From Malacoraja senta (taxonomy: Eukaryota): a stretch of 64,000 bases of DNA. The position numbers were made by a program, and so were the translations under genes. Location of the stretch: contig CM075988.1 of the NCBI GenBank assembly GCA_038087875.1, positions 12,402,001 to 12,466,000 of the forward strand. The letters run 5' to 3'. The notes below the pieces were generated by a model that worked only from the letters and a program-made list of their open reading frames with translations, was not told the DNA's origin and ran no database searches. Below are positions 1 to 64,000 of this stretch, in pieces; within the stretch, counting starts at the first letter, position 1; each line of letters opens with the position of its first letter.

Positions 1-267
1 CTTTTGACTGAGTGGAAACAGACATTTTTTCTACATTAAGAAACAAGAATAGTAAAGACATTTTGAAACAATACAGAAGTTGGATGTATGCTAGCATGAC
101 ATCCCATGACAAACTGAGATCAAGCAGGTTCAAATTATTTCCTTGGGCTACAAAATGCTAGATTATTTCCTCTGATGACACTGAGCTTGCCAATTATGAG
201 TTACCCAGTCAGATTTAATTTAGGTGATATTTATCAGACTGCGGTCTCGAGGAACATATACCAAGCA

Positions 268-895
268 TTAGATAGATACAAAATGCTGGAGAAATTCAGC
301 GGGACAGGCAGCATCTCGGGATAGGAATGGATGACGTTTCGGATCGAGACCCTTGTTCAGACTGAGTCAGGGAAGAGGGAGAAACAGAGATAAGGAAGTG
401 TAAGGTATGAAAATGTGCCAAAGGGGATGGAGAATAAGGAAAATGTAGATTAGGTCATTGTTAGATGGATTAATGGGAGGTGGTCTGGGAAGGATGCTCC
501 TCAAACTGCAGAGCATCCTGGACAATACAGCTCACCCCTCCATGACACATTGGTCAACCTGAAAATTACCTTCAGCAACAGACTGGTTCCACCAAGATGC
601 AGGACAGAACACCACATGAGATCCTTCTTCCCTGTGGCTATCAAACTGTACTACTCCTCCCTCTTCTGTCATGGGGTAGACTGCTTCCCCTCCCCTCCCC
701 TCCCCAATCTTTGCACATCCCCAATCCTTTCCACTCATCAATTTAATTAATTTTATGTTCCATGTATTTTGTGTTTTTAGCAGCTGGGATGAATAAAATT
801 CTATCATATCGCATCGTATTGTTAGTTAGGAGAAGGTAACAATCAACCAAACAGAGATAAAGTGTAATCAAGGACAGTCAGACTGGTCGGACTGC
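268..895 (-). mobile_element. Penelope-derived terminal-repeat element with hammerhead motif, split by a Rex1 insertion
   Basis: Family motif ...aaatgctggagaaattcagcgggacaggcagcatct...gacgtttcggatcgagacccttgttcagact, followed by a purine-rich stretch that resumes after 825 and matches 63085-63400. Confidence 0.7.
465..817 (+). mobile_element. Rex1/Babar LINE 3' fragment
   Basis: Translates to FSNRLVPPRCRTEHHMRSFFPVAIKLY, a Rex1-type ORF C-terminus. 3' UTR ends in aataaa plus short-repeat tail. TSD attgttag at 457-464 and 818-825. Confidence 0.7.
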
Positions 896-1023
896 TCTTA
901 ACCAGCTTTTTCTTGATGATATGATCATAGAGAAATGCTCCTCGGCAATGTAGTAAATTGGTCAATGGTATTAGTATTGGCTTATTGTTGCCATGTGTGA
1001 TGAGATACAGTGAACAACTATTT

Positions 1024-1336
1024 GGGCAGCACAGTGGCGCAGCAGTGGAGTTGCTGCATTACTGGGCCTGAGATCCGGGTTTTGATACGGACTATGAGTG
1101 ATTGTCTGCACGGAGGTTGTACATTCTCCCCATGACCTGTGTGGGTTTTCTCCGGGTACTCCGCTATCCTCCCACACTCCAAAGACGTACAGATTTGTAG
1201 GTTGATCAGCTTGGTATAATTGTAAATTGTCCCTAGTTTGTGTCAGATAGCGTTAGTGTGCGGGGATCGCTAGTCAGTGCAGACTCGGTGGGCTAAAGGG
1301 CCTGTTATTTGTGCTGCATCTCTAAACTAAGCTAAC
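1024..1336 (+). mobile_element. HE1-type tRNA-derived V-SINE
   Basis: gggcagcacagtggcgcagc head, V-domain (gtgggttttctccggg...cctcccacactccaaagacgtacag), CR1-like tail ending ctctaaactaa. Confidence 0.85.
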
Positions 1337-1623
1337 TCATGTCATAATGTGTGACAGTAAACATATGGATCATGGAAAGTTGCACTATTCTACATTTTCG
1401 CCACTATAGTTTTAATTGAAAAGTTTAAACTCTGCCTTTCATTGATTGAGGCTGAAACTAAAAATCTCATTAAAGCCATTTGGTATGACCGGTCCACTCT
1501 GTGGCAGAGAACAGACCCCAAGGTGTCTCAGTGTCAGTGTGTGGTAGTGAGCTGCTTTATCTCTCCACATTCATAAATTCAGCTTCCATCTGGTACAAAT
1601 TGTTTCTGCGTCTCCAGGCACTT

Positions 1624-1639
1624 GTGTGTGTGTGTGTGT
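1624..1639. repeat. (TG)n microsatellite
   Basis: Direct reading. Confidence 0.9.
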
Positions 1640-1852
1640 TTTTACCTCTCTGATTCAGTCTCCTCTTGCATCTGTTTGTTTGCAAGGCCCCCTCAAGGCT
1701 ACTGCATAACCCTCTGAAACTAAGTGGAAAAAAAACTTGTTTTAAGCAATTTGAATAAGAAGAGTCAGAGATGTTATCATGAGATTAAGGGAATCGTAGC
1801 AATGAGTAGTTAAAAGGTGAGCAAAAACTCTGGAGCCATTGTTGACGAAAAA

Positions 1853-2026
1853 CATAGACCATGGAATAATACAGCTCAGGAATAGACCCTTCAGCCCACA
1901 TTGTCCTAGCTGAACATGATACCAAATTAAACTAATGTCCTCTGCCGGCACGTGATCCATATCCCTCCATTTCTTGCATATTCACGTGCTAAACCTCTTG
2001 AATGCCACCGTCTTATCTGCCTCCAG
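1853..2026 (-). mobile_element. CR1 LINE 3' end fragment
   Basis: Reverse complement of the CR1 3' UTR (cccttcagccca..., atccatatccctcc) seen in other copies. Confidence 0.6.
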
Positions 2027-2034
2027 CAGATGTT

Positions 2035-2520
2035 AGCAGGGGTGATGTTATAGAGGTGTATAAAATCTTGAGGGGAATAGATAAGTTGAATACACAGTCT
2101 TTAACCCAGGATCAGGTAATCAAGAAGTGCAGGAAGGAACTGCAGATGCTGGTTTAAACCGAAGGGTCTCGACCCAAAACGTCATCTATTCCTTTTCTCC
2201 AGAGAATCCTGTCTGACCCACTGTTACTCCAGTTTTTTGTGTCTATCTAGGGTAATCAAGAACCTAGGTGTAAGATAAGAGGGGAGAGATTTAATAGGCA
2301 CCTGAGGGGAATTTTCATTTCACTCAGAAGGTAGTAAGTATATGGGATCAGCTGTCAGAGAAGGTAGTTGAGGACAGCACTTTAAAGACACTGGGACAGG
2401 TAAATGAATAGAAAAGGTTGAGAAGGATATGGGCCAAACGCAGGTAGATGGGGTATCTTGGTCGGCATGTACGATTTGGGGCAAAATTGCTTGTTTCTGT
2501 GCTGCAATACTCTATGAATC
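2035..2520 (+). mobile_element. CR1 LINE 3' fragment interrupted by a Penelope-derived insert
   Basis: ggggtgatgttatagaggtgtataaaatc (GD.IEVYKI) through 3' UTR ...tactctatga. Confidence 0.75.
2127..2250. mobile_element. Short Penelope-derived fold-back insert
   Basis: Two oppositely oriented pieces of the hammerhead-element family. TSD ggtaatcaagaa at 2115-2126 and 2251-2262. Confidence 0.75.
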
Positions 2521-3057
2521 TTTGATTCTAAGTCCTGCCCGGAATTGGCCAATGTTTCCATCCGCAGTGTGGCCGATTTCTTCTCACAGTCCAACTAATT
2601 TCAACACTGCCATGGAAAATAGAGTGAAGGATTGCTTAATTTACCAAGGACTGCTTGAAATAAAAGCAGTGTTTATCCAGTGTCACCTCACTTATTTTAT
2701 ATAGAGAAATGCAGTGGTCCTTCTGTGAGCACTGCTTCATAATGAGAGTTTGTGTGGTCTAGTCTGGCATTGAGCAAAAATGGCCTTGCTGTGCTTCATT
2801 CTGAGGATGGAAAAACTAGATTCACACTGTGCTAAATAATAGCTGGAATATCAATGTGAAGCAAAACCATTTGGTGCTCTTGCTGTGGTTTCACCAGACC
2901 ATAACAAGTGACTGAGTGTTATCTGAAGCACCATCTGCCGATATTGGAACTCAGTATGTTTGCGTTTTCCGCTTGGTGCCAAATGTTGTTCATGCCCATT
3001 GCTTTCATTCCAGGGTTCTACATTGGACCAAGTGAGTACCTTCAAAGAATGTTAAGT

Positions 3058-3190
3058 AGTTTAATTCAGCTTAGAGATACAGCACAGAAACAGGGTTGTA
3101 TGCACTGACCAGCGAACACCACACATCCACACTATCCTACACTAGGGACAATGTTTACATTTATACCAAGCCAATTAATCTACAAACCTG
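3058..3190 (-). mobile_element. HE1-type SINE 3' fragment
   Basis: ttagagatacagc...actagggacaa...ccaagccaattaatctacaaacctg. Confidence 0.75.
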
Positions 3191-3320
3191 TAGGAAGGAA
3201 CTGTAGATGCTGGTTTAAACTGAAGATAGACATAAAATGCTGAAGTAACTCAGTGGGACAGGCAGCATCTCTGGAGAGAAGGAATGGGTGATGTTTCGGG
3301 GCGAGAACCTTTTACAGTCC
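3190..3320 (-). mobile_element. Penelope-derived hammerhead element
   Basis: taggaaggaactgtagatgctggtttaa...aactcagtgggacaggcagcatctctggagagaaggaatgggtgatgtttcggg. Confidence 0.75.
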
Positions 3321-3568
3321 GAAATATATATATACAAATATATATATGTACAAAAAAGTACCAAGAACCAATGCTCTAATAAAAACTTGGTGAATGTGAA
3401 ACCAATTTTCCATTCAGCTTCAAATGGTTTACATTTTACTTCTCATTGGATGTCCACTTTTTTCATTCTGTTCAAACTGAAAAAAATCACTGCTTCAGAT
3501 TTATCCCACCACTGCGATTACTTTTCTTGTCTTCTGAGAAATTACAGACCTGCCCCATATTTTTATAT

Positions 3569-3617
3569 ACACACACACACGCGCACGCATGCACACACAC
3601 ACACACACACACACACA
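3569..3617. repeat. Interrupted (CA)n microsatellite
   Basis: Direct reading. Confidence 0.9.
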
Positions 3618-4024
3618 ATATATATATTATGAAGTACCAGCACAAGGCATTTGAGTGGCATCTTATTTATTTTCATAAATCTTTCCAATCAATTAACATT
3701 GGGAAAGAATTTGCTGCTGCATGTTTGTGACAAATTTTGACAAATATGCCACACAAATTGATTAATAAAATTAGATGTTGTCCATGAAAATGAGTGTTGC
3801 ACCAATTGGCTTGAGTGAACTGTCGGATGATGTATTCCTAGGTTCAGCTTCTCACAATCACTCCTCTCAACAGATCATTTATAATAAATTCCTTTGTTTG
3901 ATGGAACCATGTTGCAAAATAACTTGATTTTTACACAATTTACAGATACAATTGCAGTTTAAAAATAAATAACTCTGGAACCTAGTTAGCTTTGAATTTG
4001 CACAGACATGGTGAAAACTTGCTC

Positions 4025-4352
4025 TTTACTTTAGACTTCAAACCTTAGAGGTACAGCCTGGAAACAGGCCTTTCAGCCCACTGGGTCCATGCCGACTAGC
4101 GATCATCCTGTACACTAGCACTTTCCTACACGCACTAGGAACAATTTACAATTTTTCTTTTACCAATGCCAATTAATCTGCAAACCTGCACGTCTTTTTA
4201 GTGTGGGAGGAAACCGGAGCACCCGGAGAAAACCCACACCGTCACAGCGAGAACGTGCAAACTCCAGACGGACAGCACCCGTAGTCAGGATCAAACCCAG
4301 GTCTCTGGCACTATGAATCAGCAACTCTACTGCTGCACCACTGTGCCGCCCT
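4025..4352 (-). mobile_element. HE1-type V-SINE, full length
   Basis: Reverse complement of the head (gggcggcacagtggtgcagcagtagagttgctg; B-box-like gggtttgatcc), V-domain and tail. Confidence 0.9.
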
Positions 4353-5045
4353 ATTTTATATCCTTGAATCAAAATGTTTAACTTGAAATCACAATCTTAG
4401 CCTAGAAGCGGCCCAAGAACAACTTGTGCTAGTCAAATCATTCCATTGACGTGACTTGATGTCATCCAGTGTTAAATTACAGTTATCCTGCCTCTCTTGT
4501 GTGGGTGTGATTTTAAAAATAGGACTGCGTCACTTTAGCGTGGAATGTGTCGTGCAGCTGCTCTGGGTCTAACTGCTAATGTAATGCTGACTTGCAGCTG
4601 CCCTGCATCCATCAGGAACAGGATTGTGATTGGTGAAACTCACTTATCATCAGACCTTTGCAGTCTCCAGAGAGTCACTACCATTCCGTTTTAAAACTAT
4701 GTTCCAGATGTGAAGCACAGCCCTCTGTGAAACAATCTCCTTTAGCGGTATATGTACATGCGTCTGAGCCTCATTCTTGCATTTTCTGTCATTAATGTTT
4801 GGCTTTTTCACAACTCTATTCTGCCATCACAATGAGCTGGATCGTGCCTGCAAGGAATCTACAGCTCTGTTTTTAAATCCGATAGCTATTTTCCATTATG
4901 GTCTGATATCTTGTGAAGCAACGCCATATCTGACTTGCGTGGTAAACTACCTAGTTCAGTAGCCCCTGATCTTCCTGTCACCACCTTACTCCATAATTTC
5001 CCTGTGAAGTACCTTGAAAAGATTGCATCAATTGTTTATGGTGAA

Positions 5046-5251
5046 CCATGCACGCACCATGCACGCACCATGCACGCACCATGCACGCACCATGCACGCA
5101 CCATGCACGCACCATGCACGCACCATGCACGCACCATGCACACACCATGCACGCACCATGCACGGACCCTTGCATGCACCATGCACGGACCATGCACGGA
5201 CCATGCACACACAATGCACACACCATGCACGGACCATGCACGGACCATGCA
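5046..5251. repeat. 11-bp minisatellite (CCATGCACGCA), about 18.5 copies
   Basis: First 8 units perfect; later variants CCATGCACACA and CCATGCACGGA. Confidence 0.95.
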
Positions 5252-6134
5252 GAACCTTCAGAACACTTGCTGCCAATTACACATCCTATCCAGATCGATT
5301 AAGCAATCTGGTAATCGATATGATTACCAGATTTGGTATGACTTCAGAGTTAGAACTCTGATTCTTAAATCCTTTCCCTGATATAATCTTATCATTTTCA
5401 GTAAATTATTTGGGTTATACAAACCATCATTTTTTTGGGGGGGGGGGTTTTAGTCATTGATTTAAAAGATAGAATATGTACTTTATCTACCTGGTTTATC
5501 GACAAGTTTATCTCTGGGGTTATGCTCTGAAGCAGCACAGGTTGCTTCTGATTTAGCCTGCATGGCAAGGCTGGAAACCAAGAAATCCATTCGGATTTGG
5601 GAGCAAATCCTAGGAACTGCTTAGGGACATATGAACTAAGAGCAAGAGTCAACCCCTCAACCCCCGAGCCTCTTTCACTCACTGTCCAGAGTTGGTGCTG
5701 GTGGCAGTGTGGGTTTCACATTTGCCAATATTGATCTCAGTCAGGTGTTGGTTCATTGGCTCGGATTATATGTCAAAAGAAATTGTAGGGCTAGTAGGAA
5801 ATTACTTGTGTGTTTGACTGCTATGTACAGCTAGTAAGATGTACCGATGCCTTTTTTTCATGAATGTAAAAATTCACTTAAATCTCTGTCCGCGGATGGA
5901 TATTGCCGTAACTGATTATACCCTCCGGGGATAATAATATCACATGGTTGAATGGATCCTTTACTTTCATATTCTAACAGCTTATAAATGTAAGCCCTTG
6001 GTTTAAAATTCAGGTAATTCATGGAAGCTTCACATTCCAAAGCTGCCAGAAATCACTGCGTAAGTAGTTAAGATGGACACACATTACGCATGTAATATTA
6101 CATCTCGTTTTAATGTGGGTACCATTGAGATTAA

Positions 6135-6420
6135 TTTAGTTCAGTTTAGTTCAGAGATACAGCGCAGAAACAGGCGCTTCGGCTCACAGAGCACACCGAC
6201 CAGCGTTCCCCACAAATTAACACTATCCTACACTGGGGACAATTTTTGCCATATACCAAGCCAATTAACCTACAAACCTGTGGGAGGTAACCAATGTCCT
6301 CAGAGAAAGCCCGTGTGGTCACAGGGAGAAGGTACAGACAAGCACCCATAGCCAGGATCGAACCCGGGTCTCTGCCGCTGTAAGTGCTGTAAGGCAGGAA
6401 CTCTACTGCTGCACCACCGT
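6135..6420 (-). mobile_element. HE1-type V-SINE
   Basis: Same family as 4025-4352. Confidence 0.85.
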
Positions 6421-6798
6421 GTTAATCCAATCTATAAAATGATCATGTAAACTATTTCCATAATAACAACCGGTTAGGATCCATTATAGGCAATCGGTCA
6501 CATTGTGTAGCTGTTTGGTCTGAGAGAAACACCAGCATTTATATATTGTACATCTAAAAGGAAGCAAGTTATAATGTAATAACTCGCACATTCTTACAAC
6601 ATAGAAGGAGGCTATTTGACCTATCAAGTCTCCAATTGAGACCAACCAATTGAGTTTTCCACGTTTCCCATTAACTATGTTCTATCACATGCATATCAAC
6701 TCCCTACCGATTCTTCTGTTCCCAGCTACGGCAGCGGTAATATACAGTTGAAAATTAATCAACTAGCATGCCTTGGGATGAGGTGGAAAACTGGAGCA

Positions 6799-7440
6799 CT
6801 AGCATTTATATCAAGAGGACTGGAATACAAAAACAGAGATGTAATGCTGAGGCTCTATAAGGTGCTGGTCAGGGTGCATTTGGAGTACTGTGAGCAAATA
6901 TGGGCCCCATATCTGAGGAAGGAAGTGTTGGACGGATGTGTTGGCTCTGGAGAGCGTCCAGAGGAGGTTTACAATAATTATTCCAGGAATGAGTGGGTTA
7001 GCATATGATGAGCGTTTGACAGCACTAGGCCTCTACTCGCTGAAGTTTAGAAGGTTGAGGGGGGACCTCATTGAAATTTACAGAATAATGAAAGGCATAG
7101 ATAGAGTGGATGTGGAAAGGATGTTTCCACTGGTGGGAGAGTCTCAGACCTGAGGTCATAGCCTCAGAATTATAGGACGCTCTTTTAGAAAGGAGGTGAG
7201 GGGGAATTTCTTTAGTCACAGGATAGTTAATCAGTCGAACTCATTGCCACAGAGAGCTGTGGGGGCCAAGTCAGTGGATATTTTTAAGGCAGAGATAAAC
7301 AAATTCTTGATTAGAACGGGTGTCAGGGTTATGGGGAGAAGGCAGGAAAATGGGATTAGGAGGCAGAGATCAGCCATGATTGAATGGCAGAGTTGACTCG
7401 ATGAGCTGAATCGCCTAATTCTACTCCTATAACTTGTGAA
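6799..7440 (+). mobile_element. CR1 (HER1-like) LINE 3' fragment, inserted in an older minus-strand SINE
   Basis: LAFISRGLEYKNRDVMLRLYKVLVR.HLEYC...VQRRFT...LRGDLIE.Y with frameshifts, then 3' UTR. SINE remnants at about 6600-6798 and 7441-7490. Confidence 0.9.
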
Positions 7441-7579
7441 CGTGAAAACCCACACTGTCACAGGGAGAATAAGAAATCCCCACGCACGTTTAATGAAGAG
7501 ATACAGCATGGAAAAAAGGCCCTTCAGCTCACCAAGTCCACAATGACCATCCCGACCAGTTCATGTTTGTTCAATGTTA

Positions 7580-8118
7580 TCAAACTTGGAGAGGTTGCAG
7601 TAGAGGTTTACCAATTGAACTATAGGGTATTAGCTATAAGGAGAGGTAGGTCAAACTTGCATTGTCTTTTTCTGGAATGTAGGAGTTTGAGGCAAGACCT
7701 GAGAGAATGTACAGTACAAAATTACAGGAGGCTTAGATAGGGTAGACAGTCAGAACTTTGAACCCAGTGTGGAAAATATCAAGGACAGGTGGGCATAGAT
7801 TTCTGGTGAGAGGGGCACAGTTTAAAGGTGATGTGCGGAACAAGTTTCTTTTTCATGCTGAGTGGTGGGTGTCAGGAACGTGCTATAAGGAGAGGTTGGA
7901 AAAACTTGGTGCACCGGAGGCTGAGGGGAGACCAGGTAAAAGTTGATAAAGTTATGATAGGATAGATAGCTATAATCTTTTCCTCAGAATGAAAACGTCA
8001 AATCTGGAACAATTCTTTTATGCAGAGAGTAGTAACCTGGAACACATTGCTAGCTATGGTGGTGAGTGGAGAGAAGATGGCATTACTTAAGAGGCTTTTA
8101 GATGGGTACATGGATATA
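7580..8118 (+). mobile_element. Degenerate CR1 fragments; host of the Tc1 insertion
   Basis: gctataaggagagg..., aggctgaggggagacc; the CR1 3' UTR resumes at about 9760-9835. Confidence 0.65.
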
Positions 8119-9757
8119 CAGTGCCCTCCATAATGTTTGGGATAAACACCCACCACTTATTTATTTGCCTCTGTACTCCACAATTTGAGATTTATAATAG
8201 AAAAAGTCAATGGTTATAGTCTGCACATTGTCAAATTTTAATAATTTTTTTATACATTTTGGTTTCACCATGTAGAAATTACAGCAGTGTTTATATATCG
8301 TCCTCCCATTTCAGCGCACCATAATGTTTGGGACACAGCAATGTCATGTAAATGAAAATAGTCATGTTTAGCATTGTGTTGCATATCCTTTGATTGCAAT
8401 GACTGCTTGAAGTCTGCGATTCATGGACATCACCAGTTGCTGGGTGTCTTCTCTGGTGATGCTCTGCCAGGTCTGTATTGCAGCCATCTTTAACTTATGC
8501 TTGTTTTGGGGCCTAGTCCCCTTCAGTTTTCTCTTCAGCATATAAAAGGCATGCTCAATTGGGTTCAGATCGGGTGATTGACTTGGCCATTCAAGAATTG
8601 ACCTTTTTTTAGCTTTGAAAAACTCCTTTGTTGCTTTAACAGTATGTTTGGGATCATTGTCTTACTATAGAATGAACTGCCGGCCAATGGGTTTTGAGGC
8701 ATTTGTTTGAACTTGAGCAGATAGGATGTGTCTATACACTTCAGAATTCATTATGCTACTGCCATCAGCAGTTGTATCATCAATGAAGATAAGTGAGCCA
8801 GTACCTTCAGTAGCCAAGCATGCCCAGGCCATAACACCCCCACCACCATGTTTCACAGATGAGGTGGTATGCTTTGGATCTTGGGCAGTTCCTTCTCTCC
8901 TCCACAATTTGCTCTTGCCATCAGTCTGATATAATTTAATCTTCATCTCATCTGTCCACAAGAACTTTTTCCAGAATTGCAGTTGCTCTTTTAAGTACTT
9001 CTTGGCAAACTGTAACCTGGCCATCCTATTTATGCAGCTAACCAGTGGTTTGTATCTTGCAATATAGCCTCTGTATGTCCGTTCATTAAGTTTTCTGCAG
9101 ACAGTGGTCATTGACAAATCCACACCTGATTCCTGAGGAGTGTTTCTGATCTGTCGGACAGGTGTTTGGGGATTTTTCTTTATTATAGAGAGAATTCTTC
9201 TGTCATCAGCTGTGGAGGTCTTCCTTGGCCTGCCAATCCCTTTGAGATTAGTAAGTACTTTCTTTATTTTTAATGATGTTCCAAACAGTTGATGTTAGTA
9301 AGCCTAAGGTTTGGCTGATGTCTCTAACAGTTTTATTCTTGTTTCTCAGTCTCATAATGGCTTCTTTGACTTTCATTGGCACAACTTTGGTCCTCATGTT
9401 GATAAACAGCAATAAAAGTTTCCAAAGGTGATGGAAAGACTGGAGGAAAGACTAGGTGCTGAGAGCTCTCTTATACCTGCATTAAGGAGGCATTTAAACA
9501 CACCTGAGCAATTACAAACACCTGTGAAGCCATGTGTCCCAAACATTACGGTGCCCTGAAATGGGGGGACTATGTTTAAACACAGCTGTAATTTTTACAT
9601 GGTGAAACCAAAATGTATAAAAATATCCTTTAATAAAATCTGACAATGTGCACTTAAACCACATGTGATTTTTTTCTATTACAAATCTCAAATTGTGGAG
9701 TACAGAGGTAAATAAATAAATGATGGGTCTTTGTCCCAAACATTATGGAAGGCACTT
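8119..9757 (-). mobile_element. Tc1-family DNA transposon, full length, IR/DR-type TIRs of about 220 bp
   Basis: Left TA|CAGTGCCCTCCATAATGTTTGGGA mirrors right TCCCAAACATTATGGAAGGCACT. Inner direct repeats at about 8320-8338 and 9533-9552. Transposase lies between them; the right terminal bases and TA are eroded. Confidence 0.95.
8368..9397 (-). pseudogene. Tc1-like transposase (DD34E), disrupted
   Basis: MRTKVVPMKVKEAIMRLR..., LWTDE, KHGGGGVMAW, FIL**DNDPKHT...WPSQSPDLNPIE (34 residues between D and E), ends AVIAIKGYATQC*. In-frame TAG TAA at 8662-8667. Confidence 0.93.
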
Positions 9758-10199
9758 CAATAGGGAATGGTAGCAGTTGATTCATGTGCATGCAGAATGA
9801 TTTACTTTAGTCTGGCATCATGTTCGGTACAGAATTTAGGTTTCCTTTAAAACATACCAGGTGACCTTCTTTACACAGCTGTGTTTAATAAGGCATTGAC
9901 TCATGAATTATCCTTTAGTACTGCTTTGGTCGAGTTCATATGTTTGGATCCTGAATTAAGAATTGAAATAGCTTTAGATGAAAAGTGAAGCAAGCAGATA
10001 TGGAAATCAAGATATATATCTTTTTTTTCTTCAAAGATTCCAAAACCATGAGGGACTAGAATTGTTGTTATTGTTCTGGTTAAATGGCCCAAATAATCTG
10101 TGAAAAAAGATATGAAGAACATTGAATTTGTGAAGCTGAATGGGAGGAGCAGGAGCGGGTAATATTGCCCTGTGAGCCAACTTCTTCATTCAATATGGT

Positions 10200-10740
10200 T
10201 TAAAAAGACACAAAGAGCTGGAGTAGCTCAACAGGTCAGGCAACAAAAGACAGACATAAAAGGCTGGAGTAACTCAGCGGGTCAGGCGGCATCTCTGGAG
10301 AATAGGCATAGGTGACGTTTCGGGTCGAGACCCTTCTTCAGACTGAGAGTCAGGGGAAAAGAGAATGAGAGAAATAGACGGTACTGAGGAGAAATGAATG
10401 GAATTCATGCAAAAGGCTGGTGAGCAGGAGGATTCACAGGGGGGGGGGGGTGCAGCAACAGAGAGTGTTGCAGTACTCTTGACGGAGAGAGGGATACCCC
10501 TCTGGAGAACATGAATAGGTGACGTTTCAGGTTGGGACCCTTCTTCAGTCATGATTATGGATGTGGGGCATGGGGTGAAGACAACTGGAAGAGAGGAGAG
10601 GCAGGACCGAGCACGGCAGGGCGCAGATGAGGGGGAGTTGATAGGCAGATGGATGGAACAAAGGCCAGATATTAAAACAGCATGTGTGGGACAGCGACGG
10701 ATTGAAGAGTTTCAAATTGTGAAGCCAGAGGAAGGAAGGT
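10200..10740 (-). mobile_element. Penelope-derived element with tandem partial terminal repeats
   Basis: Family motif occurs three times (about 10205, 10255, 10500), with hammerhead cores near 10314 and 10521. tatggtt at both flanks. Confidence 0.75.
10314..10341 (-). ncRNA. Minimal type I hammerhead ribozyme motif
   Basis: Minus strand reads CUGAAGA-A-GGGU-CUCG-ACCC-GAAAC-GUC: catalytic boxes, stem II, palindromic ACGU in place of stem III, GUC cleavage triplet. Confidence 0.7.
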
Positions 10741-12557
10741 ATGGTTCATCTGACCTTGGCTTCACTTCCACTCTCCTGCTTGCTGTTTCTCACCCTCATC
10801 CCCACTATAATCCACAATCAGTCATTTAAGCATGAATGTGTTTAAAATATATTTACTTACAGGAATTAAATTACAGTATGATAATATTATGTCTTCTACC
10901 CATTGATATCTTTAAAAGACCAACCTGTGTCCTCTGAAACATTGTCAAACGTCTCCAACCCAGAAATCAACTTGACTACATATGCTTTCACTTCATTGGA
11001 TTGATTAACTAATCGCTTTGCTGTATAATTCAAGGAGAGATCTTACAATAGTGTTTACAATGTCCAGGTTTCTTTTCCCAGAACCATTTTTTTGTACTTA
11101 TTCTCTCTGCATTTCGCTGACAAATCTCTGCATTTCCCCATTGCCTTTTGTTAATGAAATTCTGGCAGTAAGGGCTGTGAAAAGCTGTGCAGTAGCTGCT
11201 AATGATGGTGATTGTAACAGCGTTGTTGTCCACGGGTGTCAGCTGCAGCGGCCCGCGTATTTCAAGGAAAGCAACTAATTTTCATCCGAGTGCTTGTTTT
11301 ATCTCTTGGGATTTGAGTGTTCTGTTCAATCGTTTAGCACATTTGAGAAGCCCATTAAATTGAAGGACTCGGTGGCCAAGTAAGCAGGTTGATCCGTCAA
11401 TTCTAAAATTGTATGATGCATTTTATTTTCATCATTTAGATCATTGCCGTTTCAATAGAGTGTGCTATTTTTGGGAGATGTGTTCAGCTTAACATTTATT
11501 TAGTGGCGTGATGGAAGAATTGATCTCATGAAGTGCCGCATCAAGCTTAATTTCATTGAGTTTCAACATACATAGTGGTGAAAAGGTTACACAAGAAAAT
11601 CCCCAAGAAAAGGGAATGGGAATACTAAAAATGCCAGAATATGAGAAGGTTAATCTGGGAAAGAGATTTATCTTTATATTTGCTTCATTGATATATTTGA
11701 TTAACCCATTGTGCTTTTCATTATATGTGATATATATGTTATAGTGGACCAGCTGTTCTGTACACCTGGTGTGGATTCCTTGACCCAATGCTCACTGGTT
11801 GGTTTCTGGTCCAATGTACGTGAATGGTAACAGCACTATTGTATTTCCGAAGCTTCAGGAGGGAACCATTCCTGCTTATTGATTTCCTGCTCCTTTACAA
11901 ATCAATTTTCTCCTCTGGGAGTGCTTTGAGTAACGTTTCATGTTGAAGTTGCTTGTATTGCAATGGTTTACAGGAAAAGAACTATCAGACAATCTGTTAT
12001 TTTCTCAGACCAAGTCAATTCCTGTTAAGTGACTCTCATGATATACGTGCAATTTTCTCTTTCAATTTTGTTGAGGCATTGTGTTTTTCCAAGCTATTAC
12101 CTTTCTGTTTTCTTTTAATCTTCATTTAGTACTGAAGTTACTTTTTCAAACAAAATCCTTCTCTAACCAATTTGAGTCTTCATGTGCTAATTAACTTTGC
12201 ATCGAGAACTGAACATTTCACGTGCCAGTGGTTTGCTTAAGTGGTGTACAGTTAATTAAAACCGATGATGAAGTTGAAATAGCATACATTTTTAAGATCA
12301 TGGCAAATCCAATTTGCGGACAAGAGGTGGGGCAAATAAAGTAAATAATTGTAGAAACAAGAAGCATTTGACAAATATTTGGTAAAGCGAGATCCCATTT
12401 GTGTCTGGTGCAACATCTTTGGTCTTTGGATGAGATGGCTATCCAGGGAAAACAAAATAAAATTCACACAGAATTAAGGTACAGAAGATAGGGTTTTGTT
12501 ATGTTGGTTGACAAGCAGTGGAAAGGCAGTCTTGGTTATACACCAAAGAGTTTACTG

Positions 12558-12868
12558 TAGTTTAGTTGAGAGATACAGTATGAAAATAGGCCCTTCAGGC
12601 CACCGAGTCTGCGCCGACCAGCAATCCCTGTAGACTAACACTATCCCACGCACACTAGGGACAATTTACAATTTACAATTTACAATTTTACCAAGCCAAT
12701 TCACCTACAAACCTGTACGTCTTTGGAGTGTGGTAGGAAAACTGAGCTCCTGGAGAAAACCCACGCAGCTCATGGGGAGAACATACAAACTCCGTAAAAA
12801 ACAACATTCATAGTCAAGATCAAACTCGGTCTCCAGCTCTGTAAGGCAGCAACCATTGAACCACCTTT
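12558..12868 (-). mobile_element. HE1-type V-SINE with (ACAATTT)4 expansion
   Basis: Family match; repeat at 12661-12687. Confidence 0.85.
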
Positions 12869-13781
12869 TGCTGTTTGCTCTTTTTTCCCCAATGCAATGG
12901 CAGAGGGGCCAGAAATATACTGTATGACATATATTGTAATGGAGGAAGGAAAATAATTTAACTTGGTCTTTTAAATGATAGCAACGTTGAGTTGATAAAG
13001 CAACCTCAAATGACACAGATAAGGGAATAATTATAGCGATGAGTGTGAATGGAAGAGTTATTCTATGGGATAACTGAGCTCAGAGGCTGAACTGCCAGAA
13101 TAAAGAGGAATTTGGCTCGGGTTGAAGATATGCAGGATGAGTCACTCTGCAAACCTAAGGCTGGGCGAGAAAACTAGCACAATGGGCTCGAGAGAGCTTG
13201 ACGTTTTATGCTACGACTTTAAGTGTATCAGTGCAAATTAAAGGACAATGGATGCACAGAAAGCAGTGAGAGATGTTTTAAAAGCTTCAAGTGCACGGGA
13301 GGCTGTTTTAACCTGGCGCATGCTGTGAACTTAATGCCGCAGTGAACTTGGTCTGAACTTTCATGAGGAACATTAACAGTTTTAATATTAGTATCCTACG
13401 GGAACAAAATGCTGTCTATTTAGTTTCTAATTCCTTGAAAGTATTCTTCTGGTATGAATATAGCATAAAGGAAAGAACCATTTTAATGCCTTATTTCTCG
13501 TTATCCTTATTTTTAATCTCCCACCCTGGCAGGAGAGCAAAGAAGCATACCCAGTGAGATATGTGGAGGCATATTGCTAGTTAGCTAAATCTAGGTTTTC
13601 TTTTTCCGTAAACTATTCCCTGGCCCATTCCTGAGAAAGACCTTGTCTTGTCAGGAATTTTAAATGTAAACCTGTCTCCTGCTGTCCACTGATCTATGTT
13701 TGATAAACTAATGTAAAGCACCAAATGGACTGCCGAATAGATGGCTTAGGTAACACCAGTGTCAATCTTCAATCTACTTTG

Positions 13782-13923
13782 AAGTAGACACAAAAAGCTG
13801 GAGTAACTCAGCGAGAGAGGCAGCATCTCTGGAGAGAAGGAAAGGGTGACGTTTCGGGTCGAGACCCTTCTTCGGACTGTTTATCTTTGGTTTAAACCAG
13901 AATTTGCAGCTCCTTTCTACACA
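13782..13923. mobile_element. Penelope-derived hammerhead element with inverted tail
   Basis: Family motif; TSD ttcaatctactttg at 13768-13781 and 13924-13937. Confidence 0.8.
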
Positions 13924-14534
13924 TTCAATCTACTTTGCATTTCTTCAGACATTACTGTCCCGATCTCATATTTGCCAGCATGGGTGGAATTAAATTGTCT
14001 CGCCTGCAGTGCAGTCATGACAATGTACAGAAGATGATAAGTGCCCACAAATTGAAAAATTCATATCACCCAAACTGTACGCGCAGATTTTTTAAAACAC
14101 AAATTGAATATATTACAATTATGACAGTCCAAATTGCACAATTAAAATAAAAACTTATCTACAAATTAGAAAGTAAGGAATTGAAGTAATAACATTTTGG
14201 AATATATGTCATTATAATTTAAAAAACATACAAAAAATGTGATATTTACATCTGGTGGCTGGAATATACCAATGAGTTAACTAAATGCACTAATTTGTAT
14301 ATGAATTTTCTTAGGATTTAATGCTATTTCTCTAATTGTCAATTAACAATCTAGATTATTCATAAACGAGGAATGAATTAGGGTCATAATTCATGCCTTG
14401 CCTGTGTAGATGTAACCAAATACCCCGAATTCAATATTTTTTTAATACATTATCATTGAGCACAATATGCACAAAGGTTAATAAGGTTTGTTAATTTTAT
14501 GCCTCTGGTATATTTGTTCATTTGACTAAACTAC

Positions 14535-14820
14535 TGCCATCCCACCTCTGAATAAGAAGGATTTGAGTCAAACCCTCATCCAGGACTCAAGCACTTAACC
14601 AGTGAGTAAACTGTAGTGAAGGGCAAAAGTGTTAAACTAAAGGTCTGCAGTGTTTTATTGTGTCATTTAAGGAGGATATTCAAGATTCAGTGGCAATATT
14701 CAGAGATTACAGTGTCTGCCATTAACAAATAATTAGAGGAATAGCATTAAACTCTACAAAATGAATAGATCTGACATAAAGACTAATGACCTCACTTAAT
14801 TCTTTGGTATCTCCAAGCCA
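14535..14820 (+). mobile_element. Very degenerate DeuSINE/SacSINE1-like relic
   Basis: cctctgaataagaagg...ccaggactcaagcac...gttaaactaaagg...aagattcagtggcaatatt, loosely parallel to 61705-61965. Confidence 0.35.
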
Positions 14821-15076
14821 TCAGGAATTCAGATGATTGTTGACAACTTCTGTATGTTTTCTTATTTAAGATAATGACATATTTTCTAGAATGTTTAAAC
14901 TTAATACATTTATTTTCTCATTTGCTGATAAAGTTTGCATCTGTGCAATTTGGACTTTCATAATTGTAATATGTGCAACATTTTTTAAAAAGAAATATCA
15001 CTAAATTCCATTGTATGATTTGGGAGCATGTTCAATTTGTGGGTACACATCATTATACACACTGTGTCACCTCACC

Positions 15077-15342
15077 TGGGCAACACAGTGGCGCAGCCTC
15101 ACGGATGCTGGCTATGTGGAGTTTGCACGATCTGCCTGTGCCGCATGGGTTTTCTCCGGGTGCTCTGGTTGCCTCCCACATGGTGGTGGTGGAAGTTGAT
15201 GTTGGGAATGTGTACAAAGGAACTGCAAATGCTGGTGTAAACCAAAGATGGACACAAAATACTGGAGTAACTCAGCGGGTCAGGCAGCATCTCTGGGGAG
15301 AAGGAATGGTGACGTTTTCAGTCGAGACCCTTCTTCAGACTG
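15077..15342. mobile_element. Partial HE1-type SINE (+) followed by a Penelope-derived hammerhead element (-)
   Basis: gggcaacacagtggcgcagc...cctcccaca, then gtacaaaggaactgcaaatgctgg...gagacccttcttcagact. Confidence 0.75.
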
Positions 15343-15749
15343 TTACATTGGGAATGTTAGTACATGAAATGCTTTGTTCAAACCAGGATAGATTGGGTAC
15401 AGTCGGCAAAATCTAACATTGGGAAAGATCGGGTCATCATCTGGGGGAAGTCTGCCGAAATTAGGAGTGGCAAGGTGGATGGAGAAAGCTTCCCTCCTAG
15501 GCCTGGAGAAGTATTTCCCGGACAACAAAAAAGAAATAAGTTCTAAATTTACCCTCCGGGCTTCTTGGGCCCTTATTCTGTCTTTCATCATTTTTTTAAA
15601 TTAACAGTTGGTTTCAATCATAAAACATTGGTTTGGTCACAACTAGAGCATTTGGGGCAGTTGTGCTGGCCAGAGTATAGGAAAGCTGTGGCTGCACTGG
15701 AGAGGGTGCAAAAAAAGTTCAACCAAGATATTGTCTGACTTGGAACATT

Positions 15750-16073
15750 TTAGTTTAGTTTCTAGTTCAGAGATGGAACATGGAAGGTGGCCCTTTGCCT
15801 ACCAAGTCCACACCGACCATTGATCACCCCTTTTCTATGTTATCCCACTTTATTATCCATTTCCTTCACACTAGGGGGAATTTACAGAGGCCAATTATCC
15901 TACAAACCTGTGTGTGTTTGGGATGTGGGGGAAACTGAAGCACCCAGAGGAAATCTGTGCAGTCACAGGGAGAACATGTAAACTCCACACAGACAGCATC
16001 TGAGGTCAGGATCGAACCCTGGTCTCTGGTGATGTGAGGCAGCAGCTCTTCAAGGTGCTTCACTGTGTCACCC
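15750..16073 (-). mobile_element. HE1-type SINE inside a degenerate CR1 fragment (about 15610-16150)
   Basis: SINE family match. CR1 text ggagagggtgcaaaaaaagttcaaccaagat before it and ttatgaggagagattggatag after it. Confidence 0.75.
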
Positions 16074-16539
16074 TAGATTTTAAGTTATGAGGAGAGATTG
16101 GATAGTCTGGCTTTTTCCTGGATCAGAGGAGGCCAAGGGATGATTAACAAGAAATCTATAGATTTATGAGGTGGAACAATAGGGTTGGCCATTCCTTGCA
16201 CAAGCAATCAGATCCATATGTGATATTGTTGCCTATGAAATGTTCGGAGACATTGCCAAGAGGTGACAAGGTGCAACATAAATGAAAGACTGCTCTCACT
16301 GAACAAAATATTTTCAAAAAATAATATTACATCTTTCTTCAGATTTTTTTCTTTAATCTGGACATTTAAAGCAAAGATGTTTAGGGGAAAGAACATCGCC
16401 TTGTAATCTTGTGTGAGAAAGTAAACCTCAAAGGAATCCCTTTGTCAATCTTTTTTTTTCAGTAAAAGCAGTCCCTGCCTTTGCCTGGGAAGCTCAGTTT
16501 AAACTTTATAAGCTTTTAAGGAAATTATTGTCATTAACC

Positions 16540-16822
16540 TAGCGCAGAGTTGCTGCCATACAGCGCCGGAGACCCGGGTTCGATCCTGACTACAAATGCT
16601 GTCTGTACGGAGTTTGTATGTTCTCCTCATGACCTGTGTGGGTTTTCTCTGGATGCTCCATAGATGTACATGTTTCCAGGCTAATTGGCTTGGTAAAATT
16701 GTACAATTGTCTCTAGTGTGTGTTGTTAGTGTGTGTAGGATAGCGTTATTAATGTATGGCGATCATTGGTCGCCGTGGACACGATGGGCCAAAGGGCCTG
16801 TTTCCGCACTGTATCTCTAATT
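16540..16822 (+). mobile_element. HE1-type V-SINE
   Basis: agagttgctgcc...gacccgggttcgatcctgactac...aagggcctgtttccgcactgtatctctaa. Confidence 0.85.
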
Positions 16823-18056
16823 TAAGCCTCCAAGAACTTGAATGTATTCAGCTTTGGCCATCTCTGGACTTTGAAGGTTAAGTTGTGAAATCGATTTGAG
16901 CCATTTCGGTAATTCAATAAACTGGATGTTATACAATTATTTAGATTGAAAAATTTAAGTTATTGGACTACTTAGAAATCCAAATATTCCAGTGTTCACT
17001 TTCTATAATAGCAGATACTGGATGAAAATAAATCCTTTTCAGAAACAGCTCAACTACAAACTGTCCATTGTCAGCCCACAAGGAGCAATAAAATGCACTT
17101 CAGAATCAATGTAAAGCAGTTCTAGCAGTCATAAAGATAAATCTTTGCACACAGAATGATTCTCATAATTACTCTTTATAAAGAAGCACTTGCCCTGTTT
17201 CGGACTCCCACGGGCATTCTTATTGCTATGAATATTTCTGCTCTGCTCGAGAATGTGGGATAATGCCACAAAATGCTCTTAATGATGTTCTGGGTCCAGT
17301 TTCATTCAAAGCAATTATCATTTGCACTATGGTTGGGCAGAAGATTAAGGTGGAGAGCAAAATTGAAAGAGCAAAAATTTCCGACCAATGTTGCTTCATC
17401 TGACCAAATAAATAAGACAGCAATTTTCAGACTAAAATTGTATGTTTATAGGTATTTTGGACCAGGACATTATAAGAGAAATTTGGTGTCATTACTCTGA
17501 TTTGAGACATTGAAACTCATTAAACTAAAACCTGGTTGAATCTCTCCTCAGCAAAAACAAATACAGCTTTTATGGAACAAATTGTTCAACAAAGAGCTTT
17601 TATGCTAATTCTTTACGCAGTTTTGGTGAAATCCAATTGATGTTACTGATTCTGGAATAGGTATTCAGGAGCAGATTTAAATAATTTTCTGATGTTAACT
17701 GCCCTGTTAGTACATCCATTCTTTCGAGATGGATGAAGGTTTATTTGGTCAGTTTTCATCTTTCTCCACCTTAACCTTCTGCCCAAACCATATCCTTCCA
17801 TTTTCAAATATGGGAACACCCCATATTTTTTTTTTTTTTTTTTAATGTAAAACAATGTGCACGAAACAGATAGCAGGTCAGGCAATGTCTATGCAAAGGG
17901 AAACAGTTCATGTTTCTAATCCGTAACCCTTCCTCAAAAATGTTGGTGAAATTATCAGCTAAGAATGTACTATTCTTATTGATAGTCAATATCGAAATAG
18001 ACGCTCAGTGCAAAGTTAGTCATTTTGTTAATTGTGTTAATGGTTTTTTTTTATGT

Positions 18057-18245
18057 GTGGCACAGTGGTAGAGTAGAACTGCTGCCTGACAGTGCCAGAA
18101 AACTTGGTTCGATCCTGAGCATGGGCACTGGTACAGAGTTTGTACGTTCTCCCTATGACTGCTGCGTTTTCTTCAGGTGCTCCGGTTTCCTCCCATGTTC
18201 TAAAGACCTACAGGTTTGTAGGTTAATTGGCTTTGGTAAAAATTG
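18057..18245 (+). mobile_element. HE1-type V-SINE, 3'-truncated
   Basis: Head and V-domain present. Confidence 0.8.
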
Positions 18246-18400
18246 AGGTGGGAACAGTTTCTGCCGAAGGTGGAAAGAGGTGGGATGGAAAGACGTGACC
18301 AGTGGTGGGATTACATTGGAGGCAACAGAAATGTCGGAGAATGATGTGAAACAAATGATGTTGTATGATATCCAGGCAAATAATACCACACTGGAGGGCA
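18246..18400 (-). pseudogene. Penelope-like element ORF relic (RT thumb/linker)
   Basis: Translation HIILRHFCCLQCNPTTGHVFPS resembles the vertebrate Penelope/Poseidon motif II.RHF..LQ.DP....IFP. Confidence 0.55.
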
Positions 18401-18489
18401 TTAGAGAGTGCAAAAGAGAAAATAAACAGTGAAGAATATAGTGTTACAGCTGCAGAGAAATTGCAAGTGAAAAAAGTACAACGACCGCT

Positions 18490-18800
18490 TTGAGTTAGAT
18501 GGGAAGTTTGGGAATTTATCGCCAGCACTTGAGGGTCTGATAATCGTTGGGAATTTGTTGTTTTTGAATCTGATGGTATGTGTTTTCAAGCTGTTAGATC
18601 ATCTGCCCGATGGGAGAGGAGCGTAGACAAAATGAACAGATTATGTGTGGTCCTTGACTATGTTGTCTGCTTTCCCATGGCAACATAAAGTGTAGATGGA
18701 GGCGATTGGAGTGACGATGCTATGGGTGATTGACAAGGCTGCGGTCACAACTGCCTGTAATTTCTTGCAGTCTTGGGCAAATCAGTTGCCAAGGTTACTT
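18490..18800 (-). mobile_element. Rex1/Babar LINE 3' fragment
   Basis: Reverse complement of the I.KD..HP..F..LPSGR..S.K..T.R..N.F region (tgcccgatgggagagg). Confidence 0.55.
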
Positions 18801-19034
18801 TCAACCTTGTTGGACTGAAAAGAAACAAGTTCTTGCATGGAGGTACAAGAGAGACGGTGGAACCTGGAGCAAAAAAATGGATCCGGGTCTTGACCCAGAA
18901 TGTCAAGTGTCCATTTTCTTCCACAGATGCTCGCTGAACCGTCGAGCTCCTCCAGCGACTCTCCTTTTTCTTTGCAATGCAGTACTACTTTCATGTTATA
19001 TAAAAGGCCAGCACTCAAACTTGCATCCCTTATT

Positions 19035-19645
19035 TTAGTTTAGTTTGGAGATACAGAGCAGAAACGGGGCCCTTTGACGCACCGAGTCCGCACCGACCAG
19101 CTATCTCTGCACAATATCACTATCCCACACCACACACTAGGGACGAGTTACAATTTTATCGAAGCCAAACACCCAAAAAACCTGTACGTCTTTGGAATGT
19201 GGGAGGAAACTGAAGTTCTTGTAGAAATCCCACAAAGGTCACGGGGAGAACGTACAAATTCCATACAGAAAGCACCCATAGTTAAGGGCCTGTCCCACTG
19301 TACAAGGTAATTCAAGAGCTCTCCCGAGTTAAAAACAAAAATCAAACTCGTGGTAAGTACATAGATTGTATGTAGCGGGTACGTCGGAGCTCGAGACGTC
19401 TCTTAGCGGCTCGTAACGCTAACGGCAGGTACTCGAGAAACGCGGTAAGCTCGTGAAGATTTTTCAACATGTTGAAAAATGTCCACGAGAGCCCCGAGTA
19501 CCTACGAGCGGCTATTACCGTAATTCTCTGAGTTCGAATCAAGTGAAACTCGGGAGAACTCTTGAATTATCTGGTACAGTGGGACAGGCCCTTTAGGATT
19601 GAACCCTGGTCTCTGGCACTGGAAGGCAGCAACTCTATCACTGCA
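19035..19645 (-). mobile_element. HE1-type V-SINE split by a MITE
   Basis: SINE text ...gcacccatagtta | ggattgaaccc... rejoins across 19285-19595. Confidence 0.85.
19285..19592. mobile_element. MITE, PIF/Harbinger-type (308 bp)
   Basis: 46-bp TIR AGGGCCTGTCCCACTGTAC...CCCGAGTT with 3 mismatches; TTA TSD at 19282-19284 and 19593-19595; no ORF. Confidence 0.85.
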
Positions 19646-19924
19646 CCACCATGCTGCCCACAATCTCATTGAGATTTGTGACCATCTGCAAGCTCCAAAC
19701 CAGTTTCACATGCACACTTCGACTTCTTTGTCTCTGGAGGTTAATGCCTTGGCCATTTCTGGCCTCAGGATCATTCCAGGCTGTCAACTCTGATCTCCGC
19801 ACCTCTTGTATTTCACTGCTAGATGATGGAGGTCACTCGGACTCCATGCTCAAGGAGCAGCCACTTCATTGCTTTTGTTTTGTTGCACAGGAACAACCAG
19901 AGTGGGTCTGCTGCTTTTTTTTCT

Positions 19925-20205
19925 TTAGTTTATCTGTGGAGATACAGTGCGGAAACAGGCCCTTCGCCCCATCGGGTCAGTGCCAACTAGCGATCCCCAT
20001 TACACACTAACACTATCCTCCACATTAGGGACAATGTACAATCTTTACTGAAGCCAATTAACCTCTTTGTCTTTGGAGTGTGGGAGGAAATTGGAGCATC
20101 CAGGGAAAACAACGCTGTCATGGAGAACAAAGAAACTCAGTACAGAGAATCTGGGTCGCTGTCGCAGTAAGGCAGCAACTCTACTGCGGCACCATTATGC
20201 CGCCC
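19925..20205 (-). mobile_element. HE1-type V-SINE
   Basis: Family match. Confidence 0.8.
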
Positions 20206-20585
20206 CCGTACCACTGTGGCTTATGCCACCGTGCTGCATTGTTTGTTTCTCCAAAGCGCAGGCTTTCAGAGTCTTCATTCATGTCTTTAGATCAGCCTTA
20301 CAGGTTCTCCATGTTTTCCTTGCACAAAGAACATGTCACCTGCAGGTACTGTTCTTCATAGGCAGCTGCAAGAGAAATCAATAGAGAGGGGAGATAAATG
20401 AAAAATGTGACAGCAATGTTCTGTGAACATTGCAATTGAAGATCTCAAACTCCATAGGGCCTTCACATCACATTGGTAAAGCCTTTAGAAGGTAGTAATG
20501 GAGTTTCTGCGGATGCAGATTCAGGTTCATTTGAGTAGAATACACATTGAGAATCCTGATTTATTAAGTTTGCTGTTTCAGGAAA

Positions 20586-20964
20586 TTCAAGATTCAAGAG
20601 AGTTTATTGTCATGTGTCCCAGATAGGACAATGAAATTCTTGCTTTGCTTCAGCACAACATAATATAGAAGGCATGAATACAGAACCGATCAGTGTGTCC
20701 ATATACCATTGTATAAATATATACACACATGAATGAATAAAACAGATAAAGTGCAAATAAACAGATAAAGGGCTATTAATGTTCAGTTTTGTTTGAGTTG
20801 AGTTCAATAGCCTGATGGCTGTGGGGAAGTAGCTGTTTCTGAACCTGGACGTTGCAGTCTTCAGGCTCCTGTACCTTCTACCTGAAGGTAACGGGGAGAT
20901 GAGTGTGTGGCCAGGATGGTATGGGTCCTTGATGATGCTGCCAGCCTTTTTGAGGCAGCGACTG
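20586..20964 (-). mobile_element. Rex1/Babar LINE 3' end
   Basis: Reverse complement gives ...AGSIIKDPYHPGHTLISPLPSGRRYRSLKTATSRFRNSYFPTAIRLLN, then 3' UTR and (tcttgaa)n tail. Confidence 0.8.
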
Positions 20965-21237
20965 TTATGTTATTGCCCACTCTATTTCATTACACTTTGC
21001 AACTACAATTTATTGAATGCTAATGCAATCAGATTTTATATGGCAAACAAGAAGTTGCTGTTTTGGGCTTGTTGCCTACATATTTTCCAAGCAAAAGACA
21101 ATAAGGGGTTTGCACAGAAAACTATGTGAAATCAAGAATCTTCTGATGGACAAGATAATTTTGTTCTGTAGCTGAATATGCCAGGATAATAACCCAGCGT
21201 TGCATGATGAAGCTTATAAAAAGTTTCACACAAAATT

Positions 21238-21520
21238 CTTTAGACTTTAGAGATGCTGTGTGAAAACAGGCCCTTCAGCCCACCGAGTCTGCGCCGACCG
21301 GTGATCACCCCATACACGTGATCCATCACACTAGGGGCAATTTACAATAACCAATTAACCTACAAACCTGTACGTCTTTGGAGTGTGGGAGGAAACCTGA
21401 GCACCCAGGGAATACCCACGTGGTCACACGGAGAACGTACAAACACCGTACAGACTGCACCCATGCTCAGGCTTGAACCTGGGTCTCTGGCGCTATAAGG
21501 CAGCAACTCTACCACCGTGC
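21238..21520 (-). mobile_element. HE1-type V-SINE
   Basis: Family match. Confidence 0.85.
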
Positions 21521-22801
21521 TCACCCATTAAGTCAAACCTCACATAAGTTTTTGCTCAGATGATATGTAACCAGAATTAACTGTTCCAATCACAAACTTA
21601 ATTGCCCGTTTTGCAGCAGGATATGGAGCGTTACCCTGTAACTGATTGTGATGATATAAATCTAGACAATACAAAATTGGTGTCAGTTGTTCAGGTTATT
21701 GTTTATGACTGAATTCTGATGCTGGATTCCTCATGGATCCCAGTGAGAGAGCACATAGTTGCGGAGATACCCTTTTTCATGGTAAATTCATGTGTCATCA
21801 AATGCTAGATTGTTTCACATCAATTTCAATAGAGAACCTTGGTAGTACTTTTAAGTCCTGTACTTTTTATTTTATATTTAGGCTTTTTTTTAATGTATAC
21901 TTTCTTATATGTTTGTTTTGAGAATGCCATACATTTCGGAAACATGCATGATGTGACTCGGCCAAATGTCAACGATTTAGTTTCAGCTGTTTCATTAACA
22001 GGCCTTGATCTCATACATCGACAAGCACCTCTTCAGCAGGACAATCTTTACCTTGTATAAGATTTTTTTGTGAAAAAAAGGACCAGTTTGTCACTGCATC
22101 TTCTTAAAATAGTTGAGTGTCATGGTTTTTCATTGGTTCGATGGAGAGTATTGGCAGATCCTCAGCCTGAAACTGGAGGCGAATAAGACCATAAGACATA
22201 GAAACAGAGTCGGGCCATTTAGCCCATCGAGTCTGATATGCGATTTGCTCATGGCTGACGTGTTTGTCCCTCACCCCCATTCTCCTGCCTTATTCCCATA
22301 ACCTTTGATCCATTTTTATTTTAGGTCAAAAACTTGGGATTACTATGTGCAAACATCACAGAGCTTGTGTTATATTAAGAACTCTATTATTTTCTGAGGG
22401 CAATCAGTAATGAATCCTTTTCTCTATCCCCAATTTTGACCCACATTTAACTTGTAGGATTAACATGACATCTGCATCACTGCACTTCCACCTTAAACCT
22501 GTGAGCGTTTCTCTCATTTCCATTGGAAATGTATTGTTTGAAAAATAAAAATTAATCTTCATGGGTAAATAACCCTGGCCAAAATCATTGCATTGCATTA
22601 CTTCTGAATTAAGATTTGTTTCAGAATGGAGCGTACTATATGTCCCGACACCCTTTAACACTCTTAATCAAGAACCTGTCAATTTCCATTTTACAAATCC
22701 CCAATGGCTTGGCATCCACAGCCATCTTTGGCTTTCCAAAACCATCTTTTTCCATGCCTCTGGATTGAATTCCACTTGCTAATATTTTTGTATGTACAAC
22801 T

Positions 22802-23125
22802 GGGGCAGCACGGTGGCGCAGCGGTAGAGTTGCTGCCTTACAGCGCTTGCAGCGCCAGAGACCAAGGTTCGATCCTGACTACGGGTGCTATTTGCACGGA
22901 ATTTGTACCTTCTCCCTGTGATCTGCGTGGGTTTTCTCCAAGATCTTCGGTTTCCTCCCACAATCAAAGACGTACAGGTTTGTAGGTTAATTGGCTTGGT
23001 ATAGGTGTAAATTGTCCACAGTGGGTGTAGAATAGTGTTAATGTGCAGGGATTGCTGGTCAGTGCGGACTCGGTTGGCCGAAGGGCCTGTTTCCGCACTG
23101 TATCTCTAAACTAAACTGAACTAAA
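22802..23125 (+). mobile_element. HE1-type V-SINE, full length
   Basis: ggggcagcacggtggcgcagcggtagag (A box), ggttcgatcc (B box), V-domain, (ctaaa)n tail. Confidence 0.9.
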
Positions 23126-23903
23126 GGTGGACCATTCATTTCTTACTGCAGCCTACAACATTCTTCATAGTTACTCATGTAGCCAATTTTGATTCTGACT
23201 GCAAACTGTTTAATTATTGATACCATATAAAAGGTAATAACCCATAGTACACACCCTTCCAGCCAGTAAAACTCTATAATTGGCCAATCTTATTTTCCTT
23301 CCCCCAATGAGCCAATTTTAGACTCTGCCTGTTACTTTTTCTTGGATTGCTTGAACTTTAAGCTACCCGTGAGTTTAGTTGCTGTCACGTGTACCGAGGT
23401 GCAGTGAAGAGCTTTTGTTGCATGATAACCAGCCAGCGGAAAGACAATACATGATTACAATTGAGCTGTCCACAGTATACAGATCAATGATAAAGGAAAG
23501 ACCAGTGTGTGGGACTCAGTGAAAGACCATGCCGTTTGTGAGTGCTGATGTTGGCTGTAGCTATCAAGACCATCCTCAAGTTAAGAGAATGCAGATGTTG
23601 GAATCTTAAGCAAAACTAGGTGCTATAGGAACTCTACAGGTTAGGCTGCATCAGGGAGATGTATTTCTTCCACAGATGCTGCTTGACCTGAGGGTTCCTC
23701 CAGCATTTTGTGTTTTGCATCATCATTAACTTTGACTAAAATGCAAAAGCTTATTTTAGATGCTGGAGAATACAAAACATTTAAAAAACCAATAAGTATC
23801 AATATTCTATGGTGTTGAAGAACTGAAGGAAAATAATATTCTATCAAACATAATTTACATGATTGTTGTTCTCACCTCTTTCAAAAGATTTTTTTTAAAT
23901 AGC

Positions 23904-24069
23904 TAAAATATTGTGGATATTGCAAAGGGAATTCTGTTTAAACGTGTTACTTAAAGTGTTTTGATTTATAAGTTGGGAACCTTTGTAAAATATTGTGGAT
24001 ATTCCAAAGGGAATTCTGTTTAAATGTGTTACTTTAAGTGTTTTGATTTATAAGTCTGTAACCTTTTGT
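23904..24069. repeat. Local tandem duplication, about 82 bp x2
   Basis: taaaatattgtggatatt...aacctttgt starts at 23904 and again at 23986. Confidence 0.9.
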
Positions 24070-24659
24070 CTGGTCTGTTTATTGGCGTTCCGCTGCTAAC
24101 AAATGATTGAAAATGTTGTGGACATGCGGATATTATTCTGACCACAGGAAAATTGTGAGTGTGTTTAGTTTGCAAAGACCTGACAGTAGCAGAAAATATT
24201 TAAAAATCTAAATCACGAGATTAAAGTCTGTGACCTTGATCCAATGTCAACAATTTGCCGTCACGTTCTTAACCTGGATGCCATTTCTACCGTGAACAGA
24301 ATGTGTGTTGTCACAAAATGGTGGAGTGGTCACAGGGTAAAAATAACCAATGCTGAGGGGAGACGAGAGCAGTTTTTGTCTCTCATCGAGCTATTGATGG
24401 ACACCTAAGGGCATGGAGAAACAATAAATAATTATTCCAATCTTTATTGCTTGACTAAAGGATTCTGACAAAGAATTTTCAAAGTGACTTGTCAGCATCT
24501 CTCTGGATTTTATATTTTATAAATGAAACAAAATAAAACAGCAGAATAAATAATTGAAGGAAAGTATATGGGAGTGTTTATTGTCGAAAATGCTTGCATT
24601 AACAAAGACTGTGGCTTTAAAACATGCCAACCATCCTAAAAAGTCAGCAGCCATAATAT

Positions 24660-25725
24660 CATAAAACATAGGAGCAGAATTAATGTTTAAGAAGGAACTG
24701 CAGGTGCTGGAAAATCGAAGGTAGACACAAATGCTGGAGAAACTCAGCGGGTGAGGCAGCATCTATGGGGCGAAGGAAATAGGCGACGTTTCGGATCGAG
24801 ACCCTTCTTCAGAGTCAGAATTAGGTCATTCAGCGCATTGTGTCTGCTCCGCCTTTCGATCGAGGCTGATGTAATTTTTCCCTCTCAACCCCATTCTCCT
24901 GCCTTCTCCCTGTAACCTTTTACACGCTGACTAATCAAGAGCTAATTTTTCTCTGTTTTAGAAATACCCAATGACTTGGTCTCCACAGCTGTGTGTGGAA
25001 ATGAATTCCACAGATTTACCACCCTCTAATTCAAGAAAATCCTTCTCATCTCCATTCTAAAGCTCCAAGCTTTTATTCTGAGGCCTGCACTCTGGTCCTA
25101 GATTTCATCACAACCGGAAACATCCTCTTCACATCTATCTAGGCCTTTCATTATTCAATTGCTTTCAATGAGATCCTCCATCCCCGTCATCCTTCTAAAC
25201 TCCAGTGAGTACAGGCCTAAAGCCATCAAACACTCCTCACAGGTAACCCAATCATGCCCTGGATCATTCTTGTAAACCTTGTCTGGACCCCCTCCAATGC
25301 AAGCACTTCTTTCCTCAGATATGGGCCCAAAACTGTTAACAATATTACAAATGTGGCCTGGCCAGTGCCTGATACAACCTGAGCACTACATCCTTGCATT
25401 TACCGGTATATTCTTGTCCTCTCGAAATAAATACCAATACTGTATTTGCCTTCCTTACTGCAGTCTCAACCTGCAAATTAACCTTTTGGGAATCCTGCAC
25501 CAGCATTCCCAAGTCCCTTTGCACCTCCAATTTATGAATCTTCCCCCCATTTAGAAAATAATCTATGCCTTTATTCCTTCTACTAAAGTGCATAACTATA
25601 GACTGCCTGACACTGTTCCATTTGCCCACTCTCCCAATCCATCCAAGTCCTTCTGCAGACGCCCTGCCCCGCCATCTATCTTTGCATTATCCATAAACTT
25701 GGCCTCAAAGCCATCAATTCCATAA
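24660..25725 (-). mobile_element. CR1 LINE 3' fragment with a Penelope-derived insert (24682-24815) in its tail
   Basis: VQRDLGMLVQDS.KV..QV..AVRKAN..L.FISRG. Insert flanked by cagaatta at 24674 and 24816. Confidence 0.85.
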
Positions 25726-26937
25726 TCCATAATATTTTTGTATAGTATAATTTCAAAGTTTGCTGTCCTTTTCCTTATGGTTATGAATCTTCAATTCCAG
25801 ATACATTGGGGTTCAGTTCAGTAGCTCGCACCAACAAGTAACTTTTCGTCAACCTGAAAAACGATGCTTCCTATTCTCTGCTGCTTCTGAAATTTAGTTC
25901 TGTTGAGGTCAATAGGAACACATTTTAGAAGTTGAGTACAGGTTGATCTGCTATAGCAAGATAGTTGTGTTTCTAAAGAACATTATGTTATAGAAAATTG
26001 TCTTACAAAAACAATTGTGTCCATGGGGTAAAGGGCGTTACAGACCAGAAAGTCAGACTTGGAATGATGAAATTATACCCCCCCTGCAGGATTTTCAGCA
26101 ATAAAGGTCCTTTAATAACTGTAATTTTATTTTGTTACTGCAAGCTAAAAACACTAAAGGCTGAATGATATAGTGTTTAACATTGTGCAAATGTCCCTCA
26201 AAGCAATCACTTGTCAATTTCAAGTGGCCTCGCATGGTGAATGAAGCACCTGTTTTCTTCAGACACTGCGTGACGGTTACATGGAAATATTTTTTTCCCC
26301 AAGACAGCTTTTTTTTCTGCTTACCAACTTCCAAAGTAATGTTTAAGTGGTTCAGCAGTGTCCATTCAAAATCACATTATAACCAATTAGGCCTGCATAA
26401 TACAAATAATGTTTCTTCATTCAAAAATCAAATTATATCCAATTCGCATTCTGGAAATTCATGTTTTAGAGCAGAATTACCTGCACATATTTGTATTTCT
26501 ACTATATAACATGCTTAATGCTACCCAGCAATGGTGAAATTCTGTGTCCAAGTACTCTGTTGTGGTGTATAAACATGATGGTGAGATTCAAAGCATTGAA
26601 TTCCATCATCCATTGTATGCACTTTTCAGCGATGCTGGTTAAATAACAGCTGGGACTGAGACCCCAAGCTCAACCTTGTTTCTATAACAGTGCATTCATT
26701 ATTCTAGCGCTGGCTACTAATACAAAAAGGAATATTCTACAATGGCTCCCATAAAACCCAACAAGCCCACAGCTTCATTCAGTGGTCGCGCCATTTACCA
26801 AATTTAAATTGAATGGAAGGAGCCCCTTCCAATCATCTTAATTTGAGGGCATTAATATGTTTGTTTTGTTTAAATGCCTGAGTTTTGAATCGTAGAGAAT
26901 CTTCATTCACACACTGATGTAATTTGCATCAATTAGA

Positions 26938-27008
26938 ATATCCTTTTGAAATTAATACTGGTATTGTTTTTTAAAGCTAAAATCTCAGAAGAGTTAACAT
27001 TAATTTCG
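26938..27008 (+). repeat. Left copy of the 71-bp direct repeat flanking the L1
   Basis: Matches 30856-30926 with 2 mismatches. Confidence 0.95.
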
Positions 27009-27049
27009 TTGTTTTTTTTAAATTCTGAACATAATCGCAGAATCTAATT

Positions 27050-30000
27050 ATAAAAATGTTATTATAGGAGGAGACTTTAACTGTATTTAGATAAATCTAG
27101 CCAAAAACAGAGAGGTAATACGAAATCTAAAACTAGTGAACTCTTAAATACTTATATAAATAATACCAATATAACAGATGTTTGGAGAATTGCTAATCCG
27201 ACTGGCAGGGAATACTCGTTTATTCAATGGTACACAAAACATACTCACGTATAGATTATTTCCTGCTGGATACAAAATTAATCCCTCACACTGTGAACCC
27301 AATATACCATACCAACTCGATTTCAGACCATTCACCACTAACTTTCTTTTTAAAACTGGAAGGAATGTCAAAGAACAAATTGTCTTGGAGGTTCAATTCT
27401 CAAATCCTAAAAGACCCGCAAGGGAGTATATATTTAAAAAAACAAATGGACGTCTTTTTTGAAATAAATGACACTCCAGATATATCGCCTACTTTATTAT
27501 TGGAATCTTTTAAAGCATTTATTAGAGGTGTTATAATCTCATACCAAGCTTTTCAAAATAAAAAGAATAAGAATGAACAAAGACAGTTAGAAGAACAAAT
27601 TAGACAACTGGATATAGATAATGCTAAAGATCCATCTATGGATAAACATAATAAAATAATAATTCTGAAATTTAAATTAAATAAATTATTATCAGCCAAA
27701 CTTATAAGACTTTTCCAAATTACAAGACAGGAACACTTTGAATTTGGGGATAAACCACACAAACTTTTGGTTCGTCAGCTAAAAAAACGAGAAAAAGAAC
27801 ATACGATTCAAAAGATTAAATCAGATAGAGGGGAATCACTAACTTTACCGAATGATATTAATAAAAGATTTGCGCAATTTTATGAGAATTTGTATACATC
27901 TAAAACGACAATGGACACCAATAAAATTACAGAGTTCCTGGATAACTGTAATCTTCCAAAGTTAGAGTTGAAGGAACAAGAGGAATTGGGTGCACAAATT
28001 TCAATCAAGGAATTAGAAGACACAATAAGTTCATTAAAGAATGGAAAAACTCCAGGTCCTGACGGATTTACTGATGAATTTTATAAAGGTTTTTATGACA
28101 AAATTATATCATGGTTACAAAAAATGTATCAATGTGCCTTTAAAGAACAAGTATTACCTGATACATTAGCTGAATCAACGATCACATTAATACTAAAAAA
28201 AGACAAAGATATAGAAGAACCGGGTTCATATAGAGCTATAGGATTGTTAAATAAAGATAAAAAAATATTAGCGAAAACATTAGCTAGAAGATTAAGTAAA
28301 TATATTAGTAAATTAATAAACCCAGATCAGACGGGGTTTATCCCTAAGAGATATTCATCTAATAATATAATAATTATACATTTTATTTATATAGCGCTTT
28401 TCAAGGACTCAAAGTCACTTATGAGATGACTACTCAATATAATGCACTCACACAAAATCGAAGAACAAGAATTATCAATTATTTCGTTGGACGCTGAAAA
28501 AGCATTTGATCAAGTAGAATGGAATTATATGGATAAAGTATTACAAAAATTCCAATTGGGAGAGAATTTTATTTTATGGATTAAATTATTATATAATAAG
28601 CCTACAGCTAGAATATTAACTGATAACATATTATCTTCGAAATTCCAACTATCAAGGGTTAACAGACAAGGATGCTCATTATCACCGCAGTTATTTGCTC
28701 TTATAATTGAACCTTTGGCGGAAAAAATTAGAACACATCCAGATATCCACGGCTATAACACTAAATATTCAAATAATAAAATATCTTTAAACGCGGATGA
28801 TATATTATTGTACATCACAAAACCTCAAATTACTATACCAAACATACTAAATCTAATCGAGGACTTTGGATCCTTTTCTGGATACAGAATAAATTGGAAT
28901 AAAAGTGAAATTATGTCAATAAAACCGAAAGACCCAACACATCTCTTAAAATTCCCTTTTAAAATAGCTACAGAAAAATTTAAATACTTGGGTATTGAAA
29001 TTACCAGAACATATCAAGGCATGTTCAAAGCAAATTATAATCCTCTACTTAATAAATTAAATACTTTAATTAAATTTTGGAAAGTGCTTCCGATGTCTTT
29101 AATAGGCCGAATAAATGCAATTAAAATGATCTTTTTACCACAAATTTTATACCTATTTCAATCAATTCCTATATATCTACCAAAGAAGTTAAAACAAAAA
29201 TTGGATTCAGTCATTACTAATTTTATATGGGATTATAAATCCCATAGAATACAAAGAACACATTTGAACAAAGCTAAAGTATTAGGGGGCTTAGCACTCC
29301 CTAACTTTATGTATTATTATTGGTCAGTAAATATTAAAAATATGATTCAACTGATGGACAACTCTGCCCAGCAGGTGGACTGGATTGTAATGGAGAGAGA
29401 AGACTGCTCCTCTTGTAATATTGGAGCGATCCTCCTCTCACCAATGAAACTGAATAACATAAATTATAACAAAAAAACAATTATACATAGTACAATTAGA
29501 ACTTGGAAACAAATAAAACAAAATTTAAAATTAAGAAATCTATCGCTTTTATCCCCAATAGTTAATAACCCTTCGTTTAATCCCTCTATTACAGACAAAT
29601 CATTTATACAATGGGATAGACTAGGAATTAAAACGTTCGGAGACTTGTATGAAACTGGAAAATTACTATCATTCCAACAATTACAAATAAAATATAAGCT
29701 GGGAAATAATCAATTCTTTAAATATTTTCAAATATGTGATTATCTGAAAAAATATACAAAAGATCATTATAACATCCCACCAGATGTACTGGACGAAGCA
29801 ATGCAGATAAAAGCTGAATCAGCAAACTTAATATTGTATTTGTATAATATTATCTTAAATGTAGAAATACCAACTACGGAGGGTATTAGAAGAGACTGGG
29901 AACAAGAATTAGATATTAAAATTTCAAAGGAAAGGTGGAATGAACATTTATTAAATGTGCATAAATGCTCGATTAATGTAAGACACACTTTAATACAATT

Positions 30001-30459
30001 CAAAATTTTACACAGATTATATTATTCAAAAACTAAAATTAATAAAATTTCCCCAATGTATCATCTATTTGCGATAAATGTCAATCTCAAAAAGCTACTA
30101 TAGCGCACTCATTTGTTTTTTGTTCAAAAATTCAAAAATTTTGGATTTAAATTTTTGAAATCTTTACAAAATTATTTAATATAAATCTGACACCAAAAGC
30201 AGAATGGATTATCTTCGGAACAACGGAAGATAGCCCTGAACTAAATGTGTTTCAAAAGAAATTAGTTGATTACGGATTAATAACTGGAAAAAAGCTTATC
30301 ATAAAATTCTGGAAAAACACTCCAATACCAACTATAAACATGTGGATTTCAAATATGTTTGAAACATTACACCTAGAAGAGATAAGACTCCTCCCGGCAG
30401 GCAAATCAGATCACTTCCATCTGACGTGGTCTGCATTTATAGAACTATTACAAGCATAA
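27050..30459 (+). pseudogene. L1 ORF2 (endonuclease-reverse transcriptase), disrupted
   Basis: ORFs 27227-28429 and 28442-30103 share one frame separated by a single TGA (MR*LLN). YADD reads NADD. Frameshifts near 27100-27230 and 30050; C-terminal piece at 30247-30459. Confidence 0.92.
28367..28420 (-). mobile_element. 54-nt L2-type 3' tail inserted in L1 ORF2
   Basis: Reverse complement aagtgactttgagtccttgaaaagcgctatataaataaaatgtataattattat. Removing it restores RYSSNN-MR(R)LLNIMHS. Confidence 0.7.
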
Positions 30460-30855
30460 GGTGCAAAAGTACTTTAAAAAGTACCGATGTCAGGTAAAGG
30501 GGGATGAAAGGTGGCGAGTTGGTATATCCCATTTGCGCGATGCTCATAATAAAGTACTTGTTTTTCTCTTTTCTCTTCTTTCTCTTTTTTTCTTCTTTAG
30601 GGTCTATCTCTTAATCTTTTCTCTTTAATTTCTTTTCTACAGGGTCTCTGTTCTTTCCTGTTAACACGTTTTTACACCTTCACTATTTTCCTTCACTTTC
30701 TCTTTTCTCTTAATTTCAACCTTTTCTCTTTATTAGTTTTAAAAAATGATGGAGTACATTAATTGTAATAAGATATACGTGATGAGTACTAATGTAATTG
30801 GTTGTAATTTAATGTACTTCTTATAAATAAAATAAAAAAATAAAAAAATAAAAAT

Positions 30856-30926
30856 ATATTCTTTTGAAATAAATACTGGTATTGTTTTTTAAAGCTAAAA
30901 TCTCAGAAGAGTTAACATTAATTTCG
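30856..30926 (+). repeat. Right copy of the 71-bp direct repeat flanking the L1
   Basis: Directly follows the poly(A)-like tail. Confidence 0.95.
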
Positions 30927-31460
30927 AGAGGATTAGAATATAAAATCAGGGATGGAATGTTGAGGCTTTATAAGGCACTGGTCAGACTTAATTTAAAATG
31001 TGGTGGTGTTGGAAAGGGTCTAGATGAGGTTTACGAGAATGATTCTGGGGATGACTGGGTTAACATGTGAGGTGCGTTTGACGGCTCTGGGCCTGTACCC
31101 GCTGGAGTTTAGAAGGATGAGGAGGGACCTCATTAACACTTAACGAATAGTGAAAGGCCTGGATAGAGTGGATGTGGGGAATATGTTTCTACCGGTGGGA
31201 GGTTCTAGGACCAGATGGCACAAACTCAGAATAAAAGGACATGCCTTTAGAAAGGAGATGAAGAGGAATGTCTTTCGTCAGAGGATGATGAATCTGTGGA
31301 AGCCAAGTCATTGAGTATTATTAAAGCGGTGATTGACGGGTGTCAAAGGTTATGGGGAGAAGGCTGGAGAATGTTGGAAGGGAAAGATAGATCAGCCATG
31401 ATTGATTGGTGGAGTAGACTCGATGGGCCGAATGGCCTAATTCTGCTCTTATGACTAACT
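30912..31460 (+). mobile_element. CR1 LINE 3' fragment
   Basis: ISRGLEYK..D.MLRLYKALVR, then 3' UTR atgggccgaatggcctaattctgctc. Confidence 0.85.
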
Positions 31461-32015
31461 TTCATAGAGCATGCTGCCTTGAACCTGACCAACGTGAAGG
31501 GACCGAAACAACAGACATTAGTTCTTTAACAATGTAACAAGGTCTCTGGAAAAGAACACAAAGTTCTGGAGTAACTCAGAAAGGATGTATCTGGGAACAC
31601 CTAAGGCGACTCAAAACACCATTTTTTTTCCTTTTAAATCAAGCATCTGAATTCACTTATTTTAAGTTCAACCTAGTCATTGCATCAATCGAATAAATAT
31701 CCCGTGTTCCATTTTAGCCCGCTATCAAGCCCAAAGGAATAACAATCATTTTAATGTAATTCCCATTGCTTCAGAATCTCTGTCTGACTCTTCTGGGCAT
31801 GAGTCATCTTTCTGACCTTGATGAAATGTCCACGTCAGTCATGGACAAAATGTTGGTGATCTGAAGGTGGAACTTAGCTGAAGTCACCCGAGTCAGCACC
31901 AACAGGATTCAGTACTAATTCACATCTGCAAATCACACCAGCTCAGTTTGGAAGTATATCCATTGTGTTAAACACATTGCTCTATGTTCAGCTGAACCTG
32001 AGTCATGTTTTCCTA

Positions 32016-32211
32016 GAAAAGGAGAGAGAGTGCTGAAGTAACTCAGCTGATCAGGCAGTCACTCTGCAGAACATGGACAGGCGACGTTTTAGGTCGATCT
32101 TTCCAAAAATGTTGCCTGTCCATGTTCTCCTGAGATGCTGTCTGACCCTTTGAGTTATTCCAGCGCTTTGTGTCTTTTTTTGTAAACCAGCATCAGCAGT
32201 TCCATGTGTCT
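32016..32211. mobile_element. Penelope-derived fold-back element
   Basis: Inverted arms; TSD tcatgttttccta at 32003-32015 and 32212-32224. Confidence 0.8.
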
Positions 32212-33032
32212 TCATGTTTTCCTAATTTTTTTGTGTCTGATTGTAAAGTTAAGATTTAATTTGTTAATTTTTGCTCACAATTAGCATAGCCTTTAGCCTA
32301 GATGTTAAACTTAATTTTTCAAAAATATGCACCCAAACTCTGAATTATTCATGTGTTGCCTCTGCTGCAATGCTTTCATCTCTACAATGTGAAGGAGAAA
32401 GAGTTATTCTTTCTTTCATATCTCTGGTTCTCCAAGATAAAAAAGAAATGTGGCTTTGCCTGCTAATTCGCTTGATTGTTCTTGCAGATTGCCAAGTCTG
32501 AGAAAGTATAAGGGTCTCTTCATTAACCCAATTTAAGTAAGTTTAATGGAGGTTCAACAGACTGCAGATGCTGTAAAAAAAGAAAGTGCAGCTAGATGAA
32601 CTCATTGGGTTAGGCAGCGTCTGTGGGGACGTAGGAATGGTCAAACTTTCGGGTAGAGACCCTGTGTCTGGATAGGCTGCATTAATTGGTTGAATGTTGA
32701 CTTATTCAAAGGGTAAGTTGATGTAAAGATACATGTGACCATTTCTAAATAGAATATATTTTGTTTGCTGTATTAATTATAATGCTTTTAATTATGCGAT
32801 AATGTTTCGGTGTGTTCAGGCACCGTTGAACTAAATATTCAGATCAATATTTAGATCACGGGCTCGGCTTTGAGCATGCCTCATTGTCATGGATGCATTA
32901 CCAAAGAGCCCAAGCCTTTCCAAAATGAACAGCTTTTTGTGTAGAAAAAAATAGCAGAGAACGCCTGCTGGAAATAGCCTGATATTTTTCAGAATGATGG
33001 ATGTGGAGAGGCCAGCTGCGGCAGGCAGCATG

Positions 33033-33995
33033 ATAGAAACATCGAAACATAGAAAAATAGGTGCAGGAGTATCCCATTCAGCCCTTGGAGCCAGCACTGT
33101 TATTCAATATGATCATGGCTGATCATCTAAAATCAGTACCCCGTTCCCGCTTTTCCTCCCATATTCCTTGATTCCTTTGGCCCTGAGAGCTAAATCTAAC
33201 TCTCTCTTGAAAACATCCAGTGAATTGGCCTCCACTGCCTTCTGTGGCAAAGAATTTCACAGATTCACAACGCTGGGTGAAAAAGTTTTTCCTCATCTCA
33301 GTCCTAAATGGCCTACCCCTTATTCTTAAACTGTGACCCCTGGTTCTGGACTCCCCCAACATCAGGAACCATTTTCCTGCATCTAGCCTGTCCAATCCTT
33401 TAAGAATTTTATATGTTTCAAAATATCCCTTCTCATCCCTCTAAATTCCAGTGAATACAAGCCCAGTCGACTCATTCTTTCATCATATGTCAGTCCCGCC
33501 ATCCCGGGAATTAACCTGGTGAACCTACGCTGCACACCCTAAATAGCAAGAATGTCCTTCCTCAAATTAGGAGACCAAAATTGCATACAATGCTCCAGGT
33601 GCGGTCTTACCAGGGTCCTGTACAACTGCAGTAGGACCTCCTTGCTCTGAAACTCAAATCCTCCCGTAATGAAGGCCAATATGCCATTAACTTTCTTCAC
33701 TGCCTGCTGTATCTGCATGTTTACTTTCAGTGACTGATGTACAAGCACACCAAGGTCTCATTGCACCTCCCATTCTCCTAATCTGACACCATTCAGATAA
33801 TAATCTGATTTCCTGTTCTTACCACCAAAGTGGTTAACCTTACATTTAACCACAGAATACTGCATCTGCCATGCATCTGCCCACTCACCCAACCTATTCA
33901 AGTCATCCTGCAGCCTTATAGCATCATCCTCGCAGCTCACACTGCCACCCAGCTTTGTGTCATCTGCAAACTTGGAGATGTTTCATTTAATTCCC
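33033..33995 (-). mobile_element. CR1 LINE 3' fragment including the RT FADD motif
   Basis: Reverse complement ISKFADDTKLGGSVSCEDDA...RPHLEHC.QFWSP; (tttctatg)-type tail; same subfamily as 51430-52333. Confidence 0.92.
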
Positions 33996-34914
33996 ACGGT
34001 GAGTGGGGCAATTTTTTATAAGATTAATGCAGCTTTTGTATATCTACCTCCCCATCATTTCCAGTCTTCAGGTTCAAATGCCTGTGTTGGGACTGATCTG
34101 GAAATTGCAATAGCATTGTTGGGAATCACAGTGGACAGTAGTTTTAATGCCTTCTCAGATGGTTGGAAAACCTTTCACTACACCGTTATTGTTGAGTTTC
34201 ACTCTCAAAATGATCCATTTTAAATTGTCAAACGCCAAAACAACAGCAGTATTGATCGAATTTCTAAGAATATATTTCCTGAAATTTCTACACGACCTGG
34301 CTCAGAATATCATGGAGTGTGGGGGAGAAATAGCATTTCAATTCTTTATTGAACTATTAGAGTATGCACAGTATACTCGTAAAGCAGTTTAATTAATTTT
34401 AATTTATTTCAAAGAGAAATATCTCTTCTCTGATGTTCAAAAGGAGACTCCACTGCTCTCAACAACACTCATTGCATTGAACTGATTAACATTGAATGTC
34501 AACTGTTACATTATGAAAACTATGATAAATATGCTGCTTTGTTATCCCAGCTAACATTTATAAAGCAGAGTATTACTAATATAAATCAACATTATTTTAA
34601 ATTGATGCGCATTGTCTGCTGAAAAACAATCTATTGATAATTAATACTTGAAATATCATGTTGACCTTTCACCCTGTATTGTCCCCTCTATGGGAGCTAA
34701 CAGTTGTGATTGACTGATTGCTGGTTGATGGAACAGTTTAATGACAAAGTGAAAGTCATTCAGTTCCCTGTGCTATCTGCTGCACGTACAGATGGCTAGG
34801 AGCCATGAGATGGGGTGGATGGAGGGGAGGTTGGGGTGGGGGCAAGAAGGCTCAGACAAAGGATCCTGCCTCATGTCTGGATGAGGATCAGATAGATATA
34901 TGATCGAGTATCAA

Positions 34915-35028
34915 TGGTCTTGACTGGAAACGTCACCCATTCCAGAGATGCTGCCTGTCCTGCTGAATTACTCCAGCATTTTGTGTCTACCTTCGATTTA
35001 AACCAGCATCTGCAGTTCTTTCCTACAT
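34915..35028 (+). mobile_element. Penelope-derived hammerhead element fragment
   Basis: ggaaacgtcacccattccagagatgctgcc...aaaccagcatctgcagttctttcctaca. Confidence 0.75.
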
Positions 35029-36789
35029 ATCACGATCTATGGTTGGGGTTCTGACTCTTGGTGATGAGGACTGGGTGCAAATTGTGGAATCTTAAGAGGG
35101 GAAATCAAGACGCCAGCATTTGGGGCTCGGAGATTCAGGATGTTATGGTGTTGGGAGAATTGGAAGAATTCAGGACTATGAGACATTGGAGATCATTAAG
35201 GGGGCTATTGTCTGGCTCTCAGAAGATAGCGAGGGAGCTTGGGATTGTGAGGTGGTTGATACCTGACCATTTACATGGTTACAGGACCCAAAAGATTAAA
35301 GTAAAGGGACTTAATTTAAACTTAGTCCCAATCCAGTGATAGTAAAGTCCTTTTGCCCATGGAGTGCCCAATAATGGTCATTTGTTGGTCTAATGTCCAT
35401 TGCATTGCCACACTATTGCATGCAGAATGTTGTTCTTCATAAGTGGCTGATGCAGAAATCAGGATGATTCACCTTGAGAGCTGCCCAGACAGTCAAGTTT
35501 CCAGACCAGCATAAAGCAGACTGGATGTGATTCTATTATTTGTCATCCCAGGCAAAATCCATTTTCAGTTGCATAATACTGCAAAATCAAATGTTAAGCA
35601 ATTGAATTTAGTCTGCCTAATAAACTTATGGCCATGATGTAAACAAATGTGTAGCAGTAAATCGGAATCTGCATCCTCCTCAAAAATATTTTTGCACGAG
35701 ATAGAGAAATATAGCTGCTGTTGCACAGAGATGAGTCCAATTAAAGGAACCAATGCTGATGCAGTCCATAGAATAAGCATGCAACTGAATAATTAGCAGA
35801 TCATCTATGGGGAGAGACAATTAGGGATGAAGTGTCAGAAGATGTGGGCTTCATTTCTCCAGAGACTGAAATAAAAAAATGCAGGGACAGTGCGTAAAAT
35901 GTGTGGAACATTAGTGATATTTTGAAGGAACAAAAGGGATGTTTGAGGATATCTCTGCTTGTATTAGAAATTGAAGCTTGATTGCATAATACCACTATTG
36001 CCCCTTAAAAATTCATTGGTGCTTTAAAGCATAGTTTCAAAGAGAGTGCATTGGTACCAATAAGTTTAAACACCCTTCATGGACTGAGCATTTAATAGAA
36101 AGGCATTTCTCTTCAACTATTTATGTTGGAATTTCTTAAATGAAGGAGGAATCAGTTGTGCTGTTATTTTTTTCCATTTTTGGACACGACATTAATTCCG
36201 TAGCTACACAAAATTAGACCTGCCTAGACAAGGAGTAAAACACCTTGTGGTTTTTTTTATATCGGTGAGCCTTCTAGCAAGCTGCAGAGCTCTGATAGCA
36301 AATTTTGAATAAAAGCTGAAGGACCAAATTTCATTTGCCCCTGCACGTAGGTGAATGAGCAATATCATTGAGCAGGAATAATGATCTGAATTGTGTTATT
36401 GAGATTATTAAACACTCTATTCAGTTCTTAAGTGGCAACAATTATAGTTCAAGGTACTACTTGCAACTACAAAATAAGGGTCAGAGCATATGGTGGCTCA
36501 GTGTTTCTCTGGAGATAAAGGAATACCTGTCAGAATGATATTTCTTTATTGCATTTTCCTTACTGGTGGATCCAGACCTTAAGCACTCTGGTTAATGACC
36601 TCTTTCCTCCTTCATTTCATTGATAAACCAAAAGAAGGTGATCTTTATACATGGAGGGGGTATTTATCATCTCTGTCTTTCGTCACTATGTGTAACTTAG
36701 AACATAGAACAGAGCACCTTAGTGTCAGGCCATACGGCTCACAATGTCTGTGCTGAACATAATGCTAAGACCAACTCTTATCTGTAGAA

Positions 36790-37163
36790 TTAAGGAACTA
36801 CAGACACAGTGCTGGAGGAACTCATTGGGTCAGGCAAGATATCTGGAGAACATGGGTAGGTGACATTGCAGTTTGGAATCCTTCTTCAGAATGATAGTGT
36901 TGGAGGGCAGGGGTGAGGGTAGAGGGAAGAAAGCTAGAAGAGTGGTCAAAGCCTGGCAAATCCAGCAGATTTCATCACAATTAATCAACTTGGTTCCAAT
37001 TGCTTCACTTCCAATTGATTCCATGACGGAATCAGTCTGAAGAAGGGTCCTGAAGTCACCTCTCCATGTTCTCCAGCAATGCTGCCTGACCTGCTTAGTT
37101 ACTCCAGCACTTTGTGTCCTTTTGTGCATTCACCATTATCTGCAGTTCTTTGTTTCAACTACA
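36790..37163. mobile_element. Penelope-derived fold-back element with spacer
   Basis: Minus arm ends ccttcttcaga (36890); plus arm begins agtctgaagaaggg (37034). Confidence 0.7.
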
Positions 37164-38433
37164 TACAATGATAATACCTCACTTGCTTATAATGGGCAAT
37201 CGGAATAACGAACATTATGCTCCCTCCCCACCTCCCACCCGGTATGTGGTCCACAACAAGGGTTTACTGTACAAGCTGATCTGTTGCAATATGAATTTAT
37301 TTTTGTTGTAATGTCAGAGACATGGCTTTGGCTTTGGAGGTTGATATTGTGAAGATGTTATCAATTTGACCATCCTTAACGTATCTCTCCTGGTTACTGT
37401 TGGACATCAAGATCTGGAGACCATGTACTGGCCAGATCTTTGTTTATTTTGTATTGAGTGGTGCAGACAATGAAAATGCGTAATATCTAGAGTGCATAGA
37501 TTGTGAAGTTAGCGGAGTTGAGATTCTGCAGCTGTTGCATTATTGTTACCTAAGCAAGAGTTTGCCAGGCTGTAGTGGACAATCACAGGGCATTTACTTG
37601 TCACTTTCACAAAAGATATTCATACAAAACTGCAGATCTGGCAACTAGAATGTTTGTTTTTAATGAGAATGCTTTGTTAAGATTGCTGCTTAAGCAGAGT
37701 AGACCCTCAGGCTGAGTGAGAATGCTGATTAAAATAGGTCAATTTCGTTTTAGAAATATTTAATTGAAAACACACCACTAAATGTGCATTTGCTCGCATT
37801 TGTATTGTAACATTTAAACCACACAGCAATATTTTTTGCAAATGTACACAGTATTTCTGGGCTTCAAATGCAATAAAATTATAGTAGTTAATAGTTCTTA
37901 ACTGTTTCTTCAATTACATTTTATTTTCAGAGAGTATTAGATTCATTCTTTACAGTGCACAGGAGACTAATAAATCTGCACAGAACATTGAGACTGTTTA
38001 TCCAATGTTTGGGTGCTCCATTACAAATGGGGAATATTTATCTGTGTATAATAGAATGCTTGATCACAGACGATGGCAAGGTATAGTTATAAACTAAGAA
38101 ATTTGAAAAACTAAAGTGGTCTTCATCAGACCAGTAAAAGTCACAGCTATATTGAATATATAGTTGTTTTTTTCGTGTGAGAAAATAGCAACATTATTTT
38201 CCACCCATGAATGAACACATAATAAATGTTGAATTTAACACAGAAAATTGTCAACCTTAGGATCTGGAATAAATGCATTTGACAATATAATGGGATGGAT
38301 CCAGCCAGTAACTGAAGTCACCATGCACACATCAATAGTTAATTGGGTCAACTGAAATGAGGCAGGATATTGGGGGCATGAACTTGACAGGATTCAAGGC
38401 TGGAAAAGAAATTTGACTCATGTCAAAACTGTC

Positions 38434-38919
38434 CAAGAGTCAAGAGCAAAACACAAAATGCTGGAGGAACTCAGTTAAGGGCCCGTCCCACTTTCATGAC
38501 CTAATTCACAACCTTTTTTACTCGTGGACATTATTCATCAGGCTAGAAAAACGCCCCAACCTACTTGATGCCACGAGTACCTACGACTAGCATCACAACC
38601 TACCTACGACCTCCTACGACCTCGTGATGACCATGCTGTGAGTATGAGTCAAGGGCAAACTCGGTAGAGGTCGTGAATTAGGTAGTGAAAGTGGGCAGGC
38701 CCTTAAGTCAGGCAGCCTTTGGCGGCAAAGGAATAGTTGATATTTCAGGTTGAGCCCCTGCATCAGGACATCAAAGTGTGGAGGGATATAAGCAAGTATG
38801 AAGAGGTGAAGGGGAAGAGTGAGGCAGGGGATGGCAGGCGATCCTGCTGAGTTCCTTCAGCAATTTGGTCTTTGCTGGCGAATACTGCATCTGCAGTCTC
38901 TTGTGTGTCCATTAATTTA
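38434..38919. mobile_element. Penelope-derived element hosting a MITE
   Basis: TSD tcatgtcaaaactgtc at 38418-38433 and 38920-38935; aactcag | gtcaggcagc rejoins across the MITE. Confidence 0.75.
38478..38703. mobile_element. MITE, PIF/Harbinger-type (226 bp)
   Basis: About 35-bp TIR AGGGCCYGTCCCACTTTCA...; TTA/TAA flanks; internal acctacgac repeats. Confidence 0.8.
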
Positions 38920-38999
38920 TCATGTCAAAACTGTCGATGAATTTATTCTGGCAAAACTGTACAGGGCTTTTAATGCCTCTGACACTGAACAGCAGTTGA

Positions 39000-39650
39000 A
39001 GACTATAAAATTGGAAAAGATGTTCAGAAAAACAAAAAAAATATTAACTAATTGCGCAAAAAAATTAGATATAATTAAAAACAACTCATGGCATTGTCAT
39101 TTCACTTCCAATTTGCATTGCAGTCTCAAGCACAGGGCAGGCCAAACAATCCATGGCATTGTCATTTCATTTCCATTTTGCATTGCAGTCTCAAGCACAG
39201 GGCAGGCCAAACAACTCATGGCATTGTCAATAAGGGCTAACAAATTATTTATTGCAAGTACATTGCAGACTCAGAGTTCCGTTGATTCACAGCTTAGAAT
39301 CACAGTTGTGGCTTCTCCCTCGTGATCTTCCAGAGTGACTGATTCACGTCCAGGCATCCGGGGTTTATAGTCCTGCCGCCCCCCCTCCCCCCACCCCCAC
39401 CCGGAAAGGGTGTTACCTTAATCATGATGATTGACAGGCGAGAGGACCAATCAGCTAATCTCAAGATTTTTTAAACACTCATACCTTTTTTATTTTTCAT
39501 CGATCGGAAAAATCCTCGGGGCTGCCTCAGCGGAGGCGGACTGTGAGTAAGATGGCCAAAAATCATAGAGATATAGGGTAGCGTCTTTACTAAAATCAAT
39601 ATATAGCGCAGACAGGAAATGGACATGATGATACTTTTAATTATGTATAT
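39000..39650 (-). mobile_element. Putative non-autonomous Helitron-like element containing the 65-bp repeat
   Basis: Minus strand begins catatacataattaaaag, similar to a TCTAT..TAAAAG-type Helitron 5' end. CpG-richer interior with internal tandem repeats. No clear CTAG 3' end found. Confidence 0.3.
39079..39229. repeat. 65-bp tandem repeat, about 2.3 copies
   Basis: acaactcatggcattgtcatttca...gcacagggcaggccaa repeated. Confidence 0.9.
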
Positions 39651-39711
39651 GTTCTGAAGCACAACAATGAAATGCTTACTTGCAGAAGCACAACAGGTGT
39701 GCAAATATAGA

Positions 39712-39972
39712 GTGTTGGAAGGAACTGCAGATGCTGGTTTATACCAAAAATAGATACAACAAGCTGGAGTAACTCAGCGGAATAGGATAATCTCTGGAGA
39801 GAAGGAATGGGTGATGTTTTGGGTCAAGAACCTTCTTCAGAGTGATAAAGTGTCTCGACCCGAAACGTCACCCATTTCTTCTCTCCAGAGATGCTGCCTG
39901 CCCTGCTGAGTTATTCCAGCTTTTTGTGTCTATCTTCGGTTTAAACCAGCATCTGCAGTTCCAACCTACACA
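39712..39972. mobile_element. Penelope-derived near-perfect fold-back (arms about 125 bp)
   Basis: gtgttggaaggaactgcagatgctgg...ccttcttcag mirrored by ...cgacccgaaacgtcaccc...ccagcatctgcagttccaacctacac. Confidence 0.85.
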
Positions 39973-41797
39973 TTTTGAATATAACACTCCTGTGTCCATC
40001 CCAACACTCAGTGTGTTCTCTTTAGTGCTATTATTGGGAGGCTGCAGTAATTTTGCTGTTCAATTGAATTCTGCTGTCCTAGACTGATGCAATGAAGCTC
40101 ATGTCTGGTCCAAGTTCCAATTCACTGCCTGAGTGAATGTTGTCAATAAAAATACCTAATAGTTAATTGCCAAACTGTGAACAGAAAAAAAACAAATTAA
40201 GGGCAAAATAGATGAGTTTTTGATTTTTTTAAATAGATAATTCATATTTCACATTCCTTGATTTTCCAACAATAGTAAAACCAATATGAATTATATTTCA
40301 TGTTTGTAATAGTTGTAGGAGATTATTCAACACTTATTAAACTTATCAGGTCATTAAACATGCATTCAACTGGAATGGACCACCAGCTTTGGCATGTGTT
40401 TCAAAGTCATGTTGATGAGGGAAATACTGTGCAACCTTCATGAATACAATCATGTATCTCTGTTTAATTGAATATAAGTGGTTGACAAAGTTGCTGCTTG
40501 GGCTACACTTGAAAATGATGAATGTAGATTGTGAACTTATGGTTGCAATGTTTTTACCGCTCACGGTGAACAAGAGAGTTATTCTCATCATTTTCAATCT
40601 GTAAACCAGCAAGCTGTCTTCAGGCTTCAGCTACAATTTAGCATGATGCCAAGAAATAAGATTGCTGACTAAGATTGTGGAGAGTTAAACAACAGTTGTG
40701 CGAAGCTCTGGTATGAGCTCATGTGAAGATCATGTAAAAGACGTTATAGGTTTGAGGAAAGTGCAGTGAGATTTAGAAGAATTAAATTTAGATTCCAATG
40801 ATTAAATTACGAGAGACTGAACACATGAGGATTGCACTTCTTAGCATTTTGATGACTAAAGGGGATTTTGTCACTTCTTTCTTGAGTTAGATCAGGAGAA
40901 ATTTCTTCCCTAATTCTGAAGTCACAGACTGGCTGCTTTGGTTTAAAAGTTTGAGCACATCTTTCAAGATTGAAATAATGTAATACTTCTCTATGGAGTG
41001 GATGAGAAGAGTTCTCATCTACAATTAATTCATGGCAATTTTTTAAAAATATGAAATTAAGGAACAATAGATATCAATAACAAGGCCAAAGTTATTGTGG
41101 GATACAGGAAGACAGTAAATATTTGGTTTAAACCAGCATATGCAGTTCCTTCCTACACAAGACAATATGTGACATTATGTCACATACCATCTGTGGGCTT
41201 GTTGAATGATACAGATGATACCAAGCAACCAACTCTGCTTCCAAGCATTCCAGTTGTGTGCATACTTAGATAGGACACATGTTGTACCCACTTGCATGGG
41301 CTGGGATGAAATCTGTGTAACCAGAAAAACGTGGCATTTTTGTTAAAGCAAGTTGTTGAGGATGAAACCACGATAATCTACTTGTCGCCAAGGATAATTG
41401 GAGTAACAGTAAAACAGTACAGCACAGGAGAGGCCCTTCAGCCCACAATGTCTGTGACAAACATGATGCCAAGATTAACTAATGTCATCTACCTGTGCGT
41501 GATCCATTTTCCTCCATTCCCTGTACATCCATATGCCCATTTAAAAGAATCTTAAATGCCACTATTAAATCGGTTTATTATTAGTTTTCACTCTATGCTG
41601 ATGTAACTGAAACTTCTGATGAGGAATCGGTTTACAGTACAACCACAGTTTTTGTGACACCAAGAACATTTGTCACATCATGGTACTGCGTAAACTGGAC
41701 ATTTCACTTTAACATAACATGGAGTGTTCAACATTTAACTCCGCAGAAGCCTTGACAAACTAGTCTTTGATGCCTAACACTTTTCTGTTGATCACAT

Positions 41798-42053
41798 AGG
41801 GGCAGCACAGTGGTGTAGCGGTAGATTTGGTGCCTTACAGTGCCTGCAGCGTCAAAGACCCGGGTTCGATCCCAACTATGGGTGCTGTCTGTATGGAGCT
41901 GGACGTACAGGTTGTAGGTTAATTGGCTTGGTCTAAGTGTAAATTGTCCATACTGTGTGTAGGACAGGGTTAATGTGTGGGGATCACTGGTTGGTGCGGA
42001 CTTGGTTGGGCCGAAGTGCCTGTTTCCGCGCTGTATCTCTAAACTAAACTAAA
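41798..42053 (+). mobile_element. HE1-type V-SINE with internal deletion
   Basis: Head, B box and tail present; part of the V-domain is missing. Confidence 0.85.
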
Positions 42054-42642
42054 CTTCTAATGTATTGTTTAAAATCTGTGGGTTTGGAAGCTCAGAGAGG
42101 ACCATATTCTATACTGTAGACTGCAATGCATAATTTAAAACTTCAAATTTATTATTGTCTACTACAGTTGGAAAAATGCACACTTCAGGAGGAAGATGGA
42201 TTTGTATACTCCCAGCTCATTTATGCTGGAAAAAAAATGCACTGAGGCAATTTGTGCTCATTAAAATCTGCTTAATATTCATATGTTTAATTGTCCGTAG
42301 GAGTCAGTCACTACCTGCATAGTGATCATTTCTCCTCATCCAGACTTCTGCTCCAGCATGCAAATAATCTCCAGATACTTGACTCAGATTTGCTCCATTT
42401 GAGTCCACTTGAGTCCCATATTTAAGATATGATAGATCACATTAAAAAAAAACGAGCATTGTAGTCTGTGTAATTTTGTAACGTTGATTGCAATTTATTT
42501 AAAAAAAAAAAAATCCATCATTGGACCTGTGGGCATGTGACAGTGTTTAATATGATTTGTCTTTTTATCCAATTTTACCGAAGCAAAATAGTTTTGCTTC
42601 TGAAATATTCAAATCAATGTCGGTCAAGTCTCAAAACTAATT

Positions 42643-42792
42643 TTGTAGGAAAGAACTGCAGATGCTGGTTTAAATTGAAGGTAGACACAAAATGCTGGAG
42701 TAACTCAGCGGGAGAGAGAAGGAATGGGTGACATTTCGGGTCTCGACCCGAAGCATCACCCATACCTTCTCTCCAGAGATGCTGCCTGTCAC
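42643..42792. mobile_element. Penelope-derived fold-back element
   Basis: Symmetry centre cgggtctcgacccg; TSD tctcaaaactaatt at 42629-42642 and 42793-42806. Confidence 0.8.
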
Positions 42793-42809
42793 TCTCAAAA
42801 CTAATTGTT

Positions 42810-43025
42810 TCGTTTAGAGATGCAGCATGGAAACTGACCCTTTGGTTCACCGAGTCCAAACCTACCATCCATTCATACTAGTTCTACGTAATCCCATATT
42901 CGTAACCACTCCCTGCACACTGGGGGCAATTAACAATGGATCTTATGTTATTGGGATGTGGGAGAATACAAGGAGCACCCGGACAAGACCCACACGGTCA
43001 CAGGGAAAACGTGCAAGCTCCCCAC
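42810..43025 (-). mobile_element. Degenerate HE1-type SINE
   Basis: ttagagatgcagcatggaaac...ggagcacccgg...cccacacggtcacagggaaaacgtgcaa. Confidence 0.7.
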
Positions 43026-43607
43026 AATTTAAATACAATGAAGCATAGCTCAATATCATTATTACTAATATTTACATCTTCATATTAGTATGATGTTAGT
43101 CCAGCTATGATAATGCTGTATCATGAGTAAATGTGCCCCTATGCAGAACTACAATGACATTCAAATTCACTTCATGTTGTCTTAAAATTGCTGATATATG
43201 GAGCCTTTGCAGGTTGCCACCCAAGCATTTTACTTGAGTGTTTCTCCATGCACAGCCCTAGATGGGTAATTTTGGGGAGCAATTCAGCATGAGACAGCAT
43301 TGAAAAGCCTCAACTAGATGAAACACCTTGTCTAAGTTCAAGATGGAATCAGTAGATCGTAGCGGACGCGGAGTTGTCCTTTAAAGAACGAGGCAGACAT
43401 GAAGTTTGTCCGAAATACTGGTTCTTCATTACTACACTAATTCTCCTCACTCACCAACCCTGTGCGCACGCGATTAACCCTTAAATACTCCCCAGGGGCA
43501 CCCGTGATCAAACCGTGACCCTATCTCTCGTCACCGGGCCACGTGACCCCCAAAGAGCCGAAGGTTATGTACATTGTGTGGCCCATCACCCACTGCCGCC
43601 ACATTTA

Positions 43608-43621
43608 CCCCCCCCCCCCCC
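43608..43621 (-). other. Polypurine tract (G14)
   Basis: Lies 4 nt upstream of the 3' LTR on the minus strand. Confidence 0.85.
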
Positions 43622-43754
43622 AGAACCGGAGGCACAAAAACGGATGGGAGCCGAAAGAGGCGGCCGGACCTCGTACGTACGTCCCCACGCAAAGGTTTAT
43701 TTTCTGGTAAGGATGAACTAGGTGGGACCCGAGATGGCGGACGCCCTCGATGGC

Positions 43755-43788
43755 AAGGCTGCGTGTTCAAATCACGTCGGGGTCACCA
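43755..43788 (-). other. Primer-binding site complementary to the tRNA-Trp 3' end
   Basis: Minus strand TGGTGACCCCGACGTGATTTGAACACGCAGCCTT, 2 nt after the 5' LTR. Confidence 0.9.
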
Positions 43789-44777
43789 AATGTAGCGGAC
43801 GCGGAGTTGTCCGTTAAAGAACGAGGCAGACACAAAGTTTGTCCGAAATACTGGTTCTTTATTACTACACTAATTCTCCTCACTCACCAACCCTGTGCGC
43901 GTGCGCGATTAACCCTTAAATACTCCCCAGGGGCACCATTGACCAAACCGTGACCCCTATCTCTCATCACCAGGACACGTGACCCCCCAAATAACCGAAG
44001 GTTATGTACAGTGCGTGGCCCATCACCCAGTGCCGCCACAAGATAGCAAATGGTTGCAAATGACAGTTAATGGGAATATCTGACTAATATTCATTCCCAC
44101 CCAGGGAACTGAACCTGTTTCGATACCACTTTTATCTGAACTTATAGACATGAATAAAGTATGTAATTATGGAGAATGGAACTTGGGACAATAAGATCGG
44201 CTCAGTTTTCAGCATGGAACGCACAATTATATTTGAGCAGCCACATGTTCTTCACTGTGTCTATTATTTAGTGAACCCTATGTTTGTCTTCCTACACTAC
44301 GTTTAGTATGTTCCAATAAAAATATTTTATTCGCGACAAAGGATGAAATCAAAATTCTCCTGTTTCAGCAAGGCAGTTTTGTTTCTGAAGAGACAGTATT
44401 GTGTGTTTTGCTGCTTTTTATTGGAATGACTATGTCAAATCAAATTCCTCATATGTTGCAAATAAAGTATAATTGTGATTGTGATTATGATTAGTTTTAC
44501 GCTTGACAGTAAACAGCAGAGAGGTTATTTTAACTGAAGCCACTAGCAGGACATTGGTCAGGTGCCTGTTGCCCACAAAAAAAGGCTTGGAGAATGTGTG
44601 TGCATACCCTCATGGACATTTTCAAAGTGGGCCTTTACTGGCTATTTCTCCCAACCAACATTTCCACTGTTTGTTCCCACCTGATCTTCACACTGTTCTG
44701 CTGATTTGAGCAGAGTGGAATAATTGCACTTGTTCCATTGACCCACTGCTGCCTGCTATGCGAATGAATCCGTCTTA

Positions 44778-45070
44778 TGTCATAGAGGCATACAGCATAA
44801 AAACAGGCCATTCAGTCCAACATGCCCATGCTGACCAAGATTCCCCATCCTCATTAGTCCCAATTACCCCTATTCGCATTTGGCCCATATCCCTCTAACA
44901 CGCTCCTATCCATGTACCTGTCCAAATACAGACACAAAAAGCTGGAGTAACTCAGTGGGACAGGCAGCATCTCTGGAGAAAAGGAATTGGTGACATTTCG
45001 GGTCGTGACCCTTCTTCAGACTGAAAGTCATGGGAAAGGGAAACAAGAGATATATGTCCAAATGTCTTTT
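44778..45070 (-). mobile_element. CR1 3' tail with a Penelope-derived insert (44928-45054)
   Basis: TSD tgtccaaat at 44919-44927 and 45055-45063. Confidence 0.75.
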
Positions 45071-46229
45071 ATGTGGCAAATTCTTTGAGGTCCATCCAGC
45101 AGATGAGTTGGATTGGAGCTTGAATGGATGGAATTTATATAGATGTTGTATGTTATTGCCATAACAGTTGATTCACATCTTCTTCTTCATCCTTTTTCCA
45201 AATTGCCCACCCTTTTTCTGCTTGGACAGTCTTTGTGTACTTTCAAATCTGAATGGGACTTTGTTAGAACAGGGGCAGTGTTATTGTTCATTTATTTAAT
45301 GCATTTTGACTTGCTAAGGTCAGGGCAGTTGCAATGTTCCATCAACATAATACTTGTAAAATCATTAGCTGGAATTACACACAGCTATCTACTCAATATT
45401 TCATAACTCATCCTTAAGAACACCTGTGGCACCTTATTACATGGATATTTTAATATTTCATAATAATTAAATATACTTTCTAACGTTCACTTTCACTGCC
45501 CAAATTATTCAACTGGAGAAGGAGCACAGTTTTCAACTGCTTTCAATATGGATTCCAGTCGCAATGATGGTTTTTAATGACTGGAGTGTCCAATTATAAT
45601 AAAATAAATGTTCACAGAATGTTTGAAAATTTAGCCTTGGGTCTCCGTTAATTATGCATAACATTTAGTGTCAAAACGTTCTCCATTGGGAGCAGACTCA
45701 AACGTTGACATGAAAGCCATTGTTGTGCGCGCACTGACTATTTTGTATGCTGGAACAAAGATGCCAGAAGGCGATTGTTTTGCAGTGAATGTGGTTAATT
45801 TTTTTTCTCCATAATTAAGTTTCTTTGTATCAATGTTATGGCGTTAGTTTTGGAACTGCAGTGATTTGAATGAAACAAGGCATTGATGAGGAATTGGCTA
45901 AAGACCTTTGCAGTAAAAATGCTGAGACACAAGTTGACACAAACCAGGGGAAATTAAACCTCTATCTGTGTGGAACAATATCAGGATGGGAGATCTCATG
46001 AGAACAATGGTTAATTAGCCACCATTTTGAGCAGTCGGATAAAGCCACATATTTCATCCTGTAGCTAATTAATTAATAGTGAGACTGTATTTGACTAAAG
46101 GGATAAAGGGAGCTGGAGGGAAGAATTTAACATGGGGATTAGGCTCCTGATATAGGAGTTCTAATGGGAATTATGAATTTGAGCTAATAGCAGGATTAAT
46201 TTTTTGGAATGAAATCACCTGCCCATTCA

Positions 46230-46885
46230 AGTTGGAAGAAGGGTCCTGATCCAAAATGTCACCTGACCATTCTCTCCACAGATGCTGCCTGACTTGCTGA
46301 AGTCCTCCAGCACATTGTGTTTTGCTCGATTCCAGCATCTGCAGTTCCTTGTATCTCCACATTACTGCTCCACTGCAAAATCGCCTCAAAATATAGCTAC
46401 CTTAAAGAGGTTCTGCCCCTCACTCTGTCAGGCTGAAGAACGATCCTGACCCGAACATCAGTTGTCTATTCCGTCCCAGATACTGCCTGACCCTGACCAG
46501 CATGGGGGACACCACCCTGAATCAATGCCACAAACTACCAGCTCGAGATGCCTCCATCCATGAAGAATATATAAATCAGCAATTAAGCCAAAGCTGGAGC
46601 TTGAGAACTAGACAGTGTTTCCAACCAGATACTCTCATGCTTTAAAGTATCTTCTTTGGAGGATCTGTGATTAATTTGAGGGACTTGTTGAGGCTGCACT
46701 GTTGGTGCAGGCAAGTTTTATAATGATGTAGTCAAAGTTGGCTGATTATCCATCTTTTGAATCTGAAGAACAGTCTTGACTAACATCACCTCTCCATAGT
46801 CTCCAGAGATGCTGCCTGATCTGCTGAATCACTCCAGCACGTTGTGTCCTTTTTTGTAAACCAGCATCTGCAGTTCCTTGATTCT
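46230..46885 (+). mobile_element. Three degenerate Penelope-derived hammerhead elements (about 46230, 46430, 46760)
   Basis: (c)tgaagaa...cctgacc/tcttgac...cacc...agatgctgcctga. Confidence 0.65.
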
Positions 46886-47159
46886 GCTGCACATTGTTTT
46901 TCCTGTGTTTAATGAAGAGTCAAAGTAATGCTGAGAAACTGGTTGAATGAAGATCGCAGTGTTGTTGCAGGTCACAGCAGCGTTCATGAATTTACATCTT
47001 ATTTAGGGGCATGCTGTATCTCCACCAGATTTGGTCTCTCCTGCTTATTCTGCAAGTAAAGTCTTGCAAGGAGGAAGGATGCGACTTAAAGTGATAGTTG
47101 GTAGGTTCTTGATGGACTGAGTAGTTACTGAGAGGAAGAATGTGAAATGCGTGCCATGC

Positions 47160-47456
47160 GAGCACGATGCAGTGCCGCAACGGTAGATTTGCGACTTTCC
47201 AGCACCAGAGACCCGGGTTCGATCCTGACAACTGGTGCTGTCTGTACGGAGTTTGGACGTTTCTTCCTGTGACTGCATGGGTTTTTTCCCGGTGCTCCAG
47301 TTTCCTCTCAATTTCCAAAGATGTGCAGGGTTGCAGGTGAATTAGCTTCAGTAAATGGTCCCTAGTCTGTAAGATAGAAGTGGTATACGGGTAATTGTTG
47401 TTCCGTATGGACTCAATGGGCTAAAGGGCATGTTTCCATGCTGTATCTCGAAACTA
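47160..47456 (+). mobile_element. HE1-type V-SINE
   Basis: Family match with B box gggttcgatcc. Confidence 0.85.
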
Positions 47457-49249
47457 AGGAGAGGGAGATGCAAACAGGATAAAAAGTTGAGGCCTAATGT
47501 GAAATCTGTGCCTAGATCACGAATTGAACTCTGAAAGGAGCAAGTAACACCACTGAGACTGCAAAATAAAAAGGAAACAGTATGAGTAGATGTTTTCAAG
47601 GTTTATTAACAAGATGTGCATGTGTGTGTGTACGTGTGTGTACAATTCGTAGGTTACATACCAAGCACTGAAATAGGGATTAGTATAGATGGACACAGAA
47701 TGCTGGAGTAACTCAGTGGAACAGGCAGCATCTCTGGAGAGAAGGAATGGGTGACATTTCAGATGGATGATCACAATAGACATAGTGGGCATAGCAGAGG
47801 TCGATCAGAATGGACACTGCAAAGGTAAAAACTGTACGAATTAAATCACTTTCATTCTGTGCTATGTGCCTGTATGACTCTGAGAAAATATTAGCTGCAC
47901 ATTTTATATAGAATGCTGGAGAAGGGGAGAAGACCTTCTCTCTCTCCTTCTGGGCAATTCGGCTTCAAGAGATGCATTGTGAATTGTGTCCAGAAATTGA
48001 GTGGGTCAGCCTTCCAGTCAGCCAGTTCAACAGCAAAACTGGCCATTAGTTATCCTGAGACTTTGGAGTTAAAACACCTTGAGCCTGCACATCTTAAATT
48101 CATCTCATTAATGATCCCATCAAAACCTATTAAAATCAAGGCCTTTAATTTTGGACGTGGCATCAATAAGTCACAAAATAAAACTTACAATTGTCATACT
48201 AAGTATTGAAACTAAAATTAGTCTTCATTTGAAACATGTGTGTATTTCCATTTTGTGTTTTTTGCTACATCGTTTTCAGAATTAGCTTGGTTTGCTGTCT
48301 GATATTGTTCTTGTAGATCAATTACCTGTGGATGTGCAGGGGTAACTGTATTCTCATTGTAGATCTGCCCTAGATATGATTGTTATTATCATTAGTTGTA
48401 AAGTGGTTTGATGCTTCATTTCCCACCAGTTCAATTTCCCACTTTGTTGAACAGACGCCCAGAAACATCAAAGGATAATTGAAAAATAGAGATAATGATG
48501 GAGTCAACGAGGGTAATAGGAAGGGGCACCTTTAGGCATATATGTATAGTGTGAAGCATGAAGACAGGAGGAATTATTGTCCATTGCTTCTATAACTTTG
48601 GGAATATGTGGAGAGAAAGGTGGAAGGTGTTGCAAGCACATTCGAAGGTGTGTTGCAGGTGAGATTTGTCATTTGAGTGAAAGAGAAGAAGAAGCAGGTA
48701 TTGTGCTTAACTTTGAAGGTTATCACTCAAAGAGAAATGGTGAAGTGGGAGAGAGGAATCGGACGGAGGCAGAGGCAGTGTTCGGTTTGCCCTCCAACAA
48801 GGGGAGCGGTGTGAAGACTGATCAAAACATGAATAATGGATGTGATTTATGGATGTAATATGATTTTGCTGAGTGGTCATGACTCCCTGGATCATCTGAT
48901 TTAAAAAGATTTATAGAAATATTGTAATGTATGCAGGAGAGCAGGGAAGAGAAATCAAGAAAAAGAAAACAGAGGTTGCTGGAAGTGTAAAATAAAAGCA
49001 GAAAATGCTGGAAAAGCTCAATAGGTCAGGCAGCATCTGTGGAAAGTGCAGGGAATGTGCAGATTAAAGAGCCTTCATCAGAATTCTTCCCCCATTTCTA
49101 TTTTACATAAGCTGTCTGACATTTTAAATGTGTCCAGTATATCCTGTTTTTATTACAGCCAGATGTATATAGGATCAGGAATTGTGACAATATGATGGAA
49201 AGATTGAGAATATAAACTAAACAATGCTTTTCAAAAAGGGGTTGGATCC

Positions 49250-50325
49250 AAGGGACCAGAGGGATTGGGTGCGTAAGTCGATGCAAATGGCTAGTACGTT
49301 GAGGAAACGTCAATAAGGTACGCACAATCCTGAGCTTTATCAATAGAGACAAAGTTGGGAAGTCATACTTTACTAAACACAGACACTTTCTAGTGTACAG
49401 GTACATGGATAGGACAGGATTCGAGGGATATGGGAAAAGGCTGGCAGGTGGGATTAGTGTCGATGGGGCATCTTGGTCAGCTCAGCAAATTGGCATGAGG
49501 GGCATGCTTCTGTGCTGTATGACTCAATGACACACACTCAGCCTGATTGTGTGTTCTATTCTGGTCATTTTCTCATAGAAAGGACGTGAAGGTACTGAGG
49601 AGAGAGATGACCTAACATAAGTACATGATGAGAGGGTAGACACAAAATGCTAGAGTAACTCAGCGGGTCAATGAGCATCGCTGGAGATAAGGAATAGGTG
49701 ACTTTTTGGGTCGAGACCCTTCTTCAAACTGAGTAAGGGTCTAGATCTGAAACGTCACCTATTCCTTTTCTCCGGAGATGCTGTTTGAACTGCTGAGTTA
49801 CTCCAGCATTTTGTGCCTATCTCCGGTGTAAACCAGCATCTGCAGTTCCTTCCTCACAAAAATGATGAGAGGTCTGGACAGAGAGGACGGTAGGAGGTTG
49901 TTCCCAATGGTGGTGGGCTTGAGGACAAGTTACAGGTAGAAAACCTGGAGGTCTGTATTTTCCAGAGATTAGAAGAATGGGAGGAGAGCACTGCAAGATT
50001 TTAAGAGCTTCGACAGGATCGATTCAAGTATGATGTTTCCCTGGCTGAAGAGTCTGGAACTGAGGATCACGGTCTCAGAAGAAGGGTAGGCCATTTAGGA
50101 CAGAGCTCAGGAGAAATTACTTCATGCAGAAGATGGTACACCATTGGCATTCTTGGCCCAGAAGGATGGAAAACAGCCATAGTCTTTATTCAGGACAACA
50201 GATTTCTTGATAGTCAAGAAAGGAATAAATATGGGGACAATGCAGGAATGTGGCATTAAAATTAAAGATCAGCCATGTTCTTAATTAATAAGCTTATAAG
50301 GCCAAATGGTTGCCTTCTGCCACAT
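49250..50325 (+). mobile_element. Old, fragmented CR1 with nested inserts
   Basis: Scattered CR1 text (cagagggattgggt, gctttatcaatagagac, agaagggtaggccatttaggac, agatcagccatg). Confidence 0.6.
49636..49861. mobile_element. Penelope-derived fold-back element
   Basis: Inverted arms; TSD atgatgagagg at 49625-49635 and 49862-49872. Confidence 0.8.
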
Positions 50326-50381
50326 CTAATTGCTTCCTTTTGTTATATTTTTAAAGTCCATCAAGATTTGATCCATCAAGA

Positions 50382-50476
50382 GTCTGAAGAAGGGTTTCGG
50401 CCCAAAACGTTGCCTATTTCCTTCACTCCATAGATGCTGCTGCACCCGCTGAGTTTCTCCAGCATTTTTGTGTACC
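50382..50476 (+). mobile_element. 95-bp hammerhead unit, copy 1
   Basis: GTCTGAAGAAGGGTTTCGGCCC...TGTGTACC; GAAA box mutated to AAAA. Confidence 0.8.
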
Positions 50477-50725
50477 TAAAATATTTGATCAAGAACTGGA
50501 TTAACCAACTTCAGATGGATTGATAAATAGATATTGTTTTAAAAAAAAAAAATCTTCTTCTGAAACCTTGATCAGCATATTTTGTCCTGGAAAATTACTT
50601 ACTATTTCCAATATGAGCATTGGTGGAAAACACTAAATACAGTGAAAAGGCAAAACATAAATTGCAGAAAGATATCTGTGTTTTTGAAGAAAAGAAGGTC
50701 CTAACCTGAAATATCACCTATCACC

Positions 50726-50820
50726 GTCTGAAGAAGGGTTTCGGCCCGAAACGTTACCTATTTCCTTCGCTCCATAGATGCTGCTGCACCCGCTGAGTTT
50801 CTCCAGCATTTTTGTGTACC
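50726..50820 (+). mobile_element. 95-bp hammerhead unit, copy 2, inside an older copy of the same family
   Basis: 3 differences from copy 1; atcacc on both flanks. Confidence 0.8.
50728..50755 (+). ncRNA. Minimal type I hammerhead ribozyme motif
   Basis: CUGAAGA-A-GGGU-UUCG-GCCC-GAAAC-GUU. Confidence 0.7.
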
Positions 50821-50969
50821 ATCACCTATCCATGTTCTCCGGGGATGCTGTCTGACCTGCAGTGTCGCTCCAGCAACTTGTGCCTTTTTAAAAAATTGTA
50901 AACCAGCATCTGCAACTCCTTGTTTCTACAAGACAGATTAGTGTTTTATTAGAATGAAACCTCCACCTA

Positions 50970-51420
50970 ACATGTTGGCCTTCATCGGATGGGGCATTGA
51001 ACACAAGAGTTGGAACATCATACCCCAGCTCTGTAGAAGTTGGCGAGACCACACTGGGAATATTGTATACGTTTCAGGACACCATACAGTCAGAAGGATG
51101 TGAGGAAGCCAGAAAGACCACAGAAAAGATTCATGGCGATGTTGCTCATGGGTCTGATGGCTTGAGGAGAGATTGGATAGCTTGCAGCTTTTTTTCCCTG
51201 GACCGATGGAAGCTATGGAGTGACCTTATAGAGGTTCATAAAATCATGAGGAACATAGAGAAGGTTGATGGTCGCAGTCTGTGACTGAGGTTAGAGTAGT
51301 GTAAAACTGGAGGGGATAGATTTAACATGAAATGGGTCCAGAGAGGCAAGTTTTTCACACACAAGTTGGAGAGTATTCAGAACAGCTGCCAGAGCAAGTG
51401 GTAGAGACTGGAACAATTAT
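50970..51420 (+). mobile_element. Older CR1 fragment
   Basis: atgttggccttcatc...gagaccacactgg...gtgaccttatagaggttcataaaatcatg. Confidence 0.7.
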
Positions 51421-51429
51421 ATCAATTAT

Positions 51430-52333
51430 AGCTGTGAGGAGGATGCTAGGAGACTGCAAGGTGACTTGGATAGGCTGGGTGAGTGGGCAAATGTTTGGCA
51501 GATGCAGTATAATGTGGATAAATGTGAGGTTATCCACTTTGGTGGCAAAAACAGGAAAGCAGACTATTATCTAAATGGTGGCCGATTAGGAAATGGGGAG
51601 ATGCAGCGAGACCTGGGTGTCATGGTACACCAGTCATTGAAAGTAGGCATGCAGGTGCAGCAGGCAGTGACGAAAGCGAATGGTATGTTGGCCTTCATAG
51701 CAAGAGGATTTGAGTATAGGAGCAGGGAGGTTCTACTGCGGTTGTACAGGGTCTTGGTGAGACCACACCTGGAGTATTGTGTACAGTTTTGGTCTCCAAA
51801 TCTGAGGAAGGACATTATAGCCATAGAGGGAGTGCAGAGAAGGTTCACCAAACTGATTCCTGGGATGTCAGGACTTTCATATGAAGAAAGACTGGATAGA
51901 CTTGGCTTATACTCGCTGGAATTTAGGAGATTGAGAGGGGATCTTATAGAAACGTACAAAATTCTTATGGGCTTGGACAGGCTAGATGCAGGAAGATTGT
52001 TCCCGATGTTGGGGAAGTCCAGGACAAGGGGTCACAGCTTAAGGATAAGGGGGAAATCCTTTAAGACCGAGATGAGGAAAAACTTTTTCACACAGAGAGT
52101 GGTGAATCTCTGGAACTCTCTGCCACAGAGGGTAGTTGAGGCCAGTTCATTGGCTATATTTAAGAGGGAGTTAGATGTGGCCCTTGTGGCTAAATGGATC
52201 AGGGGGTATGGAGAGAAGGCAGGTACGGGATACTGAGTTGGATGATCAGCCATGATCATATTGAATGGCGGTGCAGGCTCGAAGGGCCGAATGGCCTACT
52301 CCTGCACCTATTTTCTATGTATCTATGTATCTA
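51430..52333 (+). mobile_element. Young 5'-truncated CR1 (HER1-like) LINE; ORF2 C-terminus open for 256+ codons
   Basis: ORF 51466-52236 WQMQYNVDKCEVIHFG...RPHLEYCVQFWSP...VVNLWNSLP; 3' UTR; (ctatgtat)n tail. Confidence 0.95.
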
Positions 52334-53700
52334 AGTGCAAGGAATGGTATGTTCCTCCATACTTGGCCTTCTCTGATCTCACAAAAGCTTTTGACTATAT
52401 TAAGTGGAAGGGAGGGTGGAATACCCACCTTAAATTCAGCTGCCCACAGAAGGTCATCTCTGTCTTACATTTGCTCCACAATGATATGCAATCCATGGCA
52501 CTAACCTAGTCTGCAATCCCCGTGAAAGACTGACATTAAACCGACATTGCCACAATACTTTCCTTCATCTTTCTCGGTGCAATCTTGTGCCTATGCTTCA
52601 AAGAAACGTCCCCAGGGACTGGAGATTATTTTCGGACCTAATGGGAAGCCTTGCTCCACTCCAGAACCAAGATCACCAGAATCTCAGTAAGCAAGCTGCA
52701 GTATACACACATTCCTTGCCGTTCAAACACCCAGAGCTGTAAGATATTAGTCATAGTCCTACAGTGTGGAAACAGGCCCTTCAGCGCAACTTGCCCACAC
52801 CGACCAGCATGTTCTATCTACACTATTCCACCTGCCTGCATTTGGCCCTTGTCTCTAAACCCTTCCTATCCATGTACCTGTCGAAATGTTTCTTAATGTT
52901 GCTATAGTACCTGCTTAAAAGTTCTAATAGTACCTGAAGTTAAATGTTGACTTGTCCACCGAAGCACACAAGAGGATACAATACAATACAATACAATACA
53001 ATACCGTTTATTATCATTTGGACCTCAAATGAGGTTCAAACAAAATTTGGTTTCTGCAGTCATACAACAAGAAAAGAACCAAGACACAACACAATTTACA
53101 CAAACATCCATCACAGTGGATCTCCTCCTCACTGTGATGGAAGGCAAAGTCTTGTCTCTCCCCTGCACTCCCCATTCTCCTCCCGATGTCAAAGTCAAAG
53201 CCCCCGGCGGGCGATGGTAAGTAAGTCTATGGATCTTAGGCTGCCAAGATCAAGGTTCTCTCTCAACCTGAAGCCTCACATTGCCCTCCAATAATAAAGG
53301 ACGATGACAAGAGTTTGGAAAGAGTGGACCAATTCCAATATATCCAGAGCCATCTCTCGCTGAAGGTGGACATTGAATGCAAAGTTTACCATCACTTTCA
53401 ATGCACCAGCACAACCTTTGGCTGATTGAAGAGAGGGATATTTAAAACCTGGTTAGTTGTGAGCTCCTCCTGTGTGCTCTGAGACCCGTGCTGCCTACAG
53501 CAAGCATTGGAAAATACCAGGAAAACACCAACATCACTGTTTCCATGGAATCCTGCAAGTTTGTTGGTAGGATGAAAAAAACAACATCGGCCTCATTTCT
53601 CCAACCAATAACCCAGCACTGAGATCCGAGTTACTCTCGGTTGGAAATGTTGGGCATGCCTGACACCAGACTCCAACAGAGATATTGGTCTGAGCTGTGA
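52334..53700 (+). mobile_element. Ancient RTE (BovB-like) LINE relic, interrupted by younger inserts (about 52745-53225)
   Basis: KCKE...YLAFSDLTKAFD...CPQK...LLHNDM; later VDQF.Y..SHLS.K.DI. Confidence 0.7.
52975..53225 (-). mobile_element. LINE-type 3' end with (GTATT)n tail
   Basis: (aatac)5 followed by tttattatcatt on the plus strand. Confidence 0.5.
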
Positions 53701-53701
53701 T

Positions 53702-53973
53702 TTACTTTAGAGATCCAGCGTGGAAACAGGCCCTTCAGCCCACCGAGTCCTCGACGACCAGCGATCCCCGCACATTAACACTATCTCACACGCACTAGGA
53801 ACCATTTTACACTTATACTAATTTTACACTAATACCAAGTCAATTAAACTACAAACCTGCTTGTCTTTGGACTGTGGGGGAAACTGAAGATCTCAGACAA
53901 AACCCACGTAGGTCACGGGGAGAACATACAGACTCTGTAAAGACAGCAACTCTACCGCTGTGCCACCGTGCTG
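53702..53973 (-). mobile_element. HE1-type V-SINE
   Basis: Family match. Confidence 0.85.
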
Positions 53974-54711
53974 CTCCTATTGATCTGGAGGGGTTTATTA
54001 CGTGGGAACGAATGTGCTTGAAGACCATACAGGACGGCCAAAGGGAAGAATTGTGTGCCATCTGGTCACCCAATAGAAGGAAGAATATGTTTGCACTACA
54101 GGAGATGCAATGAGGATTCACTCAGTTGATCCCAGGGAAAGTGGATCTGCTGCAGGAGGGGGAGAGAGGATGCCACCACCATTTGTATTGACTGAAGTTT
54201 TGACAAATGAATGAGGATATATTTGAAGGTTGCAATGTTTTGATTAGGACTACACAAAGTGGATGCAATAAGTATATTTCTTCTGGCTGGCAAGTCTGGA
54301 ACAAGTGGTTGCTGTCTCAGAATAAGACGTGGGACTGAGATGAGGAAACAATTATTCATTCAGCTGGAATTAAACCAATGAAAGTTGCCAGCCCAGAGGA
54401 CCAAGCAGCCAAGTTGCCGATTATATTTTAGGTTGAGATCTTTGAATCACCAGCTATCCATACCCAGATGACAATGTTAGTAAATGACCATTGACAAGGT
54501 GGTGAAGTCTGGTTTTAAGTCGGTGGTCTTGGTGGCTACCAAGACCAATTCAGTGGTTGCTTGGCAGCGGGCTGAAGAGAGATAATTTATTAAGGATTAG
54601 AGCCTGCAAAAAATACAAAATACAGTGTATAGACTGCAGTCATAGTCTTTTTTACACTTAAGCAAAACTAAGGTCACTGCACCATGCAGTAGGTTTGCTG
54701 GTAATTCATTG

Positions 54712-55215
54712 GATAGCACAGTGGTGTAGCTATTGGAGCTGCTGCCCCATAACATCAGCAGCTCAGCTTCAATTCTGACTTCTGGTGCTGTCTGTGTGGA
54801 GTTTGCTCGTTCACACTGTGGCTCCATGGTTTCCACTGGTTCTCCAGTTTTTCTTCCCACATCCTAAAGACATGTGAAGGAAAGAACTGCATATGCTGGT
54901 TTAAATCGAAGGTAGACAAAAAATAGTTATGCTGGAGTCATGCTCCAGTTACGCTGGAGTAACTCAGCGGGACAGGCAGCATCCCTAGAGAGAAGGAATG
55001 GGTGACATTTCGGGTCGAGACCTTTCCTCCTACTGAAGACCTAAAGACGTGTGGTTGGTAGGTTAAATGCCCATGGTAAAGTGAATGGCCATTGCCAGGT
55101 GAGTGGGAACATCTGAAGGAGTTGATGGGAATGTGGGGAGAATACATTACAGCAACATTTGGTTGGGAACGGAAGCATTGTGAGCAGTCTTGTACTCAAG
55201 GGTTGAAATGTCTCC
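54712..55215 (+). mobile_element. Older HE1-type SINE with a Penelope-derived insert (54877-55039)
   Basis: TSD cctaaagacRtgtg at 54863-54876 and 55040-55053. Confidence 0.75.
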
Positions 55216-55617
55216 TTTTAGGTTGTAAAGAAAAATATGAGAAAGATACAGATGGAAAATCAGTTGATTTTTCGCTTTGCAGCATTTTCCAGTGGAGGAA
55301 AATTGAAAAACTATAATTGCTAAAATCTGACATCAAAATCCAGAAAAGGCTGGAAGCATTCAGCAGGTTCAGCAGCATCTGTGGAAAGAGAAACCGACTG
55401 ATGTTTCAGGTTAAAGACTTTCCTTCCAACTATAAAGGACTTTGCCCTGAAATGTTAACTTTGTTTTTCATTCCACAGATGCTGCCTGACCTGCGGAAAC
55501 TGGCATTTTGGTTTTTTTTACATTTTGTTTATGTCCAAACCTCCAAGCCTTTGAGTAGACTGCAACCAGGTGTGACTGGAATAGGGAAGGGTGGTCAGAT
55601 GGAACAGGGCAGGGAAG

Positions 55618-56075
55618 TGTCAAGAGTGTTTTATTGTCATATGTCCCAAACAGAACAATAACATTCTTACTTGCAGCAGCATAACAGAATATGTGAACAT
55701 ATAAAATCTGTTTATAGTACTCTATAAACAATGTCATCAACCAAAACCAATCCCTCCAAGTCTATGTGCAGGAAAGAACTTCAGATGCTGGTTTAAATCA
55801 AAGATAGACACAAAATGCTGGAGGAACTCAGTGAGACAGGCAGCATCTCTGGAGAGAAAGAATGGGTGATGCTTCGGGTTGAATCTAAAGAAGTTACTCC
55901 AGCATTTCATGTCTTTACCGTCAAATTGATGTTGTTCAGAGTGTTGTTGTTCAGAGCTTATTTGGAGGTTGTTGGGAAGAAGCTGTTCCTGGATCTAGAT
56001 GTTACAGTTTTCAGGCTCGTACAGTATATCTTTGTACCGTTGGCAGTAGTGAAATGAGTGTGTGGCCAGGGTGGT
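55618..56075 (-). mobile_element. Rex1/Babar 3' end with a Penelope-derived insert (about 55765-55915)
   Basis: Parallels 20586-20964 (gggaagaagctgttcctg...gagtgtgtggccagggtggt). Confidence 0.7.
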
Positions 56076-57299
56076 GGAAAAGGAAGAGCAGGATATGTAA
56101 TACTAGATAAAGGTAACTTTGGTAACTTAGACACAAAAAGCTGGAGTAACTCAGCGGGACAGACAGCATCTCTGGAGAGAAGGAATGGGTGACGTGTTCA
56201 GTGCTGGAAGCAAAAAAAAACTAAATCTAATGCTTCAGCGATAGAATCGTGAAGATGCATTTGTCAGCAAGGAAGTGCAGTATACTTCACCCAGCAGTAT
56301 TGGCTCAGCTGATGAATTTGTACCTGAAGCAAACATACATGGTTGCCTGGCACAGAGCTGCTTTTCAGCTGCCTGTAATATCTCGCTGCTCAACGTGCAT
56401 TCAGAGTAAGGAAAGCATTTAAGTTGTTATTGGTTTTCCGAATTGAAACCGTGGCTTATTCACTCCAAGATAATTGCACTCACCCTTTCACCTCCTGCTT
56501 TTGTCACTGACACAGTGACTACATGCTTTTTGAGGAAAGAATTATGTGTACCTGTTTAGCCTTGTCAGATTTTTCCATTACAATAGACATGTTGACTATG
56601 CTTATATAATCTACTTTTATCCCAGTGAAAGCGTGTGTTTCTGCTGGTTATTTTGAGGAGCCTCCAGCTTTGATGATTGTGAAATAACCACAGATTATGG
56701 AGGTGGGTGGCAAAATTGATTTGGCAAGTTTGACGATAAATGACTTTGCGCACAAATGTAATTGGGACATCCAATGAAATTTAGCCAGTTTATCATTTCA
56801 GCCCAAAGGATTTAGCAGTTGCAGTAATCAAATCAGTAGGTTTATGCATCTTCTGGGTATTCTTATAACGGTAGAAAGTGCATCTGTTGTCTTTAAGTGG
56901 GTTAATGAAGTGAATGCTGAGCACTCTCAGGATGCCAATGGATTCTGTGCAGAATTGCTTTATGTTGCTTAGCATGAATGAGTCAAACAAAGCTGGAATC
57001 GTAGTTTAGCACCTTTTGATCTGCCTTTGCTTTTCCATATGTGCAAGAGGGAACTGCAGATGCTGGTTTACACCGAAGATAGAAACAAAATGCTGGAGTA
57101 TCACAGTGGGCCATGCAGCATTGAGTGACGTTGAGATAGTCCAGAATTTTGCATCTATCTTCTGCTTATCCATACATCGATTAGAATGGATGCCCAGGGA
57201 TTGTTCAACTTTGACCATACACTTTGAGCTCCAAATGGTGTATCAAGCCCTGATTAGCCAGGCATTTTAATATTGCAGTAAGTCACCATGAACTTGAAG

Positions 57300-57700
57300 C
57301 TATTAGATTACTAATATTGAAGGCTGAGGTGTGAACCTATTGAGGTATATAAAGTCATAAAGGACAGAGGAAAGGTGAATGATCACAGCTTTTTTATCAG
57401 GGAAGTGGTGTCTGAACCTTGAGGGCATAGATTCAAGATGAGGAGGGAAAGATGTAAAGGAGACATGAGGGGCAAATTGGTCACACAGAGGGTGGTGTTT
57501 ATGTGGAACACACCCTCAGAGGCAATGGCAGAAATGGGTATAACCAAAATGTCTAAAAGACATTCGGACAGGTACATGGATAGGAAAGATTTTGGTCCAT
57601 ATCTCTTATGGACCAAACACAGGTAATTTGTACACGCTCTGGTAGGCAACTTGGCTGGGGTGAACGTGTTGGAACAGGGAGCCTGTTTCCATACCATATA
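57300..57700 (+). mobile_element. CR1 3' fragment
   Basis: aggctgaggtgtgaacctattgaggtatataaa...cacacagagggtggtg. Confidence 0.75.
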
Positions 57701-58644
57701 ATTAACCTTTATCCCTCTTGAATAGAAATACCTGATAATTATGTTGCCAAATTCTTCCTGAAGAGACCTTTTTACTCCCCTTTCACATTCCTCAATGCCA
57801 ATTACGATAAGAACAAAGTTGATCTTGCACTGTGATAAAATATTGAGACTAGGAATACTTACCCACTGTGGTTTGCACTGAGAGTGAGAAAAGAGCATCT
57901 GGCAAGCTGCTTGTAAGAGCCTTTGGGGCAGCAAATCAGTCTTTGTGGCAGCAGATTTACTGTTCCAGAGAAAAACAGTTGACATGACTGTGCACCATGT
58001 GTAATCCTACTTGCACTGATGGATGAGAACATTGCATCCCACTCTGCTGACAAAGTGATTGATTTCACCAATGTTGTGGTCACCTTCCCTTCACAGCAAT
58101 CTTACTGCATATTTGATATTGGCACTGAGCCACATTATGTCCTGCACAAAAGCCATATATATATTGCTTGAGAGTTAAAAACAACAAAGACAATAACAAC
58201 TGTCTGGAAGAGATGGTTGGCACTGTTTTTCTAAATACACCACTGGTCTTACACCACTGATACAGTGGTATTCGTACACCTGATTCTGGTACAACAAAGC
58301 TCCTCCTGCATGGAAGGGGAGGGGTTGCTGCTAAAGGCGACGGACTGCGTGTTTGTGTTGGCCGCAGGTTGTGGTGTTTGTGGAGGTAGCCGTGAGAGGC
58401 CCCACAGCAGCCGGTCGAGCAAGTGACTTCAGCGCAGCCTGTAGCAGCTCCATGTAATGGCAGTGGAAAGAGCCGACGGCATCACGCTGGGCCAGGTCAA
58501 CCCCTGCTTCTTCGATTCAATGCCACCTGGACATCAGGCTCTAAAGTGAAAGATGAAATATTGCGAATCACCTTAAAACAAGATTAGACTTTTCAGAGAC
58601 TTGAAAGATACAGGTACGGACTTGAAGATCTGTTGGTATGGTAC

Positions 58645-58786
58645 GCACACAATTCTGGAGTAACTCAGCGGGACAGGCAGCATCTCAACAGAGAAGGAAT
58701 GGGTGACGTTTCGGGTCGAGATCCTTCTCCAGACTGATGTCAGGGGAGTGGGCGGGACAGAGGTAGAATGTAGTCGGAGACTGTAA
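58645..58786 (-). mobile_element. Penelope-derived hammerhead element, cut by a MITE
   Basis: Family motif, continuing gatgtcagggg...gtagtcggagactgtaa as in 63085-63400. Confidence 0.75.
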
Positions 58787-58990
58787 AGGGCCTGTCCCAC
58801 TTGGCCGTCATTCGCACGCCATTTACGCGACCTGCTAGCGTGTGGGTAGCGTGTGGGTAGCGCAGGATGGGCGCATGGAGTGGTGGGGAGGAGTGTGGAG
58901 TGGAGAGGAGGAGTGTACACTTCATCCTGCATGAAATCTTCACGCGCCACCGGCCTGTCGCGTAACTGACGGCCAAAGTGGGACAGGCCC
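58787..58990. mobile_element. MITE, PIF/Harbinger-type (about 204 bp)
   Basis: TAA|AGGGCCTGTCCCACTTGGCCGTCA...TGACGGCCAAAGTGGGACAGGCCC. Confidence 0.75.
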
Positions 58991-59134
58991 AAGACCCTGG
59001 CACGGCACAACGTCTCACCACCAACAGCAGCAGAAGCAGGCAAACGATCGCTGAGCTCGGCCTGGGGCTCACGGCCGTTACAGATCCGGATCCACCCCCA
59101 CTCCTACTCCCAGAGCGGGGCCACGACAATTGGA

Positions 59135-59232
59135 GATAGACACAAAATGCTGGAGTAACTCAGCGGGACCGGCAGCATCTCTGGAGAGAAGCAATGGGTG
59201 ACCTTTACGGGTCGAGACCCTTCTTCAGACTG
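59135..59232 (-). mobile_element. Penelope-derived hammerhead element
   Basis: Family motif. Confidence 0.75.
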
Positions 59233-59251
59233 ATTTTTTTCTGTATCATAT

Positions 59252-59600
59252 CTCCGCCCGCACTGCGACCTAACATCGAGGAACTGGAGGCCTTTGCTGG
59301 AGAACGACTTCAGGAGCTCCAACCGCGGGAGCCTGCGGACTTTAACACCGTGGAGCTCGAGGTCTCTGGTTAGAGATCAACTTCGGGAGCTTCAGGTGTT
59401 TTGAGCGCCCCGACTCAGGCGCTTCGATCGCCCCGACGTTGGAGCTTCAATCGCCCGTTGCGGGGGTTCGGACTGCCGGCTGCGGGAGTTTTGATCGCCC
59501 TGACGGATGGTTCGACTGCCCCGACCACGGGAGAAAAATGAGGGAAGAAGTTAGACTTTATTGCCTTCCGTCACAGGGAGGAATGTGGGGCATCGCTGCG
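59252..59600. repeat. CpG-rich repeat-like segment with about 21-bp subrepeats
   Basis: ggagcttc.atcgcccc(gac) variants recur across 59385-59525. Confidence 0.5.
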
Positions 59601-59953
59601 CAACATTACTGCTGCACCATTGTGCCACCACTGTGCTGGCATTCACTTGCACAAATGCTAAACTATCGGGCATGCATCTTTCATCAGTCAGTTCCCCAAA
59701 TACACGAGGGCTGAGGATGCAATGTGGGACTGGCAACTAACAAGGGGAAATCGAGACATGCACCAGTCACAAACTAATTGTCACGTTGCAAAAGCTCAGG
59801 AGGAATCAATATCTTAGCTCGTAACTATAGTTTCCCTGGCGTACATATCTCAGAAGAATAAATTAGTAAATTGGATCATCACAGGTGATTGAAATCAAAG
59901 AAAATACTTAAAAATAAACTGCACTGTAGATCAAACACAAGAAAAACTGAAAA

Positions 59954-60207
59954 TGTAGAAGCAAGGAACTGCAGATGCTGGATAACACAAAAGGTCACAA
60001 TGTGCTGGAGTTACTCAACGGGTCGGGCAGCATCTTTGGTGAACATGCATAGGTGATTTTTTTCTGTTGGGATATTTCTTCAGAATCCTCTTCCAGCTTT
60101 CTTACCAACCCTTCAATGTAAAGAAGGATCTCAACCCGAATCACCTATCCATGTTGTCTGGAGATGCTGCCTGACCCGCTGAGGTACTTCAGCACTTTGT
60201 GTCCTTT
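59954..60207. mobile_element. Penelope-derived fold-back element
   Basis: Inverted arms with a short spacer; acaagaaaa on both flanks. Confidence 0.75.
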
Positions 60208-61096
60208 ACAAGAAAACCTAAGACAGTTCAAGGAATAGTTTTACCAGTAACGAAGCAATGACATGTAATTTTGCAGAAAATATTTGTGAAAGTACAGGTT
60301 TGAAGGTGCTCAAAATATTTCTTGTATAAAAATTACTATCAATTTGTCCAGTAAAAATGCAAGCAGAAAGCAAATCAGTAACAACATGAATATTACACGT
60401 CAACAGCATTACCATATTGAATTATTTGCATGCCCATGCATTAAATAGTGTTGTAAACAACTGTTATTCTTCATTCTCGTTCAGAAGAGATTGTAGTGGG
60501 AGGGGAGGAAACATGAAATGTATGGAGAGATAAGATATGTACTATTCAATTTTGACCGCGCAGGGTTGGGGAAGGTTGATTGTTGGAACTTGCATTGTAA
60601 ACCTCTAAGCCGTACCTCCTTTAGTACATGCATTATATAAAGCTAACGGGTCTGCCTGTTTACCCTGTAATTAAATATCACAGCAGTGCTTCTACTCCAT
60701 TTGACAACTTAAGCAGGTAACAGGAAGCCTTCCCTTCAAAGTCACCAGATTCAATCATACAAAGTGAATTTTAGTTCTGACCATTAAATTGCATATGGAA
60801 ATCTGCACCATCTGGTCACAATTTTTCACTAAATTATGAGATGTGGCTGCATTAGTCATGGCAGAAATTCCAGGCTATTGTAAAAATAACCTGTTCTGTT
60901 ATTTGCAAAATCTCTTCAATGCTCGACCTTTTAAAAGGAAAATCAGCCTCTACTGACGCGATTATAGGTTTATTCATGTTGTGTACAAAGTCTGGTGCAA
61001 ATATTGAGAGTTATTCTAACAAATGCGTTTGTTTGGATAATACAGATATTTCCACTGAAATCAGAGTTTGCTAATTATGAAACTTTAACTAATTCA

Positions 61097-61226
61097 GACT
61101 GAAGAAGTGTCTTGACCCGAAACGTCACCTATTCCTTCGTTCCATTGATGCTGCCTCACCCGCTGAGTTTGTCCAGCATTTTTGTCTACCTTCGATTTTT
61201 CTAGCATCTGCAGTTTTTTCTTAAAC
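61097..61226 (+). mobile_element. Penelope-derived hammerhead element
   Basis: ctgaagaagtgtcttgacccgaaacgtcacc...gcatctgcagtt. Confidence 0.8.
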
Positions 61227-61500
61227 ATGATGGTAGAGGGGTGGGTTCCTGCAACTTTTACAGGTACTTGCAATGGGTTTCACTTGGTACAGATTCACTT
61301 AGTACAGATTCAGTGAGCAGATTTCCTATCTCTCTATACATTTTTTTTTGACGAAGAAGACTGGATGCAAGGGGACAAAGGTATGTCTCAGATAGTTTCG
61401 GTTGCTTCCGAATTAATTTTGTTAAGGGTGGAGGGAAGTGGAATTGTCTTTTCTCAGCCGCAATAAATCTAGAGGTCAAATAACCTTTCTGAGCTGTAAA

Positions 61501-61650
61501 CACGAGATGTTGAACTAAAAGCACAAAGCGCTGAAGGAACTCAGCAAGAGACGAGTCTGAATGAGGGTCCTGACTCAATGTGCCACCTGTTCATTTCCTC
61601 CACAGATATTGTCTGATGTTGGAGTCCTTCAGCAATTTGTGGGGTATTTG
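61501..61650. mobile_element. Old Penelope-derived fold-back element
   Basis: TSD ttctgagctgtaaa at 61487-61500 and 61651-61664. Confidence 0.7.
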
Positions 61651-61704
61651 TTCTGAGCTGTAAATTGTAACAATACTTCTAACCCAATAACCTAAACTTA
61701 TTGG

Positions 61705-61965
61705 TAAATTGTTGGCAGCTCAGTCATTTCTGAGTCAGGAAATTCCAGGTTCAAATCCCACACCAGAAATCTGGGCACCAAAATCACAGTGATGTTGCAC
61801 ATTTGGAATGCTGTACAGTCATGGGTGCCATAGAGACATCACATTGCTTGGCATAAATGATCCCACTACACTATCTTCGTGAAGAGCTGGGGTGATAACC
61901 GAGGCATTGTGCTCAATATGCTTCAGTCAATATTTCTTAAATGAAATATTTTGGTCATATTGATG
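61705..61965 (+). mobile_element. DeuSINE/SacSINE1-like ancient SINE
   Basis: tctgagtcagg...ggttcaaatcccac.ccaga (tRNA-like B box) followed by gatcccactacactat.ttcg.gaagagc.gggg, typical of the Deu domain. Confidence 0.55.
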
Positions 61966-62287
61966 TTTATTCCAACTGGATCTGGATGTGGAATGTGTCA
62001 TGTCTGACATTATCACTGTGAATCCCACTCCCCATCAAGGATTTCCATGAGCTTTGCAGTCCCCCTAGCCAGGAAATTAAAACAGTTTGGGGAATCTTCC
62101 CAACTTTGGTGGGTTTGCATCCTCCCTCTCTAAAGCATGAAATGAATAGATGCCTCTTGATGCCACACCAAAGTGGGATCTTCACCATCAGGGACCCTCT
62201 TTTTATCTACAGCCCTTCAACCAGATGGCCTCTCACAGTTAACCAACCGGTTCCAGGGTGCCACAGGTTTGACATCTTGCATTAACC

Positions 62288-62775
62288 TAGAGTCATAGAG
62301 TGATACAGTATGGAAACAGGCACTTCGGCCCAACTTGCCCACACATGTCACGGCTACACTAGTCCCACCTGCCTGCATTTGGTCCATATCCCTCCAAACC
62401 TGTCCTATTCATGTACCTGTCTAACTGTTTCTTAACCGTTGGGATAGTCACATCCTCAACTACCTCCTCTAGCAGCTTGTTCTATACAGTCACCACCCTT
62501 TGTGTGAAAATGTTACCCCTCGGATTCCAATTAAATCTTTTCCCCTTCACGTTAGACCTATGTCCTCTGGTCCCTCGATTCACCTACTCTGGGCAAGCGA
62601 GTCTTTACATCTACCTGATCTATTCCTCTCATGATTTTGTACACCTCTATAAGATCACCCTCATCCTCCTGCACTCCAAGGTATAGAGTCCCAGCCTACT
62701 CAACCTCTCCCTCTAGCTCAGATGCTCTAGTCCTGGCAACATCTTTGTAAATCTTCTCGGTACCCTTTCCAGCTT
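62288..62775 (-). mobile_element. CR1 LINE 3' fragment
   Basis: Reverse complement ...RGDLIEVYKIMRGIDQV...FTQRVV; (actctatg)-type tail. Confidence 0.88.
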
Positions 62776-63084
62776 GTCAGCCTGATTTACGAGAGGTTCT
62801 ATGGGGTTGTAGCCTGCATCCAAAAGCTGAAGTTTATGCCATCAAGAGTGGAAATTAGTTTTGCAAGTCAGGGACTGCCAGCAATACATCAGGCACAAAG
62901 TGCTTGGTCCAGTTTCCCCAGCCATTTCTACAACTTCACCTGGAAATGATTTCAAGAATATTCTAATCTGGGATTATCAATAAACTAATCTCATGATTAT
63001 CAATAAACTACGATAATAAAAAAAATAGATGTTGTATAATCTGAGCAATGTTATAACATTAATAATGAAAAGGGCAACTAGTAA

Positions 63085-63402
63085 AATACACAAAAAATCC
63101 TGGAGTAACTCAGCGGGACAGGCAGCATGTCTGGAGAGAAGGAATGGGTGATGTTTTGGGTCGAAATCCTTCTTCAGACTGATGTCAGGTGAGTGGGAGG
63201 TATACAGTTAAGGAAGTGTATAGATAAGGAACTGTAAGGTGTGAAAACAAGACAAAGAGAAGGCAAATCAAGGAAAATGTGGAATAGATCATTGTTCGGA
63301 GACGGTAACACCAAAACAAACAGAGATAAAATGTAGTCGGAGACAGTAAGAATGGTCAGAGACTGGGAAGGGGGAGGGGATGAAGAAAGAGGAAAAGCAA
63401 GT
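63085..63402 (-). mobile_element. Long Penelope-derived terminal-repeat element
   Basis: Hammerhead-family motif plus about 220 nt of purine-rich extension shared with 268-895. Confidence 0.75.
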
Positions 63403-64000
63403 GGTGCTGGTAAATATATATGTTTTGATAAAGTATAGTTCCATGTCTCTTGTACCATATTTTGTTATTATTTTTTAATACCATAATTTAGCATTCTATT
63501 TTTGCATCATTGGCACATTTCGCATTGGCTGGAAGCATTCTTAAGGGTTTAAAAATATGTCAGGCACAACAAATTTTTATTAGAAGAAAAACGCTGGTGT
63601 TTTCTGAATACCATGTGAAAATCTCTGTGCACTATTACCACAAGAATTAATTTTGTTGCATATTCGCCTGTTGTTCACCTCAGTTTAGTTTATTGTCACG
63701 TGTACCGAGGTACAGTGAAAACCTCTTCAAGTAGGTTGCCATGGGAGCAATTCCAAGAGATGTGTTAGATCGGGCACTCATTCACCTTATATAATCATCT
63801 TCTGCTGCACCAATATTCATAAATTATTTGTGCATGTGCATCATATTGGTAGTGAACAATAATTGCTGCTCCGTAGTAATTGCTGCACCCCATTATAATC
63901 TGTGTCATGATATATGTGTTACTATTGTTAACTTGGATGCAGTGTGTACATAGGAAATTTCAGAATTACTGAGTAAATTGCCCCGGGTAAACCACCAGTT

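Follow-up and report, generated by a model that had tools for sequence, protein, structure and literature searches.

The repeats dispersed over the window (the whole 64,000-nucleotide stretch analysed) are almost certainly pLTR pieces of Neptune-type Penelope-like retrotransposons. In the overall reading that we favour, with a probability of about 0.8, they are run-off products of such an element, which carry a predicted minimal hammerhead ribozyme as a passenger and decay after insertion. A repeat profile gives 50 matches between positions 261 and 63401, 14 of which form seven head-to-head pairs, leaving 43 units; after merging of split pieces these correspond to about 40 insertions, close to the roughly 35 copies counted in the initial annotation. 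Five or more subfamilies, differing in age, are represented; no match extends into the ORF, and the unpaired copies lie 23 on the minus and 13 on the plus strand. Chance is excluded as their source: reversed sequence gave no profile match in 664 kb, the hammerhead descriptor had 75 matches in 1.46 Mb of real sequence and none in five shuffles, and the intact-core pattern was found 67,871 times genome-wide versus 0 for its control.

Spaced samples of the genome (600 kb) contain 241 matches, or 0.40 per kb with both halves of pairs counted, which extrapolates to about 780,000 pLTR-only pieces. The density of one copy per 2 kb proposed earlier is thus roughly right genome-wide, but slightly too high. 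The proposed size range of 100-550 bp has to be shortened, since the longest single copy (63080-63401, minus strand) measures 322 bp; it includes 224 nt of upstream UTR, stops just before the ORF stop and has a broken core. The 550-bp figure probably reflects two adjoining copies of different subfamilies near 10200-10740. An Rfam search with E up to 10 returned 12 matches, all below gathering scores, and the comparison with the Rfam hammerhead model suggested at the outset gave no match even at this threshold. Above the cut-off, a Pfam scan of 150 of the 154 open stretches of at least 75 aa in the window, a length that short exons would escape, gave only transposon domains.

The link to Penelope-like elements made in the initial annotation is borne out by a full element, L120 (G000:C8:4003500-4013000), where the same sequence borders an RT/GIY-YIG frame of 1233 aa. 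Its pLTRs are direct repeats of 244 bp, 98.4% identical, which lie on both sides of the frame and contain a core each, and two window copies are 97-98% identical to them. Judged by its motifs (DKG, YIDD, a C-X4-C-X2-C linker, a GIY-YIG-type motif and LHPGGLN), the frame is a single ORF with an RT and, at its C terminus, a GIY-YIG endonuclease; the linker, at residue 1099, fits the CX2-5CxxC pattern between RT and EN. Of 7996 proteins scored, 578 relatives had E ≤ 1e-20, and those listed have RT and/or GIY-YIG Pfam matches; Pfam matches on fragments of other copies were below the cut-off. The linker motif and the clades reported in vertebrates, rather than an RT tree, point to Neptune as the probable clade. 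ORF pieces were absent from the window, but elsewhere longer copies continue directly into the end of the Penelope ORF that carries GIY-YIG, and 49 distinct copies connect the ORF-end motif to a downstream core, with UTRs of about 84-245 nt in the direct links. Downstream of the core in the upstream pLTR of L120, the first ATG follows after about 160 nt. Contigs from four sequencing runs of other organisms, aligned to L120:6200-6900, also contain the repeat family, and no GT-AG joint was seen in this region among the matches listed (15 of 31) from these assembled contigs.

The copies also have the geometry of Penelope insertions, for which an inverted 5' copy, an optional tail of 30-40 bp and short target duplications are described (PMC8557442, PMC3846280); the family has all three, and its inversions, optional tail of about 33 bp and target duplications match these hallmarks. 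Among 690 matches, a head-to-head arrangement is seen in 271 and a tail-to-tail one in 18, and the 3' ends fall at two positions about 33 nt apart (278 tail, 226 short). Pairs (n = 134) combine a short and a tail end in 62 cases, two tails in nine and two short ends in one. Flanking duplications of at least 7 bp are present in 26 of 108 cases, versus 2 of 108 in mismatched flanks. The seven head-to-head pairs of the window lie at 39711-39975 (junction at the 5' edge of the core, both cores broken), 42638-42790 (junction within stem II), 49626-49861 (one short and one tail end), 32011-32209 and 59953-60207 (both of older subfamilies, the former with one short and one tail end), and 55308-55498 and 23579-23727 (both very old, the latter without a core).

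The two 28-nt motifs from which the ribozyme was first proposed, at 10314-10341 (minus strand) and 50728-50755 (plus strand), are exact, with stem II, the extra A after A9 and the ACGU palindrome as described. Their classification as a Penelope-type minimal type I hammerhead is sound. CUGANGA, GAAA-N-N-UH, the extra base after A9, G10.1-C11.1 and a palindromic stem III occur in the parents and in 5-6 of the 50 window matches. The first of these motifs belongs to a copy (10243-10414) that retains about 73 nt of pyrimidine-rich upstream UTR; 207 nt upstream of it is a complete core of an older subfamily (10521-10548, minus strand; G-U at 10.1-11.1), and no other two intact cores of the window lie close together on the same strand. 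The second belongs to a young copy (50724-50821, plus strand; 97% identical to the L120 pLTR) inserted, with a 10-bp duplication, inside an older copy of the same family. A further complete core, at 24785-24812, is found in a short copy with tail (24680-24815, minus strand) that has an 8-bp flanking duplication. The core at 44992-45019, in a copy with the short 3' end (44920-45055, minus strand), is accepted with a U-G wobble where ACGU has its CG, and a short copy with tail at 61091-61230 (plus strand) has complete core letters at 61099-61126 and one stem II mismatch. Other cores have decayed: a young copy at 50381-50476 (plus strand), 97.9% identical to L120:6664-6759, carries the CpG change G12 to A, and a copy at 261-468 (minus strand) with about 108 nt of upstream UTR is broken at G8.

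The suggestion that the core is better kept than the rest of the repeat is not confirmed: 30 of the 50 window matches span it, and it is complete in six by a loose rule and in five by a strict one. Changes at the CpG sites of the core, which comprise G12 and the CG of ACGU, are present in 19-27% of copies. After removal of 17 identical rows from the 690 matches, 312 full-span copies were used, 302 of them for the comparison of core with downstream sequence. The fraction of intact cores drops as divergence rises (33/51, 30/119, 15/59, 6/31 and 0/42). Non-CpG core letters mismatch in 5.4%, versus 7.3% for downstream invariant letters (p = 1e-4 pooled, 0.07 per site), and this slightly better preservation makes some selection on the copies possible. 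Variation of stem II with pairing preserved, also put forward initially, is likewise not confirmed within the family; the difference cited is a one-sided change from U-A to U-G between subfamilies. Double changes in 28 window copies fill four cells, a value equalled or exceeded in 253 of 500 shuffles, and no compensatory stem changes rise above shuffles within the family. Searching by pattern for an older variant produced 27 matches, none of them with a new stem.

We consider it somewhat unlikely that the motif is catalytically dead here and kept mainly as promoter sequence, with an initiator and a downstream element, or as a hairpin that binds protein. This would fit the lack of covariation within the family and the conserved promoter element RGACGTGY of Penelope, which shares ACGT with stem III (PMC2377424). 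Helix I has only 2 bp, rather than the 4-5 bp expected of PLE hammerheads, and is of at least 3 bp (3-6 bp) in 28 of the 37 matches in related elements, so that the hammerhead of the window family may not cut at all. Folding placed no hammerhead in the minimum structure of either the parent leader or the 50728 copy. On the other hand, helix I of the D. virilis Penelope hammerhead also has 2 bp (PMC4209133), and the main subfamily centres keep every catalytic letter, except for the CpG-decayed centres of the oldest clusters. Related elements, moreover, hold the fold with other stems and with a U3-A8 swap. Among related loci from other organisms (metagenome contigs, 80 kept of 462), 33 of the 80 have different, fully paired stems (37 sense and five antisense matches, versus 1-3 in shuffles), with a descriptor that demands pairing of stem II and not of helix I. 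We moderately favour the view that the parent RNA does undergo cleavage in some context. The hammerhead would probably be a weak cutter of the element's own RNA, assisted by dimerization or protein, and no host regulator; it would be maintained by selection on active source elements.

The clearest indication of how the copies arise comes from their 5' ends, mapped with inverted partners masked. Near the cut site, 141 of 389 unpaired copies end at -15 to -1 and 12 at +24 to +31, and many start at the A of TCAGT, 3 nt before C3. Agreement of 121 short copies with the parent is 0.76, 0.67 and 0.60 at -1, -2 and -3 and falls to 0.31 and 0.34 at -4 and -5, whereas that of 90 long copies remains at 0.80-0.91 over the same positions; the step is visible in all five subfamilies. 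This pile-up 3 nt upstream of the core, and not at the cut site, points to an uncut RNA from an initiator-like start as the likely template, and run-off from such a start is, from the DNA sequence, the somewhat more probable origin of the boundary. We take the A at -3 of TCAGT to be initiator-like. The signal of a G at -4, as would be copied from a cap, is weak: G stands there in 13 of 28 copies; in a hand count of the first 100 listed of 1657 matches, G at -4 occurs in 40 and A in 42, and tandem junctions can add a G. A 3' splice site at the CAG before the core, with a pyrimidine tract as in D. virilis Penelope, was considered and rejected, as the short copies retain AGT and share no upstream sequence.

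We thus propose that the A of TCAGT may be a Pol II start, as suggested by the DNA ends and the initiator-like motif, and that the element's RT would begin inside the 5' leader of the uncut transcript and run off its 5' end. The two 3' ends would mark two internal RT start sites, as in Anolis Poseidon, yielding copies of about 100 or 135 bp in which the predicted hammerhead is copied along. Copies with a longer upstream part would be ordinary 5' truncations begun in the downstream pLTR, and inserted copies would then decay, chiefly at CpG. More tentatively, the run-off RNA could be capped as well as uncut, with the first 31 nt serving as both promoter (initiator plus downstream element) and hammerhead; each run-off product would then contain the complete promoter as well as the two start sites and could serve again as a template in trans, while the ribozyme would function as a switch that decaps the element mRNA and not in replication. 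If so, there would be a direct path from pLTR to SINE-like element or retrozyme, and the swarm would be a genomic footprint of Penelope-like copying in vivo.

TCAG-T-CTGA is also a small palindrome, where fold-back or stalling could occur at the same place. A Penelope origin in which the 5' pile-up reflects fold-back, self-priming or template switching at this palindrome, or an antisense template, would make the boundary uninformative on start or cutting; we regard this as unlikely. Head-to-head junctions do concentrate there (112 of 263 at -15 to -1), paired copies retain C-4 and T-5 (0.61 and 0.55) as the palindrome predicts, and for rotifer Penelope an antisense template with self-priming has been proposed (PMC3846280). 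However, unpaired short copies end at -3, without the letters at -4 and -5 needed for fold-back, and G is in slight excess at -4.

Less probable still is that the short copies are a non-autonomous SINE- or retrozyme-like element, transcribed from an internal promoter and re-copied in trans by the Penelope enzyme. Short copies are at least as numerous as long ones and hold the initiator-like site and both 3' ends, and a DPE-like CGTCA at +28 to +32 from that site also speaks for this idea. Penelope itself possesses an internal promoter (PMC2377424), sequence is mobilised in trans by pLTRs (PMC3846280) and retrozymes were proposed to stem from pLTRs (bioRxiv 10.64898/2026.07.22.740005). A tandem of seven 50-bp cores exists at L041:2674-3066, but its units have lost ACGU or G12, and its cores are broken. 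The window has no tandem units and no head-to-tail array with complete hammerheads in two or more consecutive units; among the 75 cores found intact in 1.46 Mb, same-strand neighbours within 1 kb number only three. In two clusters nothing diagnostic separates the short copies of a subfamily from the long ones, and in a third a single weak site does so (7/23 versus 0/18), with only 16-42 copies per side. The separate retrozyme-like element of the initial annotation is thus not supported: longer copies are continuous with the ORF end, copies are single or inverted, and unit ends are not enriched at the cleavage site.

The initial suggestion that sense copies could cleave host pre-mRNAs, in the form that intact ones do so as dimers or when assisted and thereby shape host transcripts, is very improbable: minimal-hammerhead dimers cut weakly in vitro, 67,871 intact cores exist and the core shows a small excess of conservation, but monomers did not cut in vitro (PMC4209133) and the only close core pair of the window needs a fold about 20 kcal/mol above its minimum. 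Nor did the proposed check of strand bias in introns lend support, as sense copies are not depleted in 23 gene spans (800 kb; 130 sense and 101 antisense unpaired copies; intact copies, 22 sense and 11 antisense unpaired, 32 and 24 in all), in a strand sample that lacks a positive control, since two control repeats were also unbiased.

Both the motif and its host element are known, and the finding is ordinary in kind; its value lies in scale and geometry, with intact cores numbering about 68,000 and dated remnants several hundred thousand. Such numbers permit a population-level test of the role of the hammerhead in Penelope elements, which is called unknown in PMC7761336. The copied RNA is not delimited by cutting, as the 5' ends indicate, and host genes seem, from the intron counts, to tolerate sense copies that are intact. 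Near-intact parents exist, which opens the promoter, the RT start sites and cleavage to direct assay.

Penelope pLTRs with minimal hammerheads are already in the literature (Cervera and de la Pena 2014, PMC4209133), with reports in fish Neptune, Poseidon and Xena. As in those metazoan PLEs, the family has the core, an extra base between 9 and 10.1, G10.1-C11.1 and a palindromic 15.2-16.2, with the motif in both pLTRs and mostly as single dispersed motifs from truncated elements. It differs in helix lengths (helix II 4 bp and helix I 2 bp, versus 7-8 and 4-5 bp in Schistosoma) and in number, with 67,871 intact cores versus about 4,000 (coelacanth) and 9,000 (Xenopus) with the descriptor of that survey, whose accessible text names no cartilaginous fish. 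Compared with Neptune/Nematis-type EN+ PLEs (Craig et al. 2021, PMC8557442; Arkhipova et al. 2013, PMC3846280), there are very many pLTR-only pieces here and a sharp 5' boundary at -3, not described in the accessible parts of those papers; a literature search, with most subscription papers and Repbase outside its reach, gave no listing devoted to the family or to this boundary. Non-LTR retrozymes of animals (Cervera and de la Pena 2020, PMC7229834; Li et al. 2026, bioRxiv 10.64898/2026.07.22.740005) are likewise non-coding and pLTR-related with a type I hammerhead, but form head-to-tail tandems with a hammerhead per unit and circular RNAs, whereas the copies here are singles or head-to-head pairs, the longer ones continuous with the ORF. 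There is also agreement with Poseidon of Anolis carolinensis, which initiates reverse transcription internally at two sites on an unprocessed RNA template and whose hammerhead needs protein to cut (Frangieh et al. 2024, PMC11167929). Poseidon belongs to a different clade and its ORF begins within stem II, while here the cut site is about 135 nt upstream of the first ATG. In both systems, however, two internal RT start sites would explain the tail, the template would be uncut, as the in vitro work on Poseidon indicates, and the hammerhead would be dispensable for insertion.

On sequence grounds, the repeat family is composed of pseudo-LTR (pLTR) remnants of Neptune-type Penelope-like elements, the clade being assigned from a linker motif. 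The window lies at G000:C12:12402001-12466000 within a 1.94-Gb vertebrate-type genome whose repeats suggest a cartilaginous fish, and longer copies outside it have an upstream pyrimidine-rich stretch that leads into the terminal 68 aa of a GIY-YIG reading frame (80,876 first-look candidates genome-wide), upstream of which reverse transcriptase (RT) pieces and then long open frames were found. The full parent element, L120 (G000:C8:4003500-4013000), has direct repeats of 244 bp, 98.4% identical, bracketing a 1233-aa frame with DKG and YIDD motifs, a C-X4-C-X2-C linker and a GIY-YIG-type end. A linker of this type is described in PMC8557442 as a mark of the Neptune/Nematis type. Both direct repeats of L120 contain the hammerhead core, whose predicted cut site in the upstream repeat is ~135 nt ahead of the first ATG. 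The L120 repeat is matched at 97.9% identity by the window copy at 50381-50476 and at 97.1% by the one at 50717-50821, and no window copy extends as far as the ORF.

The N-terminal part of the L120 ORF (L120:2886 to ~4290) is unusually long (~470 aa), mostly proline-rich and internally repeated, and precedes the region common to 700-950-aa relatives. In the upstream UTR of all subfamilies (e.g. 10342-10414), a pyrimidine tract ends in CAG directly before the core, and several subfamilies have a GT where the ORF stops; the combination resembles a possible intron, of which no spliced form was seen.

Both 28-nt hammerhead motifs cited in the initial annotation are present exactly where it had placed them, while its ~35 copies become 50 profile matches in the window, or ~40 insertions after merging of pairs and split pieces. 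A first profile, built on seven window copies, gave 47 matches, and its later extension gave 50-51, with zero matches to the reversed sequence; 14 of the 50 are arranged as seven head-to-head pairs, leaving 43 units. The core is spanned by 30 of the 50 matches. A strict descriptor finds five intact cores in the window, at 10341, 10548, 24812 and 45019 (minus strand) and 50728 (plus strand), and 75 in 1.46 Mb (0 in five shuffles), and an Rfam search returned no model fitting the hammerhead motif. At 50690-50930 a young copy, flanked by a 10-bp duplication, has inserted into an older member of the family, immediately 3′ of that member's GUH position (a single case).

A sample of 60 spaced 10-kb stretches, drawn from the 16 largest contigs, contained 241 matches (0.40 per kb), which extrapolates to ~780,000 pieces in the genome; the exact pattern of the intact core matched 67,871 times genome-wide and a control pattern 0 times. 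Clustering of 312 full-span copies gave subfamilies 6-21% diverged from their centres, and the intact-core fraction drops with subfamily age, from 33/51 to 0/42.

Other repeats in the window include a near-complete LINE ORF2 (27197-30100, plus strand; 968 codons with a single stop; RVT_1 E 3e-26), presumably L1/Tx1-like, which sits in an AT-rich stretch (26000-30000), and a Tc1/mariner transposase remnant (8371-9294, minus strand; HTH_Tnp_Tc3_2 E 5e-16, DDE_3 E 4e-8). LINE 3′ fragments at 6802-7438, 24830-25596, 30998-31456, 33034-33937 and 51430-52333 are taken by us to be CR1-like, and the hammerhead copy at 24812 adjoins such a fragment. A second abundant repeat of ~300 bp (1024-1337, 4036-4358, 6135-6421, 12551-12853, 22802-23127 and others; 23 window matches, 371 in 1.46 Mb) resembles the elasmobranch HE1 SINE; its head is tRNA-like by eye, and ARAGORN found no tRNA in it.

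Across the 1.46 Mb, 271 of the 690 hammerhead-family matches lie head to head, versus 18 tail to tail. The 3′ ends form two classes ~33 nt apart, near +92 and +127 relative to C3 of the core, with 226 short copies, 278 bearing the tail and 186 ending elsewhere; the 134 pairs join a short end to a tail in 62 cases, two tails in 9 and two short ends in 1. Flanking duplications of 7-14 bp accompany 26/108 short copies versus 2/108 controls. Inverted pairs, two 3′ end classes and flanking duplications are Penelope-like traits according to PMC8557442 and PMC3846280, and in Anolis Poseidon two internal RT start sites account for the tail (PMC11167929).

With inverted partners masked, 5′ ends could be mapped relative to C3 of the core in 389 of 419 unpaired copies: 29 at −39..−16, 141 at −15..−1, 69 at 0..+23, 12 at +24..+31 and 33 at +32..+55, the remainder further out. 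The predicted cut position is +27/+28. Short copies match the parent at rates of 0.76, 0.67 and 0.60 at −1, −2 and −3, and fall to background at −4 and −5 (0.31, 0.34), while long copies stay at 0.80-0.91. This step is seen in 5/5 main subfamilies and sets the 5′ boundary at the A of TCAGT, which we take to be an initiator-like site. The 5′ ends suggest that copies would be formed by run-off to the start of uncut RNA, and there is a weak indication of a cap-derived G at the copy 5′ end. An Inr-like TCACT is noted for rotifer pLTRs (PMC3846280), and the Penelope promoter is internal (PMC2377424). The rival to run-off is that the same boundary could be due to fold-back at a small palindrome.

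Under a descriptor that requires stem II pairing, related loci in other organisms carry the coding-strand motif in 33/80 cases (37 hits); antisense hits number 5, and shuffles give 1-3. Their paired stems differ, U3-A8 swaps occur, and the palindromes are longer, a feature left free by the descriptor; helix I has at least 3 bp in 28/37, and in our family it is only 2 bp long. The few hits within ORFs are probably due to chance. These comparisons argue, for the element class as a whole, that the hammerhead is real and selected. The claim that stem II varies but keeps pairing fits the related elements, in their differing paired stems, and is not confirmed within the family, where covariation is absent (28 window copies show 4 double changes, a count reached by 253/500 shuffles; the same picture across 312 copies). 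Nor was the core confirmed as the best-kept part, as had been proposed: 6/50 window matches retain every catalytic letter with at least 3 stem II pairs, and the CpG letters G12, C15.2 and G16.2 mismatch in 19-27%. Mismatch is 9.5% in stem II, and 5.4% of cells for non-CpG core letters versus 7.3% downstream (pooled p 1e-4, per-site p 0.07); the largest subfamily keeps all 11 core letters in 47%, versus 42 ± 8% in matched downstream sets. This pattern is consistent with source elements being under selection and their copies decaying afterwards, and a small selective effect on the copies themselves might also be present. Minimal hammerheads in vitro are described as uncut in monomers and weakly cut in dimers (PMC4209133), and the Anolis hammerhead as cleaving only with protein (PMC11167929).

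Sense copies had been suggested to cut host pre-mRNA, with depletion in introns as the check. No such depletion is present in 80 stretches (L134-L213, 800 kb) between matched exons, assumed intronic, from 13 myosin and 10 ion-channel gene spans: sense and antisense counts are 214 and 185 for all matches, 130 versus 101 for unpaired copies (p 0.065) and 22 versus 11 for intact unpaired copies (p 0.08), with 12 genes favouring sense, 7 antisense and 4 tied. Because two control repeats in the same sample likewise lack strand bias (85/103 and 153/136), only a strong host effect is excluded. The slight sense excess opposes the usual expectation and is not significant.

A separate retrozyme-like element, as initially annotated, is not borne out: the window contains no tandem units, unit ends are not located at the cut site, and short and long copies, in small samples, were not distinguishable apart from one weak site. 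The only array seen (L041:2674-3066, in another sampled stretch; G000:C4:46642173-46642565) consists of seven head-to-tail 50-bp units of the core alone, with broken cores and ACAU for ACGU in most units, and ends in a normal copy; two further stretches, L004 and L084, hold shorter tandem arrays of core pieces. An array of the L041 type is a possible seed of a retrozyme-like array. Whereas the family lacks the features that define retrozymes, tandem units and ends at the cut site, it has the motif in common with them, and the two probably share ancestry. The kind itself is already known, the minimal hammerhead of Penelope-like pLTRs having been published, and the present family adds another member.

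What the first reader, a model, noticed from the sequence alone, without database searches (positions are those of the whole stretch)
43354..44044. Complete TRIM-like miniature LTR retrotransposon in a vertebrate
Seen: two LTRs of 246 and 250 bp (about 92% identical by eye), a 4-bp AGAT TSD, PBS, G14 PPT, LTR-internal TATTTAA and AATAAA on the minus strand, and only 187 bp of interior. Known: TRIMs are described mainly in plants, with few animal reports. Inference: all cis signals for trans-mobilisation by a Gypsy helper are retained, so this may represent an undescribed chondrichthyan TRIM family.
Basis: partly seen in the sequence, partly recalled or inferred. Interest (0 to 1): 0.7.

Follow-up and report, generated by a model that had tools for sequence, protein, structure and literature searches.

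The report
Retrotransposon shrunk by primer read-through
A tiny gene-less jumping element in a fish-like genome looks like a one-off copying error of an ordinary retrotransposon, in which the enzyme copied too much of its tRNA primer and skipped nearly all the genes, an error known from defective HIV-1 but here fixed in the germ line; there is no sign so far that it spread as its own family.

Summary
The 683-bp element is real: two LTRs (93% identical), AGAT target duplication, tRNA-Trp primer site, G14 PPT. The primer site runs on to 34 nt, matching mature tRNA-Trp positions 43-76. It is joined through a 6-7-nt shared stretch to the last ~45 codons of a pol-like frame. In contigs of four public runs the LTR family is multi-copy, but 10 of 10 listed pieces that reach this junction leave the window's sequence: relatives have a 15-18-nt primer site and a longer interior. 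Extra primer-tRNA sequence at a deletion junction is the signature of delayed plus-strand transfer, described in HIV-1 (PMC12657518). Best reading: a CsRn1-like Gypsy copy born short during reverse transcription, inserted normally, and probably not amplified. Copy number of the short form is untested (no genome held; 32 of 2306 pieces listed). Vertebrate TRIMs are already published (PMC10886601). The scan noted a related read-through fossil, without target duplication, in another genome.

The parts
43354..43357 (.). target-site duplication AGAT (left)
43358..43603 (-). 3' LTR, 246 bp; starts TGT, ends ACG (terminal CA mutated); TATTTAA at 43481-43487; poly(A) signal mutated to AATGAA at 43425-43430
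43608..43621 (-). polypurine tract, 14 G, followed by a 4-nt spacer (43604-43607) before the 3' LTR
43622..43754 (-). 133-bp remnant of the parent's 3' internal region, open frame with TRSGR motif, read as the end of pol/integrase
   Evidence: frame; relative P0002, E 2.8e-6 library-wide, 59% identity over 51 aa; many diverged contigs cover it; integrase identity is a lead only (no Pfam hit)
43755..43761 (-). 6-7-nt stretch shared by tRNA-Trp positions 49-43 and the parent's pol-like end: proposed acceptor site of the strand transfer
   Evidence: tRNA identity reaches 43755 (57 of 57 matches); family contigs from the PPT side match to 43760/43761 (7 of 7 listed pieces)
43762..43770 (-). 9 nt found only in the tRNA (positions 58-50): read-through copy of the primer past A58 and T54
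   Evidence: covered by none of the 32 listed contig pieces
43771..43788 (-). canonical 18-nt primer-binding site, complementary to tRNA-Trp(CCA) positions 76-59 including the CCA end; 2-nt spacer to the LTR (43789-43790)
   Evidence: family contigs from the LTR side match down to 43771 or 43774 (3 of 3 listed pieces)
43791..44040 (-). 5' LTR, 250 bp, TGT...ACA; TATTTAA at 43916-43922; AATAAA at 43858-43863
   Evidence: 22-27 contigs per run end at 43791 in unrelated flanks
44041..44044 (.). target-site duplication AGAT (right); this LTR/flank junction is shared by other organisms
   Evidence: table 8 records 8, 16, 24, 32

Best explanation
A copy of an ordinary multi-copy Gypsy family (CsRn1-like: tRNA-Trp primer, 4-bp TSD) that was born short during reverse transcription. 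Plus-strand strong-stop synthesis did not halt at m1A58 of the primer but copied tRNA-Trp to about position 43-44. The over-long DNA end could not finish at the PBS and instead paired through 6-7 nt with the minus strand about 150 nt upstream of the PPT. This skipped leader, gag and nearly all of pol while leaving both LTR ends intact, so the family's integrase inserted it with a normal TSD. It then decayed in place and most likely stayed single or low copy. Shown: anatomy, 34-nt tRNA match, breakpoints against relatives, multi-copy LTR, shared insertion junction. Inferred: the strand-transfer event, the modification read-through, the clade of the parent, the lack of amplification.
For: 43755-43785 is identical to the 3' 31 nt of eukaryotic tRNA-Trp genes (52 of 54 loci called tRNA-Trp by ARAGORN; identity stops at 43755 in 57 of 57 matches) and continues with CCA, 34 nt in all. 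In run X16, 11 contigs match from 43755 upward and continue like tRNA-Trp genes. Relatives break from the window on both sides of the 9 tRNA-only bases: 7 of 7 listed pieces from the PPT side at 43760/43761, 3 of 3 from the LTR side at 43771/43774; loose ends agree (6 contigs in X15 and 6 in X5 behind 43761; 7 in X15 before 43774). The loose end behind 43761 reads by eye as an open frame like P0002's LDL...QVA stretch just upstream of the part shared with the window. Chance of the 9 tRNA-only bases 4e-6; of a 6-7-nt overlap at a random junction 1.3e-3 to 4e-4. The same signature is described in HIV-1: 44 proviral sequences with primer-tRNA inserts of 7-54 nt defining the deletion junction, LTRs intact (PMC12657518, passages); m1A58 as the strong-stop site (PMC8599865, passages).
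Against: Only 32 of 2306 contig pieces and 24 of 420 loose ends were listed. The window's own copy should cross the junction in the host-like run X15 and is not listed, so short junction-crossing contigs are invisible and a small family cannot be excluded. Summed depth over 43744-43789 is 8-62 times the flank and mixes tRNA genes, PBS copies and pol ends, so it cannot be resolved. No full-length parent was recovered (empty). The pol-like remnant has no Pfam hit. A subfamily with a naturally long PBS could hide among unlisted pieces. The seventh shared base may be tRNA-derived or a CpG change.
Confidence: 0.68

Rival explanations
1. An amplified TRIM family: same birth by primer read-through, but the short element was then re-mobilised in trans, so this is one of several dispersed copies with a 34-nt primer site.
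For: LTRs, PBS and PPT are present. The helper family is multi-copy. The listing is blind to short contigs, and depth over the junction bins is well above the flank. TRIMs are thought to arise by internal deletion of full elements (PMC4717578, passages) and exist in fishes.
Against: 0 of 32 listed pieces cover 43762-43770, while 10 of 10 that reach it diverge, with 15-25 substitutions each, i.e. many different long-interior copies. The leader is lost and the 3' LTR poly(A) signal is mutated. No second copy in the window.
Confidence: 0.16
2. The parent subfamily already had a 34-nt extended primer site, and the deletion arose by microhomology between that extension and the pol end, either by a minus-strand template switch or by DNA repair after insertion.
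For: The 6-7-nt overlap fits any microhomology-driven deletion. Most loose ends were not listed.
Against: All 3 listed LTR-side pieces and a 7-contig loose end stop matching at 43771-43774, the canonical 15-18 nt. No paper with the phrase 'extended primer binding site' and retrotransposon was found (one phrase search).
Confidence: 0.1
3. Ordinary post-insertion deletion of a full-length Gypsy copy, with the tRNA-like bases being chance or a captured filler.
For: The insertion is old (K2P 0.073) and shared by other organisms, leaving time for deletion; the orthologous interiors were not seen.
Against: Nine bases that exactly continue the element's own primer tRNA, in register with the PBS, have a chance of 4e-6; genomic repair has no reason to extend the PBS along the primer.
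Confidence: 0.04
4. The parent is an endogenous retrovirus or another LTR group rather than a Gypsy.
For: tRNA-Trp priming is used by RSV; 4-bp TSDs also occur in class I ERVs (recalled); one atlas cluster near P0002 carries MLVIN_C in 14% of members.
Against: The coding remnant runs straight into the PPT with no env; Trp PBS plus 4-bp TSD plus TGT...ACA is the CsRn1 combination; other atlas leads are Integrase_p58_C and SH3_Tf2-1.
Confidence: 0.02

Closest known systems
HIV-1 proviruses from aberrant (delayed) second-strand transfer (Hardy et al. 2025, PMC12657518; passages read)
   Same: Intact LTRs; PBS followed by further primer-tRNA sequence past position 58; the tRNA insert defines a large deletion junction; insert length here (16 nt beyond the 18) lies within their 7-54 nt.
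   Different: Here a Gypsy-type retrotransposon primed by tRNA-Trp, in the germ line, old (LTRs 7% diverged) and with the insertion junction shared by related organisms; the deletion is nearly complete, giving TRIM size.
TRIMs (Gao et al. 2016, PMC4717578, passages; Kojima 2024, PMC10886601, introduction and passages)
   Same: Under 1000 bp, two LTRs, PBS, PPT, TSD, derived by internal deletion from an autonomous element.
   Different: No second complete copy shown; interior is primer-tRNA copy plus a pol-like remnant; the rice example in Gao et al. breaks at a 25-bp duplicated internal sequence, not at a tRNA read-through.
Helenus TRIMs of coelacanth, sturgeon, paddlefish and ostariophysan fishes (PMC10886601 section 3.3)
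   Same: Vertebrate, miniature, 4-bp TSD, Gypsy-dependent, contains tRNA sequence.
   Different: Helenus has tRNA-derived sequence inside the LTRs and vertebrate members prime with His, Leu or Lys; here the LTRs have no tRNA part and the extra tRNA is an antisense extension of the Trp PBS.
CsRn1 clade of Ty3/Gypsy (CsRn1, PwRn1, AgCR; PMC2582038, passages)
   Same: tRNA-Trp PBS, 4-bp TSD, TGT...ACA LTR ends, PPT next to the 3' LTR.
   Different: Gag (CHCC motif) and RT are deleted here, so clade membership of the parent could not be tested.

Membership tests
TRIM (Gao 2016 / Kojima 2024) | under 1000-1500 bp, no gaps, two LTRs with PBS and PPT between them, TSD | tested here: met
   683 bp, no N, all parts present
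TRIM (Gao 2016) | [quoted passage not shown] | tested here: inconclusive
   No second short copy seen; 22-27 contigs per run end the LTR in unrelated flanks, but solo and full-length copies and their TSDs cannot be told apart; no genome held
TRIM (Gao 2016) | no retrotransposon protein sequence in the element | tested here: inconclusive
   133-bp open remnant matches unannotated P0002 (E 2.8e-6); no Pfam hit; integrase C-terminus is an atlas lead only
   0 of 32 listed pieces cross the junction, 10 of 10 that reach it diverge; 2274 pieces not listed
Helenus / TRIMp3 | tRNA- or 5S-derived Pol III promoter inside the LTRs | tested here: not met
   No tRNA or 5S match in Rfam at E up to 10; ARAGORN 0 genes; longest tRNA-Trp/LTR match 7 nt and no B-box pattern
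CsRn1 clade Gypsy (parent) | tRNA-Trp PBS | tested here: met
CsRn1 clade Gypsy (parent) | 4-bp TSD and TGT...ACA termini | tested here: met
   AGAT; 5' LTR TGT...ACA, 3' LTR TGT...ACG
CsRn1 clade Gypsy (parent) | CHCC Gag motif and RT phylogeny | not testable with these tools
   Genes deleted; no full-length parent recovered
Delayed second-strand transfer products (PMC12657518) | PBS followed by further primer-tRNA nucleotides beyond position 58, absent from the parent | tested here: met
   16 nt beyond the 18-nt PBS; relatives stop at 43771/43774 in 3 of 3 listed pieces
Delayed second-strand transfer products (PMC12657518) | the tRNA insert defines a deletion junction to a downstream site; LTRs intact | tested here: met
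   7 of 7 listed PPT-side pieces leave at 43760/43761; both LTRs full length
Delayed second-strand transfer products (PMC12657518) | deletion present from the moment of integration | not testable with these tools
   Orthologous interiors in other organisms not seen; the single laying call was used

The most novel reading that the evidence does not exclude
A cartilaginous-fish TRIM family founded in one step by primer read-through and then amplified in trans while keeping a 34-nt tRNA-Trp primer site. That would show a direct mechanistic route by which TRIMs are born, recognisable by an extended PBS at the deletion junction, and that such an element can be packaged without the parent's leader.
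Probability: 0.15. Interest if true: 0.72.

Novelty: new variant of a known kind. Interest (0 to 1): 0.44.

Why it matters
TRIMs are thought to come from internal deletions of full elements, but how the deletion happens is seldom readable. Here the junction records it: primer tRNA copied past its m1A58 stop and a mis-aimed plus-strand jump produce a complete LTR-PBS-PPT-LTR unit with a correct TSD in one round. That error class is described for HIV-1 in somatic cells; my searches (open-access library only) found no report of it as a germ-line fossil of a Gypsy element or as a source of TRIM-shaped elements. It gives a cheap test for any genome: count miniature LTR elements whose PBS extends along the primer tRNA. 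It also warns that TRIM shape alone does not show a family. As a single dead copy it is a neat fossil, not a new system.

Tried and rejected
No whole genome is held, so the direct copy search was impossible. Window-wide blastn found no further copy. Searches for a full-length parent protein found nothing: window peptide against longer proteins (0 of 46 candidates), P0002 against longer (0 of 272) and near lengths (only itself among 18), P0002 in viral contigs (0 of 19 pattern hits confirmed). P0001, the top phmmer hit, is a repetitive protein with no credible family and was set aside as spurious. The junction pattern had 0 matches in viral contigs and 0 of 57 metagenome matches of the tRNA part carried the window's upstream bases; both are uninformative, since host DNA is not expected there. 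Summed contig depth (LTR median 65-195 times flank; interior bins 8-98 times) was not used as copy number: the tool warns against it and overlapping contigs inflate it. The uncovered 43762-43770 in the listed pieces is not proof of absence. PBS-plus-interior RNA folds no better than shuffles (z +1.38). Helenus membership rejected. Absolute dating rejected: only a per-generation rate for one shark was found (PMC10587355, passages) and the host is unverified. PMC12471100, PMC13570524 and PMC9278108 (passages) added nothing on this mechanism; Pulsinelli and Temin 1991 was seen only as a title in a reference list. No supplements were read; the Helenus Table S1 and Repbase could list relevant chondrichthyan families that I could not see.

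Full report
Observation. The element lies at 43358-44040 on the minus strand, between two AGAT copies. The LTRs are 250 and 246 bp, match at 229 of 250 columns, with 17 substitutions and 4 gap columns (K2P 0.073). There is no other copy in the window and no genome is held. The host group is not named by any tool; 'cartilaginous fish' rests on recalled repeat motifs.

The interior has five parts. Next to the 5' LTR are a 2-nt spacer and an 18-nt PBS like the tRNA-Trp PBS of RSV (a weak match). The tRNA match does not stop there. A scan of metagenome contigs with 43755-43785 gave 54 loci; ARAGORN calls tRNA-Trp in 52 of them, and in 57 of 57 matches identity to the window ends exactly at 43755. 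With the CCA end this is 34 nt, tRNA positions 43-76: acceptor strand, whole T arm and variable loop. After it come 133 bp of open frame with a TRSGR motif, then the PPT. This frame matches the unannotated protein P0002 (E 2.8e-6 for the library, 59% identity over 51 residues). Pfam names neither. An atlas search links P0002 to integrase C-terminal families at lead level only (scores 0.93 with MLVIN_C in 14% of members, 0.88 Integrase_p58_C, 0.80 SH3_Tf2-1). Reading it as the end of pol is therefore an inference, supported by position and by recall of Gypsy integrase tails.

Relatives. Twenty runs of eight coded organisms hold part of the stretch. I laid contigs of four, one each of organisms E, A, F and C, on 43560-44220 at 85% likeness. 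The LTR is multi-copy: 25, 27, 25 and 22 contigs end at 43791 in unrelated flanks. [quoted passage not shown] So the insertion predates the split of these organisms, in line with 7% LTR divergence. These records do not show what interior the orthologues carry.

The junction. Of 32 listed pieces (2274 not listed), 7 reach the junction from the PPT side with letters to spare, and all 7 stop matching at 43760 or 43761 and continue for 17-217 other letters; an eighth ends at 43750 at its own end and was left out as uninformative. Three reach it from the LTR side and all stop at 43771 or 43774, which is a 15-18-nt PBS. None covers 43762-43770. Loose ends agree: 6 contigs in X15 and 6 in X5 behind 43761, 7 in X15 before 43774, and 11 in X16 before 43755 that continue like tRNA-Trp genes. 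The loose end behind 43761 reads by eye as an open frame like P0002's LDL...QVA stretch just upstream of the shared part. So the ordinary family has a normal PBS and a longer interior. The window copy has 9 bases that only the tRNA supplies and 6-7 bases shared by tRNA and pol end. Chance values are 4e-6 and 1.3e-3 to 4e-4.

Mechanism. Plus-strand strong-stop DNA normally ends one base before m1A58 of the primer, with position 54 as a second stop (PMC8599865, passages). Hardy et al. describe HIV-1 proviruses in which transfer was delayed, the tRNA was copied further, and the strand landed downstream: one own sequence plus 43 from GenBank, inserts of 7-54 nt defining the deletion junction, LTRs intact (PMC12657518, passages). 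The window element has this anatomy. I infer that a CsRn1-like Gypsy (Trp PBS and 4-bp TSD; PMC2582038, passages) read its primer to position 43-44, paired by 6-7 nt about 150 nt upstream of the PPT, and was integrated with both ends intact. Deletion after insertion would not extend the PBS along the primer. Confidence 0.68, including the 'little or no amplification' part.

Against this reading. The listing is partial, and the window's own copy, which should cross the junction in the host-like run X15, is not listed; two window alleles (43992, 43994) also have no depth in X15. Short junction-crossing contigs are thus invisible, and a small TRIM family or a subfamily with a long PBS is not excluded. 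Depth over the junction bins is 8-62 times the flank but mixes tRNA genes, PBS copies and pol ends. No full-length parent was found.

Comparison with what is known. By shape it is a TRIM (PMC10886601 introduction). By the copy criterion of Gao et al. the test is inconclusive (PMC4717578, passages). TRIMs in vertebrates are not new: Helenus occurs in coelacanth, sturgeon, paddlefish, zebrafish and relatives (section 3.3); 'shark' does not occur in that paper's main text, and its supplement was not read. This element is not Helenus: its LTRs hold no tRNA part. It works like the HIV-1 delayed-transfer products and meets two of their three features, the third being untestable here. Five literature searches found no report of this signature in a germ-line Gypsy element or at the origin of a TRIM; the library is open-access only. 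The scan's notes hold no look-alike of this DNA, but include an over-extended strong-stop fossil without TSD in another genome and a diatom TRIM with an extended PBS. I saw both after noting my reading and checked neither.

Verdict. A real feature, and a new variant of a known kind: a germ-line fossil of primer read-through that yields TRIM architecture in one step. Interest 0.44. If the short form proves to be amplified (probability about 0.15), interest would be about 0.72.

Noticed in passing
window 43358-44040: The element keeps its CpGs: GC 54.5%, CpG observed/expected 0.95 against 0.38 for the window; only 2 of 620 other 683-bp windows reach that value, despite 7% LTR divergence.
   Followed up: partly
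run X16, joint 43789 to 43755: One contig holds the tRNA-Trp 3' part twice with 27 other letters between, a tandem of the same 34-nt stretch elsewhere in organism F.
   Followed up: no
run X16, joints 43770-43926 and 43771-43955: Two contigs switch to the opposite strand of the LTR right at the end of the canonical PBS; these may be other strand-transfer errors of the same family.
   Followed up: no
43606-43651: Depth rises to 5,600-21,000 in three of the four runs just upstream of the PPT and many contigs leave at 43642-43649, suggesting further subfamilies that share the PPT-proximal end.
   Followed up: no
window 27197-30103 (+): Non-LTR retrotransposon ORF split by one stop into 410 and 557 codons; both parts hit RVT_1.
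   Followed up: partly
window 8665-9294 (-): Tc1-type transposase fragment, Pfam HTH_Tnp_Tc3_2.
   Followed up: partly
window 51331-52236 (+) and 6640-7008 (+): Frames resembling the C-terminal part of a CR1/L2-type LINE ORF2 (recalled; no Pfam hit for the first).
   Followed up: no
window 58200-59900: Second CpG-rich region, containing what looks by eye like a small element with terminal inverted repeats near 58790-58990.
   Followed up: no
window 42683-42795 and 44930-45011: Copies of a short dispersed repeat with an internal palindrome flank the element on both sides; recalled as common in skate and ray sequences.
   Followed up: no
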